In this document: positions 1-64,000 of the stretch, in pieces
How the letters are laid out: the number at the start of each line of letters is the position of its first letter
How positions within the stretch are numbered: the first letter of the stretch is position 1
Position numbers and translations under genes: made by a program
Assembly (NCBI GenBank): GCA_963826065.1
Contig: CAWGVP010000006.1
Coordinates: 213,961-277,960, forward strand
Origin: an uncultured Gemmatimonadales bacterium
Lineage (GTDB): Bacteria; Gemmatimonadota; Gemmatimonadetes; Gemmatimonadales; GWC2-71-9
Length of the DNA: 64,000 bases
Reading direction: 5' to 3'
The notes under the pieces: model-generated
Database searches by the model: none
Told to the model about the DNA's origin: nothing
Seen by the model: only the letters and a program-made list of their open reading frames with translations

Positions 1-2
1 TC

Positions 3-2408
<2,406 letters not shown>

Positions 2409-2427
2409 GGATTCAGACGGCGCGGGT

Positions 2428-2467
2428 CATCGTGACATCGTGGCATCGTGGCATCGTGGCATCCTGA
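2428..2467 (+). repeat. 8-bp tandem repeat (CATCGTGG-like, 5 units) running into the REP arm
   Basis: catcgtga-catcgtgg-catcgtgg-catcgtgg-catcctga read directly. Confidence 0.9.
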
Positions 2468-2524
2468 GTGAAGCGAAGGAGCCATGACCCAGGGCATGCC
2501 TCCTTCGCCTCGCTCAGGATGACA
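2457..2524. repeat. REP-like inverted doublet (locus A)
   Basis: Left arm TGGCATCCTGAGTGAAGCGAAGGAG 2457-2481; right arm CTCCTTCGCCTCGCTCAGGATGACA 2500-2524; between convergent genes. Confidence 0.92.
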
Positions 2525-3185
2525 ACGGGCGCGCTCGGCCGTGTTTCACCACCTCCAGCAGATCGGCCGGCCGCTCCAGCCAATAGTCTGGCTCCGTCCC
2601 CTCCAGCTGATCCCGGCCGAACGGCCCCCAGAGCACCGCCGCGGTGCGCACCCCCGCCGCTCGGCCCGACCGCATATCGTGGATGCTATCCCCGACGTAG
2701 ACCGTGCCGCCCGGGTCGGCGCCGAGCAGGCGCACCGCCTTCTCGACCGGCTCGGGATGCGGCTTCGGATTCTGCACCTCGTCGGCGCAGACCAGCACGT
2801 CCATGAGCGGTTCGAGCCGGGCCAGCGCCAACCCCCGGATCGCGCCCGTGCGGTTCTTGCTCGTCACCAGTCCGGTGGCGAGCCCGTCGGCCTTGAGCCG
2901 CTGCACCACGTCGACCACGCCCGGATAGACGGTCACCATCCGGTCGTGGTGCTTCAGGTTGTACTCCCGGTAAGTGGCGATGAGGGCGTCGAGCATTCCA
3001 GCGGTGCCGTCGCAGGCGGCGAATTGCGCGGTGAGTGGCGTGCCCACGCCCTCGAGCCATTCCGCGTCGCTGCGTGCAGGGAGGCCATGGGCCTCCAGGG
3101 TGTGGTGATAGCTGTCCAGGATCAGGCGGACCGAATCGATGAGGGTCCCATCCAGGTCGAAGAGCACGGTGTCGATCTTTGCCAT
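2514..3185 (-). CDS. HAD-IA family hydrolase (PpaX/phosphoglycolate phosphatase-like)
   Basis: FDLDGTL, VTSK, KPHPEP and VGDSIHD motifs; ATG at 3185; stop codon lies inside the REP arm. Confidence 0.9.
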   Translation of the reverse strand: MAKIDTVLFDLDGTLIDSVRLILDSYHHTLEAHGLPARSDAEWLEGVGTPLTAQFAACDGTAGMLDALIATYREYNLKHHDRMVTVYPGVVDVVQRLKADGLATGLVTSKNRTGAIRGLALARLEPLMDVLVCADEVQNPKPHPEPVEKAVRLLGADPGGTVYVGDSIHDMRSGRAAGVRTAAVLWGPFGRDQLEGTEPDYWLERPADLLEVVKHGRARPLSS

Positions 3186-3256
3186 GTCGGGAAATGTATT
3201 GAGACTGGCCGCCGCTTGCGGAGCGTTGCCGCGATCGGCCGCCGGCGGACGACTGA

Positions 3257-5467
3257 TCACTCCGGTGCGAACAGCAGCACTCCACCCAGGCACACCTCGA
3301 TCGCATCCCACCGACCCCGTGTTGCGGGAAGGCGAAACAACCCTCTCGTGAACTCCCCATCCGGCTTGTCGGCCAGCCGCTCCAGCTCCAGCGCCTCCCC
3401 GGCGGTGTGACCCCGCCCGACGAACGCCAGCGCGCGCTCGAGTCCGGCGAGCGCATCGAGATCGCGCCGGCGCGCCGCCTCCCGAATGCATTGATGCAGC
3501 CGGTGAGACACCCGTTGGGCCACGGCGTCCGCAGCCGGCGCCGCCCATCTGCTGCCTCGGGCGAGCGTGAGCCGGGATCGGATCGGGCCGGCGATCAACG
3601 ACAAGGCCTCGCGGAGTCTGGCTGGGTCAGGGTCCGTGGAGCGCGCCGCGATCGCATCGGCCAGTCTGGCAGCGATGATCGCCTCATCCTCGGTCCACTC
3701 CCCGCCGGGCTCGATCCAGACCAATGTCGACGCTAGCCTTAGTCGCTCGGGATTTCCTTCCGCGTAGAGCTCGAATCCTGCAAGTATGCCTGCGGGGCCT
3801 TGCCGTATCATCGCCGTACCCAACGACGCTTCGCCGGCGGCGTACGTGTCCGCCAAATCCGAGCGCCAACGCCACAGCCCGCGGCCCGCCGCACCGAGAC
3901 CGGCGGCGGCGGGCAGCCTGGCCTTTGTCACCAGGGTGTGCGAGATCCGCAGTGCTCGCTCGATGGTTGCCGGAGGCTTGAACGCGACCACCTCGACGTC
4001 GCGATGGATGGAGCCGAGTCGCACCGCCCTCCCTTCGCGCTGTTCCATGCGCATCGGCGTCCACGGCAGGTCGTAGTGAACGACTCGAGCTGCGCGCTGG
4101 AGGTCGAGCCCTTCGGCCGCGACGTCGGTAACCAGCAGATGGCGGACTCGTGGTGGGCTGGCGCGGTTCCCCTGGCGGAACCAGCCGAGCACGATCGCTC
4201 GTGGTGCTGGTGAATGACCGAGCCCGGCGCGGACGCCGGTGCACCAGGCGAGTGGAGGGGGGCCGAGCCGGTCGCGCAGGTATCGCACGGTTTCCCGGTG
4301 GGACGTGAACACCAGCGACGGTCGTTCATCGGCGAGGAGCGAGCGCAGGCGCTCCACCTTCCCGTCGGGCATCTCCTCGGCGGTGACGGCCAGGCGCAGA
4401 ACTTCATCGATGCGATGGAGATCGTCCAGCTGGAGCTCGCTCCGATCGGGACTGTCGGGCATCAGCTCCCACCAGACGAGCTGGCCCTCCAGCTCCCCGG
4501 TGAACCGGCGGATCGCCGACCGCTCGAGCGGTCGGCCGGCAGCCGCCGCGTCGCGCGCGTGGAGCAGGAGGTTCCGGTAGCGGCGAAGGGTGGCGGTCAA
4601 CGCGGCGGGGCTGGAGGCCGCGGCGCGGCGGAGCACCGCTCGTACCAGGGCTTCGGTGCCCGGCAGACGCGAGAGCCGCAGCCGGTCCAGGGAGGCGAGT
4701 GCCGATTCCGCCGCCGCGATCTCGGCCCTGCTCGGCTCGGTCGAGACGCTCCTGCGCCCGGGCCGGAGACCGTCGGGGCACGCCGACTCCACGACCAGCC
4801 TGCCGAGGGCGGGTGACCCGCGGCCAAGGGCGAGGAGGGCCCGGAGCGAGATCTCGCCGTCGGCGGCGAGCGCGTCGTCCCGGACTCCGAGCAGCAGTTG
4901 GTGGAGCAGATCGTCGAGGCGGTTGACCACTGGTGTGGCGGTGACCAGCAGGACCGGGCGGCCCATGAGCCAGGGCGCGACGTGGTGGTATCGCCGGGTC
5001 GATGGGTTTCGGAAGTGGTGCGCCTCGTCGACGATCACCAATCCCCGGTTGACGGCCGGCAGCCGTCCTCGGCTGACCGCCTGGTGCGACATGGTGATGA
5101 TGTCCACGCCGAGAGTGGAGGCCGCCGCTTTCCACTGCGGGATCAATGTCGCGGGCACCAGGCACGCCGTGGGACGGGCTCGGGAAAGAATCGCGGCCAG
5201 CGCGAGCGCTACCCAGGTCTTGCCGCTTCCGACCGGGTCCGCGAGTACCACCCCGCCATATCGCCGCAGCGTGTACAGCGCCCGGCGGAAGCTTCGGACC
5301 TGCTCCGGTCGCAGCCAGCCGGGCACCGGATCGGCGTCCTCGTCCGGCGCGAGGCGTCGCGCCATGGCACGTGCGACCTGCCCGGCCGGCGCCCAGCCTC
5401 CAGGCCGCAGGGCCGTCACCACCGGATCGGGGACGGGCGCGAGAGCTTCAGCGACGATCGTCGGCAC
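3257..5467 (-). CDS. SF2 (SNF2-like) helicase-related protein
   Basis: Motifs ADPVGSGKT, DEAHH, TATP, TDVAAEGLDL, HYDLPWTPMRMEQREGR; likely GTG start at 5467 overlapping the MTase stop. Confidence 0.85.
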   Translation of the reverse strand: MPTIVAEALAPVPDPVVTALRPGGWAPAGQVARAMARRLAPDEDADPVPGWLRPEQVRSFRRALYTLRRYGGVVLADPVGSGKTWVALALAAILSRARPTACLVPATLIPQWKAAASTLGVDIITMSHQAVSRGRLPAVNRGLVIVDEAHHFRNPSTRRYHHVAPWLMGRPVLLVTATPVVNRLDDLLHQLLLGVRDDALAADGEISLRALLALGRGSPALGRLVVESACPDGLRPGRRSVSTEPSRAEIAAAESALASLDRLRLSRLPGTEALVRAVLRRAAASSPAALTATLRRYRNLLLHARDAAAAGRPLERSAIRRFTGELEGQLVWWELMPDSPDRSELQLDDLHRIDEVLRLAVTAEEMPDGKVERLRSLLADERPSLVFTSHRETVRYLRDRLGPPPLAWCTGVRAGLGHSPAPRAIVLGWFRQGNRASPPRVRHLLVTDVAAEGLDLQRAARVVHYDLPWTPMRMEQREGRAVRLGSIHRDVEVVAFKPPATIERALRISHTLVTKARLPAAAGLGAAGRGLWRWRSDLADTYAAGEASLGTAMIRQGPAGILAGFELYAEGNPERLRLASTLVWIEPGGEWTEDEAIIAARLADAIAARSTDPDPARLREALSLIAGPIRSRLTLARGSRWAAPAADAVAQRVSHRLHQCIREAARRRDLDALAGLERALAFVGRGHTAGEALELERLADKPDGEFTRGLFRLPATRGRWDAIEVCLGGVLLFAPE

Positions 5468-8429
5468 GCCCGACCAGCGACCCGAGGAGCGCGGCGCGGT
5501 GGGCGGCGCCGAGACCGAGGTGTCCGGCGACGATGTCATCGAGCTCGGATTGCACTCGGCCGCCTTCGCGGGCCAAGCGGTTGAGGGCGGAGAGATCACC
5601 GTCGGCGAGAGCGGATGCCGGCAGCGGCAGCGCCCCCACAGTGGCCGCGGTGTATCGTGCGCATCCGCCGGCTGCGGGCACGGCACGTGTGCGAGCCGCC
5701 GCGCGCAGCCAGCTGCTGTTGAGCCAGGCGGCGAGCCGGTCGGCCTCCGCGTCGCTGCCGGTCAGGGCGACGTAGCAGCTGTTGAGTGGGATGGTGTCGG
5801 GTAAGCCCGCGAGCGAAGCCGCTCGGAGCCCGTTGGCGAGATCGGCCCAGACCACGCGGTGTGCCGCGCCGGCTGCGCGCGCCCGAAACAGCGTCCACGG
5901 TGGCCCCTTCACGTAGTCGGTTCGCGAGCGAAGCATCGGCAGATAGTCGGCGAGATAAGCCGCGGCTCGCGGCGGCAGGCGGGGCAGGGGCGAGCCATCC
6001 GCGCCGTGCGTCCACAGAAGGCGCGTGCGGTGCCGGGGCGTGAACGGCGCGAGGTCTCGTCCTCTCAGGGCCCAGCGCAGCAGCTCGCTCTCGACCTCGG
6101 GGGGGTCGAGGAAAACGCGGTTCGCACCGGTCTTGAGGCCGAGATGACAGGACACGGCCGAATCGAGCCTGGGATGATCGAGCCGCAGCGCGGCGAGCGC
6201 ATCGCGCAGGGGCTGACGGCCCAGAAGCCAGGGGCCGCCGCCACGAAGGCTGGACTGCGGCACCGTGGGGCCAGAGGCCAGCGACGTCCTGACGCGGTGA
6301 CGAGGAGGCGCCACCAGCTTCCGAGCTACCACAGCCAGCGGATAGACTGTAGCCTCGAAGGAGGCGTGGGGGCTGCCGGTGAGATCGGCGACGGCTACGA
6401 GCGTCGTTCCAGCGGCGAGGCCGTGCCGGGCGGCGGCGCCGTAGCCGGCGGCCGCGATCTTGGCCGGAACCAGCATCGCGATCACGCCTCCCGGGGCAAC
6501 GAGCTCCAGCGACCGCTCCAGAAAGGCCACGGCCAGATCGGGACGATTGGCATACCTGCCGCCTCCGGAGCGCCACCATCGGTACCGTCCCGCAAGCCGG
6601 CGGCGGAGGTCCACCGGCAACTCCTCGGCGCGAAGCCACGGTGGATTTCCCACCACGAGATCGAAGCCACCAGCCGTGACCACGTCGGCGAACTGAATCC
6701 GGTAGTCGAACCAGGGCACCTCACCCTCTCGAGCCAGCGCCCGCCGCAGCGACTTGGTCTGGTGGAGGTCACGTCTCAGCGACGCTAGCCGCTCCGCCCC
6801 GTCGGCATCGAGACCGCGGCGCGCGCCAAAAAGGTCGGCGCTGCGGGCCGCCCGGAGGCACTCCGCGATCGCGTCCCGCAACGAACTCTCGGTTGCGACC
6901 AGGGCGTGCTCAGCGATGCCCATTTCGGCTTTCGAGAGACGGCGGAGGATCCGGTGCTTGTCGGGGCCCGTCGCCGTCACGACCGCGCGCCGCAAGGCGG
7001 TCAGCTCGGACGTTCGCGCGCGGTCGGTGTGCGCGCGCAGGCCGGAGCTGGCGGGATCGAACAGGCTGTCTCCCTGGCGGATGAGGCAATCGAGGTTGGG
7101 GAGGGGAGACACCGCTTCGGGCCGCTCGGTGTGGTCGTCGGCGATGACGGCGAGCCAGAGTCGCAGCTCGGTAAGCCGCACGGCAGCGCCGTTCCGGTCC
7201 ACGCCGAACAGATTGCGCTGCAGGATCCTCCTTCGGGCTGCGGCGACGGAGCCGTTCGTGGTGAAGAGGGACGAGAGCCGGTCGAGTGCGCCGAGGAGGA
7301 AGGCCCCGGAGCCCACCGCGGGATCCAGGATCCTGATGCCGCGGACTGCCCGTCGCACACCATCATCTCGGTCCGCGAGACGGCGATCCGCCTCGGCCTG
7401 GGAACATCCGAGTCGATCGGCGATCAGCGCGCTGAGCCCCGTGCCGAGCAGCTCTTCGACCAGGGCCGCCGGGGTGTAGTAGGTACCGGATGCGTGGCGC
7501 TCGTCCGGCGCCATCACCCCCTCGAAGACCCGGCCGAGCATGTCCGGAGCGATGCCACCGCGCTCCCCCTCAGCCACGGTAAAATGAAAACGCTCGAACA
7601 GCCGGTCGAATGCGTCTCGCCACGAGGCATTGGTGATGTCTCCGCGCAGCTTTCGCTCCAGAGGGTGCGGCTCGAACAGTCCTCCGTTGAGGAAGGGGAT
7701 CGGGCCGAACCCGCGTGCGGCGCGGCCCCGCTCGGCGATGGGCCGGTTGAGCGTACCGAAGAAGAGCGGTCGCAGCAGGTCTCTATGGACGCGACGCTTT
7801 CGCGCAAGGCAGTGGTCCACGGCGTCCGCGAGGAACCGGACGTTGCCTCCCAGCCATCCCTTGGCCTGGACGAAGTAGAGGAAGAGGATGCGGGTCAGCT
7901 GCAGCAGCGCGAGGGCATGGCGGTCGGCCTGGGGAAGGGGACCGGGAAGGCCGGCGGCCATGCCCTCGAGCGTGGCGCGGAACTCCCGAAAGAACCGTTG
8001 GCCGAGCGCTTCGCCGCCGAGCGCATCGGCGACCTGCGCCGCGTACCCCGCTACCCCCGAAGAACATGGATCCGAGAGACGACGGAGACTTGCGAGCGCA
8101 GGTGGGCTGGGCCGGTCGAGATCCAGCGTCAGCCGCGCCGCGCCATCGAGCGAGGCAGTGAGCGTCAAGCGCCTGGCCGCGGGATCGAGACCGAGCACGC
8201 CGCAGAGCCGTCCCCGCCCCGCCATCCTGCGGGCGAGCGTTCGCGCCCCCTGCTCGGCGCGGGGTCCGGACACCGCATACCAGGGAAATTTTCCCGCCCG
8301 GCCGACCACCACCGTCCGCTCCCTGCCGCCCGGCACTGGGTCCCACAAGGGCTCGTGGCCCAGCGCAGCGGTGAGAGCGGGCAGGTCTTCCAGTGAGCGG
8401 ATCCCCTTCAACAGGTCCGCCAGCTCCAC
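5448..8429 (-). CDS. Eco57I/TaqI-like N6-adenine DNA methyltransferase with C-terminal target-recognition region
   Basis: GTYYTP, ILDPAVGSGAFL (SAM binding), VVGNPPW (catalytic), TaqI_C-like GLKTGANRVF/LNSCY/AWLNS; start estimated at GTG 8429. Confidence 0.87.
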   Translation of the reverse strand: MELADLLKGIRSLEDLPALTAALGHEPLWDPVPGGRERTVVVGRAGKFPWYAVSGPRAEQGARTLARRMAGRGRLCGVLGLDPAARRLTLTASLDGAARLTLDLDRPSPPALASLRRLSDPCSSGVAGYAAQVADALGGEALGQRFFREFRATLEGMAAGLPGPLPQADRHALALLQLTRILFLYFVQAKGWLGGNVRFLADAVDHCLARKRRVHRDLLRPLFFGTLNRPIAERGRAARGFGPIPFLNGGLFEPHPLERKLRGDITNASWRDAFDRLFERFHFTVAEGERGGIAPDMLGRVFEGVMAPDERHASGTYYTPAALVEELLGTGLSALIADRLGCSQAEADRRLADRDDGVRRAVRGIRILDPAVGSGAFLLGALDRLSSLFTTNGSVAAARRRILQRNLFGVDRNGAAVRLTELRLWLAVIADDHTERPEAVSPLPNLDCLIRQGDSLFDPASSGLRAHTDRARTSELTALRRAVVTATGPDKHRILRRLSKAEMGIAEHALVATESSLRDAIAECLRAARSADLFGARRGLDADGAERLASLRRDLHQTKSLRRALAREGEVPWFDYRIQFADVVTAGGFDLVVGNPPWLRAEELPVDLRRRLAGRYRWWRSGGGRYANRPDLAVAFLERSLELVAPGGVIAMLVPAKIAAAGYGAAARHGLAAGTTLVAVADLTGSPHASFEATVYPLAVVARKLVAPPRHRVRTSLASGPTVPQSSLRGGGPWLLGRQPLRDALAALRLDHPRLDSAVSCHLGLKTGANRVFLDPPEVESELLRWALRGRDLAPFTPRHRTRLLWTHGADGSPLPRLPPRAAAYLADYLPMLRSRTDYVKGPPWTLFRARAAGAAHRVVWADLANGLRAASLAGLPDTIPLNSCYVALTGSDAEADRLAAWLNSSWLRAAARTRAVPAAGGCARYTAATVGALPLPASALADGDLSALNRLAREGGRVQSELDDIVAGHLGLGAAHRAALLGSLVGRADDRR

Positions 8430-8589
8430 TCGGGCTCCAGGTAGGTGGGGCCCCACCCTAGTCCCCGGGCTCGTCCCTTGCTGAACCGGCAGCCCGCCGA
8501 GAGTACCGAATTGCGCTGAACGCCGCGGCGGGATACCATCCCCCCGGGCTTCCTGCGCCGCCTTCAAACTCCCAATCAACCGTGTGGCA

Positions 8590-9246
8590 ATGACATACGT
8601 CCTACGATCCGTCTGCTCCCTTGCGCTCCTCCTCCTCCTCGCGCGCCCAGTGGCCGGCCAGGCGGTGGCGGACAGCGGCGTCTTCGTCGTGCGTCATTCC
8701 GGGGACACGGTGGCCACGGAGACGTTCTCCCGGAAGAAGACCTCGATCCAGGGAACCCTGGCGCTCAACAACTCGAAGCACACCTTTCATCGCTACACGG
8801 CGGTCCTGGCACCAGACGCCTCGGTGCCGATGATCGATGTCGCCGTGCGGGAGGATGCCGACAGCGGCCGGGTGAAGGCGAGACTGGTGCAGCGGGCGAG
8901 AGTGATCTTCAAGGAAGACAGCGCGGCGGTGGACGCCGTGATCGGCCAGTCGATCGAGACCCGGGTGTTCGGCACCCAGGTGGGCGCGATTCCCTATCTC
9001 AACATGTCGTTCGCGCTGCTGGAGCAGGCCGTCCGCCGCAGCCGCGCCGCCGGCGCGACGGCCGGTCAGGTGCCGTTCTTCAATCTCGGGGGCGGGCAGA
9101 CGGTGAGCGGCACGCTGAAATCCGTCGGATCCGATTCGCTCACCCTGGCAATCGGCGAGATCGAGTTCAGACTGAGAGTGGATCCCGAGGGTCGAGTGCT
9201 CGGGGGCACGATACCCGCGCAGGATGTGACCGTGGACCGGAAGTAG
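8590..9246 (+). CDS. Exported hypothetical protein
   Basis: Signal peptide (LALLLLLARPVAG), coding-like GC3 bias. Confidence 0.75.
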   Translation: MTYVLRSVCSLALLLLLARPVAGQAVADSGVFVVRHSGDTVATETFSRKKTSIQGTLALNNSKHTFHRYTAVLAPDASVPMIDVAVREDADSGRVKARLVQRARVIFKEDSAAVDAVIGQSIETRVFGTQVGAIPYLNMSFALLEQAVRRSRAAGATAGQVPFFNLGGGQTVSGTLKSVGSDSLTLAIGEIEFRLRVDPEGRVLGGTIPAQDVTVDRK

Positions 9247-9294
9247 ACCAGACACTCATCGCCATCGTTGCGTCACCCATCCATCGGAGGGCGT

Positions 9295-9690
9295 ATGTCC
9301 GTTGAGCGCACCCGGGAGGTCATGACGAGGTACCTGGATTCCCAGCACAGCGACCTCAGCATGATGGCGGAGGATGTGGTGTTCACCAACATGGCGACCG
9401 GAGAGGAGCATCGCGGAGTCGAGGGCGTGCGGAGGATGCTCGATCACGTCTACCACGAGGCCTTCGACGCGAAGGCCGAGACCCGCAACCGGATCTACGC
9501 CGAGAACCGGGCCGTCCTCGAGGGCGAGTTCGTCGGCACCCACATCGGCACCTTTGCGGGCATCCCGGCGACCCGGCGCGAGGTGCGTGTGCCGCTCTGT
9601 GTGGTCTACGATCTCGAGAACGGAAAGATTTCGCGCGGCCGGGTGTACATGCAGGTGCCGGTGCTCCTGCGTCAACTGGCACCTTCGTAG
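9295..9690 (+). CDS. SnoaL-like ester cyclase (NTF2 fold)
   Basis: GTHIGTFAGIPATRREV motif; RBS GGAGG before ATG 9295. Confidence 0.88.
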   Translation: MSVERTREVMTRYLDSQHSDLSMMAEDVVFTNMATGEEHRGVEGVRRMLDHVYHEAFDAKAETRNRIYAENRAVLEGEFVGTHIGTFAGIPATRREVRVPLCVVYDLENGKISRGRVYMQVPVLLRQLAPS

Positions 9691-10805
9691 ACTCTTCCCC
9701 TCCACTCGACCCGTCGCGCGCCTCGCCAGGTCGATCGCAGGCCGATGTACAGCCCGACCAGGGCGCCGAGCGGGTACAGCAGGCCGTACCAGGCAGGGAT
9801 CCTCATGCTGTAGCTGATCGTCATCCAGAAGATCGCGGAGAGCGCCGCCGCCGCCGCCGCCGGGACCAGGCCGCCGCCGGCCACCGCGAGCGCGACCGGC
9901 GGCACCAGCCAGAACGCGAACGACGCCGCCAGTATGACCGGCACCAGCGCCCGAAGCACCCTGTTCTCCGGAAACGACCGCCGGCCGCCCAGGTACATGT
10001 TCTTCGACCAGCCCTCGACGAGGTGCGGCAGGCTGTGGTACATCCGGGTCTCCATCAGCCGTTCCGCGAACGCGAAGTGGATCCGACGTCCGGCCCGATG
10101 AAACACCTGGGCCAGTACCAGGTCCTCCGCCACCTCGCCGCGGACGACCTGGTGCGTGCCCACCGCCTCGTAGCTCTCCCGTGGCACCAGGATGAACTGG
10201 CCGTTGGCGATCACGTCGCGCGTCCGCGTGGCACGATTCACTCGTGACGGGTGATAGCGCAGGGCCAGCAGCAGCCAGACCTGCGGCATGACCAGGCGTT
10301 CCCAGAAGGTCACGCAAATCTGCCGGGGCGCGACGGTCACCAGGTCCGCTCGCTGCTGCCTCAGGGCGCCGACCGCTCGTTCCAGCAGCTCCGGCTCGTG
10401 GCGGGTGTCCGCGTCGGTGAACAGGAGGATGTCGCCTCGTGCCGCGCGATAGCCCTGAAGGCACGCCCAGGGCTTGCCGTACCATCCTTCGGGCATCGGC
10501 TCTCCCCGGACGAGTCGTACCCGGGGATCCTCCGTTGCGAGGCGCTGGACGATGCTCGCGGTGTCGTCGGTGCTGCGGTCGTCCACCACCAGGAGCTCCA
10601 GCGGCCGATAGGTGGAGGCGAGCACCGAGCGCACCACGGTCTCGATGACCGCGGCTTCGTTGCGGGCGGGAATGATGACCGACACCGGCGTGCCGTTCGC
10701 GGGAGGGACGTCGGAGAGATTGGGGCGGTTGTCTGCCAGACGAAACAGGCTCGCGAAGGGCGCGAGCCATGGCAGGGCAGGCAGCAGCTCGAGGAACGAC
10801 GTCAT
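9672..10805 (-). CDS. Family 2 glycosyltransferase (CrtQ/HpnB-like membrane type)
   Basis: IIPARNE, VDDRSTD, GWYGKPWAC, FTDAD, ANGQF, AEDL, GWSKN motifs and C-terminal TM helices. Confidence 0.88.
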   Translation of the reverse strand: MTSFLELLPALPWLAPFASLFRLADNRPNLSDVPPANGTPVSVIIPARNEAAVIETVVRSVLASTYRPLELLVVDDRSTDDTASIVQRLATEDPRVRLVRGEPMPEGWYGKPWACLQGYRAARGDILLFTDADTRHEPELLERAVGALRQQRADLVTVAPRQICVTFWERLVMPQVWLLLALRYHPSRVNRATRTRDVIANGQFILVPRESYEAVGTHQVVRGEVAEDLVLAQVFHRAGRRIHFAFAERLMETRMYHSLPHLVEGWSKNMYLGGRRSFPENRVLRALVPVILAASFAFWLVPPVALAVAGGGLVPAAAAAALSAIFWMTISYSMRIPAWYGLLYPLGALVGLYIGLRSTWRGARRVEWRGRVYEGAS

Positions 10806-10822
10806 GGGCCCGCCGCTGCCGG

Positions 10823-11386
10823 CTAACGCTGCGGCTGCTTGACGACCGAGTTGAGCTCCTGCTCCAGTGCGTCGAGCTGCCGTTCCACCTCCGCGCGATC
10901 GTACTCGGCGCCCGAGGTCGGGACCCCGTTCTGGGCAAAGAGCGTCGCGACCAGGGCGTCGGTGTAGCCCACGACGGCCACCGCGATACCTTTGTCGAGC
11001 ACCCGATTCAGCCGCAGCATGATCGCCATGCCCTGCCGGGCGCGCATCGCCGCGAGGACCGGCGCGAGGTTCCGGGTGAGCAGCTCACGAAGAAACTGGA
11101 GCTCCTCTACCACTTCGCCCGCCGCGAGACCCCGGGCGGAGGCCACGCGGCCGTAGTGTTCGCAGACCCGGAACCAGACGGTGTTGACCTCGCGCCGGAG
11201 CGGGCCGACCATTTCGGCGACGACGTCGAGCAGGAGCCGGAACTCCCGCTCCACGGTGGCGCGGGGTATCGTGGGGGCTGCCGTGATGCGATCGCCCAGC
11301 CAGTCAGCCCATTGGGTGACCATGGCGTCTCGCATCTCGGCGATGACGCGGCCGGCGGCGAGCAACGCGGGTTGCGAAGCGCGCAA
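10823..11386 (-). CDS. Hypothetical helical protein, RsbRD N-terminal-like domain
   Basis: HYGRVASARGLAAGEVVEELQFLR resembles the RsbRD_N signature; start uncertain. Confidence 0.6.
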   Translation of the reverse strand: MRASQPALLAAGRVIAEMRDAMVTQWADWLGDRITAAPTIPRATVEREFRLLLDVVAEMVGPLRREVNTVWFRVCEHYGRVASARGLAAGEVVEELQFLRELLTRNLAPVLAAMRARQGMAIMLRLNRVLDKGIAVAVVGYTDALVATLFAQNGVPTSGAEYDRAEVERQLDALEQELNSVVKQPQR

Positions 11387-11446
11387 ACCAGTCCCCCTGG
11401 TGAAGGTGTCGGCAATCTAAGGCGGAGCGACTATGGGGTCAAAAAC

Positions 11447-12394
11447 GTGATTCGACCGCCGAAACTGAATCGCGGCAGCCGCGTCGCGCTGGTTGCCCCC
11501 GCGGGGCCACTGCTCGAGCGTGATGATTTAACTCGGGCCGAGACGCTGTGCCGTGCGCTGGGTTACGAACCATCGTTGGGGCGCAACACGGCGGCCCGCC
11601 ACGGGTATTTCGCGGGGACCGACGACCAGCGCCTCGCCGACCTCAACGACGCGCTGCGGGACCCCGCGGTCGCTGCAGTCTGGTGCATCCGCGGCGGCTA
11701 CGGCACCACCCGCATCCTGGATCGGATGGACTTCGACGCCCTCGCGGCCCACCCGAAGCCGCTGATCGGGTACTCCGACATCACCGCCATCCTCAACGCG
11801 GTCACCAGGCGAACCGGCATGGTGACGTTCCATGCGCCGATGGCGCGAGCCGCCATGCCGGCCTTCGCCCGCTGGCACTTCGAGCGGGTGCTCGCGTCGG
11901 CCGAGCCGGCCGGCCGGCTCGGCCGACTGCCCGAGCCGCCGGGTGTGCTCCTGCCGCACGAGAACCGGATCGCGCGGCTGCATGGCGGGGTCGCGGAAGG
12001 GCCCCTGGCAGGCGGTAACCTGACCCTGCTCCAGTGCCTGGTGGGAACGTCTCACTTTCCCGACCTCGATGGCGCCATCCTGTTCCTCGAGGACGTGGGC
12101 GAGGACCTCTACCGGGTGGATCGCATGCTGGCACACCTGCGCATGGCCGGGGCGCTCGAGCGGCTCGCCGGGGTGGCGGTGGGTCGCTTCACCGAGCTCA
12201 AGCGCGCCATGACCGACGGCGCGCTCGGCTTCGACGAGGTACTGGCGACCTACTTCCTGCCGCTCGGCATCCCGGTGGCGTACGGCTTCCCGATCGGCCA
12301 CATAGACGACCAATGGACCTTGCCGTTAGGCGTGCGCGCGCGGCTCGACGCCGATGCCGGCGAGCTGGAGCTGCTGGAGGCCGCGGTAGGCTGA
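11447..12394 (+). CDS. LD-carboxypeptidase (peptidase S66)
   Basis: RGGYG, GYSDIT, GGNL, LEDVGE, PIGH motifs; GTG start 11447. Confidence 0.92.
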   Translation: MIRPPKLNRGSRVALVAPAGPLLERDDLTRAETLCRALGYEPSLGRNTAARHGYFAGTDDQRLADLNDALRDPAVAAVWCIRGGYGTTRILDRMDFDALAAHPKPLIGYSDITAILNAVTRRTGMVTFHAPMARAAMPAFARWHFERVLASAEPAGRLGRLPEPPGVLLPHENRIARLHGGVAEGPLAGGNLTLLQCLVGTSHFPDLDGAILFLEDVGEDLYRVDRMLAHLRMAGALERLAGVAVGRFTELKRAMTDGALGFDEVLATYFLPLGIPVAYGFPIGHIDDQWTLPLGVRARLDADAGELELLEAAVG

Positions 12395-12422
12395 GCGCAC
12401 CGTTCCAGCGTTATACTAGGCG

Positions 12423-13271
12423 ATGGCCACACCCACGCTGACCACGCACACCCTTCCCGGATCGCTCGGCGACATTCTGATAGATGTCCGGGCCGGCGGT
12501 CGCACTTCGCCCCGGCCGGCCATCGTCGTGGTCCACGGATTCAAGGGGTTCAAGGACTGGGGGATGTTTCCTCCTCTGGCGGAGCGGCTCGCACGCGCGG
12601 GATTCGCGACCGTCACCTTCAACCTCAGCGGAAGCGGCGTGGACGCCGCCGGGGAATTCGCGTGGGCCGAGCGCTTCGGCCACAATACGTTTTCCGCCGA
12701 GCTGAGTGATCTCGGGCGGGTGATGGACTCGCTCGTCGCCGGGGAGCTCGGCGTCGCGCCGCCCAGCACCATCGGGCTGGTGGGACACTCCCGGGGAGGC
12801 GGCATCGCCGTGCTTCACGCGGCGGGAGATGCGCGGGTGAAGGCCCTCGTCACCTGGGCCGCGATCTCCAGCGTGGAGCGCTGGTCGCCCCACGAGGTGA
12901 CCGAGTGGCGGCAGCGAGGAGTGAAAGAGGTGGTGAACACCCGTACCGGCCAGCGGCTCCCCCAGTACCCCGACATCCTGGACGACGTCGAGCGCCATGC
13001 GGCCGGTACGCTCGACATCCTGGGCGCCGCCGCCAGGCTTCGGCTTCCGTGGCTCATCATCCACGGCCGCGAAGACGAGTCGGTGTCCCATGTCGAGGGC
13101 GATGCCCTCCGCGCCGCCAGCCCCCTGCCGACCACGCGGCTCCTGACGGTGGAAGGCGCGGGTCACACGTTCGGTGCGGGGCATCCGTGGGACCCCCAGA
13201 AGCACGAAACGCCCGAGCTGCGCCGGGTGTTCGACATGACCCTGGCGTGGTTCGCCGCGAACCTGGGCTGA
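12423..13271 (+). CDS. Alpha/beta fold hydrolase
   Basis: HGFKGFKDWG, GHSRGG nucleophile elbow, HGREDESV, GAGHTF. Confidence 0.9.
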   Translation: MATPTLTTHTLPGSLGDILIDVRAGGRTSPRPAIVVVHGFKGFKDWGMFPPLAERLARAGFATVTFNLSGSGVDAAGEFAWAERFGHNTFSAELSDLGRVMDSLVAGELGVAPPSTIGLVGHSRGGGIAVLHAAGDARVKALVTWAAISSVERWSPHEVTEWRQRGVKEVVNTRTGQRLPQYPDILDDVERHAAGTLDILGAAARLRLPWLIIHGREDESVSHVEGDALRAASPLPTTRLLTVEGAGHTFGAGHPWDPQKHETPELRRVFDMTLAWFAANLG

Positions 13272-13330
13272 GGTCAGCAGTCATCCCCGGCATCTTGACC
13301 GACACCACCCGATCCGCGAATCTCCCCAGC

Positions 13331-13558
13331 ATGCCCATCTACACCTACCGCTGTACCGCCTGTGACACCCGGTTCGACCGCCTCGTGCGGTCGGAAACGA
13401 CGGTCGCTTGCCCCGAGTGCGAGGGCCGCCAGCTCGAGCGCCTGATGTCGCTCACCGCCCCTCCCGCGACCGGCGGCAAGCCGGCCGATCTGAGCCGGCT
13501 GGGCCCGCCGCCCGGCGGGGGGTGCTGCGGCGGCGGTTGCCACACGCACAGCCACTGA
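13331..13558 (+). CDS. FmdB-family zinc-ribbon protein
   Basis: MPIYTYRCTAC...CPEC...GGGCCGGGC. Confidence 0.9.
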   Translation: MPIYTYRCTACDTRFDRLVRSETTVACPECEGRQLERLMSLTAPPATGGKPADLSRLGPPPGGGCCGGGCHTHSH

Positions 13559-14127
13559 CCACCCGCCTCACCGGCCTCCGCAGCCGTCTCGCCGCCCAGC
13601 AGCCGCTCACGGATGAGGGGGACGATCCGCTCATCTGGGCGGCGGTGGCGGTGGTTCTCACTCCCGACCCCGACTCCGTTCTTCTCATCCGGCGCGCCGA
13701 GCGCGCCGGGGATCCATGGTCCGGACACATGGCGCTGCCTGGCGGCCGCCAGGATCCGGCCGATCACGATCTCGTCGCCACCGCCGTCCGCGAGACCCTG
13801 GAAGAGGTGGGCCTCGCCCTGCGGCAGGATCAGCTGGCGGGCAGCCTGGACGATGTGGTGCCGAGAACGCCGGTGCTGCCGCCGATCGCCGTCCGGCCGT
13901 ACGTGTTCGTCCTGGACCGCAAGCCCGAGCTGGTGCTGAACCCGGAGGTCGCGGCCGCCGACTGGGTTCCCCTGGACCTCCTGCTTCACCCGGAGACCTA
14001 TCACACGGTCCGGTTCGAGATTCGGGGCGAGAGTCGCGAATTCCCGGCCTACCGGGTGCAGGAGGCGGTGGTCTGGGGGATGACGGAGCGGATCCTGTCG
14101 GGGCTGCTCGCGCGCCTGCGGGAGTAA
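13537..14127 (+). CDS. NUDIX hydrolase, CoA pyrophosphatase family
   Basis: DPWSGHMALPGGR...AVRETLEEVG, NPEV, VWGMT; start is TTG 13537 or CTG 13555. Confidence 0.88.
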   Translation: MPHAQPLTTRLTGLRSRLAAQQPLTDEGDDPLIWAAVAVVLTPDPDSVLLIRRAERAGDPWSGHMALPGGRQDPADHDLVATAVRETLEEVGLALRQDQLAGSLDDVVPRTPVLPPIAVRPYVFVLDRKPELVLNPEVAAADWVPLDLLLHPETYHTVRFEIRGESREFPAYRVQEAVVWGMTERILSGLLARLRE

Positions 14128-14141
14128 CCTCCCACCCCTTC

Positions 14142-14190
14142 TTGACATTAGACCCACCTCACCTCAGATTTAGGCACACCTAATTCTGAG
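14142..14190 (+). promoter_or_regulatory. Sigma70-like promoter overlapped by a DtxR/MntR-type operator palindrome
   Basis: TTGACA 14142-14147, 17-bp spacer, CAGATT; inverted repeat CTCAGATTTAGG-caca-CCTAATTCTGAG 14163-14190 with TTAGG-N4-CCTAA core, just upstream of the regulator ATG. Confidence 0.75.
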
Positions 14191-14196
14191 TTTCGG

Positions 14197-14883
14197 ATGA
14201 ACGCAGCCCTACAACACGAGAGCCTGACTCGGTCCGTCGAGGACTATCTCAAGGCCATCTACCGGCTTTCGCCGCAGGGCCGGGCCGCGTCCACCAGCGA
14301 GATCGCGCAGCGGCTCGAGCTGTCGCCGGCCTCGGTCAGCGGAATGGTCAAGCGGCTCTCGGAGCAAGGTTTGCTGGAGCACGTGCCCTACAAGGGCGTC
14401 CAGCTCACCGCGGACGGCCGGCGCGCGGCGCTCCGCATGCTCCGGCGGCACCGGCTGATCGAGGCCTATCTCGTGGCGTTCCTGGGCTACACCTGGGACA
14501 CGGTCCACGACGAGGCGGAGCGGCTGGAGCACGCGGTGTCCGACACGATGGTCGAGCGGATGGCCGCCGTGCTCGGCAACCCGACCGTGGATCCCCACGG
14601 CGATCCGATCCCGACCTCCGACGGCGACATCAACGAGCCGGCCAGCATCCCGCTCTCGGAGGTGCCTGCCGGAGTGTCGGTGGAGATCCGGCGGGTCGAA
14701 GAGAGCCAGCCCGAGCGTCTTCGGTACATCGCCTCGGTGGGCCTTCGCCCCGGCGTTCACGTCACGGTGCTCGACCGGCAGCCCTTCCACGGCCCCATCA
14801 CGATCGATGTGGCCGGTCGCCAACACGTCATCGGCAACGAGCTGGGTCAGGTCGTGCGCTGCGCCAGCGACGAGGATGCATGA
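14197..14883 (+). CDS. mntR: DtxR/MntR family metal-dependent regulator with FeoA domain
   Basis: [33 protein letters not shown]-terminal FeoA/SH3-like domain; adjacent to mntH. Confidence 0.9.
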
Positions 14884-16235
14884 GCGCCTCGACGCCTCCT
14901 CTCGACGTCCTGACCGGCTGGCGGTACCCCCGCAGCCAGCCCAGTCTGCCGGAGTCGCACGCCTCGGTACGGGTGCCTCGACGCGGCTCGTTCTGGCGCA
15001 AGGCGCTGGCCTTCGCCGGACCGGGCTACATGGTGGCCGTGGGCTACATGGATCCGGGCAACTGGGCCACGGACATCGCCGGGGGCGCGCGCTTCGGTTA
15101 CACGCTGCTCAGCGTCATTCTGCTCTCCAACCTGATGGCGATGCTGCTCCAGTCGCTCGCGCTGAAGCTCGGCATCGTCACCGGCCGGGACCTGGCCCAG
15201 GCCTGCCGCGACCACTACTCGCGCCCGGTCAGCTTCGTGCTCTGGGTGCTGTGTGAGATCGCCATCGCCGCCTGCGACCTGGCGGAAGTCATCGGCGCGG
15301 CCATCGCCCTCAACCTGCTGTTCGGCATCCCGCTGATCTGGGGCGTGGTGCTGACGGCGTTCGACGTGCTGCTGATCCTCCTGCTCCAGAACAAGGGCTT
15401 CCGCTGGCTGGAGGCGTTCATCATCGCGTTGATCGCCTCGATCGGCATCTGCTTCGCGGTCGAGCTGGCCATGGCGCGGCCCGATCTTGCCGCGGTGGCC
15501 CGCGGTCTGGTGCCGACGGGCGAGATCGTCACCAACCCGATGATGCTCTACATCGCGATCGGCATCCTCGGCGCCACGGTGATGCCGCACAACCTCTACC
15601 TGCACTCCTCGATCGTGCAGACCCGGCGGGTGGCGCCCGATCCGGCGTCGAAGCGCGAGGCGATCCGCTTCGCCACCCTCGACTCCACCGTCGCGCTGCT
15701 GTTCGCGTTCTTCATCAACGCGGCGATTCTGATTCTCGCCGCGGCGACGTTCCACCAGAGCGGGCACCAGGACGTGGCCGACATCGGCGACGCCTATCAT
15801 CTCCTGGCGCCGCTGCTGGGTACCACGGCGGCCGGCACGCTCTTCGCCGTGGCGCTGCTGGCCGCGGGCCAGAACTCCACCATCACCGGCACGCTCGCCG
15901 GCCAGATCGTGATGGAGGGATTCCTCGACATCCGGCTGCCCGCGTGGCTCCGCCGGCTGATCACCCGGCTCATCGCGATCGTGCCGGCCGTGATCGTCAC
16001 CGCGCTCTACGGCGAGCGCGGCGCGGCGGGGCTCCTCATCCTGAGCCAGGTGATCCTGAGTCTTCAGTTGTCCTTCGCGGTGGTGCCGCTGGTCCGGTTC
16101 ACCGGCGAGCGGCGGAAGATGGGCGAGTTCGCGAACGGCCGGGTGCTCTCCGCCGGCGCGTGGGCCGTGGCGGCGGTGATCGTCGGGCTCAACGGGTGGC
16201 TGCTCGTCGGGACGTTCAGGGAGTGGATGGCGTAG
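14880..16235 (+). CDS. mntH: Nramp divalent metal (Mn2+/Fe2+) transporter
   Basis: [33 protein letters not shown]. Confidence 0.96.
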
Positions 16236-16266
16236 TCCGTAGGTGAACCGTTCGGAGGAACCGATC

Positions 16267-17283
16267 ATGTCCAATCGAAAAGTCTCCCGCCGCGACGCCC
16301 TGAGGGCCGGCGCGCTCGGCACCGTCGGCCTCGCCGCCGGCGCCGGCGGGCTCTCGCTCCAGGCGCTCGGGCAGAGCACCGCGGCGCAGAGCCCGACCCA
16401 GGGCTCGCATCACGACATGATCACGGTGGGCCAGATCGCCCCCGGGTCTTTCGACCCGACCGCCTTCCTCACTCGGTTCGACGGCGGCAACGTCTCCCGC
16501 CTTCCGTCGGGACAGGTGCTGCGGGAATTCCAGCTGGTGGCGGAGGACCGGGAGATCGAGGTGGCCCCCGGGGTGTTCTACCCGGCCTGGACCTACAACG
16601 GGCAGGTGCCCGGCCCCACGATCCGCTGCACCGAAGGCGACCGCCTGCGGATTCACTTCACCAACAAGGGCAGCCACTCACACAGCATTCACTTCCACGG
16701 GATCCACCCATCCGGCATGGATGGCGCGTTCGAGCCGGTGCATCCCGGCCGCAGCTTCGTCTACGAGTTCGACGCCGAGCCGTTCGGGCTCCACTTGTAT
16801 CACTGCCACACGGTGCCGATCAAGCGGCACATCCATAAGGGACTCTACGGAGCCTTCATCATCGATCCGAAGGAGGGGCGTCCGCCGGCCAATGAGATGG
16901 TCATGGTGATGAACGCGTTCGACACCAACTTCGACAACGAGAACGAGGTCTACGCGGTCAACACGGTCGCGTTCCACTATCAGAAGCATCCGATCCCGGT
17001 GCGGCAGCACGAGCTCAATCGGGTGTACGTGGTCAACGTGACCGAGTTCGACCTGCTCAACTCGTTCCACATCCACGGCAACCTCTACCGGCTCTACCGG
17101 ACCGGCACCGACCTCCAGCGCTACGAGTACACCGACATGGTGTCCCTGGCCCAGGGCGAGCGGGCGATTCTGGAGTTCACCTACAAGCATCCCGGCCCGT
17201 TCATGTTCCACGCCCACCAGAGCGAGTTCGCCGAGCTGGGATGGAGCGGAATCTTCCTGGTGCAGGAGGTGCCCCATGCCTGA
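16267..17283 (+). CDS. Tat-exported two-domain multicopper oxidase
   Basis: SRRDAL Tat motif; HSIHFH, YHCH...HIHKGL, FHIHG, FHAH copper motifs. Confidence 0.9.
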   Translation: MSNRKVSRRDALRAGALGTVGLAAGAGGLSLQALGQSTAAQSPTQGSHHDMITVGQIAPGSFDPTAFLTRFDGGNVSRLPSGQVLREFQLVAEDREIEVAPGVFYPAWTYNGQVPGPTIRCTEGDRLRIHFTNKGSHSHSIHFHGIHPSGMDGAFEPVHPGRSFVYEFDAEPFGLHLYHCHTVPIKRHIHKGLYGAFIIDPKEGRPPANEMVMVMNAFDTNFDNENEVYAVNTVAFHYQKHPIPVRQHELNRVYVVNVTEFDLLNSFHIHGNLYRLYRTGTDLQRYEYTDMVSLAQGERAILEFTYKHPGPFMFHAHQSEFAELGWSGIFLVQEVPHA

Positions 17284-18511
17284 GGTCCAGGCACCGGCGC
17301 CCGCCGAACGCGCGCCGGTCTCGCCGCTCTCGCCGGAGCCTCCCCGGCGCGGAGGGATGCCGCTCTGGTTCAAGGGCCTGGCGCCCCTGGTGCTGCTCGC
17401 CGGACTGGTCTTCCTCTTCCTGCGCCTGGGTCCGGTGGGCGTGTTTCGCGCGACGTTCCCGCCCATCGAGGAACTGACGCTGGAGCGGGTGCGACTCCCC
17501 GCGCCGGGCGTCATGGAAGTGACCGTGGTCAACGGCGGGCCCGAGCCGGTCACCGTGGCCCAGGTCATGGTGGACGACGCCAACTGGGTCCATACCGTCG
17601 ACGGGCGCCGCAGGATGGAGCGGCTCGAGCGGCGCACGGTCCGGATCCCGTATCCCTGGGTCGAGGGCGAGCCGCACACGGTGACCCTGGTAACCAGCAC
17701 CGGACTCACGTTTTCGACCGACGTCGCCGTGGCGACCCGGTCGCCGGCGGTGGATTCGCGCTACCTCGGCACCTTCGCGCTTCTCGGGGTGTACGCCGGG
17801 GTGATCCCGGTCTTCATCGGGCTGCTCTGGCTGCCCTTCGTGCGGTCGGTAGACCGGAAATGGATCGACTTCTTCCTCAGTCTCACGATCGGACTGTTGG
17901 TGTTCCTCGGCGTAGACGCGCTGGAGGAGGCGCTCGCCACCTCGGCCTTCGTTCCCAGCGCCTTCCAGGGTCTCGCGCTGGTCGTGTTTGGCTTGCTCGG
18001 CACGCCCCTGGTGATCGGCGCGCTGGGTGAATGGCGGTCCCGGGCGCGGGGCGGCCGGTCGCCGATCTGGGTCGCCGCGCTCATCGCCTTCGGTATCGGC
18101 CTCCACAACCTCGGCGAAGGCCTCGCCATCGGGACCTCTTACGCGACCGGGGAGATCGCGCTCGGCACCTTCCTGGTGATCGGCTTCCTGCTGCACAACA
18201 CCACCGAGGGGCTCGGGATCGTCACGCCCCTCGCCGGGGAGCGGCCGAAGATCTCGACCCTCCTCGCGCTCGGCGCCCTGGCCGGCGTCCCGACCATCAT
18301 CGGCGCGTGGATCGGCGGGTTCACCTATTCGCCGGTGTGGACCACGCTCTTCTTCGCCGTCGGCGCGGGCGCGATCGTGCTGGTGGTGTACGAGCTGTGG
18401 CGACTGTTCGCCCGGCGGTCTCCCGCCGGCCTCCTGGCACCGCTCAATGCGGCGGGGGTACTGATCGGGATGCTGATCATGTACGCCACCGGCCTGCTGG
18501 TGACCGCGTGA
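17276..18511 (+). CDS. ZIP family metal transporter with N-terminal extracytoplasmic domain
   Basis: GLHNLGEGLAIG and LHNTTEG ZIP motifs. Confidence 0.9.
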   Translation: MPEVQAPAPAERAPVSPLSPEPPRRGGMPLWFKGLAPLVLLAGLVFLFLRLGPVGVFRATFPPIEELTLERVRLPAPGVMEVTVVNGGPEPVTVAQVMVDDANWVHTVDGRRRMERLERRTVRIPYPWVEGEPHTVTLVTSTGLTFSTDVAVATRSPAVDSRYLGTFALLGVYAGVIPVFIGLLWLPFVRSVDRKWIDFFLSLTIGLLVFLGVDALEEALATSAFVPSAFQGLALVVFGLLGTPLVIGALGEWRSRARGGRSPIWVAALIAFGIGLHNLGEGLAIGTSYATGEIALGTFLVIGFLLHNTTEGLGIVTPLAGERPKISTLLALGALAGVPTIIGAWIGGFTYSPVWTTLFFAVGAGAIVLVVYELWRLFARRSPAGLLAPLNAAGVLIGMLIMYATGLLVTA

Positions 18512-19272
18512 GGGCCGACCCGTGTCACCGTCTGGCCTCCCTCACGGTGCTCGCTGTCCTGCTTGCCGGCTCCCCCCTCGCCGGCCAGGACGGTCACATA
18601 GCCGACAACAGTTTCCTGGTAGAGGAGGCGTACAACCAGGAAGCCGGGGTGGTGCAGCACGTCACCACGTTCTCCCGTGCCGAGGCGGGCCACGTGTGGG
18701 ACCTGGGATTCACCCAGGAATGGCCGCTCCGCGGAATCCGCAATCAACTCAGCTACACCATCCCCGTCCTCGACCCTGGTACCACCGGCACCGGTCTCGG
18801 TGACCTCTCCATCCATTACCGCCATCAAGCGCTCGGCAACGGAGGAAGCGAGCTGCACGTGGCACCTCGATTCTCTCTGGTCCTGCCTACCGGCAGTGAG
18901 GAGAAGGGACGGGGCAGCGGCGGGCTCGGGCTCCAGGGCAGCGTGCCGGTGAGCGTGGTGGTGAGCCAGGCCATCGCCACCCACTACAATGCCGGCCTGA
19001 GCCTCGAGACCGAATCGGGGACGGTGGATGCCCACCTCGGGGCCAGCGGCATCCTGAGGGTCCAACCGTGGATCAACTTCATGCTGGAGACGGTGTGGAG
19101 CAGCGCAGACGAGGATGTGGTTCTGCTCAACCCTGGCGTTCGCTGGGCCTTCGACTTCGAGGGTGGGCTCCAGATCGTCCCGGGACTGGCCTATACGCTC
19201 GCGCTGGGCGGCGGGGAGCCGGACGCGCTATTCATTTACTTGAGCTTCGAGCACCCATTTCGCGGCCAATAG
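18508..19272 (+). CDS. Putative outer-membrane beta-barrel channel (MetA-pathway/transporter-like)
   Basis: GTGA overlap with ZIP gene, signal peptide, DNSFLVEEAYNQE, GLGD...LPTG pattern, amphipathic strands, near-terminal EHPF. Confidence 0.72.
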   Translation: MRADPCHRLASLTVLAVLLAGSPLAGQDGHIADNSFLVEEAYNQEAGVVQHVTTFSRAEAGHVWDLGFTQEWPLRGIRNQLSYTIPVLDPGTTGTGLGDLSIHYRHQALGNGGSELHVAPRFSLVLPTGSEEKGRGSGGLGLQGSVPVSVVVSQAIATHYNAGLSLETESGTVDAHLGASGILRVQPWINFMLETVWSSADEDVVLLNPGVRWAFDFEGGLQIVPGLAYTLALGGGEPDALFIYLSFEHPFRGQ

Positions 19273-19315
19273 GCTCCGACTTTCGCCGCGCCTTCCGTGC
19301 CTCCCTGGTGGACCG

Positions 19316-20128
19316 TTGATTCTCGCTCTTCATCTGACATTGCTCTTGTCTCAGGGAGCTCCACCCGCGACCGAGGTCGCCATCGAGCGCCCCGTCGCCG
19401 AGCGCCTGCATCTGGCCGTGGGCGACACCGTGCGCCTCGGCGCCGCCCCGGACTCCCTGCGGCACCTCGGCGTGATCGTCGCCATCTACGAGCCCCGGCC
19501 CGACCCGGCCGAGATCTCCAGACGGGAGCTCAGGGTCCGGCTGCACCTGCCGGATCTGGCCGAACTGCTCGGCGCCCCCGACAGGGTTGACCGCTTCGGC
19601 GTGGGGCTCGTCGCAGGCGTCCCGTCCGATTCCGCCGTCGCGGTGCTGAACCGGTCGGCGTACGGGTTCCGGGCTCATCGCTCCGACGTGATCGCCTCGG
19701 AATCGTCCCAGACCTTCAAGGTGGTGAGCCGGTTTCACCGTGCGATCGCGGTCATCACGATCGTCGCGAGCGCGGTGTTCCTGCTCTGCATCATGCTGCT
19801 CAAGGTGGACGAGCGCAGGATGGACGCCGCCGTGATGCGGTTCGTCGGTGTCCGGCGGCGGACGATCTTCGCGGCGCTGGTGCTGGAGGCCGCGCTCATC
19901 GCCGTCGTCGGCTCGGTGCTGGGCGCCGGCCTGGCCTATCTCGCCGGCGCAGCGACCAACGCCTACTATCGTAGGTTCTTCGACACCGAGCTGATCTTCT
20001 CGCTGATCACGCCGCGGATCGTGCTCTTCAGCGGCTGCCTGTCGCTGCTGCTCGGCCTCGCGGCCGGTGCGGTCGCCGCGTGGCGGCTGGTCCGCACCAG
20101 GCCGATGGTGCTCTGGGGCCGGGCGTGA
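19316..20128 (+). CDS. ABC transporter permease (FtsX domain)
   Basis: ERRMDAAVMRFVG...LEA motif with C-terminal TM helices. Confidence 0.85.
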   Translation: MILALHLTLLLSQGAPPATEVAIERPVAERLHLAVGDTVRLGAAPDSLRHLGVIVAIYEPRPDPAEISRRELRVRLHLPDLAELLGAPDRVDRFGVGLVAGVPSDSAVAVLNRSAYGFRAHRSDVIASESSQTFKVVSRFHRAIAVITIVASAVFLLCIMLLKVDERRMDAAVMRFVGVRRRTIFAALVLEAALIAVVGSVLGAGLAYLAGAATNAYYRRFFDTELIFSLITPRIVLFSGCLSLLLGLAAGAVAAWRLVRTRPMVLWGRA

Positions 20129-21318
20129 CCGGGCTGATCTGGGGCCTCAAGAGCCTGGGTCGCCACCCGCTCCGCACGGCGCTCTCGCTCGCGGGCATCG
20201 CCGTCGCCTCCGCCATGCTGCTCGACATGGTGATGCTGAGCGGCGGAATCGAGAAGTCGTTCAGCGAGATGCTGCTCGCCCGCGGCTATCAGATCCGGCT
20301 GACTCCGAAGGGAACGTTGCCGTTCGACACCGAGGCCTCGATTCCTGGTGCGTCCGCGGTAGTGAGGACGATTCGTGCGGAGCCCGGGGTCGCGGCCGCC
20401 GGCGCGCTGCTCGGCACCTCGATCTACGGCCGCAGGTCCGACTCGCTCGTCACGCTCGTCGGGTACGGCATCGACCCCGAGGCGCAGGGCACCTACCAGC
20501 TGCTTTCGGGCGCCGATCTCTCCCCCGGCGATAGCGTCGGCGTTCTGCTGAGCGAGCCCGCGGCCGAGCTCCTGAGCGCGGGGCCCGGCGACACCGTTGC
20601 ACTGATCGGACGGCTCGATCCCCAGATCGCCCATGCCGCGGTGGATCGCCGGTTGGTCGCGCGTGGCGTCGTGCGCTGGCTCTACGACTACCGCGGCCAG
20701 CCATCGGTCGGCACCGCGCTGCCGGTGATGCAGCGGTTCGATGGCAATGCCTCCGCCGACCCGGCCTCGCTGCTTCTGGTGAAGGTCGCGGACGACCGCT
20801 CGGTCGAAGAGGTCGCCTCGCGCCTCCGCGAGCGGCTCCCCGGCCTGGAGGTGAACAGCGTCGAGGACCTGGTGGGGCAGGCCAAGCGGCGGCTGGCCTA
20901 CTTCACTCAGCTCTCCTTCGTGCTCGGCGGAATGAGCCTGATCGTGGCGGTGCTTCTGGTGGGAACGCTCCTCACCATCACCGTGAACGAGCGTCTCGGC
21001 GAGATCGCGACGCTGCGGGCCATCGGCGTGCGCCGCAGCACGATCGTGCGACAGGTCCTCGCGGAGGGGGTGGCGTTGACGGTGCTGGGCTCGGGCGCCG
21101 GCATCCTTCTGGGGCTGGTGACCGCGGAGTACCTCGACGCGATTCTCACCAGCTTCCCGGGGCTGCCCGCGTCCTTCTCCTTCTTCGTGCCCCGGACCGG
21201 TACCCTGAGCCTCGCCGCCATGGTCCTGCTGGTGACCGGATCGCTGGCGGGGCTCTACCCCGCCTGGCTCGCATCCCGCGCCCCCATCGCCGCCACGCTC
21301 CGCGCGGAGGCGACCTGA
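20125..21318 (+). CDS. ABC transporter permease (MacB/LolE-like)
   Basis: RHPLRTALS N-terminus, periplasmic domain, ERLGEIATLRAIG, YPAWLAS. Confidence 0.9.
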   Translation: MTGLIWGLKSLGRHPLRTALSLAGIAVASAMLLDMVMLSGGIEKSFSEMLLARGYQIRLTPKGTLPFDTEASIPGASAVVRTIRAEPGVAAAGALLGTSIYGRRSDSLVTLVGYGIDPEAQGTYQLLSGADLSPGDSVGVLLSEPAAELLSAGPGDTVALIGRLDPQIAHAAVDRRLVARGVVRWLYDYRGQPSVGTALPVMQRFDGNASADPASLLLVKVADDRSVEEVASRLRERLPGLEVNSVEDLVGQAKRRLAYFTQLSFVLGGMSLIVAVLLVGTLLTITVNERLGEIATLRAIGVRRSTIVRQVLAEGVALTVLGSGAGILLGLVTAEYLDAILTSFPGLPASFSFFVPRTGTLSLAAMVLLVTGSLAGLYPAWLASRAPIAATLRAEAT

Positions 21319-21320
21319 CC

Positions 21321-22064
21321 GTGGCCCCGCCGATGCTCGTCGCCCGCGACCTCCGGAAGGACTACCCCATGAACGGGGAAACGGTCCATGCGCTCCGCGG
21401 CGTCTCGCTTTCCGTGGGGCCCGGGGAGTATGTGGCGATCGTCGGCCCGTCGGGCAGCGGCAAGTCCACGCTGCTGCAGATCGTGGGAGGCATCGACCCG
21501 CCGAGCGGCGGGACGGTGGAGATCCTGGGCACCAGGCTGGACGCGCTGAACGATCGCGAGCTGACTCGTCTGCGTCTCACCCGGCTGGGGTTCGTGTTCC
21601 AGCGCTTCCATTTGCTCCCCGTTCTCACGGCACGCGAAAACGTGGAGCTGCCGATGGCGGAGGCCGGTCTGAAGGGTCCCCAGCGCCGGGCCCGGGCGCG
21701 CGAGCTGCTCGACTACGTCGGCCTCGGCCATCGGGAAGGGCACCGCGCGACCCAGCTCTCCGGCGGCGAGATGCAGCGGGTGGCCATTGCGCGCGCGCTG
21801 GCGAACCGGCCCGCGATCCTCCTCGCCGACGAGCCGACCGGCGAGCTGGACGCCGCGACCGGCCAGGAGATCCTCGACCTGTTCCGCCGCCTGAACCGCG
21901 ACGGTACCACGCTGCTGGTCGTCACCCACGACGACCGTCTCGCCGCCCACGCGGGCCGGGTAGTTCACATGCTCGACGGCCGGATCGTCTCCGATCTCGC
22001 CTCCCCGGCCGGCGGCTCGACCGACCCCGCCCCGCCGCCGCGCCGCCCCGCTGCCACGCCGTGA
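21321..22064 (+). CDS. ABC transporter ATP-binding protein (LolD/MacB-like)
   Basis: GPSGSGKST, LSGGE, LADEPTG, VTHD. Confidence 0.95.
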   Translation: MAPPMLVARDLRKDYPMNGETVHALRGVSLSVGPGEYVAIVGPSGSGKSTLLQIVGGIDPPSGGTVEILGTRLDALNDRELTRLRLTRLGFVFQRFHLLPVLTARENVELPMAEAGLKGPQRRARARELLDYVGLGHREGHRATQLSGGEMQRVAIARALANRPAILLADEPTGELDAATGQEILDLFRRLNRDGTTLLVVTHDDRLAAHAGRVVHMLDGRIVSDLASPAGGSTDPAPPPRRPAATP

Positions 22065-23515
22065 TCACCACCCTCGCCTTCCGTCACCTCCTGGTGAAGA
22101 AGTTCCGCTCGCTGTTCCTGCTGCTCGGCTTCTCCATCGGCGTGGGCGTCATGGTGGTGCTGCTCTCGGTGGGCGAGGCGATGCTGGACCAGTCGCGCGA
22201 CGTCGCACTGGTGGGCGGCGGCGAGGTCACCGTGCTTCCCCAAGGGATCGATGTCGAAGCACTCAGGACCGGCGGGCTCGGCGCGATGTTCTTCGGCATC
22301 GAGCGGGCCCGGTTCCTGACCCGGCAGGCGCTCGGCGGCGAGCGGCACGCCGCCGTCGTCCGCACCGTTGCGCCCGCCATCGAGGGGAAGCTGCTCTACC
22401 TCTGTCCGGCCGCCGGCGAGTGCCGGCCGACGGCAGTGCGGGCGAGCGGCGAGATCCCGAGCCGCGCGTCCGCGCTGGGCGCGGGTGTCAGGCTGCTCGA
22501 GGGACGCTGGATCGACTCCCCCGCCGACTCCGCCTACGTCTCTCCCACGGCGCAACAGCTCTACGACGAGATGGACCGCTTCCATCTGCCTGTCACGCGC
22601 GACTCGACCTGGGGAGAGTGGCACTATTTCAACCTGGTGACGGGACCGGACGAATGGTGGTACGTGACCTTTCTGATCGGCGGGGAGGTGACGCTGACCG
22701 GGCCCGGCGACCGCTGGGGTGGCCGGATGCTGCTCACCCATCGGCGTCCGGACGGCCGCCACGACCGCTACACCTTCGACGCCCCCTCGGCGCGAGTGGC
22801 GTTCGACACCGCGCGGGCGGACGTGGCGATCGGGGAGAGCTTCGTCCGGCAGCGCGACGGCGTCTACCGGCTTCGCGCCGAGGGTCGCTCCGGCGGGAAG
22901 CGGGCGCGGCTCGATCTGGCCGTGCGTCCGGAGCCCAATCGCTACTTCCCTCCGGTCGAGCTTCGGGACGATGAGTTTCGCTCCGGCTACGTGGTGCCCG
23001 CCCTCGCGGCCTCGGCGACGGGCCGGATCTGCGTCGCGGGCCGTTGCGCCGAGGTGGCCGGGGTCCCCGCCTACCACGATCACAACTGGGGCGTGTGGCG
23101 CGACGTGACCTGGGAATGGGGGGCCGCCCGGGGGACGCGGCTCGGCCTGCTTTACGGGGGCGTGTACGGTCCCGATCGCGCGACGACATCACCCTTCTTC
23201 CTCACCGTCGTGGACTCGCTCGGCGTCCGCCGGGTCCTCCGCTTCGGGACGATCGGCTACGAGGGGAGCCGGCCGGCGGACGGTGTCCCGGGCGGCCGCG
23301 CGCCCGAGCGATTCTCGCTCACCGGCACCTGGGAGGCCGACACGGTGAAGCTCTCGGTCGAGGTGGACCATGCCCTCGCGACCGAGATGGACGTCGGCAC
23401 GTTCCGGAGACACTTCATGCAGATGCGGGGTCGGTTCCGGCTGAGCGGCCGGATCATGGATGAGCCGGTCAGTGATTGGGGCGAGGGGTTCTTCGAGACC
23501 TATCTGGCGCAGTAG
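22061..23515 (+). CDS. MacB-type permease N-terminus fused to a lipocalin-like (AttH/CrtC-like) domain
   Basis: LAFRHL...RSLFLLLG first TM helix, then WGEWHYFNL, YHDHNWG and WEWG motifs. Confidence 0.7.
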   Translation: MITTLAFRHLLVKKFRSLFLLLGFSIGVGVMVVLLSVGEAMLDQSRDVALVGGGEVTVLPQGIDVEALRTGGLGAMFFGIERARFLTRQALGGERHAAVVRTVAPAIEGKLLYLCPAAGECRPTAVRASGEIPSRASALGAGVRLLEGRWIDSPADSAYVSPTAQQLYDEMDRFHLPVTRDSTWGEWHYFNLVTGPDEWWYVTFLIGGEVTLTGPGDRWGGRMLLTHRRPDGRHDRYTFDAPSARVAFDTARADVAIGESFVRQRDGVYRLRAEGRSGGKRARLDLAVRPEPNRYFPPVELRDDEFRSGYVVPALAASATGRICVAGRCAEVAGVPAYHDHNWGVWRDVTWEWGAARGTRLGLLYGGVYGPDRATTSPFFLTVVDSLGVRRVLRFGTIGYEGSRPADGVPGGRAPERFSLTGTWEADTVKLSVEVDHALATEMDVGTFRRHFMQMRGRFRLSGRIMDEPVSDWGEGFFETYLAQ

Positions 23516-23528
23516 ATTCAGGTTTCCA

Positions 23529-26450
23529 ATGACCGACACCTTGCAGCGCCTGATCGTCGCACTTGGCGAACGTTACGTCCTTGAGCGCGAGATCGGCGCG
23601 GGCGGGATGGCGACGGTCTACCTGGCCAGGGATCTGCGACACGGCCGCAACGTCGCCATCAAGGTCATCCGGCCCGAGCTGAGCGGGCCCGGCGGAATCG
23701 CGCGCTTCCTCCGCGAGATCGAGCTCGCCGCAGGCCTGCAGCATCCCCACATTCTCCCGGTTTTCGATTCCGGCACGGTCGACGACGGCGTCGGCGGCCG
23801 GATGCCGTACTTCGTCATGCCGTTCGTCGAAGGGGAGACGCTGCGCGCGCGGCTGGGCCGGGAAAAGCAGCTGCCGGTGGACGATGCCATCTCACTCGCT
23901 GCGGAGGTGGCCGACGCGCTGGCCTACGCCCACGCCCACGGCGTGGTGCACCGTGACATCAAGCCGGAAAACATCCTGATGAGCGGTGGGCATGGCGTGG
24001 TCGCCGACTTCGGCGTCGCCAAGGCGATCGAGAGCGGCGCCGCACCCGGCGGGGAGGCTGCGGCGAGTTTGACCCAGGTCGGCCTCGCGATCGGGACCCC
24101 GCACTACATGGCGCCGGAGCAGGCGACGGGGCGCGACGTGGTGGACGCTCGGGCCGATCAGTACAGCCTTGGCTGCGTCCTCTATGAGATGCTCGCCGGC
24201 ACGCCGCCTTTCGCGGGCGGCGGGGCCCAAGCGGTGGTTGCCAGGAACATGACCGCGCCGCGCCCGCACGTCGGAAAGGTGCGGCAGGACGTCTCGAACG
24301 CGCTGGAGGACGTGATCATCCGCGCGATGGCGATCGTCCCCGCCGACCGGTTTTCCGACATAAGTGCCCTCGCCACCGCCCTCCGGCAGGCGCGTACGAC
24401 GGCCAGGCCCCGACGGAGGACCGCGGTGGTCCTCGCCGCGGCGGCGATCGCGGCGAGCGCGGCGGGCGCGGTCGCATGGCTCGCCACCCGGCCCAGCGCG
24501 ATCGCCGTCACCGAAGAGGCGGAGACCATCGCGGTGCTCCCCTTCAACGCCTCGGGTCCGGGGGTGGAGGTGCTGGGCGAGGGGATGGTGGACCTGCTGG
24601 CCACCAATCTTCAGGGCGTAGGCGGCATCAAGACGGTGGACCCGCGACTGGTGCTGAAGCGCTCGGCCGGTGGTGACGGAGGCAGCCAACGCAGTGTGGA
24701 GCAGGGACTGCATCTCGGTCGCGAGCTCGACGCCGGGTCGGTGGTGATGGGAAGCGCCGTCTCCACCGGGGGGCGGGTTCGCATCGCCGCCGACCTCTAT
24801 TCCGTGGTGGGCGGCGAACGGCTGGGCCGAGCGCAGGTGGACGGACCCGCCGACAGCATCCTGCCGCTGGTGGACCGGCTCAGCATCGCCCTCCTGCGGG
24901 ATGTCTGGCGCTCGCGCGAGCCGCTGCCGAGTCTCGACATCGCTTCCCTCACGACCGATTCGATCGCAGCGCTGCGGGCCTACCTCCAGGGCGAGCGCTA
25001 CTACCGCCGGTTCGCCCTCGACTCGGCCCAGGTGGCGTACACGCGCGCGGTGGAAGTGGATTCCACCTTCGCGCTGGCGCATCTGAGGCGCGCGCTGGTC
25101 TACGGGTGGACCGGAGGGTACGGGAGCCCGGCCTCGCACCAGGCGGCGGAGGCGGGGTTCCGGTTCGCCGGGCGGCTGCCGCCCCGCAGCAGAAGGCTGT
25201 TGGAGGGATACCGGGCCTTCGAGCAGGGGTCGCCGCTGGCCATTGACTCCATGCGGGCGTACGTGACCGAGTATCCCGACGACCCGGAGGGCTGGTACAC
25301 CTACGGCGAGGCGCTCTACCACCTCCGGGAGACCGTCCCCAAGCCACCCGACACCATCATCGCGGCATTCGACAAGGTGATCGCGGGCGACTCGAGCCTC
25401 ACGCCGGCCATCATACACCCGCTCGAGCTCATGCTGATGTACCGGGACAGCGCGAGGTACGGCCGCTACCTGCGGCTCCTCGAGCGGACTGCCCCGGCTC
25501 AGCAGGCCGCCGGCGGCCGGGTGGCCGCCGGGATCGCCTGGGGGCCGCGGCCGAATGACAGCGCTCTCCGATCGGCGATGGCGACCTCGCCCCACGCCGT
25601 GTTCCTCGCGGCGGGATCGCTCTATCGTGACGAGACCGCGACCTCGGACACCATCCTCGAGCGGATGGAGTGGGTGCGGGGAGCCCTCCCGGTCAACTCG
25701 CCGGCCCGACGGTTCTCGCCGATCAGCCGCGGCTTCGCGCTGGTAGGCTTCGGCCGGCTGCGCGAGGCCAGGGCCGTGGTGGATACGGTTGCGGCGATTG
25801 CCCCTGGAGCCGCCATCGGCATACTGGGCTGGCCCATCGTGCTCGGTCTCGTCCCGAGGTCATTCGGCGGGAGGCAGCTCGATTCTCTCCTGGCGTTGGA
25901 CCGGAACGGACCGGAGAGTCCCCGCCTGGAGGCCTACCGCGACGCCATGCGGGCCATCGTCCAGGGCCGCCCCGACAGCGCGCTCCGCATCGCCACGGAA
26001 GGTATGGAACTGCCGGCCGAGAACCCTGATTCGGCGAAAGAGCGTGGGCTGCTCGAGGCTACCGGCGGCTGGGCGCGCATGGTGAAGGGAGACACGGCCG
26101 CCGGGATCGCCGCCCTTCGCTCCGGGCTTGCCAAGGCCAGCGGTCCGAACACCGCGGAGACGACTGCGTTCCTCCGATTCCAGCTGGCGCTGGCGCTCGC
26201 CGCGGATGCCGATACCCGGGATGAGGGGATCAATCGCCTCCGGTACGGCTTCGACCACTCGGCGCTGTATCTGGTCCCGCTGTCATCGCTCGCGCTGGGG
26301 CGAACCTACGAGGCCGCCGGCAAGCGCGACTCCGCGGCAATCGCGTACGGCCGGTTCCTCCGGCTCTGGGACAAGGCCGATCCGGAAGTCCAGGGCCGGG
26401 TCGCCGAGGCTCGGGACGCGCTCCAGCGACTCACCGCCGAGCCCCGCTGA
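23529..26450 (+). CDS. Ser/Thr protein kinase with TM, TolB_N-like and TPR-like regions
   Basis: GAGGMATV, VAIK, HRDIKPEN, DFG, GTPHYMAPE; IAVLPF; AYLQGE; LWDKADPE C-terminus. Confidence 0.93.
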   Translation: MTDTLQRLIVALGERYVLEREIGAGGMATVYLARDLRHGRNVAIKVIRPELSGPGGIARFLREIELAAGLQHPHILPVFDSGTVDDGVGGRMPYFVMPFVEGETLRARLGREKQLPVDDAISLAAEVADALAYAHAHGVVHRDIKPENILMSGGHGVVADFGVAKAIESGAAPGGEAAASLTQVGLAIGTPHYMAPEQATGRDVVDARADQYSLGCVLYEMLAGTPPFAGGGAQAVVARNMTAPRPHVGKVRQDVSNALEDVIIRAMAIVPADRFSDISALATALRQARTTARPRRRTAVVLAAAAIAASAAGAVAWLATRPSAIAVTEEAETIAVLPFNASGPGVEVLGEGMVDLLATNLQGVGGIKTVDPRLVLKRSAGGDGGSQRSVEQGLHLGRELDAGSVVMGSAVSTGGRVRIAADLYSVVGGERLGRAQVDGPADSILPLVDRLSIALLRDVWRSREPLPSLDIASLTTDSIAALRAYLQGERYYRRFALDSAQVAYTRAVEVDSTFALAHLRRALVYGWTGGYGSPASHQAAEAGFRFAGRLPPRSRRLLEGYRAFEQGSPLAIDSMRAYVTEYPDDPEGWYTYGEALYHLRETVPKPPDTIIAAFDKVIAGDSSLTPAIIHPLELMLMYRDSARYGRYLRLLERTAPAQQAAGGRVAAGIAWGPRPNDSALRSAMATSPHAVFLAAGSLYRDETATSDTILERMEWVRGALPVNSPARRFSPISRGFALVGFGRLREARAVVDTVAAIAPGAAIGILGWPIVLGLVPRSFGGRQLDSLLALDRNGPESPRLEAYRDAMRAIVQGRPDSALRIATEGMELPAENPDSAKERGLLEATGGWARMVKGDTAAGIAALRSGLAKASGPNTAETTAFLRFQLALALAADADTRDEGINRLRYGFDHSALYLVPLSSLALGRTYEAAGKRDSAAIAYGRFLRLWDKADPEVQGRVAEARDALQRLTAEPR

Positions 26451-26455
26451 GCTCT

Positions 26456-26821
26456 GTGGACACCCGCGAGCTGGGACGGTCGCTGATCGACACCTTCGGA
26501 GCGGGCTGGTCCAGGGGCAACGTCGACCGGATCATGTCGGTGTTCCGCGACGACGCAGTTTTCATCGAGACCCCTTTCTCGGACCCTCTGCGCGGCGCGG
26601 AAGCAGTTCGCCGCTACTGGCTCGAGGTGCCGCTGCACCAGTCGGAGATCACCTTTACCTCGGGGGAGATCTTCGCCGCGGGACCCTGGTTCAGCACCGA
26701 GTTCAAGTGCGTGTTCCAACGGAAGCGAACCGGCGAGTGGGTCGACGCCCGTGGCGCGATCTTTTGCGAGACCGATGGGGAGAAGGTCACGGAAATGCGG
26801 ATGTACTGGCACCGCAGTTAA
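26456..26821 (+). CDS. NTF2/SnoaL-like protein
   Basis: FRDDAVFIETPF...GAEAVRRYW...EMRMYW pattern. Confidence 0.85.
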   Translation: MDTRELGRSLIDTFGAGWSRGNVDRIMSVFRDDAVFIETPFSDPLRGAEAVRRYWLEVPLHQSEITFTSGEIFAAGPWFSTEFKCVFQRKRTGEWVDARGAIFCETDGEKVTEMRMYWHRS

Positions 26822-26924
26822 CCGTCCCCAACTGTCCACGTCCCATCAGATTGGAGCCCACGCCGGAGGACGCTCCGGGAACGAACCCGCCGGCTAAGTG
26901 GTTATGGTACAAAGGGCTCGACGC

Positions 26925-26940
26925 TGGCACGCGGTTCGCA
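26925..26940 (+). promoter_or_regulatory. Putative sigma-54 promoter
   Basis: TGGCACG-cggt-TCGCA with exact GG-N10-GC spacing, about 80 bp upstream of ATG 27017. Confidence 0.6.
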
Positions 26941-27016
26941 GAGGGTGGAAGAGCTACTCTAACGCAGTGCCCCGTCTCAATTTCCAGCAGGGCAACGGCA
27001 GTTCCGGGAGGGCGCC

Positions 27017-28498
27017 ATGTACCTCAGTCTGCTCCTTCCACTCCTCCTCGCGAGTGGGCCGGGCCAGCCGGCCGCGGCGACCGCGGACGATCCCCCGATC
27101 CAGATCTGGATCAACAACGACGGACGCTTCCTCCGTGGCGACCGTGCCAGGGTGCATGTGCGCACTGAGGACGATGGCTACCTGGTCGTGCTTCACGCCG
27201 ATGCCGAAGGGCACCTCCGCGTACTCTTTCCGCTCGACCCGACCGACGACAATTTCGTCCGCGGCGGCAAGAAATACGAAGTCGAGGGCCGCGGCGGTCG
27301 CGACGCATTCGACGTAGGCGACCGGTCGGGGCGCGGCACGGTCTACGCGTCCGTCTCCGGCACGCCGTTCCGGTTCGACGAGTTCACCGTCAGCGGCCAT
27401 TGGGACTACCGGGCGCTCGAGCCTCAGCGGCTGGCCGAGGATCCCGAGCCGGAGCTGACCGAACTGACGCGGCGGATGGCGCAGGGCAGCTTCGACTACG
27501 ACGTCATGAGCTATTACGTCGTGGACCGCGTGGTGTATTCCAACGACTACTCGTACAGCCGCCCCTACTACAGCGGGCTGTACTACGACGACTTCGGCTG
27601 TGGCTACTACGACAGCTGCGGCAGCGGGCTGTCGGTGAACCTGTTCTTCGGGCGGCCGTTCTACCGGCGGCACTACTACTCGCCGTTCCACTACGCGTAC
27701 AACCCGTACTACGACCCGTTCTTCTACGACCCGTATTATTACCGGCCGTACTACTATCGCCCGGTGTACTACTATCCGCGGCACTATTGGGGCTCGCCGT
27801 ACTACTATCGGAACGTGGCGCGGCCCTACACTCCGTACCGTTTCCGCGATCGCACCGTGACGAACGCGGACTATCGCGACCGCCGCTACACCTTCGGGCG
27901 CGCGGTGAACACGGTGCATACCCGGCCGATCTCGCGGCTCTCGGAGCCGGAAGTCGCCTCGCCGGCCCGGCGTGTCGTGGAGCGGAACGAGATGGAGCGT
28001 CCGGAGGCGACGGTCGCGCGGCGGACGAACGATCCACGGTCGAGTGGTGCAGTCGCGGACCGGTCCGATCCGAGGCGCGCGGTAGAGCGGTCCAACGAGC
28101 CGCGCACCATCGAGGCTCGTCGGGCGCGCCCGCGTGAGGCATCCCCGTCGGCTCCTCAGCCGCGCGACGTGAGTCCGCGACGCTCGGCGGAATCGGGTTC
28201 GACGGAATCGCGTTCGCGGAGCGAAGCCGCTCCGGCGCGCGATGAGCGGAGACAGCCCGAAGCACGGCGGTCGGAGCCGAGGGCCGAGCCAAGAGCCGAG
28301 CCGAGGGCGGCGCCCAGGTCCGAGCCTCGGTCCGAGCCCAGGTCCGAGCCGCGGTCCAACGACGGTGGCGGGCGGCGGGTGGAGCGGTCGTCCGGCTCGT
28401 CGTCGGGCTCCAGTTGGAGCGGTGGCGGAAGGATGAGTGGTGGCGGCGGTAGTGGTGGGGGAGGGAGCGTGTCGTCTGGCGGTGGTCGCAGGCGTTAA
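27017..28498 (+). CDS. Exported DUF4384-like protein with Tyr-rich and R/S/E/P/G low-complexity tail
   Basis: Signal peptide; DGYLVVLHAD...RVLFPLDP motif; RBS GGGAGG. Confidence 0.8.
   Translation: MYLSLLLPLLLASGPGQPAAATADDPPIQIWINNDGRFLRGDRARVHVRTEDDGYLVVLHADAEGHLRVLFPLDPTDDNFVRGGKKYEVEGRGGRDAFDVGDRSGRGTVYASVSGTPFRFDEFTVSGHWDYRALEPQRLAEDPEPELTELTRRMAQGSFDYDVMSYYVVDRVVYSNDYSYSRPYYSGLYYDDFGCGYYDSCGSGLSVNLFFGRPFYRRHYYSPFHYAYNPYYDPFFYDPYYYRPYYYRPVYYYPRHYWGSPYYYRNVARPYTPYRFRDRTVTNADYRDRRYTFGRAVNTVHTRPISRLSEPEVASPARRVVERNEMERPEATVARRTNDPRSSGAVADRSDPRRAVERSNEPRTIEARRARPREASPSAPQPRDVSPRRSAESGSTESRSRSEAAPARDERRQPEARRSEPRAEPRAEPRAAPRSEPRSEPRSEPRSNDGGGRRVERSSGSSSGSSWSGGGRMSGGGGSGGGGSVSSGGGRRR
28271..28354 (+). 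repeat. Coding 12-bp tandem repeat, (S/A)EPR-like x7
   Basis: SEPR-AEPR-AEPR-AAPR-SEPR-SEPR-SEPR with synonymous variation. Confidence 0.85.
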
Positions 28499-28514
28499 CG
28501 CTCAGGGCAGTAAA

Positions 28515-28554
28515 CGAACGGGCCCCCGGGGGAACTGACCCGGGGGCCCGTTCG
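28515..28554. terminator. Bidirectional intrinsic terminator
   Basis: Perfect 16-bp stem CGAACGGGCCCCCGGG/CCCGGGGGCCCGTTCG between convergent genes, with A/T-rich flanks. Confidence 0.8.
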
Positions 28555-28565
28555 CTTGTTTCCGA

Positions 28566-29030
28566 CTAGATGGACTTTCTACGGGCGTAATCGAGACCCC
28601 AGTCGAGCAGCTCGGCGCTCCTGAGCCCGACCCGCATCGCCTGTGCGATCGCTTCTTCTTCGTCCAGGCCCTGGCTCAGCATGAGATAGGGAAGCAACGC
28701 CCCGCCCACTCTGCTTCCGCTGCCGCAGTGGACGAACACAGGCCTGTCCCCCGCGTCCCGCAACACCCCGTGGATTCGCTCCAGCGTGGCGTCCGTCATC
28801 GTGCCGGTCGAAACCGGAACGACCACGTACTCCAGGCCCAGCCGCTCGGCAGTCGCGGGCTCGTCGAGAGGGCGGGGCTCCATCGGGTCGCGCAGATCGA
28901 GCACGATCCGGCCGCCCGACTCCTTGAAGGCCTCGAGGTCCGCGGTGGAGGGTTGGCCCCCGGTCACCACGTTGGGGAGGAGCTGGCAGGCGTTGGGGAC
29001 GCGTTCGAGCGCCTGGTAGGCCGTTGACAT
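28566..29030 (-). CDS. DUF442/Blh-like phosphatase-sulfurtransferase domain protein
   Basis: TGGQP, DLR, VHCGSGSR (CX5R). Confidence 0.85.
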   Translation of the reverse strand: MSTAYQALERVPNACQLLPNVVTGGQPSTADLEAFKESGGRIVLDLRDPMEPRPLDEPATAERLGLEYVVVPVSTGTMTDATLERIHGVLRDAGDRPVFVHCGSGSRVGGALLPYLMLSQGLDEEEAIAQAMRVGLRSAELLDWGLDYARRKSI

Positions 29031-29194
29031 GAGGGGCAAGATATTCGCCGTGCCGGCGGATGTCAGGGGTCCAGGGAGGCTGGCAAAGCCTCGCCAACCC
29101 CAGCCTCCCTGGGCCCCTCGGTTCGCTCACCGGGCATTGTCGCTTGAGCCCGTTTTTCGCGGCCGCGCGCTCTGCCCCGATATACATTTCCGGC

Positions 29195-31039
29195 GTGCTC
29201 CGCCTGGCGATCGCCCAGCTTCGGCCCCACAAGGGCGCCTATGACGAGAACCTCTGCCGGCTGGGGGCCTTCTTCCGGGAGGCCGCCGGCTGGGCCGAGC
29301 CGCCTGACCTGGTGGTGGCACCGGAAGCGGCACTCACCGGCTACTTCCTCGAGGGCGGAGTCCGCGACTTGGCCGTCTCCGCCGATCAGCTGCTCGACGA
29401 CCTCTCCGCTCAGCACCGGGATGCCCAGGCACCGCCGCTCGACGTCGCCCTGGGCTTCTACGAGGTCCATCAGAACCGGCTCTACAATTCTGCCCTCTAT
29501 GCCCGTCTCGGCGGCCCCGAGGCGGGCATCCGCCACGTGCACCGGAAGGTGTTTCTCCCGACCTACGGGGTGTTCGACGAGGAGCGCTTCGTGGAGGCAG
29601 GCCGGAGCGTGCAGGCGTTCGACACCGCCTGGGGCCGGGCGGCGATTCTGATCTGCGAGGATGCCTGGCATTCCTTCACGCCGATGCTCGCGGCCCTCGA
29701 CGGCGCCCAGCTCATCATCGTGCCGAGCGCGAGCCCGGCGCGCGGCCCCGTTCCGGGCGACGATTCCGGCGCGGGCCGGCCGGCGAGCCTCGGCCGCTGG
29801 AGCCGGATCATCCAGGACATCGCGGGCGAGCACGGCGTCTACGTCGCGCTGGCGCAGTTGGTGGGTTTCGAGGGGGGCAAGGCGTTCCCGGGGGGCTCGA
29901 TCGTGGCGACGCCGCGGGGCGAGCTGATGGCGCAGGGCCCCATCTTTCAGGAAGCCCTGATCCCGGCGACGCTCGACTTCGAGGAGATCACCCGGGCGCG
30001 GACCGACTTGCCGCTGCTGGCGGACCTGGAGATGCGGCTGCCGCATCTGCTGGGCTCGCTGCATGCGGCGAGGCGGTCGGGGTCGGGGAAGGGATATGGT
30101 GGCAGCGGGGCAGCGGAGGGCGGAACCGGGGTTGTTGCGCCGGGTGTGGGTAATGCTGGTGGCAGGGCCGGTAGGAAGGTGAAGAAGCGTGTCACCCTGA
30201 GCTCAGCGAAGGGGCCGACGTCCGACCCGCTCGCCATCGACCCGGAGCTGACTTCCCACTGGCTGGTGGAATTCCTCCGCGACGAGGTTCAGCGCCGCCG
30301 GGGTTTCGAGAAGGTCGTCATCGGGCTCTCCGGCGGCGTGGACAGCTCGCTGGTTGCGTACCTCGCAGCGGGGGCCCTCGGCGCGGAGAACGTCATCGGC
30401 GTCAGGATGCCGTATCGGACCTCGAGCCCGGAGAGTCTGGAACACGCCCAGCTGGTGATCGACGCGCTCGGCATCCAGGCCAGGACGGTGGACATCAGCG
30501 CGGCGGTTGACGGGCTGGCCGCCGCGATCGGCGGCGTGAGCGAGCCGGGACGCCTGGGCAACATCATGGCCCGGGCACGCATGATCACGCTGTTCGACAT
30601 CTCGGCCGCCGAGCGGGCGCTGCCGGTCGGCACCGGCAACAAGACCGAGCGGCTGCTCGGCTACTTCACCTGGCACGCGGACGACTCGCCGCCGGTGAAC
30701 CCGATCGGCGACCTCTTCAAGACCCAGGTCTGGACCCTCGCCCGGCACGTGAAGGTGCCCGACGTGATCGTCTCCAAGCCGGCCAGCGCGGATCTCATCG
30801 AGGGACAGACCGACGAGGGCGACTTCGGCATCTCCTACCCCCGGGCCGACGCGATCCTGCACTGGATCCTGCTCGGCTATCGCAACGAGGAGATCGTCCC
30901 GCTCGGCTTCACGGAGAATGAGCTGGCGCTGGTCCGCCGCCGGCTGGATTCCACCCACTGGAAACGCCGGCTTCCCACCGTCGCCATGCTCAGCGCGACG
31001 GCGATCGGGGAGTACTACCTGAGACCGGTCGATTATTGA
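29195..31039 (+). CDS. nadE: Glutamine-dependent NAD+ synthetase (CN-hydrolase + NAD synthase domains)
   Basis: PE, HRKVFLPTY, ICEDAW; SGGVDS, NIMARARM, GTGNKTE, KPASADL; GTG start 29195. Confidence 0.95.
   Translation: MLRLAIAQLRPHKGAYDENLCRLGAFFREAAGWAEPPDLVVAPEAALTGYFLEGGVRDLAVSADQLLDDLSAQHRDAQAPPLDVALGFYEVHQNRLYNSALYARLGGPEAGIRHVHRKVFLPTYGVFDEERFVEAGRSVQAFDTAWGRAAILICEDAWHSFTPMLAALDGAQLIIVPSASPARGPVPGDDSGAGRPASLGRWSRIIQDIAGEHGVYVALAQLVGFEGGKAFPGGSIVATPRGELMAQGPIFQEALIPATLDFEEITRARTDLPLLADLEMRLPHLLGSLHAARRSGSGKGYGGSGAAEGGTGVVAPGVGNAGGRAGRKVKKRVTLSSAKGPTSDPLAIDPELTSHWLVEFLRDEVQRRRGFEKVVIGLSGGVDSSLVAYLAAGALGAENVIGVRMPYRTSSPESLEHAQLVIDALGIQARTVDISAAVDGLAAAIGGVSEPGRLGNIMARARMITLFDISAAERALPVGTGNKTERLLGYFTWHADDSPPVNPIGDLFKTQVWTLARHVKVPDVIVSKPASADLIEGQTDEGDFGISYPRADAILHWILLGYRNEEIVPLGFTENELALVRRRLDSTHWKRRLPTVAMLSATAIGEYYLRPVDY
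30190..30216 (+). repeat. Single REP-like arm inside the nadE interdomain linker (locus B)
   Basis: TGTCACCCTGAGCTCAGCGAAGGGGCC differs from the arm at 36864 only in the loop; translated as VTLSSAKGP. Confidence 0.85.
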
Positions 31040-31061
31040 CCGAGCCTGCGGGCGCGCACCG

Positions 31062-32885
31062 TCAGGACGAGAATCCCGCCTTCGAGAGCCTTCGATCGAG
31101 GTCGTACGCCGCACTGATCAGCGCCAGGTGGGTGAATGCCTGCGGGAAGTTGCCCAGGTGCGCCCCGGCCGGCCCGATTTCCTCCGCGTAGAGTCCGACG
31201 TGGTTGGCGTATCCCAGCATTTTCTCGAAGAGGAAGCGGGCCTTCTGGAGGTCTCCGGACCGGGACAGGCACTCGATATACCAGAACGAACAGATCGAGA
31301 AGGTGCCTTCCGTGCCTTCCAGCCCGTCGGTCTCACTCCCTTCGATCTCGTAGCGGTACACCAGCGAGTCCTCCACCAGCCGCTCCTCCACCGCGCGCAT
31401 CGTGGAAAGCCATCGTGGGTCCCTGGCGGAGATGAAGCGCACCAACGGCATGATGAGGCAGGCGGCATCCAGCCGGGTCGTGCCCTTGACCCCGACGAAG
31501 GCTTCCAGTCTCGGGTCCCAGAAGTGGTCGTGCACCTCGCGATAGATCTCGTCCCGTGCTCCGCGCCAACGAGTGAGCGGCGCCGGGAACGATCGCTTGA
31601 CGGCCATGCGGATGCCGCGGTCGATGGCCACCCAGCACAGGACCCGGGAGTAGAGAAATTCCCGCTGGCCGCTGCGGACCTCCCAGACGCCGTCGTCGGG
31701 ACGCTGCCAGTTGTCGGCCACCCAGCTCACCAGTCCCGCAATGCGTCCCCAGAGACTGTAGCTGGTGGACTCCTCGTACTTGTCGTAGAGATAGATCGCG
31801 TCGAGCAGCTCGCCGTAGATGTCGAGCTGGAGCTGGTCCGCGGCGGCGTTGCCGATCCGGACCGGCCGCGATCCGCGGTAGCCCTCCAGGTGGTCCAGCG
31901 TCAGCTCCGTCAGGTCGCTTCCGCCCGCGATCGTGTAGAGCGTCTTGAGGGTCTCCGGCCGGCTGGACTCGAAGCGTTGGGCCAGCCACGCGATGAACGC
32001 GGCCGTCTCGCTCATCATGCCGAGCCGGCTCAGGGCGTACAGGGTGAAGGACGAGTCACGGATCCAGGAGTAGCGGTAGTCCCAGTTGCGCTCCCCGCCG
32101 ATCGTCTCCGGCAGTCCGAAGGTCGCCGCGGCCACGATCGAGCCGCTCCAGCGGGCGGTGAGCAGCTTGAGCGCGAGCGCGGAGCGATTCACCTCGTCGC
32201 GCCACCTGCCGGTGTAGGTCGAGCTCCCCATCCACTCCCGCCAGAAGTTCATCGTCCCCTTGAAGGATCCCTTCACGTATTCGTCGAGGTCGGTCGGGTA
32301 GTCCTCGTCGCCGGCGATCTGCTCCAGGATGAAGGTCGCGGTCTCACCCGCCGCCAGGGTGAACTCGCCGACCGCGTCGCCGCCCTCCTCCCGGAGCGGC
32401 ACCGACGAGGACAAGCGCAGCACGGTGCCGTCGTCGCCGGTGAAGACGGCGGCGCCCGATTCCAGCGCGACGGTGTGGGCCGAGCGGGCGTAGTCGAAGC
32501 GCGGGGCGCATCGCGCCTGGTACCGGATCTCACCCCTCACCGTCTTGGCCCGGCGGACCAGGCGGCTGGTATGCTCCCGGGGGTGGACCGGCATGAAGTC
32601 CGAGATCTCCACCACCCCTTCGGCGGCGAGAAACCGGGTGAGCAGCACGTTGGTGTCGGGGAGATAGAGCTGCTTGTGGCTCGGCTGGTCGAGGATCGGC
32701 GTGATGCTGAACGATCCGCCCTGGTCCGCGTCGAGCAGGCTGGCGAAGACCGAGGGAGAGTCGAAGTGCGGGAGACAGAGAAAATCCACCGTCCCGTCCA
32801 GCGCGACCAGCGCGGCCGTCTGGAGATCCCCGATGATGGCGTGCGCCTCGATCGGAGGATAGCGCCCGTCCTTGCCCCGCTTCAT
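31062..32885 (-). CDS. Glycoside hydrolase family 15 (trehalase/glucoamylase-like)
   Basis: IGDLQTAALV, LPETIGGERNWDYRYSWIRDS, QLDIYGE, GNFPQAFTH; own ATG at 32885. Confidence 0.93.
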   Translation of the reverse strand: MKRGKDGRYPPIEAHAIIGDLQTAALVALDGTVDFLCLPHFDSPSVFASLLDADQGGSFSITPILDQPSHKQLYLPDTNVLLTRFLAAEGVVEISDFMPVHPREHTSRLVRRAKTVRGEIRYQARCAPRFDYARSAHTVALESGAAVFTGDDGTVLRLSSSVPLREEGGDAVGEFTLAAGETATFILEQIAGDEDYPTDLDEYVKGSFKGTMNFWREWMGSSTYTGRWRDEVNRSALALKLLTARWSGSIVAAATFGLPETIGGERNWDYRYSWIRDSSFTLYALSRLGMMSETAAFIAWLAQRFESSRPETLKTLYTIAGGSDLTELTLDHLEGYRGSRPVRIGNAAADQLQLDIYGELLDAIYLYDKYEESTSYSLWGRIAGLVSWVADNWQRPDDGVWEVRSGQREFLYSRVLCWVAIDRGIRMAVKRSFPAPLTRWRGARDEIYREVHDHFWDPRLEAFVGVKGTTRLDAACLIMPLVRFISARDPRWLSTMRAVEERLVEDSLVYRYEIEGSETDGLEGTEGTFSICSFWYIECLSRSGDLQKARFLFEKMLGYANHVGLYAEEIGPAGAHLGNFPQAFTHLALISAAYDLDRRLSKAGFSS

Positions 32886-33998
32886 GGAGGCGTCACCGCG
32901 ACTACGTCCTTGATCCCGCCCCCGTCGGCGGCGAGCTGGCAGAACCGGTCCATCGGGTGCCGGCCGGTGATGAGGGCCTGCGAGCGCGCCGGGCCACGCC
33001 TTCCGGATCCTCCCCAGGTCTCTGGCGGCCGATTCGAAATCAGTCCGGCCGGCATTGACGGTGCCGAGCACGGTCTGGTTGCTCAACACCAGCCGGCGCA
33101 TGATGGCGTCGCCCGCCACCTGAATGCGGTGCTTGCGTCCCGGCACGCCGGTGAAGATGAAAACGCCGTTGGGCCCGAGCTGCTCCAGCGCATCGAAGGC
33201 GAGCTGTGAGGCGCCGGCCGCCTCGTAGACCAGATCGATCCGGCCCACCCGCTCCGCCAGCTTCGAGGTCGGCACATCGGCCGAGGACAGGTACGTCCCG
33301 CCGAGGCTCTGGACCAGCCGGGCCCTCCGCTCGCCCGCCGGTCCCCGGGAATACACCGTGACATTCAGGCCGCGGAGACGCAGCAGCATGCATCCGAGCA
33401 GTCCGACGGGTCCGGCGCCGAGCACCAGCGCTTTGCGGCCGGCGAACAGATCGGCGTCGGCGGCTTGCTGAAGCCACGGCAGGCGGCGCCGGACTTCCAG
33501 GAACTGCCGCAGGGCCTTCTCGGCGATGGTGAGGGGCTCCGTCAGGACGCCGACCTCGCGCAGCTCGGGCGCCAGCGGAACGAGGTAGCGCTCCTCCTCG
33601 ACGACCTCCTCGGCGAGGAAGCCGTGCGCGCCCACGATGCCGCGCTCGGAGTAGGCGCCGGTCTCGCAGAAATCGGGGTGCCCGGTGCGGCAGGCGGAAC
33701 ACTCGCGGCGGCCGCAGGGACGCCGTACCATCGGGACTACCAGGTCCCCCGGTGAGAGGCTCGAGACCGCCGGCCCCACTTCAATAACCTCTCCCAGGGC
33801 CTCGTGCCCCACCACGAGATGATCCTCGCCGGGCGGCGGCGTGCCACCGTAGTCGAAGCGGCAGATCTCCGCATCGGTACCGCAGATGCCGACATCGATC
33901 ACCCGGAATCGAACGGAAGTCGGCGAGCCGATGGCCGGCGGTGCGCGATCCTCCACGCTCACCCGCCTGCTCTCCAACCACACGGCAACGGCCTTCAT
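32882..33998 (-). CDS. Zn-dependent glucose 1-dehydrogenase, frameshifted near 32981 (reads through into GH15)
   Basis: GICGTD, GHE, CxxxxCxxC...C, GAGPVG; family-type C-terminus ALITGRHP...GGIKDVV* lies in another frame ending at an ATGA overlap (32882). Confidence 0.85.
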
Positions 33999-34155
33999 GC
34001 GCGGGCCCGGTTCCGAGAGGTCGCCATGTCAGAGATATGCACGACCCCGAAGCTCTTGCCAACCCATCCTGACAGGCCAATCTTCGGCTGTTGATGCATC
34101 CGTCTCCGCTTTCACCCGGGCGCGACGTCGGCTTCCATTCACCGGTCAATCGTCC

Positions 34156-34620
34156 ATGCCCTCCGACTCCCGCCCCATGTCGCACTCCACCGGCACCATC
34201 ACCACGTTCGTCATGCCCCACATGCAGAACGTGCGTGGCGACCTGTTCGGCGGTGAGCTGATGGCGCTGGTGGACCAGGCGGCGGCGGTGGCGGCGATCA
34301 GGCACGCGGGGGGGCCGGCGGTGACCGCGAGGATCGACCGGGTGGACTTCAAGGAGCGGATCCCGGTGGGCGCGCTGGTCACCTGCATCGCCACCGTGGA
34401 CTTCGTGGGTAACTCCTCCATGGACATCACGGTCGACGTCTACGCCGAGAAGGTGAGCACGGGCGACCGGAGCCACACCCATACCGCGCACGTGGTGTTC
34501 GTCGCCGTGGATGAATCGGGCAAGCCGACGCGGGTGCCCCGCCTGATACCGGAGACCGACGAGGAGCGGGAGCGCTACGCCCGGGCGGAGGAGCATCGGC
34601 GGGGACAGAAACGGAAGTGA
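34156..34620 (+). CDS. Acyl-CoA thioesterase (hotdog, YciA-like)
   Basis: NVRGDLFGG...DQAA, VGNSSM, FVAVD. Confidence 0.92.
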   Translation: MPSDSRPMSHSTGTITTFVMPHMQNVRGDLFGGELMALVDQAAAVAAIRHAGGPAVTARIDRVDFKERIPVGALVTCIATVDFVGNSSMDITVDVYAEKVSTGDRSHTHTAHVVFVAVDESGKPTRVPRLIPETDEERERYARAEEHRRGQKRK

Positions 34621-35459
34621 GCGCGGCCGGGTCGACCGGAGTCACCGTGGTCCTGAGCGGCGGCGGGGCCAAGACCGCCGCGCACATCGGAGCCGCGCGG
34701 GCCGTCGAGGAGGCGGGAATGACTCCGGTGCGCTACGTCGCCACCTCGATGGGCGCGGTCGTCGCGGCGGCGCTCGCGGCGGGTGCGGACCGGGCGGCGC
34801 TTCCCGCGCGGCTCGGCGCCGTGGGGAGGGCGGGGGTGGTGCGCGAGCCTTTCGCCGTCGTCCGGGGCCTCTTCTCCCGGGGGCTCCTCCGCGCGGCGCC
34901 CTTTCGCCGGGCGGTCGAGCAGCTCGTCCCCGTGCGGCGGTTCGCCGAGCTCTCCGTCCCGATCACGGTCAGCGTGGTGGATCTCGACACCGGCGAGCTG
35001 CTGCTCTTCGGCGAGGGGGGTGAGGACGCGCCGCTGGTGGACGTGCTCTGCGCCAGCTGCGCGCTGCCGGTGTACTACCCTCCAGTCGTGCTGGCGGGCC
35101 GGCGCTGCGGTGACGGAGGCCTGCGGGGGCCGTTGCCGCTCGATGTCGCGGCGCGGCTCGCGCGCGAGACGGTGGTGGCGGTGGATGTCGGTCCCGGACT
35201 CGATGCCATGGCCGCGCGGGCGGCCGGCGACGCTCCACCGGTGGTGCGGGCCCACGACGATGCGGTCGGCGCCCTCATGGCCACCGCGACCGCCTCCCAG
35301 CTCGCCCTCTGGCGGGCCGATTCCGGACGGCCGCCGATGGTGTACGTGCGGCCGCGGGTCGAGCGGGACGTCACCTTCCGGGTGGATCGCATCGGCGAAT
35401 ACGTGGAGCACGGCTACCGCGCGACGCGCGACGCGCTCGGCGCGGCGGCACGGCCTTGA
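34617..35459 (+). CDS. Patatin-like phospholipase
   Basis: LSGGGAK, ATSMG, ASCALP, DGG. Confidence 0.88.
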   Translation: MSAAGSTGVTVVLSGGGAKTAAHIGAARAVEEAGMTPVRYVATSMGAVVAAALAAGADRAALPARLGAVGRAGVVREPFAVVRGLFSRGLLRAAPFRRAVEQLVPVRRFAELSVPITVSVVDLDTGELLLFGEGGEDAPLVDVLCASCALPVYYPPVVLAGRRCGDGGLRGPLPLDVAARLARETVVAVDVGPGLDAMAARAAGDAPPVVRAHDDAVGALMATATASQLALWRADSGRPPMVYVRPRVERDVTFRVDRIGEYVEHGYRATRDALGAAARP

Positions 35460-35490
35460 CCCGCATCTCCACGGGGGCAAATTGAGCCAG

Positions 35491-35907
35491 ATGAAAGCTT
35501 CGGAAGCGATGGTACCCGATCCGCACGTCGCGGTGGCGGGCGCGATGGCCAGCGAGGTGGCGATCATGCTCAAGACCCGCAACATCTCGGTGGTGCCGGT
35601 GGTCGACGATCACCGGACCCGCCGGTTCCTCGGCACGTTGAGCGACCGCGATCTGGTCACGCGCTGCCTGGCGGAGGGGAAGCACCCCTGGCACACCAGG
35701 GTCGATACGCTGATGCGGACCAACTCCCCGGTGGTCCAGCCGGACCAGGAGCTCGACGGATACCGGATCCGCATGGACCTCGACCCCAACGAGTCCCACC
35801 TTCGGCCGACGATCACCGTGGTGGACGGGGACCGGCGCGTGGTAGGCTTCATCAGCCACCCGGAGCTGGTAGCCGGGATCGAGATCGTCTGGGGGGACCA
35901 TGCCTGA
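35491..35907 (+). CDS. CBS domain protein
   Basis: VPVVDD...GTLSDRDLV; second degenerate CBS repeat. Confidence 0.82.
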   Translation: MKASEAMVPDPHVAVAGAMASEVAIMLKTRNISVVPVVDDHRTRRFLGTLSDRDLVTRCLAEGKHPWHTRVDTLMRTNSPVVQPDQELDGYRIRMDLDPNESHLRPTITVVDGDRRVVGFISHPELVAGIEIVWGDHA

Positions 35908-36325
35908 CTTGAAGCTCTTCACGCTCGAGGAGGCGGAGCGCACGCTGCCGCTGGTGCGGCGGGTGGTGCAGGATCTCACCGCCGAGTATCCGGTGTGGCG
36001 GGCCGCGGTCGCGCGCTTCGAGCTTCTGACCGGGGGCGCGCGCGCCGACTGGGGCGAGACCGGTGAGCTGCTCGCCGCGCGGGAAGACGTCACCCTCCAC
36101 GCCGACCGGATCAACCGCTACCTCCAGGAGCTCGAGGGCGTGGGCTGCGTGTTCAAGGGGTTCGACGCCGGCCTGGTGGATTTCTATTCACTGCGGGAGG
36201 ATCGGCCGATCTTCCTCTGCTGGAAGCTGGGTGAGGAGCGCATCAGCCACTGGCACGAGATCGACGCGGGATTCTCCGGACGGCAGCCGATCGACGGCGC
36301 GATCCTCTCCGCGATGTCGTCGTGA
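35900..36325 (+). CDS. DUF2203 family protein
   Basis: FTLEEA...LP, GLVDF, LCWKLGE..I.HWH...GF.GRQPI. Confidence 0.88.
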   Translation: MPDLKLFTLEEAERTLPLVRRVVQDLTAEYPVWRAAVARFELLTGGARADWGETGELLAAREDVTLHADRINRYLQELEGVGCVFKGFDAGLVDFYSLREDRPIFLCWKLGEERISHWHEIDAGFSGRQPIDGAILSAMSS

Positions 36326-36780
36326 CCCGCCTCTGGGTCCTGCTGCACATCGTCGGCTTCACGCTATGGATCGGCGGCGGGCTCGCCTCGATGGTGGCGG
36401 GCATCGTGTCCAGGCGCGAGGAGCGGGGCGGGCTCGGAGCGGTGGTGCGGTCGCAGGCGGCTGTGCAGCGGCTGCTGGTGGCCCCCGGGGCGCTGCTCGC
36501 GGTGCTGTCGGGCCTGATGCTGACCTTCGCGCGGACGGGTGGCTCGGGCGGTCAGATCGGGTTCAGCTTCTGGCTGGTTCTGATGCAGGGCGCGGGGCTT
36601 CTCGGGGCCCTGGTCGTGCTGCTCGTCGGGCTGCCGACGGCGTCCAAGCTCGCGCGGATCGATCCGGCCGGGCAGCACGCGGCGTACTTCGACGAGCTTC
36701 GGCAGCGACAGCGGGTCACGTCGTCCATCGCGGGGGTGCTGGCGCTCGCGGCGCTGGTCGGGGGGGCGATGCTGGCGTAG
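36322..36780 (+). CDS. Four-TM membrane protein (DUF2269-like)
   Basis: LHIVG..LWIGG, four hydrophobic segments, GTGA coupling. Confidence 0.75.
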   Translation: MTRLWVLLHIVGFTLWIGGGLASMVAGIVSRREERGGLGAVVRSQAAVQRLLVAPGALLAVLSGLMLTFARTGGSGGQIGFSFWLVLMQGAGLLGALVVLLVGLPTASKLARIDPAGQHAAYFDELRQRQRVTSSIAGVLALAALVGGAMLA

Positions 36781-36797
36781 GGGGTGGGGTGGTGGGG

Positions 36798-36896
36798 GGC
36801 ATTGGCCCCTTCGCTTCGCTCAGGGTGACACGGGATGCCAGGGGAGTCGTGACAGCATGGACGTGTCACCCTGAGCGAAGCGAAGGGGCCAATGCC
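36798..36896. repeat. Perfect 35-bp inverted repeat of two REP-like arms (locus C, tags facing inward)
   Basis: GGCATTGGCCCCTTCGCTTCGCTCAGGGTGACACG 36798-36832 is the exact reverse complement of 36862-36896. Confidence 0.95.
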
Positions 36897-37168
36897 AGGT
36901 CCAGCCACCTCGGATTCTGACTCTCGATCAGCTCGATCTTCCGCATCCGTCTCCAGCCTTTGAGCTGTTTCTCCCGCCGGATCGCGTCCAGGACGTCCCC
37001 CGTCCGCTCAACGAACACCAGGCGGAAGATCTCGTGCCGGTACGCATGGTCATCCGGGGCGATGCCGGCACGATGCTCGGCGACCCGCCTGGCGAGGTCG
37101 TTGGTGACACCGACGTAGAGCTCGCGGGACCGACTGGCCAGGATGTAGACGAAGTAGTCCCGGGGCAT
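36866..37168 (-). CDS. Stand-alone GIY-YIG nuclease (YhbQ/UPF0213-like)
   Basis: YFVYILAS...LYVGVTNDLARRVAEH...AIRREKQLKGWRR..KI.LIE..NP.W.DL. Confidence 0.93.
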   Translation of the reverse strand: MPRDYFVYILASRSRELYVGVTNDLARRVAEHRAGIAPDDHAYRHEIFRLVFVERTGDVLDAIRREKQLKGWRRMRKIELIESQNPRWLDLALAPSLRSG

Positions 37169-37214
37169 TCGGGACCATTGCGGGGATCCGTCAAAGGAGA
37201 CTCAAGCGGGGTTA

Positions 37215-37242
37215 TGGCCCCTTCGCTGCGCTCAGGGTGACA
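37215..37242 (-). repeat. REP-like arm upstream of the GIY-YIG gene (locus C, third arm)
   Basis: Minus strand reads TGTCACCCTGAGCGCAGCGAAGGGGCCA. Confidence 0.92.
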
Positions 37243-37927
37243 ATGTCCCGGCCATGCCGCGGGTCCGGCGCCCCATCCGGCACGCCGCCCGGACCGGGCA
37301 CTCCCCGCACCGCGCTACTCTCGCCGTGCACACCAGCGCGCCGAGTTCCATGATGGCCTGATTGAACTCCCAGGCGCGCTTCCCCTGTCGCGGCACGATC
37401 AGCCCCGCGGTTTCCCAGATCCGCCGCGGCGCGACGGGCCGGGACGGGTGGTGGAACGCCCGGCGAATCACCCGAGCGACGTTGGTGTCCACCGCCGGCG
37501 TGGCCCGCTCGAAGGCGAAGCACGCCACCGCGCCCGCGGTATACCGGCCGATTCCCGGCAGCCGCGCCAGCACCGCGGGGTCGTCCGGCACGGTGCCGCC
37601 GTGTTCCCCCACGACGGTCTGCGCCAGCCGGTGCAGGTTCGCCGCCCGGCGATAATACCCGAGCCCCTCCCAGCTCTCCCTCACCATCGCCGGGGGCGCC
37701 GCCGCCAGCGCCTCGATGGACGGATAGCGCTCGAGAAACCGGTGATAATAGGCCTCGACCCGGGACACCTGGGTCTGCTGAAGCATGAATTCCGAGACCA
37801 CGATGTGGTACGGATCGCGGGTCCGGCGCCAGGGAAGGTCACGGCCGTGGCGGCGGAACCAGCGCAGCAGGCGCCGACGGAACGCCGACGTCTGGAGTGT
37901 GCGGCATGCCCTAGACTTACGCGGCAT
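37232..37927 (-). CDS. mutY: A/G-specific adenine glycosylase, short form (HhH-GPD + 4Fe-4S, no C-terminal NUDIX-like domain)
   Basis: RDLPWR, VSEFMLQQTQV, WEGLGYYRRA, LPGIGRYTA, VDTNV, CX6CX2CX5C. Confidence 0.88.
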   Translation of the reverse strand: MPRKSRACRTLQTSAFRRRLLRWFRRHGRDLPWRRTRDPYHIVVSEFMLQQTQVSRVEAYYHRFLERYPSIEALAAAPPAMVRESWEGLGYYRRAANLHRLAQTVVGEHGGTVPDDPAVLARLPGIGRYTAGAVACFAFERATPAVDTNVARVIRRAFHHPSRPVAPRRIWETAGLIVPRQGKRAWEFNQAIMELGALVCTARVARCGECPVRAACRMGRRTRGMAGTLSP

Positions 37928-37983
37928 GGGGGGCGAAGATACGTCCGGTCGACCCCAGGCGCTATCGGACAACTGACACAAAC

Positions 37984-38769
37984 ATGGACGCCCAGACACT
38001 CGATCTCCGCCGCTTCGTCGGCCGCTGGACGCTCAACGCCATGTCGCACGTCGGCCGGGTGTCCCTCATGGTGTGGGACGCCATCCGGAGCTTGAGCGAG
38101 TGGCGGGTGTGGTTCCCCCGGACCATGACCGAGGCGTGGAACATCGGGGTCGGCAGCCTCTTCATCGTCCTGCTCATCTCCGGCTTCGCCGGCGCCGTCA
38201 CGGCGCTCCAGGCTCGCTACCAGTTCACCGGCACCATCCCCATCTACTATCTGGCCGGCGTGGTGGTCGAATCCATCGTGCTCGAGCTCGGCCCCGTGCT
38301 CACCGGGCTGGTGCTGGCGGGCCGCATCGGCGCGCGCTACGCGGCGGAGCTGGGCACGATGCGGGTCACCGAGCAGATCGACGCCCTGGAGAGCCTGGGG
38401 CGCTCGCCGGGATCGCATCTCATCGTGCCCCGGGTGCTGGCCGGATTCATCATGATCCCGGTCCTCGTCATCCTGGCCGACGTGATGGGGATCTTCGCGG
38501 GCTGGTTCTCGATGACGATGGTGCTCCCGATCACCAACGAGGATTTCACCTACGGCGCCCGCTCCTTCTGGCGCCCCTTCGACGCCACCTACTCGGTCAT
38601 CAAGGCCTTCTTCTTCGCCGGCTCGATCACCATCATCGCCTGCTACATGGGCTTCAACACCCAGCAGGGCGCCGAAGGTGTCGGCCGGGCGACCACGGGG
38701 GCGGTGGTGAGCAGCTCGGTGCTGATCCTGCTGCTCGACGTGCTCCTCGCCAACCTGCTGCTTGCCTGA
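37984..38769 (+). CDS. mlaE: MlaE family ABC permease
   Basis: ELGPVL...AGRIGA..AAELGTMRVTEQIDALE, GAEGVGRATT. Confidence 0.93.
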   Translation: MDAQTLDLRRFVGRWTLNAMSHVGRVSLMVWDAIRSLSEWRVWFPRTMTEAWNIGVGSLFIVLLISGFAGAVTALQARYQFTGTIPIYYLAGVVVESIVLELGPVLTGLVLAGRIGARYAAELGTMRVTEQIDALESLGRSPGSHLIVPRVLAGFIMIPVLVILADVMGIFAGWFSMTMVLPITNEDFTYGARSFWRPFDATYSVIKAFFFAGSITIIACYMGFNTQQGAEGVGRATTGAVVSSSVLILLLDVLLANLLLA

Positions 38770-39521
38770 TGATCGTTCTCCGCGACGTCCGCAAGCGATT
38801 CGGCAGCCAGGTGGTGCTCGATGGCGTCGATCTCGACGTGCAGGAGGGCGAGACCCTGGCGCTGCTCGGTCCCTCCGGTACGGGGAAGAGCGTCCTGCTC
38901 AAGCACATCATCGGGCTGATCAGGCCGGACACCGGCACCGTCGTGGTGGACGATCTGGACGTCGGCAAGCTCAAGCGGAAGGAGCTCGCGGAGCTGCGCT
39001 CGCGGATCGGCTACGTGTTCCAGAACGGCGCGCTCTTCGACTCCATGAACGTGTTCGAGAACGTCCGGCTGGGTATCACCGACGGGGAGAAGTACCGGGA
39101 TGAGGATTACGCCCGGGAGCGGGTCGCCGGGTGCCTGAAGCTGGTGAACCTCGCGCCCGACGTGATGGCGAAGTTCCCGGCGGAGCTGTCTGGCGGGATG
39201 CGGAAGCGGGTGGGGATCGCGCGGGCGATCGCCGGGAGCCCCAAGTATCTCCTCTACGACGAGCCCACCTCGGGCCTCGATCCGGTCAACGCCGACGTGA
39301 TCGACAGCCTGGTCAAGCGGCTCGACAACGAGCTGGGCGTCACCAGCGTGATGGTGACCCACGACGTACGGGGCGCCTTCCGCACCGCCGACCGGCTGGC
39401 CCTGCTCACCGGCGGGAAGATCGTGCAGCAGGGCACCCAGGAGGAGTTCCTGAAGTCGCGCAATCCCAAGGTCCAGGAGTTTCTGGAGCGCGATTTCCCG
39501 GACGCCACTTTCGCCGCATGA
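38769..39521 (+). CDS. mlaF: MlaF family ABC ATPase
   Basis: GPSGTGKS, FQNGALFDSM, LSGGMRKR, YDEPTSGLDP. Confidence 0.93.
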   Translation: MIVLRDVRKRFGSQVVLDGVDLDVQEGETLALLGPSGTGKSVLLKHIIGLIRPDTGTVVVDDLDVGKLKRKELAELRSRIGYVFQNGALFDSMNVFENVRLGITDGEKYRDEDYARERVAGCLKLVNLAPDVMAKFPAELSGGMRKRVGIARAIAGSPKYLLYDEPTSGLDPVNADVIDSLVKRLDNELGVTSVMVTHDVRGAFRTADRLALLTGGKIVQQGTQEEFLKSRNPKVQEFLERDFPDATFAA

Positions 39522-39528
39522 GAGCGAC

Positions 39529-40440
39529 ATGGATCTGAGTTACAAGAGGGAAGTCACCGTCGGCACGCTCGTGATCCTCGCGGTGGTGCTGTTCATCGTG
39601 GGGTCCAGCTGGCTGAGTGGCCGCTCGGTCGGGGCCGACGAGGACGACTTCTGGAAGATTCAGTTCAAGAGCGCCGGCAACCTCAAGGCGAGCTCGGTGG
39701 TGAAGATCTCCGGCGTCGCGGTGGGAAAGGTGGAGCGGATCCGCCTGGAGGACGTGGGAAGAGTGATCGTGTCGGTGACGCTGCCGGAGAAGATCGTGCC
39801 CAAGGTGGACGCCACGGCCAAGATCGTGGCGGTCGGGTTCGTGGGCGACGCGGCCATCGAGCTCGATCCCGGCAAGGCGTCCCAGAACCTGTCGCGCCAG
39901 CGCGTGATCATCGGCGCGGAGGAGGGCGGCCTGTCGGACCTGGCCCAGTCGCTCGGCGACCGGGCGGACAGCGTTCTTCTCGGCGCGCAGCAGATCGTGA
40001 ACAAGCGTACCGCGGACGAGCTGTACGCCACGCTCACGGCGCTCCAGGGCACGCTGAAGGCGGCGGAGCGGACGATGGGGGTCTACGGCGATCCCAACAA
40101 GGGGCCGACCGCCCAGCTCACCCGGACGATGGCGTCGCTGGAGCAGCTCACCACCCGGCTCGACAGCACCCTCGCGAATCCGGCGCTCTCCCGCACGCTC
40201 AACCGCGCGGACACGCTCACCGCGAACCTGGCGAGCATGACCGCGCAGCTCACCTCGACCGGCGCGCGGCTCGACACCCTGCTGCTGGGGATGAACCAGG
40301 GCCGCGGTACTCTCGGCAAGTTCGCGACGGATACCGGGTTCTACGGTGACATCCGGAAGCTGTCGCAGTCCATGCAGGAGCTGCTCGACGAGCTGAAGAA
40401 GCATCCGGGGAAGATCCCGGTGACGGTGAAGCTGTTCTAG
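39529..40440 (+). CDS. mlaD: MlaD/MCE family protein
   Basis: N-terminal TM, GNLK.SSVVKISGVAVGKV MCE motif, helical tail, GTLGK. Confidence 0.88.
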   Translation: MDLSYKREVTVGTLVILAVVLFIVGSSWLSGRSVGADEDDFWKIQFKSAGNLKASSVVKISGVAVGKVERIRLEDVGRVIVSVTLPEKIVPKVDATAKIVAVGFVGDAAIELDPGKASQNLSRQRVIIGAEEGGLSDLAQSLGDRADSVLLGAQQIVNKRTADELYATLTALQGTLKAAERTMGVYGDPNKGPTAQLTRTMASLEQLTTRLDSTLANPALSRTLNRADTLTANLASMTAQLTSTGARLDTLLLGMNQGRGTLGKFATDTGFYGDIRKLSQSMQELLDELKKHPGKIPVTVKLF

Positions 40441-40452
40441 CACGGTGTCACC

Positions 40453-41364
40453 CTGCTGACCGCCACGTTTCTCGGGACCGGCGCCGCCACGCCGACGATC
40501 GACCGCAACGTCGCGGGGCTCGCCGTCCAGCGCGAAGGAGAGACCATTCTCTTCGACTGCGGCGAGGGCAACCAGCGGCAGATGATGCGGTACGGGGTCG
40601 GCTTTTCGTTCACCGAGATCTTCTTCAGCCACTACCACGCCGACCATATCCTGGGCGTGACCGGGCTGCTGCGGACCATGGGACTTCAGGACCGCTCCGC
40701 CGCCGTCACCCTCTACGGCCCGCGTGGCGCCTCGCGCATCCTCGGCGCGGCCATCTCCCTGGGCATCGAGCGCAACAAGTTTCCGGTCGAGATCCGTGAG
40801 ATCCGCCCGGGCGACCGGCTGGCCCGCGAGGAGTACGACATCGTGGTGTTCGAGACCGAGCACCGGCCCGACACGGTGGGGTACGCCCTGGTGGAGCATA
40901 CCCGGCTCGGCAGGTTCCATCCCGAGCGGGCGCGGGAGCTGGGCGTGCCGGAGGGACCGCTCTGGGGCCGGCTGCACAAGGGTGAGACCATCGTGCTCGA
41001 CGACGGCCGCCGCATCGCGCCGGCCGACCTGGTGGGCTCCCCCCGCCGCGGGCGCACGCTGGTGTACACCGGCGACACCCGCCCCAGCCTCGCGGTCGTC
41101 GAGGCGGCGCGGGGCGCGGATCTCCTGATCCACGAGGCCACCTTCGGCAGCGACGAGCTGGAGCGGGCCAAGGAGACCGGACACTCCACGGCGGCGGAGG
41201 CCGCACGGGTCGCCGTCGAAGCCGGGGTCGGCCGGCTGGTGCTCACCCACATCAGCCCTCGCTATACCCGGGATGCGCCCGAGCTGCTGGCGGAGGCGCG
41301 GGCCGTGTTTCCCGAGACGATCGTCGCTCGGGACGGGCTGGTGGTGGACGTGCCGTTCGCGTAG
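40453..41364 (+). CDS. rnz: Ribonuclease Z (non-canonical or uncertain start)
   Basis: TFLGTG..P...RN, FDCGEG, SHYHADH, GDTRP, HEAT, GHST, THIS; no in-frame ATG/GTG/TTG before the first motif. Confidence 0.9.
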   Translation: MLTATFLGTGAATPTIDRNVAGLAVQREGETILFDCGEGNQRQMMRYGVGFSFTEIFFSHYHADHILGVTGLLRTMGLQDRSAAVTLYGPRGASRILGAAISLGIERNKFPVEIREIRPGDRLAREEYDIVVFETEHRPDTVGYALVEHTRLGRFHPERARELGVPEGPLWGRLHKGETIVLDDGRRIAPADLVGSPRRGRTLVYTGDTRPSLAVVEAARGADLLIHEATFGSDELERAKETGHSTAAEAARVAVEAGVGRLVLTHISPRYTRDAPELLAEARAVFPETIVARDGLVVDVPFA

Positions 41365-41398
41365 TAGGGGGCATTCGGTCGTGTGTCATCGGCTCGTG

Positions 41399-41465
41399 TG
41401 TCATCCTGAGCGCAGCGAAGGAGGCCATGCAGGGCTTCGGCTCCTTCGCTTCGCTCAGGATGACA
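41399..41465. repeat. REP-like inverted doublet (locus D)
   Basis: TGTCATCCTGAGCGCAGCGAAGGAG 41399-41423 and CTCCTTCGCTTCGCTCAGGATGACA 41441-41465. Confidence 0.95.
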
Positions 41466-41486
41466 TCACATTACCGGGAGGCTCCG

Positions 41487-42116
41487 ATGCCGATGCGTTC
41501 GGCCGGCTACGAGATCGCGCTTCTGGTGTCGCTCGCCGCCGTGCTGGCCTGGTCGGGCATCGCGCCCCACGATCGCTTCACCTGGATGCTCGAAGTGGCC
41601 CCGGTGCTGATCGGCGTGCCCATCCTGATCTACGTCTGGCCCGCCTTTCGCTTGACCCGCCTGGTGTACACCCTGCTCTGGATTCACGCGATCATCCTGA
41701 TGGTCGGCGGCAAGTACACCTACGCCGAGGTGCCGCTCGGCTTCTGGCTCCAGGACATGTTCGGCTTCGCGCGCAATCACTACGACCGGATCGGCCACTT
41801 CGCCCAGGGTTTCATCCCGGCGATGCTCGCCCGCGAGATCCTGATTCGCCGGTCACCGCTGCGGGGGAGCCGCTGGCTGCCGTTCGTGGTGGTGTGCTTC
41901 TGCCTGGCATTCAGTGCACTGTACGAGCTGATCGAGTTCTGGACGGCGCTGGCCACGGGCGAGGCGGCGGAGGCGTTTCTGGGGACTCAGGGCGACGTGT
42001 GGGACACCCAATGGGATATGCAGATGGCGTTGGTGGGAGCGGTGGTCGCCCTGGCGACCCTGTCCCGCATTCATGACGGCGAGCTGACTCGCGACGGTCC
42101 GCCCTCGGCGGCGTGA
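41487..42116 (+). CDS. DUF2238 (YjdF-like) membrane protein
   Basis: DRFTWMLE, YTYAEVP, RNHYDRIGH, FLGTQGDVWDTQWDM. Confidence 0.92.
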   Translation: MPMRSAGYEIALLVSLAAVLAWSGIAPHDRFTWMLEVAPVLIGVPILIYVWPAFRLTRLVYTLLWIHAIILMVGGKYTYAEVPLGFWLQDMFGFARNHYDRIGHFAQGFIPAMLAREILIRRSPLRGSRWLPFVVVCFCLAFSALYELIEFWTALATGEAAEAFLGTQGDVWDTQWDMQMALVGAVVALATLSRIHDGELTRDGPPSAA

Positions 42117-43537
42117 ACGATGCGGCGCAGCATTCCCGCGAAGATCAGTCGGTGGACCCCCCAGAGCCCATACCAGTAGAGCAGCCCTCCCACCCCCACC
42201 GGATCGAAGAGTGCCGTCTGGCGAATCAGGCTCCCGGCTCCTTCGGGGGTGACCTCGAACTGCAGCCAGGCACGACCGGGAAGACGCATCTCCGCCGCCA
42301 GTCTCAGGAGTCTGTCGGGCTCGACTCCTTCTACGCGCCAGAAATCCAGTGTATCGCCCACCTCCACTGCTTCCGGGTCACGACGGCCGCGCCGCAATCC
42401 GGGCCCGCCCACGGCGATGTCGAGCAGTCCGCGCAAGCGCCAGAGAGGGTTCCCGAAGTACCAGCCGGCGTCGCCACCGATCCGCGCGATGGGGCGGAAG
42501 GCCTGGTGAGGAGGCCGATCCACCCATGCCGTCCGCGAGTCGACCCGGCGTGATCCGAACCGGACGCCCCCCCACCCCCTGGGCGCGCGCTGAGACGAGA
42601 GTGCGTCGGACCAACGGGTGGCGGCGAATCCCAGGTCCTCATTGACCAGCGCCCGGGCCAGCGCTTCGCGGATCCCCCTGGGCCGAACGCTGAAATCGCG
42701 CGTGGCACGGTCGTCCCGAACCACGGTCTCGTTGCGCACGCCGTCGATCAGCTCTCGGCCTACCCGCGCGTACACCGGCGACACCAGTGCCAGCCACAGG
42801 CTGGAGAGCCGGGGGGTGAGGAGCGGGACCGGGAGCATCACACGTCGCAGCCCCCTGAGCCTAGCGTACTCCCGCATGAGGTCGCCGTAGGAGACCCGGT
42901 CGGGGCCACCGATCTCGTAGACGGCACTCTCGCCGGCGGGCAGGTCGAGCGCGGCGAGCAGGTAGGCCACGAGGTCCTCGATACCGATGGGTTGGGTGGG
43001 CGTGTCCACCCAGCTCGGGGTCACCATCGCCGGAAGCTTCTCAACCAGTGCGCGAACCAGCTCGAAGGAAAGGCTTCCCGATCCGATCACGATCGAGGCC
43101 CGGAACTCGACGGTGGGAACACCGGACTGGCGGAGGATCCTGCCCACCTCCTGCCGGCTGGCGAGGTGCCGGGACAGTCGCTCCCCCTGGCCCAGGCCGC
43201 CGAGGTAGACGATGCGGCTCACTTGGGCATCTCGTGCCGCGCGAGCGAACGACTCGGCGCCCTTCCGGTCGTTCTCCGCATAGTCGCGGGAAGAAGCCAT
43301 GGAGTGGATCAGATAGTACGCGGTATGCACGCCGCGAAGCGCCGCTGCCAGCGAGTCGGGGTCGTGCACGTCTCCCGCGACCACCTCTGTGGATGGTGCG
43401 CCCCGCGAGCGCAGGTAGTCCGGCCGGCGGGCCATGCAGCGGAGCGGACGCCGGTCGGCCTCGAGTGCTCGGCGGAGCCGCCCACCGACGTAGCCGCTGG
43501 CACCCGTGAGCAGGGTAAGGCCGGCAGCGGCCCTCAT
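42071..43537 (-). CDS. NAD(P)-binding SDR-like protein with DUF2867 (YbjT-like)
   Basis: TGASGYVG, HLASRQEV, GSGSLSFE, DFWRVE, AEMRLPGRAWL. Confidence 0.9.
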   Translation of the reverse strand: MRAAAGLTLLTGASGYVGGRLRRALEADRRPLRCMARRPDYLRSRGAPSTEVVAGDVHDPDSLAAALRGVHTAYYLIHSMASSRDYAENDRKGAESFARAARDAQVSRIVYLGGLGQGERLSRHLASRQEVGRILRQSGVPTVEFRASIVIGSGSLSFELVRALVEKLPAMVTPSWVDTPTQPIGIEDLVAYLLAALDLPAGESAVYEIGGPDRVSYGDLMREYARLRGLRRVMLPVPLLTPRLSSLWLALVSPVYARVGRELIDGVRNETVVRDDRATRDFSVRPRGIREALARALVNEDLGFAATRWSDALSSQRAPRGWGGVRFGSRRVDSRTAWVDRPPHQAFRPIARIGGDAGWYFGNPLWRLRGLLDIAVGGPGLRRGRRDPEAVEVGDTLDFWRVEGVEPDRLLRLAAEMRLPGRAWLQFEVTPEGAGSLIRQTALFDPVGVGGLLYWYGLWGVHRLIFAGMLRRIVHAAEGGPSRVSSPS

Positions 43538-44520
43538 GCGGCCGCCTCGGTGGCCAGCCGGCGGAGCAGGGCTCGGAGCTCGGCCAACGACTCCATCACC
43601 AGCGCACCTTCCGCCGCCGCCTCCGTGCGGATCTCGGACGCGGCGGCGCCTCCCACGAGCAGCGGGACTTCCTCCGGAAGAGCCGTGCGGATCTCCCGCA
43701 GGGCTGCCAGCAGATCAGGCGCTTCAGTCACATAGACGGCGCTGATCGCGACGGCTCGTGCGGCTGTCACCCGGGCCGCGGTCACCAGGTCCGCCACCGG
43801 CAGGTCAGCCCCGAGATACGTCACACCCCACCCCTCGGCGGCGGCGCTCGCCGCCACCATCAGTGCTCCCAGCTCGTGCACCTGGGTCGGTGGCGTGGCC
43901 ACCACGAGTCGCGGAGCGCCGTCTTTCACCTCGTACACCCGGAAGAGCCAGCCCAGCACCCGACGAAAGACGGCCGTCGCCATGTGCTCCTGCCCAACCG
44001 AGACCGTCCGCTCGGCCCAGCCGTGCCCGATCCGCGCGAGTGTGGGTGCTACGACCTCGTCGATGAAGACCGGCACGCCGAGAGTGACCGCGGCGCGCTC
44101 GAGCACCGCCTGGAGCTCGACTGCGTCGAGCCGAGCCGTCGCCTGCATGGCCGCGGCAATCGAGTCCTGGACTTTCCCTGCGCGCACCTGGCCGGCCTCA
44201 TCCATCCCAGCCACGTGGCCTTCCATCAAAGCAGCGCGGTCCAGCTCGGCGGCGGTCTCTTCGTCGAGCCGGGCGAGCTGGGCGAGCGGGAGTGAGGCGA
44301 TCCGGCGGATGGCGTGACCCCGGTCGGTGAGCCGCCGGAGCCGGACGAGGCGCTCGATGTCCAGATCGGAGTAGAGGCGTTGCCCTCCCTCGGTCCGGGT
44401 CGGGCTCACCACGCCATACCGCCGCTCCCAGGCTCGGAGCACGTGTGGCGACAGCCCTGTTCGCACCGAAACGAGGCGGACGGGGTAGCGAGGTGTCTGG
44501 GCATCCACAGGGTTCGTCAC
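43534..44520 (-). CDS. MerR-family regulator with cobalamin-binding domain (CarH/LitR-like)
   Basis: LRAWERRYG..P.RTEGGQRLY; W-x9-EH (WAERTVSVGQEH); QVHELG...YLGADLP. Confidence 0.9.
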   Translation of the reverse strand: MTNPVDAQTPRYPVRLVSVRTGLSPHVLRAWERRYGVVSPTRTEGGQRLYSDLDIERLVRLRRLTDRGHAIRRIASLPLAQLARLDEETAAELDRAALMEGHVAGMDEAGQVRAGKVQDSIAAAMQATARLDAVELQAVLERAAVTLGVPVFIDEVVAPTLARIGHGWAERTVSVGQEHMATAVFRRVLGWLFRVYEVKDGAPRLVVATPPTQVHELGALMVAASAAAEGWGVTYLGADLPVADLVTAARVTAARAVAISAVYVTEAPDLLAALREIRTALPEEVPLLVGGAAASEIRTEAAAEGALVMESLAELRALLRRLATEAAA

Positions 44521-44528
44521 GGCATCAC

Positions 44529-44623
44529 AGTATAAGATTGTCTAGGTATTGTCAAGTTAACTACTTAGACGAAACCTTGACAATCGGCAATTTTGGTTTA
44601 GTTTGTTGGACAGGCATTAGACA
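44529..44623. promoter_or_regulatory. Divergent promoter region with three pairs of 11-bp-spaced TnGACA repeats (putative CarH-type operator)
   Basis: Minus strand TTGACA 44555 and TAGACA 44544; plus strand TAGACG 44566 and TTGACA 44577; TGGACA 44607 and TAGACA 44618; candidate -10 boxes TATACT (minus) and TAGTTT (plus). Confidence 0.7.
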
Positions 44624-44650
44624 ACGCACACACCCACCTGTGAGGATGAT

Positions 44651-44869
44651 ATGAAAAAGCTGGACGTAGCCGCCGCCGTGCTTCTGGTCGTAGGCGGCCT
44701 GAACTGGGGCGTGGTAGGGGTGACCGGCTCGGATCTCGTGGGGACGATCTTCGGCAACCTGAGTCCGGTGAGCCGTGCGATCTACCTCCTCGTCGGCGTT
44801 GCCGCGCTGTATCAGGCGGTCCAGTGGAAGGCCATCCAGCATCGCTGGCAGCCCGCCTTCGCCAAATAG
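44651..44869 (+). CDS. DUF378 family small membrane protein
   Basis: LLVVGGLNWG.VG...DLV..IFG...SRAIYLLVG. Confidence 0.9.
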   Translation: MKKLDVAAAVLLVVGGLNWGVVGVTGSDLVGTIFGNLSPVSRAIYLLVGVAALYQAVQWKAIQHRWQPAFAK

Positions 44870-44911
44870 GTCACCGGGAAGTTCCATAACCTCGACATCG
44901 AAGGTGCACTC

Positions 44912-45601
44912 ATGAAGCTGAATTTCCTGACACTGTTGCTCGCCGCGACCGCGATGACGGCCGCATGCGACGACGACGACAACACCGGACCGGAGGGCGA
45001 GGCGAGAGTACGCGTGGTGCACGCCTCCCCCGACGCCCCCGACGTGGACGTCCTGGTAGACGGTTCGCCGGTGCTGACCGACGTACCGTACCTCGCGACC
45101 TCGGACTATCTCGAGGTGGCGCCCGGCCCGCGGAACCTCAAGGTCAACGCGGCGGGGACTGCCACCTCGGTGATCGACGCGGACGTAAATCTGGTGGACG
45201 GGACCGACTACACCGTCATCGCCAGCGGACTGGCCGCCGAGATAGAGCCCCTCGTGCTGGAGGATGACAGCAGCGAGCCCGCCGAGGGCCTCGCCCGGGT
45301 TCGGGCGATCCATGGGGCAGCCAGCGCGCCGGCGGTGGACATCTACGTGACCGCACCAGACGCGGATCTCACCGCCGAGAATCCGGCCCTCACCAACATC
45401 GTGCTGGGCGACGTAGCCGACTACATCGAGGCGCCGGCGGGCGATTACCAGGTGCGGGTCACCACAACCGGTACGAAGACCGTGGTGATCGACAGCGGCA
45501 CGCTGACCCTGGAGAGCGGGCAGGTCCGAACGGCGATCGCGGTCGACGCACCGGGAGGCGGAGCGCCGTTCGACCTGCTGATCCTCGAGGATCTGAACTA
45601 A
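44912..45601 (+). CDS. DUF4397 lipoprotein
   Basis: Lipobox TAAC; repeated VRVVHASPDAPDVDV / VRAIHGAASAPAVDIY. Confidence 0.88.
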   Translation: MKLNFLTLLLAATAMTAACDDDDNTGPEGEARVRVVHASPDAPDVDVLVDGSPVLTDVPYLATSDYLEVAPGPRNLKVNAAGTATSVIDADVNLVDGTDYTVIASGLAAEIEPLVLEDDSSEPAEGLARVRAIHGAASAPAVDIYVTAPDADLTAENPALTNIVLGDVADYIEAPAGDYQVRVTTTGTKTVVIDSGTLTLESGQVRTAIAVDAPGGGAPFDLLILEDLN

Positions 45602-45624
45602 TGATCACATACGGGAGCACGACA

Positions 45625-46200
45625 ATGAGAAGGATCCGTACCGGGGCTGCCGCTTTCTCCGGACTATTCCTCTTCGGCATCGCTTCCACCGCCCAGGCGC
45701 AGTGGTCCGAGCGGGGGGCCACGATCGAGGCGCGAGGCGGGCTCAACGTTCCGACGTTCGATATCTCCGATGCCGTGGATGCGGGGCCGAGCTTCGGAGT
45801 GGGCGCCGCGGTGCGGTTCGCGCCGAAGGTGTGGCTGATGGGTGACGTGGACCTCGGCTTCCACTCGGGGGCCGAAGTCGGTGGCCTGGCAGAGGGTCCG
45901 GACGTGAAGGTCTATCACTACGTCGCCAAGCTGGGCTACGAGCTGCTCTCCGAAGGGCAGTCGCCATGGTCCGTCATCGTGAACGCCGGAGCCGGCGCCC
46001 TGACGTTCGATGTGGACAACGCCGGATCGAACACCTATCCGGCGATCAACGTCGGGGCCAAGATCGCCTATCGGCTGAGCCCGAGGGTACACCTGCTGCT
46101 CAGCCCCCAGGGCGACATCGCCTTCACCAAGGACGACGAAGTGGGGACGACCAACGCCTGGGTCTGGCCCTTCACGGCGGGTATTCGGGTCGGACTGTAG
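45625..46200 (+). CDS. Outer-membrane beta-barrel protein
   Basis: Signal peptide (AQA), amphipathic strands, C-terminal PFTAGIRVGL; RBS GGGAG. Confidence 0.78.
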   Translation: MRRIRTGAAAFSGLFLFGIASTAQAQWSERGATIEARGGLNVPTFDISDAVDAGPSFGVGAAVRFAPKVWLMGDVDLGFHSGAEVGGLAEGPDVKVYHYVAKLGYELLSEGQSPWSVIVNAGAGALTFDVDNAGSNTYPAINVGAKIAYRLSPRVHLLLSPQGDIAFTKDDEVGTTNAWVWPFTAGIRVGL

Positions 46201-46259
46201 TTACCCGGCATCCGCAGCAGGCTTGGCACCGAATGCGACGGCGACTACCATGCAGCCGA

Positions 46260-47450
46260 ATGCTTCGCTTCGCGCTCGGTGCCCTATCGCTCATCGTGTA
46301 CTCGGCCACCGGGTGCGGAGACTCTCCGCGCACGGTGGCCGCGGTGCGTGACTCCACTCCCACCGCGCCCGAGCCTCCAAAACCCAAGGTCTGGGAGCCA
46401 CGACCGGTGGTAGCGCCTCGTGCCACCTCCGCGGACAGTCTCACCGCCGACACGACCGCGGCGGATTCCCTCGCCGACACGACTGCACTCGCGCGCGACA
46501 CCGTCCCGGCCCGCCCCCGCGCGCGGGGCCCCCGACCGTTCGTGCTGAGCCCGGCCGACAGTGCCAAGTGGCCGGTGAAGGCGGCCGAGCCGTTGCCGGG
46601 ATCGCTGCTCCCGGATCACCGCATCATCGCGTACTACGGAAACCCGCGCTCCACCCGGATGGGCATCCTGGGGCAGGTCCCGCCGGACTCGATGCTGCCG
46701 CGGCTGGAGAAGGTCGCGATGCACTGGGCGCTGGCCGACCCGGAGCGGAAGGTGATGCCGGCGCTCCACCTGATCGTGACCGTGGCGCAGGGCAAGCCCG
46801 GGGCAGGGAACAAGTACCGGCTTCGCATGGGCGACAGCCTCATCAACCTGGTCTCGTCGTGGGCGGAGGAGCGGGGCTGGATCGTGTTCCTGGACATCCA
46901 GACGGGACACAGCACGGTGGAGGCGGAAATCGAGCCGCTGATTCCGTTTCTGAAGCGCCCCTACGTCCACCTGGCGCTGGATCCCGAGTTCGCCATGAAA
47001 GCCGGGGGAGTGCCCGGCAGGCGGATCGGCACGCTCGACGCGTCGGATGTGAACCACGCCATCGACGTGCTCGGGAAAGTCGTGACCGAGCACAAGCTGC
47101 CGCCCAAGGTACTGGTCGTGCACCGCTTCACCCGGAGGATGCTGACCAACACCGACAGCATCCGCCTGGACCCGCGGGTGCAGGTGGTGATCCAGATGGA
47201 CGGATTCGGGGCGCCCTATCTGAAGCAGGATGCCTACCGCTTCTGGATCTCGCCGCATCCGGTGCAGTACACCGGGTTCAAGCTGTTCTATAAGAACGAC
47301 CGCGACCAGCGGACCAAGGTGCCGGGTTTCGAGCCGAGCTGCGACCGGGTGACGTACGAGCTGGTGGGGTGCGGGGACGACGGGCTGATGACGCCGGAGC
47401 AGGTGATCGGCGGGCTGTATCCGGTGCCGCTGTACATACAGTACCAGTGA
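46260..47450 (+). CDS. Conserved hypothetical lipoprotein
   Basis: Lipobox ATGC, P/T-rich linker, IAYYGNP...MGILG, HLALDPEF, DGFG, GFKLFY; start uncertain. Confidence 0.78.
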   Translation: MLRFALGALSLIVYSATGCGDSPRTVAAVRDSTPTAPEPPKPKVWEPRPVVAPRATSADSLTADTTAADSLADTTALARDTVPARPRARGPRPFVLSPADSAKWPVKAAEPLPGSLLPDHRIIAYYGNPRSTRMGILGQVPPDSMLPRLEKVAMHWALADPERKVMPALHLIVTVAQGKPGAGNKYRLRMGDSLINLVSSWAEERGWIVFLDIQTGHSTVEAEIEPLIPFLKRPYVHLALDPEFAMKAGGVPGRRIGTLDASDVNHAIDVLGKVVTEHKLPPKVLVVHRFTRRMLTNTDSIRLDPRVQVVIQMDGFGAPYLKQDAYRFWISPHPVQYTGFKLFYKNDRDQRTKVPGFEPSCDRVTYELVGCGDDGLMTPEQVIGGLYPVPLYIQYQ

Positions 47451-47547
47451 AGCTCGTTGTCGTGTATCACCCTGAACGAAGTGAAGGGGGCCATCTCCGA
47501 GATGGCCCCCTTCGCTTCGCTCAGGGTGATACACGACAACGAGCTTC
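47449..47547. repeat. 99-bp near-perfect palindrome containing two REP-like arms (locus E)
   Basis: 49-bp arms around centre 47498 with two mismatches; between convergent genes. Confidence 0.95.
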
Positions 47548-47554
47548 GCTTCTC

Positions 47555-49249
47555 CTACATGCCCACGGCCAGCGGCTTCACGTCCGCCTTGTTCCAGATC
47601 TTCTTGTACTGCGCATCCACCTTCGCTGCTTCGGCGGACTTCTGCTGGGCCTCGAGGCTGCGGGCCAGTCCGTAGAGTGACCACCCGTTGTTCGGGTAGT
47701 GCACCAGGTCTTCACGGTACAGCTTCTCTGCCACCGGCGCGTGGCCCATCGCGAGGTGCACCGCGGCGAGCTCCTGCCGGATCGGGTGGTACCAGGCCGG
47801 CGGCTCATCGTAAAGTAATTCATCCTCGTGCGTGATGGCCTTCTCGAAGGCGGTGATCGCGGCGGCCGTATCGCCCCTGGCGAGCGCCAGCCGGCCGGCG
47901 AGGTGCTGCTCCGCGAGGGAGAGCAGCCGCTTCTGGGAGTTGATCCCCGCGCTCGCCTCCTTGGGCGTCGCCGCGGCGGTGGCCGTCACGCTGTCGAGCT
48001 CCGCTCTGGCCTCGTCGGTCCTGCCCTTCGCCGCGAGCGCGATGCCCCGGCTGTAGCGCCACATCGCCGTGGTGTACTTCAGCGACGTCGCCGGCGCCGG
48101 CTCGGCCAGCATCTCGTCGTACTTCCCGAACCGCACCAGGGTCCAGTAGGGCGGGGGGAAGTAGAGCTCGAGCGGCGGCACCGTCCCCACCACGTCCACC
48201 GGAATCACCTTCACCAGCTCCCGCGACGCATTGATGGCCTCCGCGCCCCGGCCGAGCTGGATCAGACCCATCCAGAGCATGTGCCAGTTGTGCGGGTAGT
48301 AGGTGTACTTGTAGAACCCGGTCGGCTTCCGGTCCTGGATGTAGGTCTGGTCCTCCGCCACCGCCTCGTGGTTGTGGTCGGCGACGAGGTCGTACCGCCC
48401 GACGCGCATGTAGATGTGCGAGGGCATGTGGACCAGGTGGCCCGCGCCGGGGATCTCCTCCGCCATCATGTCGGCGCAGGGGAGCGCGCGCTCCGGTGTG
48501 GTCGATGCCTCCACGATGTGGATGTAGAAGTGGCAGGCGCCGATGTGGGTCGGGTACTTCTTGATGCTGCGCTCCAGGGTGGCCACGGTCTCCAGCGTCC
48601 CCGCGCGGGGCCTGGTCCCCCGGGCATCCCAGTAGTTCCACGGGGTGAGGTCCATCAGCGCTTCGGCGTAGAGCGTCTGGGCCTCGGGGTCGTCGGGGTA
48701 CGTCTTGGCCACCGCCTTCATCGCCTTCGCGTATGCCGAATCGAGCGAGGCGCGGTTGGCCACCGGCCCGGGGCCGTAGCGCTTGGCCATCGCCTCGATC
48801 ATGTCACGCTCGTAGCGGGTGGCCTTGGGCGCCAGCCTCAGCGCCTTCTGGATCGCCTCGTAGGCCGGCCGGTAGGCGGCGGTGTCCATCGGGGCGTTGA
48901 TGTTGGGCCCCATGGCGTAGGCGATGCCCCACCAGCACATCGCGCAGGTGGAGTCGCGCTTGGTGGCCGCGGTGTATGAGGCGATCGCCTCGTCGTGATT
49001 GAACGCGTAGGTGAGCCGGAGGCCCTGGTCGAAGTACTTCTGGGCTTGGGCCGAGGCGGTGATCTTGTGGCTCAGGTCACCCAGGTTGTCGTACAGGGGC
49101 ACGGCGCTGTCGCCGCCCGTGGTGGTGGGCATGCCCGGCGCGTGGTGGTGGGGCTCCTGTGCGACGGCCGGGCGCCCGGCGAAGGCCACCGCGGTGAAGG
49201 CGGCGGCCCAGCCCAGGCCGAGCGACCGGCGGAACATCGTTTCCCGCAT
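47555..49249 (-). CDS. Exported TPR-containing protein
   Basis: AQKYFDQGL..YAFNH.EA, GHLVHMPSHIY, Y.EPP.W, PNNGWSL; RBS AAGGAGA. Confidence 0.85.
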   Translation of the reverse strand: MRETMFRRSLGLGWAAAFTAVAFAGRPAVAQEPHHHAPGMPTTTGGDSAVPLYDNLGDLSHKITASAQAQKYFDQGLRLTYAFNHDEAIASYTAATKRDSTCAMCWWGIAYAMGPNINAPMDTAAYRPAYEAIQKALRLAPKATRYERDMIEAMAKRYGPGPVANRASLDSAYAKAMKAVAKTYPDDPEAQTLYAEALMDLTPWNYWDARGTRPRAGTLETVATLERSIKKYPTHIGACHFYIHIVEASTTPERALPCADMMAEEIPGAGHLVHMPSHIYMRVGRYDLVADHNHEAVAEDQTYIQDRKPTGFYKYTYYPHNWHMLWMGLIQLGRGAEAINASRELVKVIPVDVVGTVPPLELYFPPPYWTLVRFGKYDEMLAEPAPATSLKYTTAMWRYSRGIALAAKGRTDEARAELDSVTATAAATPKEASAGINSQKRLLSLAEQHLAGRLALARGDTAAAITAFEKAITHEDELLYDEPPAWYHPIRQELAAVHLAMGHAPVAEKLYREDLVHYPNNGWSLYGLARSLEAQQKSAEAAKVDAQYKKIWNKADVKPLAVGM

Positions 49250-49492
49250 ACCGTCTCCTTGGGGAAAGTTGCGCGTCCACAACGGCTTCCCGGGCGGCGG
49301 CCGAGCTGCCGCGGCTCGACGCCCCTGGACGCACCGGGTATTGCGCATGGGGACGAGGGAACCGGACACCCGGTGCACCGGGGGTTCGGGTCGGCGGGCA
49401 CCCGCCGGTGGGACCAATCTAAGGAACGGGGCGGCCGGGCGCCGTAGGTCGGTTGATGGGAGGGGGTTGGCGTGCTACTTTTCCGGTCCTTC

Positions 49493-49565
49493 GGGGCTGT
49501 AGCTCAGCTGGGAGAGCGCTGCAATCGCACTGCAGAGGTCAGGGGTTCGATCCCCCTCAGCTCCA
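49493..49565 (+). tRNA. tRNA-Ala (CGC)
   Basis: GGGGCTG/CAGCTCC acceptor with G3:U70; anticodon arm CTGCA-AT-CGC-AC-TGCAG; GTTCGA T-loop; CCA not encoded. Confidence 0.97.
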
Positions 49566-49603
49566 TGGCGTCGTCCAGAGGCGTCACGATTGTTCGGTTT
49601 TTC

Positions 49604-49676
49604 TGCCCCTTGGTGTAACTGGCAACACGCCTGACTCTGGATCAGGAGAGTCCTGGTTCGAGCCCAGGAGGGGCAA
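49604..49676 (+). tRNA. tRNA-Gln (CTG)
   Basis: TGCCCCT/AGGGGCA acceptor; anticodon arm CCTGA-CT-CTG-GA-TCAGG; GTTCGAG T-loop. Confidence 0.97.
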
Positions 49677-49680
49677 CTCG

Positions 49681-49714
49681 AAGGTCCGATTCCACTTCGT
49701 GGGTCGGGCCTTTT
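49681..49714 (+). terminator. Intrinsic terminator after the tRNA pair
   Basis: AGGTCCGAT..CCAC-ttc-GTGG.GTCGGGCCT stem followed by a T-rich tract. Confidence 0.75.
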
Positions 49715-49872
49715 CGTTTCTGCGCCCGCTGCTACCGCTTCTGCTACAGTCTCTGCCCTGGCTTGTCTCGGAGCCCGCTATGTCATCGGCTCAATGCAGG
49801 ATTGCGATCAGGCTTCACTGGCTTGACAGCCCTGTTCCAGGAGCTTCGACTCGCGCCCACCATACCGCGGCC

Positions 49873-52836
49873 TCACTCCACACGGAGCCGCGCGAGCCCT
49901 TCCCGCGCTTCCGCCAAGTAGGGCAGCAGCTCCCGATCTGGTCGGTGCCAAGCTGCCACCACGAAGCCATAGCACTCGGCCGCCTTCCGCGTGTCCCCGA
50001 GCCGTTCGGCGATGCGGCCGAGCTCGAGCGTGGCGAGAACGAAGACCGGCGAGCCGCGATCCTGCCATCGCCAGCGTTCCAGCAATTCGCCGGCGCGTCG
50101 ATCGTCCCCGCGGGCCGCGAGGAGTCGCGCCAGGGTCAGGTTCAGGTGGAAGCAATTCGCGGCGAAGTCGTCGGCCAGGCAGAGCGTGTCCGGGATCGCG
50201 CTCAGCTTGCGGATCGCCGCCGCGGAATCGCCCCGCGCCAGATCGAGGAAGGCGACACTCGTCTCGCCGAGCAGCCGGGCCCGGAGAGCCGCGCGCGGCC
50301 CTCCGGGCGCCCGCGCCGTCCGAGCCGCCTGGGTGCCGAAGCGTGCCAGGGCCGCCGTGTCTCCGCGCGACAGCCACCAGGGTAACCCCCTCAAGTGACG
50401 GGGCGTGAAGAAGCCCCCCCAGGCAGCCTCTGCCTCGAGAGCACGATCGAAGGTCGCGCGGGCCAGCGAGTCCGGTACGATCCCGAGCAGACCGAGATCC
50501 ACCAGGGGGTCTAGGAACCAGCTAAACGCCGAGGCGGAAGGCTGACGCAGCAGGCGCTCATTGACCGCGAGGGCCTCGCGCAGGTGGCCGCGGAACGCGA
50601 GCGCGTGCCCCAGGTACCGCGGCCACATGACCGAGTCGAGGACCCAGGCAGGGCCACCACCGTCGCCTCGGCCCGGCTCCCCGAGGCGACGCAGCATCCG
50701 GATCGCGGTCTCGGCCGTGTCGGGCCAGGATGCAAGCTGCTGGTTGATCGCGGCGCTATAGATGGTGTTGACCGATGCCGTGTCGAGCATCCGCTCCGCC
50801 TCGGCTCTGCCGCCTGGACTTGGATCCAGCAACAGCGCCGCCAGGCGGATTTCGGATCGGTCCGGCGAGGTCGAGTCGAGCGCCAGGTAGGTAGCTGCGG
50901 AACGCCGGGCCTCGTCCGGACGTCCCAGAGCCAGGAACAGTGCCGGCAGATGCTCGTAGGCCGGCCCGAAGCCCGGATCCAGCGCGATTGCGCGGGCGAA
51001 CGCGTCCATTGCCGTGGACGGGGGCGTCTGAATGGGCCACGGCGCGTCATGGCGCTCCTCGCCGAGCCCGTACCACAGCAGGGGGTCATCGGGATACCGG
51101 CGCACGGCCTCCTCCACCGCGGCCTGCGCTCCGAATATCAGGCGCACAAACGAGTCGGGGTCCGCCGACTTCAGCCCCGCAAGTCTGAGCGAGTCCGAGG
51201 CGATCACCAGGCTCTCGCGCGCCGGGAGACCGTGATTGTGGAGGGCCGCACGCCAATAGTATTCCTCGCGGGGCCGGTACGCGCCCGCGGTCGGCGGTCT
51301 CCAGCCGAGCACAGTGCCCATCTGTGAGAGCGCGAGCGCGAAGGTGCTGTCGGCGGCTATGGCCTGATCGTACCGCGTAAGCGCGGAATCCCACTGCCCG
51401 CGTCGATAGAACTGTTCACCCTGGAGGAATGCCTTGAGTGCCGGAAGCGACCTCGCACCGATCGATGTGGAGCGGACAGACCCGATCGGCCGGCTCCGCG
51501 AGAGCACCCGCAGGACCTTGATTCCGAGGGAGTCGGCAAGCTCGCCTATCCGAGTGGCCTCACCCACCACCTCCACATCGCTCTTGGCCGTCCTGCCACC
51601 TCGTTCGAGGAGGGCGGCGCGGAGCGTCACCGAGTCCCGGCCCTGCGGCACCACCGCTCCGTAGACCACCAGTCCCGCGCCGGTCCGACGGCTCAGCTCG
51701 TGGGCGGAGGCCTCATCGGCTCGTCCGCTCCAGCGTCGGAGCACGACCGTCGGTGAGACCGTGCGGATCGGACCCGCGCCGTCGAGCGTGCGTGAGAGAA
51801 TGTCCCCGAGCCCCTCCCCCCAGAGCTGCAGCGACGGATCGAGCACGTCGAACGGCGCAACCGCGAGGAGGTTCGGATCGCGCACGCGCTCGGGCTCGGG
51901 GCGGAGGCCTGAATAGAGACCAACGAGGGCCGCCGCGATCAGGAGGCCACCCAGGGCTGCAAGAAGGCCCCGCTGCACGAAGGGCCGCGCGCTCGTCCGA
52001 GTGTCGCTCGCCGCGGCCTCCAGCGCCCGCGCGAAAGCCGGCGCGTCCGCGAACCGGTCCGCCGGTGCGCGCGCCAGTGCCTGCCGGATGACGCGCTCGA
52101 CCGGTCGCGGGACGTCACGCACCGTGCAGAGGTCGGGCACGGGACCCGCCAGCCGGCGGGCGACGATGGCCTGGGCCGTCCGCCCCGTGAACGGCGGCTC
52201 GCCCGCGAGCATCTCGTACACCACGCACCCGAGCGAGTAGATGTCGCTGCGAGGGTCGAGGTGGCGGTCGGCCACGGCCTGCTCGGGACTCATGTAGGCG
52301 GGCGTGCCCAGCGCGAGGCCGGTCTCCGTCAGGCGCTCGCCGGCGGCGTCCACGGCGCGGGCGACGCCGAAGTCGGCGAGCACACAGCGCTCACCCTGGA
52401 GCAGGATGTTCTCCGGCTTGACGTCGCGATGGATGATGCCCTGCTGTTGGGCATATCCCAGGGCGTCGGCCACCGCCCGGGTGATCCGCAGCGCGTCCGC
52501 CAGCGGGAGCTGGGGCTCGCGCGCCAGGCGGCTCCGGAGCGACTCGCCCTCCACGTAAGGCATGGTGAACCAGAGCCGGCCGGCCGTCTCACCGGAGTCG
52601 TGAACCGGGAGGATGTGCGGGTGGTCGAGCCGGGCGGCGAGCCGGATCTCCCGGATGAACCGCTCGGGGCCCAGCGCATGGGCCAGCTCGGGATGGAGGA
52701 CCTTGAGGGCGACGGGGCGGTCATGACGGAGATCGCGGGCGAGATAGACCGTGGCCATGCCGCCACGGCCGAGCTCGCGCTCGAGCAGGTAGCGGTCGGC
52801 CAGGGCGGCCTTGAGCCCTTCGAGGGTCTGGGTCAC
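49873..52836 (-). CDS. Ser/Thr protein kinase with TM, TolB_N-like and TPR-like regions (paralog 1)
   Basis: GRGGMATV, HRDVKPEN, DFG, GTPAYMSPE; LAVAPF; AFLQGEQFYR. Confidence 0.93.
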   Translation of the reverse strand: MTQTLEGLKAALADRYLLERELGRGGMATVYLARDLRHDRPVALKVLHPELAHALGPERFIREIRLAARLDHPHILPVHDSGETAGRLWFTMPYVEGESLRSRLAREPQLPLADALRITRAVADALGYAQQQGIIHRDVKPENILLQGERCVLADFGVARAVDAAGERLTETGLALGTPAYMSPEQAVADRHLDPRSDIYSLGCVVYEMLAGEPPFTGRTAQAIVARRLAGPVPDLCTVRDVPRPVERVIRQALARAPADRFADAPAFARALEAAASDTRTSARPFVQRGLLAALGGLLIAAALVGLYSGLRPEPERVRDPNLLAVAPFDVLDPSLQLWGEGLGDILSRTLDGAGPIRTVSPTVVLRRWSGRADEASAHELSRRTGAGLVVYGAVVPQGRDSVTLRAALLERGGRTAKSDVEVVGEATRIGELADSLGIKVLRVLSRSRPIGSVRSTSIGARSLPALKAFLQGEQFYRRGQWDSALTRYDQAIAADSTFALALSQMGTVLGWRPPTAGAYRPREEYYWRAALHNHGLPARESLVIASDSLRLAGLKSADPDSFVRLIFGAQAAVEEAVRRYPDDPLLWYGLGEERHDAPWPIQTPPSTAMDAFARAIALDPGFGPAYEHLPALFLALGRPDEARRSAATYLALDSTSPDRSEIRLAALLLDPSPGGRAEAERMLDTASVNTIYSAAINQQLASWPDTAETAIRMLRRLGEPGRGDGGGPAWVLDSVMWPRYLGHALAFRGHLREALAVNERLLRQPSASAFSWFLDPLVDLGLLGIVPDSLARATFDRALEAEAAWGGFFTPRHLRGLPWWLSRGDTAALARFGTQAARTARAPGGPRAALRARLLGETSVAFLDLARGDSAAAIRKLSAIPDTLCLADDFAANCFHLNLTLARLLAARGDDRRAGELLERWRWQDRGSPVFVLATLELGRIAERLGDTRKAAECYGFVVAAWHRPDRELLPYLAEAREGLARLRVE
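52005..52815. repeat. About 811-bp near-identical direct repeat, copy 1 (kinase domain)
   Basis: Matches 58410-59220 at offset 6405; about 3 substitutions seen by eye. Confidence 0.93.
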
Positions 52837-52892
52837 GGAGAGATACCAGATCGGGATATCCCAAGCCTACAGCCACAGCCCACCAACGGGGG

Positions 52893-55800
52893 CTAGAAGT
52901 TCAGCTCGAAGCCGAGCCGCATGCGCCGCGGCTCACCGGTGAAGTTGTGCTCACCGCGAATCGTGTCATAGACCGCGTCCGACGCGGCCCGCTGCTCGTC
53001 AAGCGTGTAGAGTCCGTCGCCGTTGCCCCAGCGCTGCTCGGCCCGGATCAGGTAGACACAATTCGGCGCGGCCGGCAGGCCGTCCTGCGTGACCCAGCCT
53101 GCGCACCCCGCCCGCGAGTCGTCGATGCCGCCGAAGGTGAGATCGATGGTGCCGTCCTCGGACACGTCGACCCCCGAGCGAACGGCCTCATCGCGATTAT
53201 CCTCCGCGTTGACGGCAAAGTGGTCCTCGCGCTCGGCCGCGTTGACGATGTCGTCGGTCTGGGTGAAGACCTGGAGGATGTTGCGGAAGTTCAGCGCGTT
53301 CCGCGCGTCCAGGTAAGCGGTGACGTCGAGGCCGCCGAGGCCGAAGCCTTTGGTGAGCCTGAGGTCGAGCTGCCGGAAGGCGGGCAGCCGCGCGCCGTTG
53401 AGGCTCTCGGGGAACACGCGGTTGCAGCTGTCGCCCGACACGACGCTCTGGTCACTCACGCCCGGGCTGCAGCGGGTGTACGGTGTGCCGCTGGCGTACC
53501 GGAAGGTGGCGAACACACCCACCTTCCGGAAGATCGAGCCCACCGCGGTTCCCTCATTCCAGTCGTCGGGGAAGTTGAGCGCCGCGGCGGCGGCCAGCGT
53601 GTGCGGACGGCTGAAGTCGGTCGGCAGGATCGCCTGTGGAGGCGGCTGGTTGCCGCCCGACAGCGCGTTCAGGACCCGCGAGCCGAAGTCGATGTAGGTC
53701 TCCGGATCGGAGCCGGTGTTCTTGGCGTCCTGGAAGGTGTAGGCCAGGGTGCCGTTGAACAGGTTGCCGAAACGGCGGTCGAGGCGGACGTCGATGCCCC
53801 GGGTGTTGCCGAAGTCCGCGTTGGTGATCATGCGGATGTTCACGTTCGAGCCGGAGGTCGGGTCGGGCATGGGGATCAGGCGCCCCGCCGCGTTGGACAG
53901 GTTGTTCTTGTTGTACGCGGCCAGGTCTAGCACCATGTCGTCGCTGAACGCGTGCCGGATGCCGAACTCGAAGGTGATGGTCTTGCCGAAATCGAGGTCG
54001 GAGCCGAACACGGTGTTGGTGTTGCCACTCAGGTTCACGTCGGTGTTGATGCTATTGTAGACCACCGCGAAGTCGGGCACCTGCACCTGGTGGGCGTAGC
54101 TCAGCCGGAAGTTGGTCCGGTCGGTTACCGGGAACGACACCTGCACGTGCGGGCTGAGGTAGCCGTGGCTCTCGTCCTCCACCCACAAGGTCGGGTCGTT
54201 GAAGAACGAGTCGGCCCCTAAGTTTACGTAGACCGGGTGCGTGTTGATCACCGGGAAGGTGGCGGGCCGGAAAGCGCGGCTGTGATACCAGTCGTACCGG
54301 AGGCCGCCGACCAGCACTAAGTCACCGAGGTCCAGCCGGTCCTCGACGAAGGCGTTCCAGCGGATCGGCCGCTCGATGTACGCCTCGGAGAAGATCTGGT
54401 CGTCCAGGAAATGGGAGTATGCCTTGATGGTGTACCGGGTGAACTCGCCGCCCAGCTTGACCCGGTTGAAGCGGTCCACCTGCCAGTCGAGGTTGGCCTT
54501 CCCGAGGTACCGGCGCTCATGGTACATGTTGAGCCGGGTGGTGGTCCCACCGCCGATGCCGCTCTCGAAGAACTGGAGGTCGGCGCCGTCGGAGCCGCGG
54601 TTGTAGAGGCCGTACGCGTTGTTCCGGAAGGCGTCCACCGCGGCATACTGGGCACGGTTCTCCAGATCGAGCGGCGAGCGCCGGCTGCCGGGGACACTGT
54701 TCCGGAAGTTGTTGATCAGCTCCTCGTTGATAGGGAAATTGTCGAAGTCGAAGAGGTGATCGATCGGCGAGATGAGGAAGCCGCCGAAGGCGTCACGGGA
54801 ATCGAGCTCGCCCTCCCGCGTCATCGGCCCCGAGAGCGTATTGTCCGCCTGGTAGGAGAGGAAGGTCTCCAGCGCCAGGGCCCGCTCAGCCGACTTGCTC
54901 ACGTTCTGGGTCCAGTTGAGCGTCAGATTCCGGCTGTAGTTCCGGAACGCGAGCAGCCCGTCCGGATTGTACAGGTTGCCGTAGGTGAGGGTCCGGCCGA
55001 TCAGGTCCCGATTCTGCACGAAGGTGCGGCCCTGGAACTGGCTGGCGAGCCCGGTGAGCGAGACCCGGCTCCCGGTGCCGTAGCTGTAGTTGAGCCGCCC
55101 CTGGATGTTGTACGTGGTCCGGGGCGAGTACGGCGTCCGGATGCCCTGGCAGTCCACGCCGTAGTTATTGGCGATCTCGGGGTCGGCGCTGCCGGCGAAG
55201 GCGTCGCAGTCACCCCGGAACGCCGCGAGGTTGTACACCGGGACCATCGTGGTGTCCGCGGTCGGATCGCCCAACGCCGAGGGGACGGCGACGACGGTGT
55301 CAACGCCCGCCTGCACAAAGATCGGCACCTGGTCGGCGTCGAACCCGGTGACCACCGAGCGCTGCCCCTCCAGCGCGCCGGACACGAAGAACGAGAGATT
55401 CTGATAGACCGGCCCCCCGAAGCTGCCCTGGAACCGGTTGAAGCCGTAGCCGTTCTTGACCCCGAACGGCTCGTCGGTCTCATAGCCGAAGTTGCCGCTG
55501 TAGCGGGTGCCGCCCGCGCGGGTCTGCACCGCCACGATGCCGGACTGCGCGTTGCCGAACTCGGCCGACGACGACCCGGTGGTGACCGACGCCTCTTCCA
55601 GCGCGTTGGTGCCGACCGCGATCTCGGTGCCCGCGGAGGTGGCGAATCCGAAGCCCCGGAAGCCCGGCGACACCGGCACGCCGTCCACGTAGGTCGCCGC
55701 CTCGTCGGTGCGGCCGCCCCGGATCGACAGGGTGTTGGTGGTCGGGCTCGCCACCACGCCCGGCTGCAGCGCCAGGACGTTGTTGAGCCGGTCGACCGGG

Positions 55801-56243
55801 AGATTGTCGGTGAAGGCGCCGTCGATGCGCTGCTTGGAGGTGACCTCGTCGCGCGGCACCAGCGGCTGCGTCTGGGTGACCACGGTGATTTCCTGCAGCT
55901 CGACCGCGGTCTGCTCCAGCTGGATGTCCACCGTGCCGGTCTGGCCGCTCAACACCCGGACGCCGTCCACCTGGGTCGACTTGTACCCGATAAACGCCGC
56001 GCGGACCGAGATGTCGCCCGGCGGCACGTTGTTGATGAAGTAATAGCCCTGCGGGTTGGTCAGGGCGTTGAACGCCGTGCCCGCGATGAACACCTGGGCG
56101 TTGGCGATGGGGGCGCCCGCCTGATCGCGCACCCGGCCCTCGATCTTACCAGTCGTCTGCGCCGCGAGCGTTCCCCCTCCGAGCGCAAGCCCGATTGCGG
56201 CGAGCACTGCCCGTCCGAAGGAGCTAACACGGTCTGGTCTCAT
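52893..56243 (-). CDS. TonB-dependent receptor with carboxypeptidase-regulatory-like N-terminus
   Basis: Signal peptide, TTGKIEGRVRD, plug LQPGV...IRGGR..E...YVDG, GLRYD, C-terminal RLGFELNF; RBS GGAGGA. Confidence 0.93.
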   Translation of the reverse strand: MRPDRVSSFGRAVLAAIGLALGGGTLAAQTTGKIEGRVRDQAGAPIANAQVFIAGTAFNALTNPQGYYFINNVPPGDISVRAAFIGYKSTQVDGVRVLSGQTGTVDIQLEQTAVELQEITVVTQTQPLVPRDEVTSKQRIDGAFTDNLPVDRLNNVLALQPGVVASPTTNTLSIRGGRTDEAATYVDGVPVSPGFRGFGFATSAGTEIAVGTNALEEASVTTGSSSAEFGNAQSGIVAVQTRAGGTRYSGNFGYETDEPFGVKNGYGFNRFQGSFGGPVYQNLSFFVSGALEGQRSVVTGFDADQVPIFVQAGVDTVVAVPSALGDPTADTTMVPVYNLAAFRGDCDAFAGSADPEIANNYGVDCQGIRTPYSPRTTYNIQGRLNYSYGTGSRVSLTGLASQFQGRTFVQNRDLIGRTLTYGNLYNPDGLLAFRNYSRNLTLNWTQNVSKSAERALALETFLSYQADNTLSGPMTREGELDSRDAFGGFLISPIDHLFDFDNFPINEELINNFRNSVPGSRRSPLDLENRAQYAAVDAFRNNAYGLYNRGSDGADLQFFESGIGGGTTTRLNMYHERRYLGKANLDWQVDRFNRVKLGGEFTRYTIKAYSHFLDDQIFSEAYIERPIRWNAFVEDRLDLGDLVLVGGLRYDWYHSRAFRPATFPVINTHPVYVNLGADSFFNDPTLWVEDESHGYLSPHVQVSFPVTDRTNFRLSYAHQVQVPDFAVVYNSINTDVNLSGNTNTVFGSDLDFGKTITFEFGIRHAFSDDMVLDLAAYNKNNLSNAAGRLIPMPDPTSGSNVNIRMITNADFGNTRGIDVRLDRRFGNLFNGTLAYTFQDAKNTGSDPETYIDFGSRVLNALSGGNQPPPQAILPTDFSRPHTLAAAAALNFPDDWNEGTAVGSIFRKVGVFATFRYASGTPYTRCSPGVSDQSVVSGDSCNRVFPESLNGARLPAFRQLDLRLTKGFGLGGLDVTAYLDARNALNFRNILQVFTQTDDIVNAAEREDHFAVNAEDNRDEAVRSGVDVSEDGTIDLTFGGIDDSRAGCAGWVTQDGLPAAPNCVYLIRAEQRWGNGDGLYTLDEQRAASDAVYDTIRGEHNFTGEPRRMRLGFELNF

Positions 56244-56277
56244 CGGTACGTCCTCCGCTAGGGCGGCCTCAGATGAT

Positions 56278-59241
56278 TCACTCCCCGCCGAGCCGCGCCA
56301 GCCCTTCCCGCGCTTCCGCCACGTAGGGCAGCAGCTCCTGATCTGCTCGGTGCCAAGCTGCCGCCACGAAGCCATAGCACTCGGCCGCTTTCCGCCTGTC
56401 CCCGAGCCGTTCGGCGATTCGGCCCAGCTCGAGAGTGGCGAGGACGAACGACGGCGTGCCGTCCCCGCTCCACCGCCAGCGGTCCAGCAACGCGCCGGCC
56501 TGCCGATCCTCACCGCGAGTCGCCAGGAGCCGCGCCAGCGTCAGGTTCAGGTGGAAGCAGGTGCCGGCGCCGTCCGCCAGGCAGAGCGTGTCGGGAATCG
56601 CGCTCAGTTTCCGAATCGCCGCTGTGGAATCGCCCCGCGCCAGATCGATGAAGGCGACGCTCGTCTCTCCGAGCAGCCGAGCACGCAGGGCCGCGCGCGG
56701 GGTGGGAGGTGCCCGCCCCGCGCGAGCCGCGCGGGCGGCGAAGCGTGCCAGGGCCGCCGTGTCGCCCCGCGACAGCCACCACGGCAGTCCCCGCAAGTGA
56801 CGTGGCGGATACTCGTCGGCCCAGCCGGCGGCCGACTCCAGGGAGCGTCCGTAGGTGGCGCGGGCCAGCGAATCCGGTACGATCCCGAGCAGGCTGAGGT
56901 CGTGAAACGTGTCGAACCAAAGGCTCCACGGCGAGGCGGACGGCTGGCGCAGCAGGCGCTCATTGGCCGCGAAGGCCTCGCGCAGGTGGCCGCGAAACGC
57001 GAGCGCGTGAGCCAGGTACTTCGGCCACGAGACCGAGTCGAGGACCCACGGAACGCTTCCACCGGCGCCTCGGCCCGGCTCGCCGAGGCGCCGCAGCAGC
57101 CGGATCGCGGTCTCGGCCGTGTCGGTCCAAGAGGAGAGCTGGTTGAACGCAGCGCCCCAGACGGTGTAGACCGATGCCGTGTCGAGCATCCGCTCCGCCT
57201 CGGCCCTGGCGGTCGCACTCGAGTCAAGCAACAGCGCCGCCAGGCGGATTTCGGATCTGTACTGAGCGGTCGAGTCGAGGGCCAGGTAGGTAGCCGCGGA
57301 ACGCCGGGCCTCGTCAGGCCGACCCAGGGCCAGGTACAGTGCCGGCATATGCTCGTAGGCCGGGCCGAACCCCGGATCCAGCGTGATCGCCCGGGCGAAG
57401 GCCTCGAGCGACACGGCCGGCGGCACCGCGATAGGCCACGCGTTGTGCGCCACCAAGCGCCATTCCCCGAGCAAATACCAGCCCTTGGGATCCTCCGGGT
57501 AGCGGCGGACCACCTCCTCCACTGCCGCTACCGCACGGAATTTCATGCGGGCATACTCCTCCGGCTCCGTCATGTCTTCCGCCGCGAGTTCGAAGGAGTC
57601 GGCGGCGATCAGGAGACTATCCCGCGGGGGAAGCCCGTGGTTGTGGAGGATCGCGCGCCTCCGGTACTCCTCTTGTGGCCGATATGCGCCTGAGGTCGGC
57701 GGGTACCAGCCGAGCACCGCGTCCATCTGGGTCAGCGCCAGCGCAAACGTGCTGTCGGCGGCGATCGCCTGGTCGTACCGGGTGAGCGCCGAGTCCCACT
57801 GCCCCCGCCGGTAGAACTGTTCGCCCTGGAGGAATGCTTTCAGCGCGGGCAGCGACGTCGAGCCGATCGACGTCCGGCGGACCGAGCCGATCGCCCGGCT
57901 GGACGAGAGCACTCGCAGCGCCCGGATGCCCAGCGAGTCGGCGAGCTCGTCGATTCGGGCCGCCTCGCCCGAGACCTCGATGTCCGTCTTTGCCATTCCG
58001 CCGCTGCGATCGAGCAGGGCGGCGCGGAGCGTCACCGAGTCCCGCCCCCGCGGCGCCACGGCCCCGTAGACGACCAGCCCCGCCCCGGTGCGGCGGCCCA
58101 GCTCCTCGGCGGAGGCCGGATCGGCGCGGCCGCTCCAGCGCCGGAGCACCACGCTCGGCGACACCGTGCGGATCGGGCCCGCCCCGTCGAGCGTGCGGGA
58201 AAGCACATCGCCCATGCCCTCCCGCCAAACCTCGAGTGACGGCTCCAGCACCTCGAATGGGGCGACCGCGAGCAGGTTGGCGTCGCGGGCGACTTCGGCG
58301 GGAGGCCGGCCGCGCAGCCAGATAGCGGCGCCGGCGAGCGCGACCAGGAGCACCGCCGCCGCGGCGAGCAGACCTCGTCGAACGGTGGGGCCCACAGCCG
58401 CGCGGGGCGCGCTCGCCGCGGCCTCCAGCGCCCGCGCGAAAGCCGGCGCGTCCGCGAACCGGTCCGCCGGTGCGCGCGCCAGTGCCTGCCGGATGACGCG
58501 CTCGACCGGTCGCGGGACGTCACGCACCGTGCAGAGGTCGGGCACGGGACCCGCCAGCCGGCGGGCGACGATGGCCTGGGCCGTCCGCCCCGTGAACGGC
58601 GGCTCGCCCGCGAGCATCTCGTACACCACGCACCCGAGCGAGTAGATGTCGCTGCGAGGGTCGAGGTGGCGGTCGGCCACGGCCTGCTCGGGACTCATGT
58701 AGGCGGGCGTGCCCAGCGCGAGGCCGGTCTCCGTCAGGCGCTCGCCGGCGGCGTCCACGGCGCGGGCGACGCCGAAGTCGGCGAGCACACAGCGCTCGCC
58801 CTGGAGCAGGATGTTCTCCGGCTTGACGTCGCGATGGATGATGCCCTGCCGTTGGGCATATCCCAGGGCGTCGGCCACCGCCCGGGTGATCCGCAGCGCG
58901 TCCGCCAGCGGGAGCTGGGGCTCGCGCGCCAGGCGGCTCCGGAGCGACTCGCCCTCCACGTAAGGCATGGTGAACCAGAGCCGGCCGGCCGTCTCACCGG
59001 AGTCGTGAACCGGGAGGATGTGCGGGTGGTCGAGCCGGGCGGCGAGCCGGATCTCCCGGATGAACCGCTCGGGGCCCAGCGCATGGGCCAGCTCGGGATG
59101 GAGGACCTTGAGGGCGACGGGGCGGTCATGACGGAGATCGCGGGCGAGATAGACCGTGGCCATGCCGCCACGGCCGAGCTCGCGCTCGAGCAGGTAGCGG
59201 TCGGCCAGGGTGGCCTTGAGACTTTCTGGGGTCTCGCTCAG
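56278..59241 (-). CDS. Ser/Thr protein kinase with TM, TolB_N-like and TPR-like regions (paralog 2; probable CTG start)
   Basis: Same motifs as paralog 1; alignment places the start at CTG 59241, since ATG 59163 falls inside the Gly-rich loop. Confidence 0.9.
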   Translation of the reverse strand: MSETPESLKATLADRYLLERELGRGGMATVYLARDLRHDRPVALKVLHPELAHALGPERFIREIRLAARLDHPHILPVHDSGETAGRLWFTMPYVEGESLRSRLAREPQLPLADALRITRAVADALGYAQRQGIIHRDVKPENILLQGERCVLADFGVARAVDAAGERLTETGLALGTPAYMSPEQAVADRHLDPRSDIYSLGCVVYEMLAGEPPFTGRTAQAIVARRLAGPVPDLCTVRDVPRPVERVIRQALARAPADRFADAPAFARALEAAASAPRAAVGPTVRRGLLAAAAVLLVALAGAAIWLRGRPPAEVARDANLLAVAPFEVLEPSLEVWREGMGDVLSRTLDGAGPIRTVSPSVVLRRWSGRADPASAEELGRRTGAGLVVYGAVAPRGRDSVTLRAALLDRSGGMAKTDIEVSGEAARIDELADSLGIRALRVLSSSRAIGSVRRTSIGSTSLPALKAFLQGEQFYRRGQWDSALTRYDQAIAADSTFALALTQMDAVLGWYPPTSGAYRPQEEYRRRAILHNHGLPPRDSLLIAADSFELAAEDMTEPEEYARMKFRAVAAVEEVVRRYPEDPKGWYLLGEWRLVAHNAWPIAVPPAVSLEAFARAITLDPGFGPAYEHMPALYLALGRPDEARRSAATYLALDSTAQYRSEIRLAALLLDSSATARAEAERMLDTASVYTVWGAAFNQLSSWTDTAETAIRLLRRLGEPGRGAGGSVPWVLDSVSWPKYLAHALAFRGHLREAFAANERLLRQPSASPWSLWFDTFHDLSLLGIVPDSLARATYGRSLESAAGWADEYPPRHLRGLPWWLSRGDTAALARFAARAARAGRAPPTPRAALRARLLGETSVAFIDLARGDSTAAIRKLSAIPDTLCLADGAGTCFHLNLTLARLLATRGEDRQAGALLDRWRWSGDGTPSFVLATLELGRIAERLGDRRKAAECYGFVAAAWHRADQELLPYVAEAREGLARLGGE
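58410..59220. repeat. About 811-bp near-identical direct repeat, copy 2 (kinase domain)
   Basis: Matches 52005-52815. Confidence 0.93.
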
Positions 59242-59451
59242 AGAGACCTAGCGGTATCGGGTTGCTTCTAGGCTATACCCGGAGTCGTTCTTGAGCCAGA
59301 GTCCGCCGTCAACTGCTCCGTTTCTGCTACAGTTTCTCCAGGCAGTATCGGGCGTTTTTTGGTGGGAGCCCGACGCTTGACAGCCGAAAGTCATGTCCTG
59401 GTATGTTCTCCTTGTAGACTCATCATCACTTACCACGCCACGCGCCTCGCC

Positions 59452-60696
59452 ATGGACACGGCCACAATCCTTCATGCGGACCTGGACGCGTTTTACGCTT
59501 CGGTCGAACAGATGCTCGAGCCGTCCCTCAGGGGGAAGCCGATCGCGGTAGGGGGCGGTGTGGTGCTCGCGGCGTCGTATGAAGCGAGAGCCTTCGGCGT
59601 CCACGGCGGCATGCCGGGTCGGTGGGCGCGGGCGCTTTGCCCCGACCTGATCTTCGTCGGCGGTCACTTCAAGGAATACCAACGGCTCGGCGACGCCGCG
59701 ATCAGGGTACTGGGCGACTTCACGCCGCTGGTCGAGCGGATCTCGATCGACGAGGCTTTCGCCGACGTCGCGGGCTGCACGCACCTCTTCGGCACGCCGG
59801 CCGAGATCGCCGCGGCGATCCGCCGACGCGTGCGCGATGAACTGGCCCTTCCCATCTCCGTCGGCGTCGCCAGCACGAAACACCTCGCCAAGATCGCCTC
59901 CCAAGTCGCCAAGCCCGACGGGCTGGTCGTCGTCGACCCCGGGGCCGAGCTCGCCTTCCTTCATGATTTGCCGGTGGAGATGATGTGGGGCGTCGGCCCG
60001 GCGACCAGAGCGCGACTCGCCGAAAGGGGAATCGCTACCATCGGCGACCTGGCGAAGAGTACCCCAGGCGCGCTTGCTCGGCTTCTCGGCGGTGCTGCGG
60101 GTGAAAGGCTGGCCGCCCTCGCCTGGAACCGAGACCCTCGCGCCATCCGGATCCATGTCCACGCCCACTCGGCCGGAGCGCAATCGGCGCTCGGCCGAAG
60201 GCCCGTCGGGGACCCGATCATCCGCCCGGCGCTCCGCCACCTTGCCGACCGGGTCGGCTCGCGCCTGCGGGCGAAGGGCAAGTCCGGGCGGACCGTGACG
60301 GTGCGGGTGCGCTTCGGCGATCTCCGCTCGGTTACCCACGCCGTGACGCTGCCGCAACCCGTCGCCGCGACTGCAATTCTCGCTGAGATCGCCGAGGACC
60401 TGGTGCGAGCCGTCCTCAGGAGCTATCCCGAAGAGCGCGCGATCTCTCTACTTGCGATCTCGGTATCGCATATCGAGGAGCAGGCGGCGGTGCAACTCGA
60501 TCTGCCGCTCGGCGTGGCCGACGAGGCGCGGCGCCCCGGTGCCAGGAGAGGGATGGCGCGCCTCCTCACCGACCGCGCTATCGACGCGATCCGTGACCGT
60601 TTCGGCTGGGAATCTGTCGGCTACGCCTCGGTCGCGCTCGACGCCCGCCGATCCGTTCCCGACGCCTTCCGCGAGCTGGCTGAGCGGCAGTTGTAG
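59452..60696 (+). CDS. dinB: DNA polymerase IV (Y-family)
   Basis: ILHADLDAFYASVE, ASYEARAFGV, SIDEAF, AKIAS..AKPDG, WGVG. Confidence 0.95.
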   Translation: MDTATILHADLDAFYASVEQMLEPSLRGKPIAVGGGVVLAASYEARAFGVHGGMPGRWARALCPDLIFVGGHFKEYQRLGDAAIRVLGDFTPLVERISIDEAFADVAGCTHLFGTPAEIAAAIRRRVRDELALPISVGVASTKHLAKIASQVAKPDGLVVVDPGAELAFLHDLPVEMMWGVGPATRARLAERGIATIGDLAKSTPGALARLLGGAAGERLAALAWNRDPRAIRIHVHAHSAGAQSALGRRPVGDPIIRPALRHLADRVGSRLRAKGKSGRTVTVRVRFGDLRSVTHAVTLPQPVAATAILAEIAEDLVRAVLRSYPEERAISLLAISVSHIEEQAAVQLDLPLGVADEARRPGARRGMARLLTDRAIDAIRDRFGWESVGYASVALDARRSVPDAFRELAERQL

Positions 60697-61049
60697 GGAC
60701 CAGGCCGGCGTGTGGAACTGTTCCATGACGCGCCAATCTGTGGCGTCATTCCCCCTACTCCCTCTTCCGCCGGAACGGGGCTCGGTGGGTTGGCTCCCCT
60801 CTCCTCTCGTCCCACTTCGCGCCACCCGCGTAGTCCCCGTGGTAGCCGTCAGCCGCAGCTAGTTACCGCCGGAATCTCGGACCTATAAACCGGGCTCCCA
60901 AACGCCGAGCGCCCGCCCCTGAGAGTGCCCTCGGCATTGATGGGGTGGGGCATCGCCCTCCGCACCGGGCATGCTTCTCACGCGATACTGCCGCACGAGG
61001 GCGCAAACGCATGGTCAATCAGCGCTGCCGGACTGAGGTGGACGACACG

Positions 61050-63422
61050 TTATCGTAACCCTAGCGCCTGCAGCAGCGCCGCATATCGTGGGTGCGAGCG
61101 CAAAGGGTCGAATGTTGGATAAAAGATGGATTCAGCGATCCATCCATCGTGTTCGGCGACGGCCCGATCCAGGTGATCGAACGCGCGTTCGTCCTGGCCC
61201 AATCCCATATGGACCATGGCGAGCACCGTCGGCGGTACGTGCTCGCGACGTGAGCGCCCTTCGAGCTCGACCAACAACCGCTGGGCCTCGCTCTCCTGGC
61301 CCGCCACGGCATAGGCGTACGCGAGATACGCCACGTCCAACGCGTTGCGACCCCTGAGTTCCACTGCCTGTTGGAACTCGCCGACGGCTTCCGCCAGCCG
61401 ACCCTGCTCGACGTATACCCGCCCCAGCGTGACGCGAGCGCCGGCAAACGCCGGGTCCGCCCGAAGCACCTGCTGGAGCTGCGTGACGGCCTCGTCATTC
61501 CGGCGGAGTGCGTAGAGCGCCCGTCCGACCTCGGTGCCGATCTGCCGCGAGAGTGGGTCGAGCGCCTGGGCGCGCCGAAGCTCCTGTAAGTACCCTTCCA
61601 GGTCTCCCCGTCCGCCGAGGAAGTCGCCGTACCAGTGATGCGCGGTCGGGTAACGCGGGTTCAGTGCGATCGCCCGCCGGAACCCCTCCTCGGCCCCCCG
61701 CCAATCCGAATCGAACAGGAATTTGCCGTAGGAGAGCGTGGTATGGGCCTCCGCCAGGGTGCTGTCGAGCGCCAGCGCCCGCTCCGCGGCCGCCCGGCCC
61801 TTCGGCCATGCTTCCGACGACTTGGTCACGCTGTAACCCGGCAGCAGCACATAAGCGTCGGCCAGCCCGGCATAGGCCCGCGCAAAGCGCGGATCGCGCG
61901 CGATGGCCTGCTCGAAGTAGGCCACCGCCTGCACCAGGGATCCACTGCTACGTTGGTTTACGGCGTGCAGTCCCTTGAGGTAGTGATCATACGCCGCGAG
62001 GTCGGCGGTCGGACGGACCACCATCGCGGTCTCCTCACCGCGGAGCTTCACCCTGAGTGCGCCTACGATCGCCTGGGCGATCTCCTCCTGTACGGCGAAG
62101 ACGTCCCGCAGGTCGCGGTCATAGGCCTCTGCCCACAGGTGATATCCGTCTTTGACGTTGATGAGCTGAGCGGTAACCCGAAGCCGGTCACCCGCCAGAC
62201 GCACGCTCCCCTCCAGGACAGTCCCCACCCTGAGTTGGCGCCCGATCTGGCTCACGCTCTCACTCTTGCCCTTGAAGGCGAACGCGGACGTGCGGGCGGC
62301 TACCTGGAGTCCCTCGACCTTGCTCAGGGCGGTAATGATCTCCTCGGTCATCCCATCGGAGAAGTACTCGTTCGCCCCGTCCGGGCTCATGTTCGCGAAG
62401 GGGAGAACGGCGATCGCAGTTGGTTGGGCCGGCAGGTCTGGGGCTGTGGGCCCTCTGACGACCACACCCAAAAGGGCGATCGCGCCGAGAACCAGGACTC
62501 CGATGATGCCGAAAACAACCCACCGGCGACGCGGGCTTGCGAGTAGGCGTGACGATCCAGAAGTGGCGAAAAGCGGTACCGGTTCCGGCGGTGGAGCGGG
62601 TACGTGGGGCGGTGGCACCGTGACTGTCGGCCCCGGCTCGACCGGTCCGGCTTTGCCGGCGGGCTGATCGGGGAGGGTAGCCTGGGAGGGCGTAGTCGCC
62701 AGCTGCCTCGTCCTGACGGCCTCGATCGCGGCCAGGGTTTCTGGCGCGGGATCGACCTCATATTCAACGCGCAACCGGCGAGCAAACGCCTCGTAGGCCT
62801 GGACGGCGCCCGCCCGGTCACCCAACCGACCCAGCAGTTCGATGAGGTTCCGGGCCTCGCGCTCGTCATCCGGGGCGAGCGTGAAGGCGCGCCGGGCCCA
62901 GTGGCCCGCGGCCAGCGGGTCGCCTCGAGCCTCCTCGCGCTGGGCCAGCGTGGCGGCCGCCCGCGCCGCCCGACGGCGCAGCCATACTCGTTCCTCCTCC
63001 AGCCAGCGCTCGAACTCCCCGCCGCCCGAGACGTGGAAGCCCTCCAGCAGATCGCCCCGATACAGCCCCAGCGCCCGGCCGAGGTCGTCCGCCACGACCG
63101 CCGCCTCGAACTCCACCGCGTCGCACGAGATTGCTCGGAAGTCGATGCCGATCTCCCCATCACCCCGGCTTGGCAGGGCCTCCTTGCCCAACGCGCTTCT
63201 CAGATGATGGAGCGCCTGGTTGAGGGCGGAGCGGGCGTGCTGGTCGTCCAGCTCGGGCCAGAGGAGAGCGAGAAGCGTGTCGCGGCGGTGAAAGCCGCGG
63301 GGCCGGGCGATGGCGAGGTAGGCGAGGAGGGCGACTCGCTTCGGCTGGGCGAGAATCGCGCGGAGGTCCTCGCCCTTGGGGTCCCGCAGGACGAGTCTTC
63401 CGAGCGCGCGGAGCTCAATCAT
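61050..63422 (-). CDS. SARP/BTAD-type transcriptional activator with TM, TolB_N and TPR repeats
   Basis: QPKRVALLAYLA...RRDTL...LWPE, YRGDLLEG, P.PET; IAVLPFANMS...YFSDGMTEE; TPRs. Confidence 0.92.
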   Translation of the reverse strand: MIELRALGRLVLRDPKGEDLRAILAQPKRVALLAYLAIARPRGFHRRDTLLALLWPELDDQHARSALNQALHHLRSALGKEALPSRGDGEIGIDFRAISCDAVEFEAAVVADDLGRALGLYRGDLLEGFHVSGGGEFERWLEEERVWLRRRAARAAATLAQREEARGDPLAAGHWARRAFTLAPDDEREARNLIELLGRLGDRAGAVQAYEAFARRLRVEYEVDPAPETLAAIEAVRTRQLATTPSQATLPDQPAGKAGPVEPGPTVTVPPPHVPAPPPEPVPLFATSGSSRLLASPRRRWVVFGIIGVLVLGAIALLGVVVRGPTAPDLPAQPTAIAVLPFANMSPDGANEYFSDGMTEEIITALSKVEGLQVAARTSAFAFKGKSESVSQIGRQLRVGTVLEGSVRLAGDRLRVTAQLINVKDGYHLWAEAYDRDLRDVFAVQEEIAQAIVGALRVKLRGEETAMVVRPTADLAAYDHYLKGLHAVNQRSSGSLVQAVAYFEQAIARDPRFARAYAGLADAYVLLPGYSVTKSSEAWPKGRAAAERALALDSTLAEAHTTLSYGKFLFDSDWRGAEEGFRRAIALNPRYPTAHHWYGDFLGGRGDLEGYLQELRRAQALDPLSRQIGTEVGRALYALRRNDEAVTQLQQVLRADPAFAGARVTLGRVYVEQGRLAEAVGEFQQAVELRGRNALDVAYLAYAYAVAGQESEAQRLLVELEGRSRREHVPPTVLAMVHMGLGQDERAFDHLDRAVAEHDGWIAESIFYPTFDPLRSHPRYAALLQALGLR

Positions 63423-63564
63423 GTGAGGAGAGTCACCTGATGTCGCAGTTACCGGACGGATAACTCAGAGATGAGTCCGGGATCACTGCACCGCCTCAAC
63501 ATAGCCTTTCGAACGTGGGGTCTCAAATGCCGGCGGGCTCCCTTGCACGAGTTCAGGTTCGGCG

Positions 63565-63740
63565 CTCGTGGTGCTGAGCCTGCTCGGGTGTGCCGCCGGG
63601 CGTGCGGCGGTGGCCGCCGACCCGGATGCCGACCTGCTCACCGCGGCGGAGCTGGCAGTGCCTCGGAGGTCTCGGTCTACGAGGCGGTGCGGCGGCCGCG
63701 CCCCCGTTTCCTCCGGAGCGGCCCGAGCATGCAAACTCGG
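63565..63740 (+). pseudogene. Probable frameshifted small lipoprotein remnant
   Basis: One frame gives lipobox LLGC...DLLTAAEL; another continues SVYEAVRRPRPRFLR; boundaries approximate. Confidence 0.45.
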
Positions 63741-63862
63741 ACCCCGAACAGCCGCTGGCTGCGACCGGCTCCAGCTTCCCGTGACAACCCAAAAGCACGG
63801 CAACCCGCCCTTGTTCACCCCGGAAGCCCTTCGTTCACATGTCCTTACTACTCGGAGGCCCT

Positions 63863-64000
63863 ATGCGTCGTTTACTCCTTTTCAGCACCGGCGCGCTAGT
63901 TAGCGCACTCGGGCTCGGCTGCTCTGACGGTCGCGCCCCCACGGATCCCAGCGCTCCGGCCGCGATTGACCCCGCCTCGCTGAAGAAGGCCGCGGCGCCG
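63863..64000 (+). CDS. Lipoprotein, 3'-partial (not in the ORF track)
   Basis: RBS GGAGG, ATG 63863, MRRLLLFSTGALVSALGLG-C lipobox; open to the window end. Confidence 0.75.
   Translation, partial: MRRLLLFSTGALVSALGLGCSDGRAPTDPSAPAAIDPASLKKAAAP

Follow-up and report, generated by a model that had tools for sequence, protein, structure and literature searches.

Results

A GIY-YIG Gene and Ten Hairpin Arms in the Window

The window, i.e., the whole 64,000-nucleotide stretch of Gemmatimonadales DNA that we analyzed, carries on its minus strand (36866..37168) an ssn-like gene encoding a 100-aa single-domain GIY-YIG nuclease, for which PF01541 (E 3.8e-12), covering residues 5-76, is the sole Pfam match. 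An NCBIfam search assigned the window protein to no family, and its nearest solved structures are those of the UPF0213 proteins 1zg2 and 1ywl. The gene sits in a 379-bp cassette (36864-37242) bounded by two short sequences, hereafter termed arms, each made up of a (T/C)GTCA tag on the 5' side and an imperfect hairpin of the order Y-CC-Y, GA, GC, GNA, GC, GA, R-GG-R. Both belong to stem class B (CCCT/AGGG). The first (36864..36887, plus strand, loop GAA) encodes on its minus strand the last residues of the nuclease, PSLRSG, and the complement of its tag gives the TGA stop. Read on the coding strand, the second (37219..37242, minus strand, loop GCA) is in forward orientation and lies upstream of the gene, with 74 bp separating its tag from the nuclease start codon. 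A further class B arm (36807..36830, minus strand, loop GAA) lies behind the 3' end of the gene and faces the arm at 36864..36887 tag to tag, with 33 bp between them.

The remaining arms lie outside the nuclease locus. At locus A, two class A arms (TCCT/AGGA) form a 68-bp dimer (2457-2524) that starts 49 bp past the stop codon of a sensor kinase gene ending at 2408; its left arm (2457..2480, plus strand, loop GAA) has the tag TGGCA and a G·T wobble as inner pair (GT...GC), and its right arm (2501..2524, minus strand) has the loop GAG. Locus B is a single class B arm (30190..30213, plus strand, loop TCA), which is read in frame as VTLSSAKG inside a 659-aa NadE-like ORF (29060-31039), where it lies in the linker between the CN_hydrolase and NAD_synthase domains. 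Locus D, beyond the nuclease (locus C), is a 67-bp class A dimer (41399-41465; arms 41399..41422, plus strand, loop GCA, and 41442..41465, minus strand, loop GAA) starting 35 bp past the stop codon of a gene ending at 41364. Locus E is a class B dimer (47465-47531) between two convergent genes (ends 47450 and 47555). Both of its arms carry the tag TATCA; the inner pair is A-T (AC...GT) in place of G-C in the left arm (47465..47488, plus strand) and G-C in the right arm (47508..47531, minus strand). The palindrome of dimer E extends into its flanks (47448-47548), a rare feature, since at least 8/10 flank bases are complementary in 4/168 dimers.

An earlier note on this DNA had claimed ten arms at five loci, and all are in place: a search of the 64-kb window with YCCTGARYNNNRYGAAGGR at up to one mismatch returned 10 matches, all at those arms, and 100 shuffles of the window gave 0.11 matches on average and never more than 1. 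On reading all five loci we found the outer stems as described there (TCCT/AGGA at A and D, CCCT/AGGG at B, C, and E), both GA dinucleotides kept in 10/10 arms as claimed, and all four of the listed loops (GAA, GAG, TCA, and GCA). The change at 47465 had been called doubly compensatory and said to break the long palindrome. The AC...GT replacement is indeed present (47470-47488), but one base pair is altered on both sides, not two, and the palindrome is hardly broken, as the change leaves a single A·C mismatch and a single G·T wobble, and the 103-nt stretch of locus E is still predicted to fold as one long hairpin (-60.4 kcal/mol). A looser scan of the window gave just two extra matches, at 1767 and 38466, each with 3 mismatches; these look like chance, the genome-wide control at 3 mismatches having 18 matches.

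The Arms Form a Large Family of Inverted Dimers

We then counted arms in the whole 4.37-Mb Gemmatimonadales-like genome, which holds 436 at up to two mismatches, compared with 2 in the reversed-sequence control. Most of them, 353/436, are arranged in inverted dimers of ~67 or ~108 bp, with 184 inverted pairs in the genome, and 83/436 are single, including 11 closed solo hairpins. The tag is TGTCA in 295 arms, CGTCA in 64, GGTCA in 32, and AGTCA in 14; together with the dimer arrangement, the first two counts bear out the earlier comparison with REP-like elements of the CGTC-tagged kind. The loop is GAA in 151, GGA in 148, GCA in 80, and GTA in 18 of the 436 arms. All six stem pairs are Watson-Crick in 368/436 arms, both GA dinucleotides are kept in 421/436, and the exact GCGNAGC core, whose variable base is the middle base of the loop, is present in 363/436. 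Three stem classes make up 374/436 arms. In class C, and likewise in most other phyla, the stem opens with A-T, T-A, and then C. Past the stem, the tails are ATC/TCGG, GCC(A), or GGCC, with classes A and B having lost the ATC tail.

The nuclease cassette of the window has a counterpart in the same genome. A second cassette of 365 bp (C5:514919-515283) with its own stem class encodes a paralogue of ~104 aa (C5:514975-515235), again with PF01541 as the sole Pfam match, and in both cassettes the GIY-YIG ORF ends in an arm-encoded PSLRSG followed by TGA. No class A arm flanks a nuclease gene in the assembly, despite this class being the commonest (151 arms). A third small GIY-YIG match (C4:384790) was set aside as a different family; it has no arms and runs into a longer ORF. 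We propose that the full unit consists of an arm, the 100-aa single-domain GIY-YIG gene, and an inverted arm, and that the many 67-bp and 108-bp dimers are gene-less versions of this unit, comparable to REPINs or MITEs.

Similar Arms Flank Nuclease Homologues in Other Phyla

To follow the association beyond this genome, we surveyed the best 80 of 598 homologue loci across phyla. The C-terminal ending ...SLRSG is found in 37 homologues, 34 of them among the 36 closest, with near-variants in 4 more. Within these best 80 of 598 loci, a search for the tag and the GA..GA spacing alone gave 90 matches in 43 loci versus 6 in the control; all six pairs are Watson-Crick in 67/90 matches, with at least 10 different outer stems. 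At least one arm of the same type is present at 33/80 loci, and at 10/80 the gene lies between an upstream forward arm and a downstream reverse arm, both within 200 nt. Downstream arms are predominantly reversed (33 versus 6). The arm and the gene are linked both within the genome and across phyla. At one locus, that of Granulicella (L076), TC replaces the 5' GA, which gives a fully paired stem. The DUF2203 and HhH-GPD glycosylase genes that flank the nuclease in the window were not found beside its homologues at the loci of 9 relatives.

Across 81 genomes of the phylum the link between arms and nuclease is loose. A homologue at E ≤ 1e-14 is present in 5/10 genomes with at least five arms and in 9/71 genomes with fewer than five, and three of the ten arm-rich genomes (18, 24, and 18 arms) gave no homologue match.

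The Small Hairpin Covaries

Three of the stem pairs covary within the genome (T-A 288, C-G 119, and G-C 2; T-A 278 and C-G 133; G-C 396 and A-T 23). The copies fall largely into three classes, so the T-A and C-G pairs could stem from two or three founding events, and much of the within-genome covariation reflects three propagated subfamilies and not many independent changes. This raises the question of whether the covariation reflects selection at all, or simply the copying of a few founder sequences or hairpin-templated repair fixing both sides at once, particularly as the A-T variant lies mostly on a class B background. We assembled 101 arms from the window and 43 loci in several phyla (44 sources in all), with pairing playing no part in their selection. 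Their covariation score was 0.426 versus 0.188 in shuffles, and 0/500 shuffles, which ignore relatedness, scored as high; slid controls, in which relatedness is kept, reached 0.060-0.154. Both-sided changes occur at 6/7 pairs in this set. Four inner pair types are found across phyla alongside the variety of fully paired outer stems, while GA, GNA, and the tag stay fixed, and the A-T variant appears on all three stem backgrounds of the genome as well as in several other phyla. Hairpin-templated repair would itself need the hairpin to form in vivo. Taken together, an origin of the covariation by founder copying or repair appears very unlikely. The earlier note had proposed that the small hairpin is the selected unit, and had asked for a larger set of copies; that set covaries, which supports the proposal.

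Two further observations concern the small hairpin. It persists in the arms on either side of the nuclease gene, which are separated by more than 300 bp, and in 17 dimers an A-T inner pair in one arm is combined with G-C in the other (with G·T in one additional dimer); dimers with A-T in both arms number 0 in the genome. In nearest-neighbor DNA folding, a lone arm reaches -2 to -3 kcal/mol with z ~0, not above shuffles, and the inner two pairs of the A-T variant arm are not predicted. The long hairpin of a dimer is far more stable (-26 to -60 kcal/mol, z -7 to -16.5). The heptamer at the core of the 363 arms above is the d(GCGNAGC) mini-hairpin, whose stability is very high in DNA and far lower in RNA (review, Chemistry 2026, PMC13037366). 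It is known from oligonucleotides, from phage and replication origins, and from the single-stranded promoter of phage N4, and the accessible part of this review makes no mention of a dispersed bacterial repeat built around it (PMC13037366). The opposite strand of the arm would form a TTC-loop hairpin, a type that is not nuclease resistant (PMC13037366).

Position behind Genes and a Possible RNA Role

The stability of the long hairpin and the position of the dimers suggest another reading, namely that dimers act as RNA 3'-end hairpins (terminators or mRNA stabilizers), with the long stem alone under selection and the small hairpin a by-product. A gene 3' end adjoins at least one side of 151/179 short dimers. 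By crude gene calls, the nearest upstream stop codon lies at a median of 19 bp (≤30 bp in 104/151 dimers), convergent gaps are over-represented (51/168 intergenic dimers versus 277/1628 background gaps), and divergent gaps are under-represented (17/168 versus 348/1628). Against this, a run of at least four T within 12 nt of an end is present in only 9/179 dimers, and a terminator scan flagged no element of the window, its 3 terminator-like sites in 36000-48000 lying at none of them; an intrinsic terminator was therefore ruled out, the elements having no T-tails. The single arms and closed solo hairpins, the hairpin kept by the widely spaced arms at the nuclease gene, and the 17 dimers in which the A-T pair of one arm weakens the long stem and preserves its own hairpin all argue in the same direction. 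Furthermore, the long-stem model offers no reason why the GA mismatches and the GNA loop are kept across phyla while stems change, and the mini-hairpin core is a DNA-specific structure (PMC13037366). We consider selection of the long stem alone unlikely, although the long hairpin may have a secondary role in RNA. A known RNA family was also considered and rejected, as the window gives two tRNAs only at the Rfam gathering score, and in 36700-41600 Rfam matches are at chance level (E ~0.7).

We also looked for traces of mobility. Direct matches in the 10-nt flanks, the mark of target-site duplications, are at chance level (mean 2.4/10), and palindromic targets such as terminator stems were rejected as well, inverted flank matches being only slightly more frequent than in the control (3.5 versus 2.9), with the extended complementarity seen at dimer E confined to the 4/168 dimers given above. 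In alignments of soil-metagenome contigs (four runs, each from a different study) to 35800-48000, many contigs ended exactly at element ends (41398/41399, 41465, 36863, 37242, 47467, and 47529), as expected for a repeat common to many places and organisms. Among the 15 joints listed of 44, none skips exactly one element as an empty site or excision would; the joint from 36889 to 37214, which bridges the nuclease gene from arm to arm, is most simply explained by a different dimer that was aligned in two parts.

Comparison with REP Elements

Our family resembles REPINs in its tagged hairpin, its inverted dimers, its copy number in the hundreds, and its placement behind genes, and RAYT genes are likewise flanked by their own REPs, so the arms might be classical REP/REPIN elements moved by a RAYT, an IS200/IS605-type Y1 transposase, with the GIY-YIG gene merely lying between two of them. 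In the accounts of Bertels and Rainey (2011) and Nunvar et al. (2010), the REPIN-RAYT system shares with our family the inverted tagged dimers in hundreds of copies, the low-copy enzyme gene flanked by the same hairpins, and the location behind genes, but its enzyme is a Y1 HUH transposase and its tag is GTAG, not (T/C)GTCA. The Y1_Tnp profile PF01797 has no match in the 93%-complete genome and matched 6/14 control genomes; a RAYT/IS200 origin was ruled out on the absence of such a match. The same hairpins moreover flank GIY-YIG homologues at 33 of the best 80 of 598 loci, in many phyla and in consistent orientation, and CGTC/TGTC-tagged REPs have no linked transposase in the treatment by Di Nocera et al. 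(2013; PMC3733652). Movement by a RAYT is thus highly improbable.

The CGTC/TGTC-tagged REPs themselves were compared as well. As outlined by Di Nocera et al. (2013, BMC Genomics 14:522, PMC3733652), they form dimers, have no known enzyme, and include Neisseria dRS3 and Rickettsia RPE-4/RPE-6. They share with the arms a CGTC/TGTC tag outside the stem, an A-T, T-A stem start, the dimer organization, occasional in-frame copies inside genes, and the lack of a known dedicated transposase (PMC3733652). The tag of the arms is unpaired and of this type, and the A6-T26 pair that starts the stem occurs in 63/92 distinct arms across phyla and is absent from classes A and B of the genome. CGTC-tagged REPs are described as having a fully paired stem of 8-9 bp, a loop of 4-5 nt, and a tail of CCA (PMC3733652), whereas the arms differ in all three respects, with a 3-nt loop, two fixed G·A/A·G mismatches, and non-CCA tails. 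Our literature searches found no paper that joins GIY-YIG with repetitive extragenic palindromic sequences or gives the motif string, and none on bacteria that joins GIY-YIG with miniature inverted-repeat elements.

The Arms as Probable Recognition Hairpins of an Ssn-Type Nuclease

A close known system is that of Ssn nucleases and their NTS/SRM hairpins. SsnA of Neisseria meningitidis is described as a 94-aa single-domain GIY-YIG enzyme flanked in the order NTS-ssnA-NTS (Chenal et al., 2025, Nat Commun 16:2388, PMC11893778). It acts on ssDNA alone, neither binding nor cutting dsDNA or RNA, and its cleavage site lies upstream of the tag at a distance of a few nucleotides (PMC11893778). Common to both systems are a single-domain GIY-YIG protein of ~95-100 aa, inverted hairpin repeats on both sides of its gene, a 5' (C/T)GTCA(T) tag outside the stem, and hundreds of gene-less copies, often clustered around genes; the class C stem here opens with A-T, T-A, and then C as in NTS/SRM. 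In the survey, the published SRM pattern adjoins the gene at 9 of the best 80 of 598 homologue loci (13 matches versus 1 in the control), the homologues with canonical NTS/SRM hairpins are 52-59% identical to the window protein, and one locus (L062) carries a near-NTS sequence close to the Neisseria NTS. The evidence for homology of the window protein to SRM-flanked SsnA proteins is indirect, through these 9/80 loci.

There are also differences. In the NTS all 8 bp of the stem are paired and the loop has 4 nt, whereas the arms have two G·A/A·G mismatches around GCGNAGC and a 3-nt loop; most copies here, unlike in the published system, are tight 67- or 108-bp dimers, and classes A and B have no ATC tail. 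The published degenerate SRM pattern matches 0/436 arms; the tag part HGTCWY fits, and the stem misses the pattern because of the GA mismatches, for which reason we file the arms as a variant and not as canonical SRM. In the table of PMC11893778, Gemmatimonas species are given without SRM enrichment and without ssnA, and GAGCGAAGCGA, GAGCGCAGCGA, GAGCGGAGCGA, and CTGAGCG are absent from all 14 supplementary files of that paper.

On this evidence we regard it as highly probable that the arms are recognition hairpins of Ssn-family nucleases and a variant of SRM/NTS. We are dealing with a new hairpin variant of the known Ssn system rather than with an element of a new type; the novelty lies in the hairpin, a d(GCGNAGC) core between two G·A/A·G mismatches. 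The earlier proposal that a protein would recognize the arm as a single strand is supported by the genomic context and by published homologues: the arms flank an Ssn-type gene, and Ssn enzymes bind such hairpins only as ssDNA. By analogy with published homologues, it is likely that whenever the DNA becomes single-stranded, in replication, repair, or uptake, the purine-rich arm strand folds, and that the nuclease binds tag and hairpin together, with cleavage a few bases to the 5' side of the tag. Binding and cutting by the window enzyme would follow from this analogy, and the enzyme may likewise have a part in the spread of the dimers. The covariation, the hairpin anatomy, and the copy number are direct observations, as are the link to the gene within the genome and across phyla and the lack of a RAYT gene and of terminator tails.

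Discussion

A further-reaching interpretation, which we put forward only tentatively and think doubtful, is that the GA-type arm represents a separate, old, phylum-crossing class of Ssn hairpins. The mini-hairpin would allow one strand to fold by itself out of the duplex or of the long dimer palindrome, the paralogues would be matched to stem classes (B for the window gene, C for the second gene), and the gene-less dimers would be REPIN-like replicators dependent on a nuclease instead of a transposase. If so, the CGTC/TGTC-tagged REP superfamily would gain the dedicated enzyme whose lack had been noted.

Through this variant hairpin, the range of the Ssn nucleases and their hairpins, described in 2025 chiefly from Proteobacteria, now includes Gemmatimonadota, Acidobacteriota, Chloroflexota, Cyanobacteria, and others. 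The GA-type hairpin escapes the published search pattern, and therefore current surveys probably undercount the system. The natural variation of the arms can be read as a mutagenesis table, in which the invariant positions are the tag, the two GA dinucleotides, and the outer bases (G and A) of the loop, the central loop base varies freely, and stem pairs change only in concert; the table predicts which positions are read by the enzyme. Interest in Ssn nucleases stems from their ability to cut ssDNA site-specifically, and a class with so stable a DNA mini-hairpin at its core may therefore provide new specificities. Finally, the older CGTC/TGTC-tagged "orphan" REPs are hereby linked to a candidate enzyme.

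Arms in the window and across the genome

Each arm consists of a tag, (T/C)GTCA, and a small imperfect hairpin made up of an outer stem, a GA dinucleotide, inner GC pairs, a GNA loop and a second GA. Scanning the window with YCCTGARYNNNRYGAAGGR, allowing one mismatch at most, returned ten sites, all of them the arms reported in the earlier note, against a mean of 0.11 sites in 100 dinucleotide-preserving shuffles of the window. Together with a reading of the five loci (A-E), the scan confirmed the ten arms as noted: both outer-stem classes are present, the GA dinucleotides do not vary, the loops differ as described, and the arm at 47465 has AC...GT. For this last arm the swap itself stands, but the change described as double affects one base pair, G-C to A-T, altered on both sides; nor does it break the long palindrome as claimed, which persists with a single A·C mismatch and a single G·T wobble. 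Folding predicts a single hairpin of -60.4 kcal/mol for 103 nt around this locus (E). At 47448-47548, between convergent genes, the palindrome reaches 17 nt past each arm to give a 101-nt near-perfect hairpin; similar flank complementarity occurs in only 4 of 168 dimers (two inverted arms).

The genome assembly comprises 4.37 Mb in 8 contigs (69% G+C, 93% complete), the window being C6:213961-277960. The generalised arm NGTCAYCCYGARYNNNRYGARGGR has 436 copies in it at up to two mismatches, versus 2 in the reversed sequence, and 534 versus 20 at up to three. Three outer-stem classes account for 374 of the 436 arms: class A (TCCT/AGGA, 151 arms), class B (CCCT/AGGG, 102) and class C (TCCC/GGGA, 121, none of them in the window). 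Most arms are paired (353/436, with 83 single), forming 184 inverted pairs with the tags facing outward. About 120 of these pairs span 64-70 bp and belong to classes A and B, and about 52 span 99-114 bp, belong to class C and carry a longer conserved inner palindrome. Eleven arms form closed solo hairpins in which the arm's own tag pairs with an inverted tag.

Several individual copies have features of their own. A lone class B arm (30190-30213) is translated in frame as VTLSSAKG within a NadE-like ORF (29060-31039, plus strand, 659 aa), in the linker between its CN_hydrolase (residues 48-314) and NAD_synthase (402-639) domains. Class C dimers, such as C2:70785-70881, bear a second inner palindrome between their arms, ATCGGCYCG..CATGAGAGTGAG.. 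and its complement, of which the window has none. At C7:43022-44044 (L002:590-1543) one class B dimer has its right arm split by an ORF that matches the IS110-type DEDD transposase domain PF01548 (E 1.5e-13); this transposase copy may be damaged, since the N-terminal domain alone was matched. Compared with Rfam, the window yields only two tRNA genes (49493-49565 and 49604-49676) at gathering score.

A GIY-YIG gene enclosed by arms

Two inverted pairs stand out by their length (379 and 365 bp). Each encloses a roughly 100-aa ORF with GIY-YIG as its sole Pfam domain. In the window, the ORF (36866-37168, minus strand) lies between two class B arms at 37219-37242 and 36864-36887; the second cassette (C5:514919-515283) has two class C arms, both with the rarer loop GTA. 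Both ORFs run into the downstream arm and end in an arm-encoded PSLRSG, the TGA stop being the complement of the tag. Of the 120 homologues that a public protein collection listed, 37 share the C-terminal SLRSG, 34 of them within the closest 36, and 4 more end in the near-variants PSRRSG, PSLREG or PSLHSG. A third small GIY-YIG match, at C4:384790-384999, has no arms and runs on into a longer ORF of a different kind.

An alignment of 15 homologues was used as a query against one-genome-per-species contigs, and the best 80 of 598 confirmed loci were fetched. These 80 span Gemmatimonadota, Acidobacteriota, Chloroflexota, Cyanobacteria, Delta-, Alpha- and Betaproteobacteria, Bacteroidota-related groups, Ignavibacteria, Planctomycetota, Binatia, Saccharibacteria and Oscillospiraceae. 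When perfect pairing was required, the pattern N4-GA-N2-N3-N2'-GA-N4' matched 75 times in 35 of the 80 loci, versus 1 in the reversed sequence, and nearly all matches bear the TGTCA tag, although the tag was not part of the query. GTCA plus two GA at set spacing, with pairing left free, gave 90 matches in 43 loci (control 6), with all six pairs Watson-Crick in 67 of the 90. The outer stems were diverse (TCCT, TTCT, CCCT, TCCC, TTCC, TGTT, TCTT, TGCT, TACT and CTCC), as were the inner pairs (GC/GC, AC/GT, GT/AC and CC/GG). In 33 of the best 80 loci there were arms with five or six of the six pairs intact. Within 200 nt of the gene, 13 loci have a forward arm upstream, 22 have a reverse arm downstream and 10 have both; downstream arms were reversed in 33 cases versus 6 not.

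Within the phylum, 81 genomes including that of the window were scanned with the exact arm pattern, which occurs 359 times in the window's genome and 0-60 times in the others (backward-pattern controls all 0). Matches are almost restricted to the same family (18/36 genomes, versus 2/44 outside it). Of the 10 genomes with at least five arms, 5 yielded a homologue of the window's protein (E <= 1e-14), versus 9 of the 71 with fewer, in a set of mutually related, mostly draft assemblies with several homologues at contig ends. One of the five homologue-positive arm-rich genomes, G057 (unpublished, same genus), has 48 arms and a homologue flanked by arms (L085); three genomes with 18, 24 and 18 arms yielded no homologue at E <= 1e-8. 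The association between arms and homologue in the phylum is real but loose. The window genes flanking the cassette were not found beside the homologues in nine relatives' loci.

Conservation of the small hairpin

All six stem pairs are Watson-Crick in 368 of the 436 arms, and GCGNAGC is exact in 363. Both GA dinucleotides are kept in 421; tandem G·A mismatches in such a context form sheared pairs. Three pairs covary in this genome: the tag-side pair (T-A 288, C-G 119 and G-C 2, plus 14 T·G and 5 C·A), the pair beside the first GA (T-A 278, C-G 133) and the outer of the two inner-stem pairs (G-C 396 and A-T 23, plus 7 A·C and 5 G·T). Because the three propagated classes explain most of this covariation, it represents few independent events, and covariation was therefore sought in other genomes. 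We aligned all cross-phylum tag-plus-GA matches with enough flank together with the window arms (101 sequences, 92 distinct), leaving obvious chance matches in. Paired cells amounted to 83.9% versus 69.5% in shuffles, cells changed on both sides to 96 versus 25.8, and the covariation score to 0.426 versus 0.188, none of 500 shuffles reaching any of these values. Both-sided changes occurred in 6 of 7 pairs, and slid controls of the structure scored 0.060-0.154. The hairpin covariation proposed from ten arms thus extends to a larger set of copies.

In 397 of the 436 arms the loop reads GNA, with a free middle base (GAA 151, GGA 148, GCA 80, GTA 18). The d(GCGNAGC) mini-hairpin, built from two G-C pairs plus a sheared G·A pair, is extraordinarily stable to a degree that conventional thermodynamic models fall short of explaining, and is reported to be nuclease-resistant; as RNA it is far less stable, and hairpins with a TTC loop are described there as being without protection (PMC13037366, a 2026 review). 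The fixed G and A around a free middle base fit this motif, as does its presence on the purine-rich strand only, since the other strand would form a TTC-type loop. By nearest-neighbour folding a lone arm reaches -2 to -3 kcal/mol, not better than shuffles, which is formally against the small hairpin, yet would be expected of a model without the d(GCGNAGC) motif.

Alternatively, the long stem of the dimer might be the conserved structure, with copies serving as terminators. Single arms and solo hairpins exist, and the arms around the nuclease gene stand more than 300 bp apart, indicating that the small hairpin, and not the long stem alone, is conserved. The two arms are identical in only 78 of 179 short dimers. 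The A-T variant of the inner stem, present on all three stem backgrounds, faces a G-C arm in 17 dimers and a G·T arm in one more, and occurs in both arms of none. By crude gene calls (codon-position G+C, about 74% of the genome covered), 100 of the 179 short dimers lie between tandem genes (background gaps 1003), 51 between convergent genes (277), 17 between divergent genes (348) and 11 inside called genes. The nearest upstream stop codon is at a median of 19 bp, and within 30 bp for 104 of 151. T-runs are rare at dimers (9/179). At RNA 3' ends the long hairpin may therefore have a secondary role, though not that of a classical terminator.

Target-site duplications were not found in the dimer flanks, into which the palindrome hardly ever continues. 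At least 20 public sequencing runs from ten studies, mostly soil metagenomes, contain part of 35800-42300, none among the matches listed being recorded as RNA. Contigs of four runs over 35800-48000 pile onto the elements and end exactly at their outer edges, and the repeat unit therefore extends from tag to tag; among the joints listed for these runs, none deletes exactly one element.

Relation to the Ssn/SRM system

The earlier note had likened the arms to CGTC-tagged REPs. This was apt: CGTC/TGTC-tagged REPs are described in dimers, with stems opening A-T, T-A, and that account gives them no dedicated enzyme (Di Nocera et al. 2013, PMC3733652). The 93% complete genome yielded no Y1 transposase of the RAYT type, and a RAYT-type REP was rejected.

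A closer counterpart is SsnA of Neisseria meningitidis, a 94-aa single-domain GIY-YIG protein (cd10448) whose gene is arranged NTS-ssnA-NTS, the hairpin repeat NTS having the tag CGTCAT and hundreds of copies (Chenal et al. 2025, PMC11893778). SsnA binds the repeat as ssDNA only, neither as duplex nor as RNA, and its cut falls a few nucleotides upstream; the three bases before the palindrome are important for cutting and the C after it for binding (PMC11893778). The same paper defines a wider repeat class, SRM, by a degenerate search sequence, which we recoded as a regular expression. It gave 13 matches (control 1) in 9 of the 80 best loci, adjoining the gene and mostly in Alpha- and Betaproteobacteria; one match beside a homologue gene is nearly the Neisseria NTS, and the proteins with canonical SRMs are 52-59% identical to that of the window. 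No arm of this genome fits the expression (0 of 436). Typical strings of the GA-type hairpin are absent from the 14 supplementary files of PMC11893778; a logo in its figures might still show the variant. The 29 SRM-defining genomes given there include no Gemmatimonadota, Acidobacteriota or Cyanobacteria, and its table credits Gemmatimonas aurantiaca with 44 SRM matches versus 51 expected and no ssnA (PMC11893778). In a Granulicella rosea contig (L076, at about 1117 and 1549), a fully paired hairpin beside a nuclease homologue has TC for the 5' GA and keeps the 3' half; such a form seems to bridge the paired stems of canonical SRMs and the GA-mismatch type.

Some arms carry short tandem duplications at their 5' edge, the side of the reported Ssn cutting. 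Four 8-bp units abut arm A (2428-2459; CATCGTGA once, then CATCGTGG three times), and at arm D (41379-41405) the 12-bp unit TCGTGTGTCATC is followed after 3 bp by a second copy. Genome-wide, an extra GTCAYC lies within 40 nt upstream of 38 of the 436 arms, versus about 16 expected, mostly 8-22 nt from the arm. That cutting might cause such duplications is a guess.

Altogether, these results support the interpretation of the arm as a single-stranded structure recognised by a protein. The arms and their gene are not a new kind of element; they belong to the Ssn/SRM system, in which their hairpin is a distinct and widely distributed variant.

What the first reader, a model, noticed from the sequence alone, without database searches (positions are those of the whole stretch)
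36798..37242. GIY-YIG nuclease gene framed by the REP arms: candidate mobiliser of the repeat family
Seen: a 100-aa stand-alone GIY-YIG gene lies between inverted arms with tags pointing outward (36864+ and 37242-), the same geometry as the empty doublets at 2457-2524, 41399-41465 and 47465-47531. A third arm forms a perfect 35-bp inverted repeat, making this the densest repeat locus, and the gene's last codons are repeat-encoded. Established: GTAG-type REPs flank and are processed by RAYT HUH transposases; to my knowledge no dedicated enzyme is established for (C/T)GTC-tagged REPs; GIY-YIG domains act as nicking or structure-specific nucleases and in mobile elements. Inference: an autonomous/non-autonomous pair in which a small GIY-YIG nuclease recognises the tagged hairpin and promotes spread or maintenance of the repeats.
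Basis: partly seen in the sequence, partly recalled or inferred. Interest (0 to 1): 0.85.

Follow-up and report, generated by a model that had tools for sequence, protein, structure and literature searches.

The report
Ssn-type nuclease gene framed by repeats
A small DNA-cutting enzyme gene sits between two copies of a hairpin repeat that litters this genome, a pairing published in 2025 as the Ssn nuclease family, so this is a new example with an unusual repeat shape, not a new kind of system.

Summary
A 100-aa GIY-YIG ORF (36866-37168, minus strand) lies between inverted arms with tags pointing outward. A third arm forms a perfect 35-nt inverted repeat, and the gene's last codons and stop are repeat-encoded.

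The genome holds about 440 arms: 170 tag-outward doublets against 3 tag-inward pairs. A second paralog is framed by a different arm subfamily.

The pairing is general. Inverted repeats frame 46 of 80 homolog loci from many phyla, against 0.2% of control positions. In named hosts of CGTC-tagged REPs the homolog is framed by canonical CGTC REPs.

It is already in print. Chenal et al. 2025 (PMC11893778) describe the Ssn family: single-domain GIY-YIG nucleases that bind such hairpins only as single-stranded DNA and cut just upstream. The window protein is 44% identical (E 4e-20) to the Neisseria homolog.

New here:
- The arm architecture escapes the published search motif (0 of 368 arms).
- Each paralog has its own arm subfamily.
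- One orthologous site occurs as gene plus arms, empty doublet, or empty.
- No target-site duplication was found.
- The gene is under purifying selection even where repeats are nearly gone.

Mobilisation by the nuclease remains unproven.

The parts
36866..37168 (-). Ssn-like single-domain GIY-YIG nuclease ORF, 100 aa
   Evidence: ORF list. Pfam PF01541, E 3.8e-12. 44% identity, E 4e-20 to the Neisseria gonorrhoeae SsnA-type homolog. Y8, Y18, R27, H32, E66 and N85 are conserved across 18 genus homologs.
36862..36896 (+). Arm at the gene's 3' end, read TGTC-tag first on the + strand; it supplies the gene's last codons and stop
37208..37242 (-). Arm upstream of the gene, read TGTC-tag first on the - strand; inverted partner of the 3' arm (28 nt, 96%)
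   Evidence: It also supplies the last codons and stop of the mutY-like ORF.
36796..36832 (-). Third arm; with 36862-36896 it forms a perfect 35-nt tag-inward inverted repeat between the convergent DUF2269 and nuclease genes
   Evidence: Folds at -53.6 kcal/mol, z -14.8. The same arrangement, but imperfect, is present in relative G014 (L001).
37169..37207 (-). Leader between the 5' arm and the ATG, with two TTGA(C/G)-like motifs conserved in the orthologous loci
   Evidence: Read by eye in the oriented sequences. Function not tested.
41399..41465 (.). Gene-less tag-outward doublet of the same repeat family
   Evidence: No doublet at the orthologous site in G004 or G014.
47465..47531 (.). Gene-less tag-outward doublet
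   Evidence: An orthologous but partly decayed doublet is present in G004; none in G014.
2457..2524 (.). Gene-less tag-outward doublet
   Evidence: C6 216418- and 216463+.
30190..30216 (-). Single arm
37232..37999 (-). Flanking mutY-like HhH-GPD glycosylase gene (not part of the element)
   Evidence: Pfam PF00730, E 1.1e-21.
36322..36780 (+). Flanking DUF2269-like membrane protein gene (not part of the element)
   Evidence: Pfam PF10027, E 2.8e-5, below the cut-off. Syntenic in relatives.

Best explanation
This is a member of the Ssn family: small single-domain GIY-YIG nucleases that recognise an oriented hairpin repeat. Here the gene is framed by two inverted copies of its presumed recognition hairpin.

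Shown for homologs, inferred for this protein: it binds one arm as single-stranded DNA. The arm has an unpaired (C/T)GTC tag, a short stem beginning A-T or A-C, a conserved GA-GC[GNA]GC-GA core, and a tail. The protein cuts a few nucleotides 5' of the tag, on that strand only.

The roughly 440 arms in the genome are therefore about 440 strand-specific cutting sites that become available whenever DNA is single-stranded (uptake, replication, repair).

Gene and repeats form a co-evolving pair. Each of the two paralogs carries its own arm subfamily, the pair is mostly inherited vertically at fixed sites, and repeat numbers are high mainly where a gene is present. Whether the enzyme also creates or moves the repeats is open.
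For: Identity:
- PF01541 is the only Pfam domain.
- 44% identity, E 4e-20 to the Neisseria homolog.
- Catalytic Tyr, Tyr and Glu are conserved.
- The nearest solved structures are the uncharacterised UPF0213 proteins 1ZG2 and 1YWL.

Framing:
-.
- The second paralog, C5:514921-515250, is framed by subfamily-C arms and also ends in the arm.
- Of 20 genus loci, 13 have arms on both sides, 4 on one side, 3 none.
- 46 of 80 loci from other phyla have a flanking inverted repeat scoring at least 14, against 0.22% of 2310 control positions.
- Canonical CGTC REPs frame the homolog in S. meliloti, N. aromaticivorans, Rhizobium and Sphingobium; they lie on both sides in A. lipoferum and N. gonorrhoeae.

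Hairpin: 84.4% of cells paired against 65.8% in shuffles (0 of 500 reach it); 201 two-sided changes against 62; slid controls 16-49%.

Gene and repeat number:
- Genomes with at least 10 motif hits carry the gene in 25 of 33 cases; the rest in 10 of 168.
- Family f1 medians are 31 against 1.
- Within-genus permutation p is about 5e-5.
- G021 has only group-2 genes and 0 A/B arms against 73 total.

No Y1/RAYT transposase was found in the genome.

Published biochemistry and published association statistics: PMC11893778 (abstract, Results parts 1-3, Discussion and Methods section 17 read).
Against: - No biochemistry on this protein.
- The CDD cd10448 assignment could not be run.
- None of 368 arms fits my transcription of the published SRM search sequence, so specificity for this arm type is extrapolated.
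- A single arm is not unusually stable under nearest-neighbour DNA parameters (-3.1 kcal/mol, z 0.5).
- Repeat-rich genomes without a detected gene exist: G012 (334-339 arms, 92% complete, 520 contigs), G005 (97-122 arms) and 8 of 33 in the phylum sample.
- Gene-bearing genomes with almost no arms exist: G013, G010, G114, G142.
- Each gene copy itself adds about 2 arms to the counts.
- Related genomes are not independent.
Confidence: 0.8

Rival explanations
1. Active autonomous/non-autonomous pair. The arm-gene-arm unit is a transposon whose nuclease excises or copies the short doublets and so spreads them.
For: - The geometry matches IS/MITE and RAYT/REPIN systems.
- Gene and arm number are associated within genera.
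- Each paralog has its own arm subfamily.
- The orthologous site occurs in three states: gene plus arms in 9 genomes, doublet only in G012, no trace in 6 genomes. Among these, G004 is nested among gene-bearing relatives.
- Units sit at other sites in relatives, and the SDR site is filled in 5 genomes but empty in G000.
- Doublets differ between close relatives.
- No other candidate transposase of the RAYT type is present.
- The idea is raised in the Discussion of PMC11893778.
Against: - GIY-YIG enzymes hydrolyse DNA and form no covalent intermediate (recalled), so joining would need host functions.
- Published Ssn cuts only one strand orientation. Within a doublet the two cuttable arms therefore lie on opposite strands, so a single strand cannot be excised by two cuts (inference).
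- 169 of 170 doublets differ in sequence, so there is no sign of a recent burst.
- The gene persists under purifying selection without repeats.
- Repeat-rich genomes without the gene exist.
- No mobility event was observed.
Confidence: 0.3
2. Homing-type selfish gene. The doublets came first, and the nuclease gene inserted into the middle of one, as a free-standing homing endonuclease gene would.
For: The gene lies exactly between the arms of what elsewhere is a 67-nt or 110-nt doublet. At the same site G012 has a doublet only. Some genomes of other phyla hold several copies, 7 in G041.
Against: Only one gene per arm subfamily stands among about 170 doublets in this genome, so there is no spread into empty doublets. 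The loci are syntenic across the genus. Published homologs do not cut double-stranded DNA (PMC11893778).
Confidence: 0.1
3. Passenger or chance. The repeats merely accumulate in intergenic DNA, and the nuclease has an unrelated repair role.
For: Small GIY-YIG genes have been discussed as UvrC/Cho-like repair genes in Caulobacter (PMC1839093, passages read). The gene is kept under selection where repeats are gone.
Against: Framing recurs across phyla at 46 of 80 loci against 0.2% of controls. The arm stem covaries. Published binding is specific.
Confidence: 0.03

Closest known systems
Ssn nuclease family with Ssn-related motifs (SsnA/NTS of Neisseria meningitidis; Chenal et al. 2025, PMC11893778)
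   Same: - Single-domain GIY-YIG protein of about 95-110 aa, 44% identical to the Neisseria homolog.
- Gene framed on both sides by oriented hairpin repeats carrying a (C/T)GTC tag.
- Hundreds of copies in the genome.
- Gene presence goes with repeat number.
   Different: - The arm architecture differs: 4-5 Watson-Crick pairs plus a conserved GA-GC[GNA]GC-GA core, where the published motif has an 8-9 bp stem and a 4-5 nt loop.
- 0 of 368 arms fit the published search sequence. It hits 1 of 80 of the related loci, against 37 of 80 for the variant pattern.
- This genome has two paralogs, each with its own arm subfamily.
- Nearly all arms are organised as tag-outward doublets.
- Activity and any role in transformation are untested here. 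ComEC and DprA homologs are present, but both are common genes.
RAYT/REPIN systems (TnpA-REP, HUH Y1 transposases with GTAG-tagged REPs)
   Same: - A low-copy gene framed by its own repeats.
- Repeats mostly as inverted doublets.
- Largely vertical inheritance.
- No target-site duplication.
- Recognition of a tagged hairpin in single-stranded DNA.
   Different: Unrelated enzyme: GIY-YIG hydrolase, not an HUH tyrosine nuclease. PF01797 is absent from the genome. The tag is (C/T)GTC, not GTAG.
CGTC-tagged REPs (Di Nocera et al. 2013, PMC3733652)
   Same: Unpaired (C/T)GTC tag, stem beginning A-T, CCA tail in arm types A and B, head-to-head dimers predominant. That paper reported no associated transposase. 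The GIY-YIG gene is framed by such REPs in S. meliloti, A. lipoferum and Sphingomonadaceae.
   Different: The stem and loop dimensions of the window's arms fall outside the four families described there.
UPF0213/YhbQ-type and Slx1 GIY-YIG proteins (PDB 1ZG2, 1YWL, 6SEH)
   Same: GIY-YIG fold by sequence: profile E 2.7e-12 to 1ZG2.
   Different: The genome's own YhbQ-like copy (C4:384784-385752) is only 35% identical, is fused to another domain and has no arms.
GIY-YIG homing endonucleases (I-TevI, Seg proteins; recalled)
   Same: Small selfish-looking nuclease gene between repeats.
   Different: No separate DNA-binding domain. Homologs do not cut double-stranded DNA. There is no multi-copy spread in this genome.

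Membership tests
Ssn family (cd10448-like GIY-YIG ssDNA nucleases) | Single-domain GIY-YIG protein of roughly 90-110 aa | tested here: met
   100 aa; PF01541 covers residues 5-76 and is the only Pfam hit.
Ssn family (cd10448-like GIY-YIG ssDNA nucleases) | Homology to Neisseria SsnA at E < 1e-10 (the paper's criterion) | tested here: met
   44% identity over 86 aa, pairwise E 4e-20, to the N. gonorrhoeae homolog in L124. That it is the ssnA ortholog is inferred from its NTS-like flanks.
Ssn family (cd10448-like GIY-YIG ssDNA nucleases) | Assignment to CDD cd10448 (GIY-YIG_unchar_3) | not testable with these tools
   No CDD library is available. NCBIfam gave no hit.
Ssn family (cd10448-like GIY-YIG ssDNA nucleases) | Catalytic Tyr, Tyr and Glu (Y6, Y17, E64 in the N. 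meningitidis protein) | tested here: met
   Y8, Y18 and E66 align with them. Y8 is invariant and E66 nearly so in 18 genus homologs.
Ssn family (cd10448-like GIY-YIG ssDNA nucleases) | Gene flanked 5' and 3' by oriented hairpin repeats that are abundant in the genome | tested here: met
Ssn family (cd10448-like GIY-YIG ssDNA nucleases) | Repeats fit the published degenerate SRM search sequence | tested here: not met
   0 of 368 arms fit. There are 47 genome matches against 17 on the reversed genome, none of them an arm (my own transcription as a regular expression). This is a search aid, not the family's definition.
Ssn family (cd10448-like GIY-YIG ssDNA nucleases) | Binds and cuts only single-stranded DNA, one orientation, upstream of the motif | not testable with these tools
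   Needs purified protein.
RAYT/REPIN | HUH Y1 transposase (PF01797) | tested here: not met
   The protein is GIY-YIG. PF01797 has no match in the genome, which is 93% complete.
RAYT/REPIN | Low-copy gene framed by REPs; REPs mostly as inverted doublets | tested here: met
CGTC-tagged REP superfamily | Unpaired (C/T)GTC tag at one end | tested here: met
   At the left ends of 170 doublets: G 166, T 165, C 165, preceded by T 122 or C 33. Right ends are alike.
CGTC-tagged REP superfamily | Stem of 8-9 bp and loop of 4-5 nt | tested here: inconclusive
   5 covarying pairs plus 2 inner pairs around a 3-nt loop, separated by G-A/A-G positions. This gives nine positions per side only if the G-A pairs are counted.
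CGTC-tagged REP superfamily | Head-to-head dimers predominate | tested here: met
   170 tag-outward pairs against 3 tag-inward pairs.
DDE-type IS/MITE | Target-site duplication at element ends | tested here: not met
   No excess of direct repeats of 2-8 nt at any of 64 offset combinations in 169 doublets. The best case was 17 observed against 12 expected.
Homing endonuclease gene | Gene copies itself into empty target sites | tested here: not met
   Two framed genes against 170 gene-less doublets in this genome.

The most novel reading that the evidence does not exclude
The Ssn-type GIY-YIG nuclease is the enzyme that generates and moves (C/T)GTC-tagged REP doublets. It would do so by hydrolytic cutting of single-stranded hairpins followed by host-mediated joining, leaving no target-site duplication. 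That would be a transposition chemistry with no described precedent in bacteria, and it would answer the question Di Nocera 2013 left open. This genus would be a natural test bed because it offers:
- two paralogs, each with its own arm subfamily;
- one site seen as gene plus arms, doublet only, or empty;
- sister genomes with about 340 arms and the gene (G000, G014) against 15 arms and no gene (G004).
Probability: 0.25. Interest if true: 0.8.

Novelty: new member of a known kind. Interest (0 to 1): 0.35.

Why it matters
The general finding, a small GIY-YIG nuclease paired with tagged hairpin repeats, is already published, so this window does not open a new field.

It does add three things:
- The family extends into soil lineages with a hairpin architecture that the published search motif misses. 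Published counts of Ssn-associated repeats may therefore be underestimates. Supplementary tables that might already list such motifs could not be seen.
- Two enzyme/hairpin pairs coexist in one genome. This is a ready-made test of specificity, and useful if these enzymes are developed as single-stranded DNA tools.
- The genus-level contrasts give a comparative handle on whether the nuclease is responsible for repeat expansion, which remains undecided.

Tried and rejected
- The search for related loci with the 18-sequence alignment failed for lack of a conserved stretch. I used the C5 paralog alone instead. The 80 loci are therefore the best 80 of 494 relatives of that paralog, not of the window protein.
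- Rfam: only two sub-threshold microRNA look-alikes on the long hairpin. NCBIfam and PADLOC: no hits.
- Public runs: 4 soil-metagenome runs were laid as contigs. The 'joints' skipping 317-333 nt between the arms have sides of only 21-28 nt and other letters in between, so they are other doublets, not excision products. They are no evidence either way.
- Strand bias of the 100 single arms against local GC skew: not significant (Fisher p 0.06).
- Filled and empty sites could not be aligned base by base because the intergenic DNA is too diverged. Insertion boundaries therefore rest on the statistical test only.
- The locus tree is a quick search on 5 flanking genes and is mosaic. G024's placement is driven by MlaE alone. 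I draw from it only the nesting of G004 and the G010/G012 pair.
- The interiors of the doublets show no recognisable remnant of the gene beyond about 33 nt of shared ends (by eye).
- Literature: searches found nothing linking GIY-YIG to REPs. One search found the Ssn paper. This shows how term-dependent such searches are.
- BapE of Caulobacter as a small GIY-YIG nuclease is recalled only; the paper is not held.
- One script call gave no answer and was rerun in another form. One DNA query was one base too long and was resent shorter.
- Unpublished genomes: G003 is counted among the 24 genus genomes. G094 (gene present, 77 hits), G133, G190 and G213 (no strong gene; 1, 1 and 0 hits) are among the 201 genomes. 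No conclusion depends on them.
Full report
**What is in the window.** The minus-strand ORF 36866-37168 encodes 100 aa. Its only Pfam match is the GIY-YIG catalytic domain (E 3.8e-12). It lies between a DUF2269-like membrane gene (36322-36780, +) and a mutY-like HhH-GPD gene (37232-37999, -).

A 27-nt arm occurs six times in the window at up to 3 mismatches and never in 100 shuffles. Arms at 36864-36891 and 37215-37242 form a 28-nt, 96% inverted repeat around the gene. A third arm (36798-36832) forms a perfect 35-nt inverted repeat with the arm at the gene's 3' end.

The nuclease ORF ends inside an arm (...APSLRSG*). So does the mutY-like ORF (...LSP*).

**The repeat family in the genome.** The window is G000:C6:213961-277960 in a 4.37-Mb, 69% G+C assembly of 8 contigs. 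A pattern for the conserved core finds 440 arms, about 10 per 100 kb on every large contig.
- 340 arms sit in 170 doublets with tags pointing outward. Only 3 adjacent pairs have tags inward. 100 arms are single.
- Doublets come in a short form (about 67-70 nt, arm types A and B) and a long form (about 103-111 nt, type C).
- 169 of 170 doublets differ in sequence.
- The ends are sharply defined by G-(T/C)GTC-A.
- No direct repeat of 2-8 nt flanks the doublets beyond expectation, so there is no target-site duplication.
- A whole doublet folds as one long DNA hairpin (-32.3 kcal/mol, z -9.2). A single arm is not unusually stable in the energy model.

**The single-arm hairpin is nevertheless conserved.** I took 140 of the 143 distinct instances picked only by the 11-nt core in loci from other phyla. 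In these, the five flanking positions and two inner positions pair in 84.4% of cells, against 65.8% in shuffles (0 of 500 reach it) and 16-49% when the partner is slid. There are 201 two-sided changes against 62 expected. The inner pair is G-C in 106 rows, A-T in 27 and unpaired in 5.

The arm therefore reads as: tag, 5-bp stem, G-A/A-G, G-C and C-G pairs, then a GNA triloop. That d(GCGAAGC)-type mini-hairpins are unusually stable is recalled, not tested. Rows are related, and a few are chance core matches, so these numbers are not probabilities.

**A second framed paralog.** The genome has five GIY-YIG matches: two long UvrC-like frames, a YhbQ-like copy fused to another domain (no arms), the window gene, and C5:514921-515250. 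This last ORF (109 aa, 48% identical to the window protein) is framed by type-C arms in the same geometry and also ends ...PSLRSG* inside the arm.

**Relatives in the genus.**
- Among 24 genomes of the genus the arm pattern occurs in all (1 to 392 hits). Among 16 genomes of two sister families it gave 1 hit in 1 genome.
- Strong matches to the nuclease occur in 17 of the 24 and in 0 of the 16.
- Of 20 fetched loci, 13 have arms on both sides of the gene (12 in the window's geometry, 1 between two complete doublets). Four have an arm on one side only; these are truncated genes or contig ends. Three have none.

The loci fall into two orthologous groups:
- Group 1 lies between the mutY-like and DUF2269 genes in 8 further genomes, with type-B arms.
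- Group 2 lies downstream of a short-chain dehydrogenase gene in 5 genomes, with type-C arms.

In G000 the dehydrogenase site is empty and the type-C paralog sits elsewhere. G021 has only group-2 genes and 0 A/B arms out of 73.

**One site, three states.** At the DUF2269/mutY-like junction:
- 9 genomes, the window's included, have gene plus arms.
- G012 has an intact doublet and no gene.
- 6 genomes have 7-32 nt (or overlapping gene ends) between the two genes with no trace of an arm.
- The others hold unrelated inserts.

On a quick tree of five flanking genes, the empty G004 falls in an unresolved group with gene-bearing G000 and G014 (SH-aLRT 91), inside a clade with gene-bearing G020 (100). 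The doublet-only G012 is sister to gene-bearing G010 (97). The tree is mosaic for G024. G004, a 3-contig assembly, has 15 arms and no framed gene, against about 340 arms in G000 and G014.

Doublets also differ between these genomes. The one at 41399-41465 is absent from both relatives. The one at 47465-47531 is present but decaying in G004 and absent from G014.

**Evidence that cuts the other way.** In G010, G013 and G019 the group-1 gene is intact at the same site, but its arms are decayed and A/B arms genome-wide number 1, 1 and 8. The G010-G013 pair still shows dN/dS 0.11 at dS 1.2, the same as in repeat-rich pairs (0.11-0.14). The G019 copy has Gln at the catalytic Glu position.

G012 and G005 are repeat-rich, but only the unrelated YhbQ-like gene was found in them, even with the profile. 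Both are fragmented assemblies. So the gene can be kept without the repeats, and repeats can be numerous without a detected gene.

**Wider sample.** In 201 genomes of the phylum:
- The core pattern reached at least 10 hits in 33 genomes, and 25 of these carry a strong match to the nuclease profile (E at most 1e-20).
- Of the other 168 genomes, 10 carry it.
- Within family f1 the medians are 31 and 1 hits.
- Permuting gene labels within genera gives p about 5e-5.
- Each gene copy contributes about two arms to its genome's count, and kin are not independent.

**Other phyla.** The C5 paralog found 494 relatives in one genome per species, and the best 80 loci come from many phyla. The best inverted repeat spanning the gene scores at least 14 in 46 of 80, against 0.22% of 2310 control positions in the same loci, and at least 20 in 24 of 80, against 0.09%. 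The arms share the tag, a covarying stem and the core. Five genomes reached through such loci hold 19-131 arm matches against 0 for the reversed pattern, and 1-7 gene copies.

**Named organisms.** A protein search of plasmid records (some are mislabelled chromosomes) found annotated 'GIY-YIG nuclease family protein' genes in organisms, or relatives of organisms, that Di Nocera et al. 2013 list as hosts of CGTC-tagged REPs. In S. meliloti, N. aromaticivorans, Rhizobium sp. and Sphingobium sp. the gene is framed by an inverted pair of canonical CGTC REPs. In A. lipoferum and N. gonorrhoeae such REPs lie on both sides, with the nearest tags facing the gene.

[quoted passage not shown] Early searches found nothing linking GIY-YIG to REPs. 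A later one found Chenal et al. 2025, Nat Commun 16:2388. I read its abstract, Results parts 1-3, Discussion and Methods section 17. It reports the following:
- The N. meningitidis protein SsnA (94 aa, single GIY-YIG domain, CDD cd10448) binds the CGTC-tagged hairpin NTS only as single-stranded DNA, in one orientation, and cuts a few nucleotides upstream. It does not act on double-stranded DNA or RNA.
- Y6A, Y17A and E64A abolish cutting.
- Three further homologs cut their own motifs.
- 42% of homologs are flanked on both sides by a motif.
- 137 of 169 genomes with more than 200 motifs carry the gene.
- Deleting the gene raises transformation with motif-bearing DNA about fivefold.
- The Discussion notes that the repeat-gene-repeat architecture resembles an insertion sequence, draws the RAYT/REP analogy, and hypothesises domestication and a role in repeat expansion.

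**Placing the window gene.** It is 44% identical (E 4e-20) to the N. gonorrhoeae homolog over 86 residues, with the catalytic Tyr, Tyr and Glu aligned. The genome's YhbQ-like copy is only 35% identical. The nearest solved structures are uncharacterised UPF0213 proteins. I file it as an Ssn-family member; the CDD assignment itself could not be run.

**What is new.**
- My transcription of the published degenerate search sequence matches 0 of 368 arms in this genome.
- It matches the flanks of 1 of the 80 related loci, although it hits 5 of the 6 named proteobacterial loci. A pattern for the variant architecture matches 37 of 80 loci (21 on both sides) against about 1% of 1151 controls.
- A whole branch of the family, outside the Proteobacteria, therefore seems to use a hairpin type that the published scan would miss.
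- Also new, as far as the read text goes: two paralogs with separate arm subfamilies in one genome, the three-state orthologous site, the absence of target-site duplication, and purifying selection in repeat-poor genomes.

**How it most likely works.**
- Shown for homologs and inferred here: the protein recognises one arm in single-stranded DNA and nicks 5' of the tag.
- Shown here: the gene is embedded between its own sites, and the pairing is ancient and clade-specific.
- Inferred: in a tag-outward doublet the cuttable orientation lies on opposite strands at the two ends. Any single strand exposed during uptake, replication or repair would be cut once per doublet, at the outer edge.
- ComEC and DprA homologs are present but are common genes, so a transformation role is only permitted.
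- Whether cutting also leads to copying of doublets is undecided. For it: the gene-repeat association within genera, the clade-specific arms, the site polymorphism and the lack of a RAYT. Against it: the purely hydrolytic chemistry, no recent identical copies, gene retention without repeats and repeat-rich genomes without the gene.

**Verdict.** I score it as a new member of a known kind, with a variant repeat architecture and some comparative leverage on the open mobilisation question.

Noticed in passing
window 37232-37243: The mutY-like ORF takes its last codons and stop (...LSP*) from the arm, so both genes next to this arm end in repeat sequence.
   Followed up: partly
window 37169-37207; same region in L001-L008, L010, L012, L016: Two TTGA(C/G)-like motifs about 10 nt apart lie between the 5' arm and the start codon in the orthologous loci. 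They may be a promoter or an operator.
   Followed up: no
window 36796-36896; L001 (G014): The tag-inward pair made by the third arm is perfect (35 of 35) in this genome. In G014 the same arrangement is imperfect. This suggests homogenisation between neighbouring arms, or selection for a long hairpin between the two convergent genes.
   Followed up: partly
G000:C4:384784-385752: A different GIY-YIG type (YhbQ-like, 35% identical) is fused to a C-terminal domain in a 356-aa open frame. It has no arms nearby. Orthologs of about 337 aa occur in many relatives.
   Followed up: partly
G041:C1:2001071-2001873; G045:C1:1627075-1627541: In other phyla the arm core also occurs in regular tandem arrays, with a period of 65 nt (13 copies) and 37 nt (13 copies). 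The 65-nt array might be a CRISPR-like array whose repeat resembles the arm.
   Followed up: no
L042, L043, L055, L076, L100 and others (alignment A4): A further arm architecture occurs in which the outer stem (for example ATTGC/GCAAT) sits three nucleotides further out on each side of the same core.
   Followed up: no
L010:2468-2764 (G019): The orthologous nuclease has Gln in place of the catalytic Glu (and of the next Lys). Its arms are decayed and the genome has few repeats, so the gene may be on its way out.
   Followed up: partly
L008 (G024): The locus is mosaic. The nuclease, DUF2203, DUF2269 and mutY-like genes resemble one subclade (76-90% identity), whereas the adjacent MlaE gene resembles another (71-73%). 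This hints at recombination across this site.
   Followed up: partly
L012 (G022), L015 (G023): Truncated copies of a group-1-like nuclease gene with degenerate arms sit at a further genomic site. They are pseudogenes of the unit.
   Followed up: no
L124:1486-1773 (N. gonorrhoeae): The homolog's aligned frame has no obvious in-frame ATG. The ORF finder reports only a 71-aa ORF starting from TTG.
   Followed up: no
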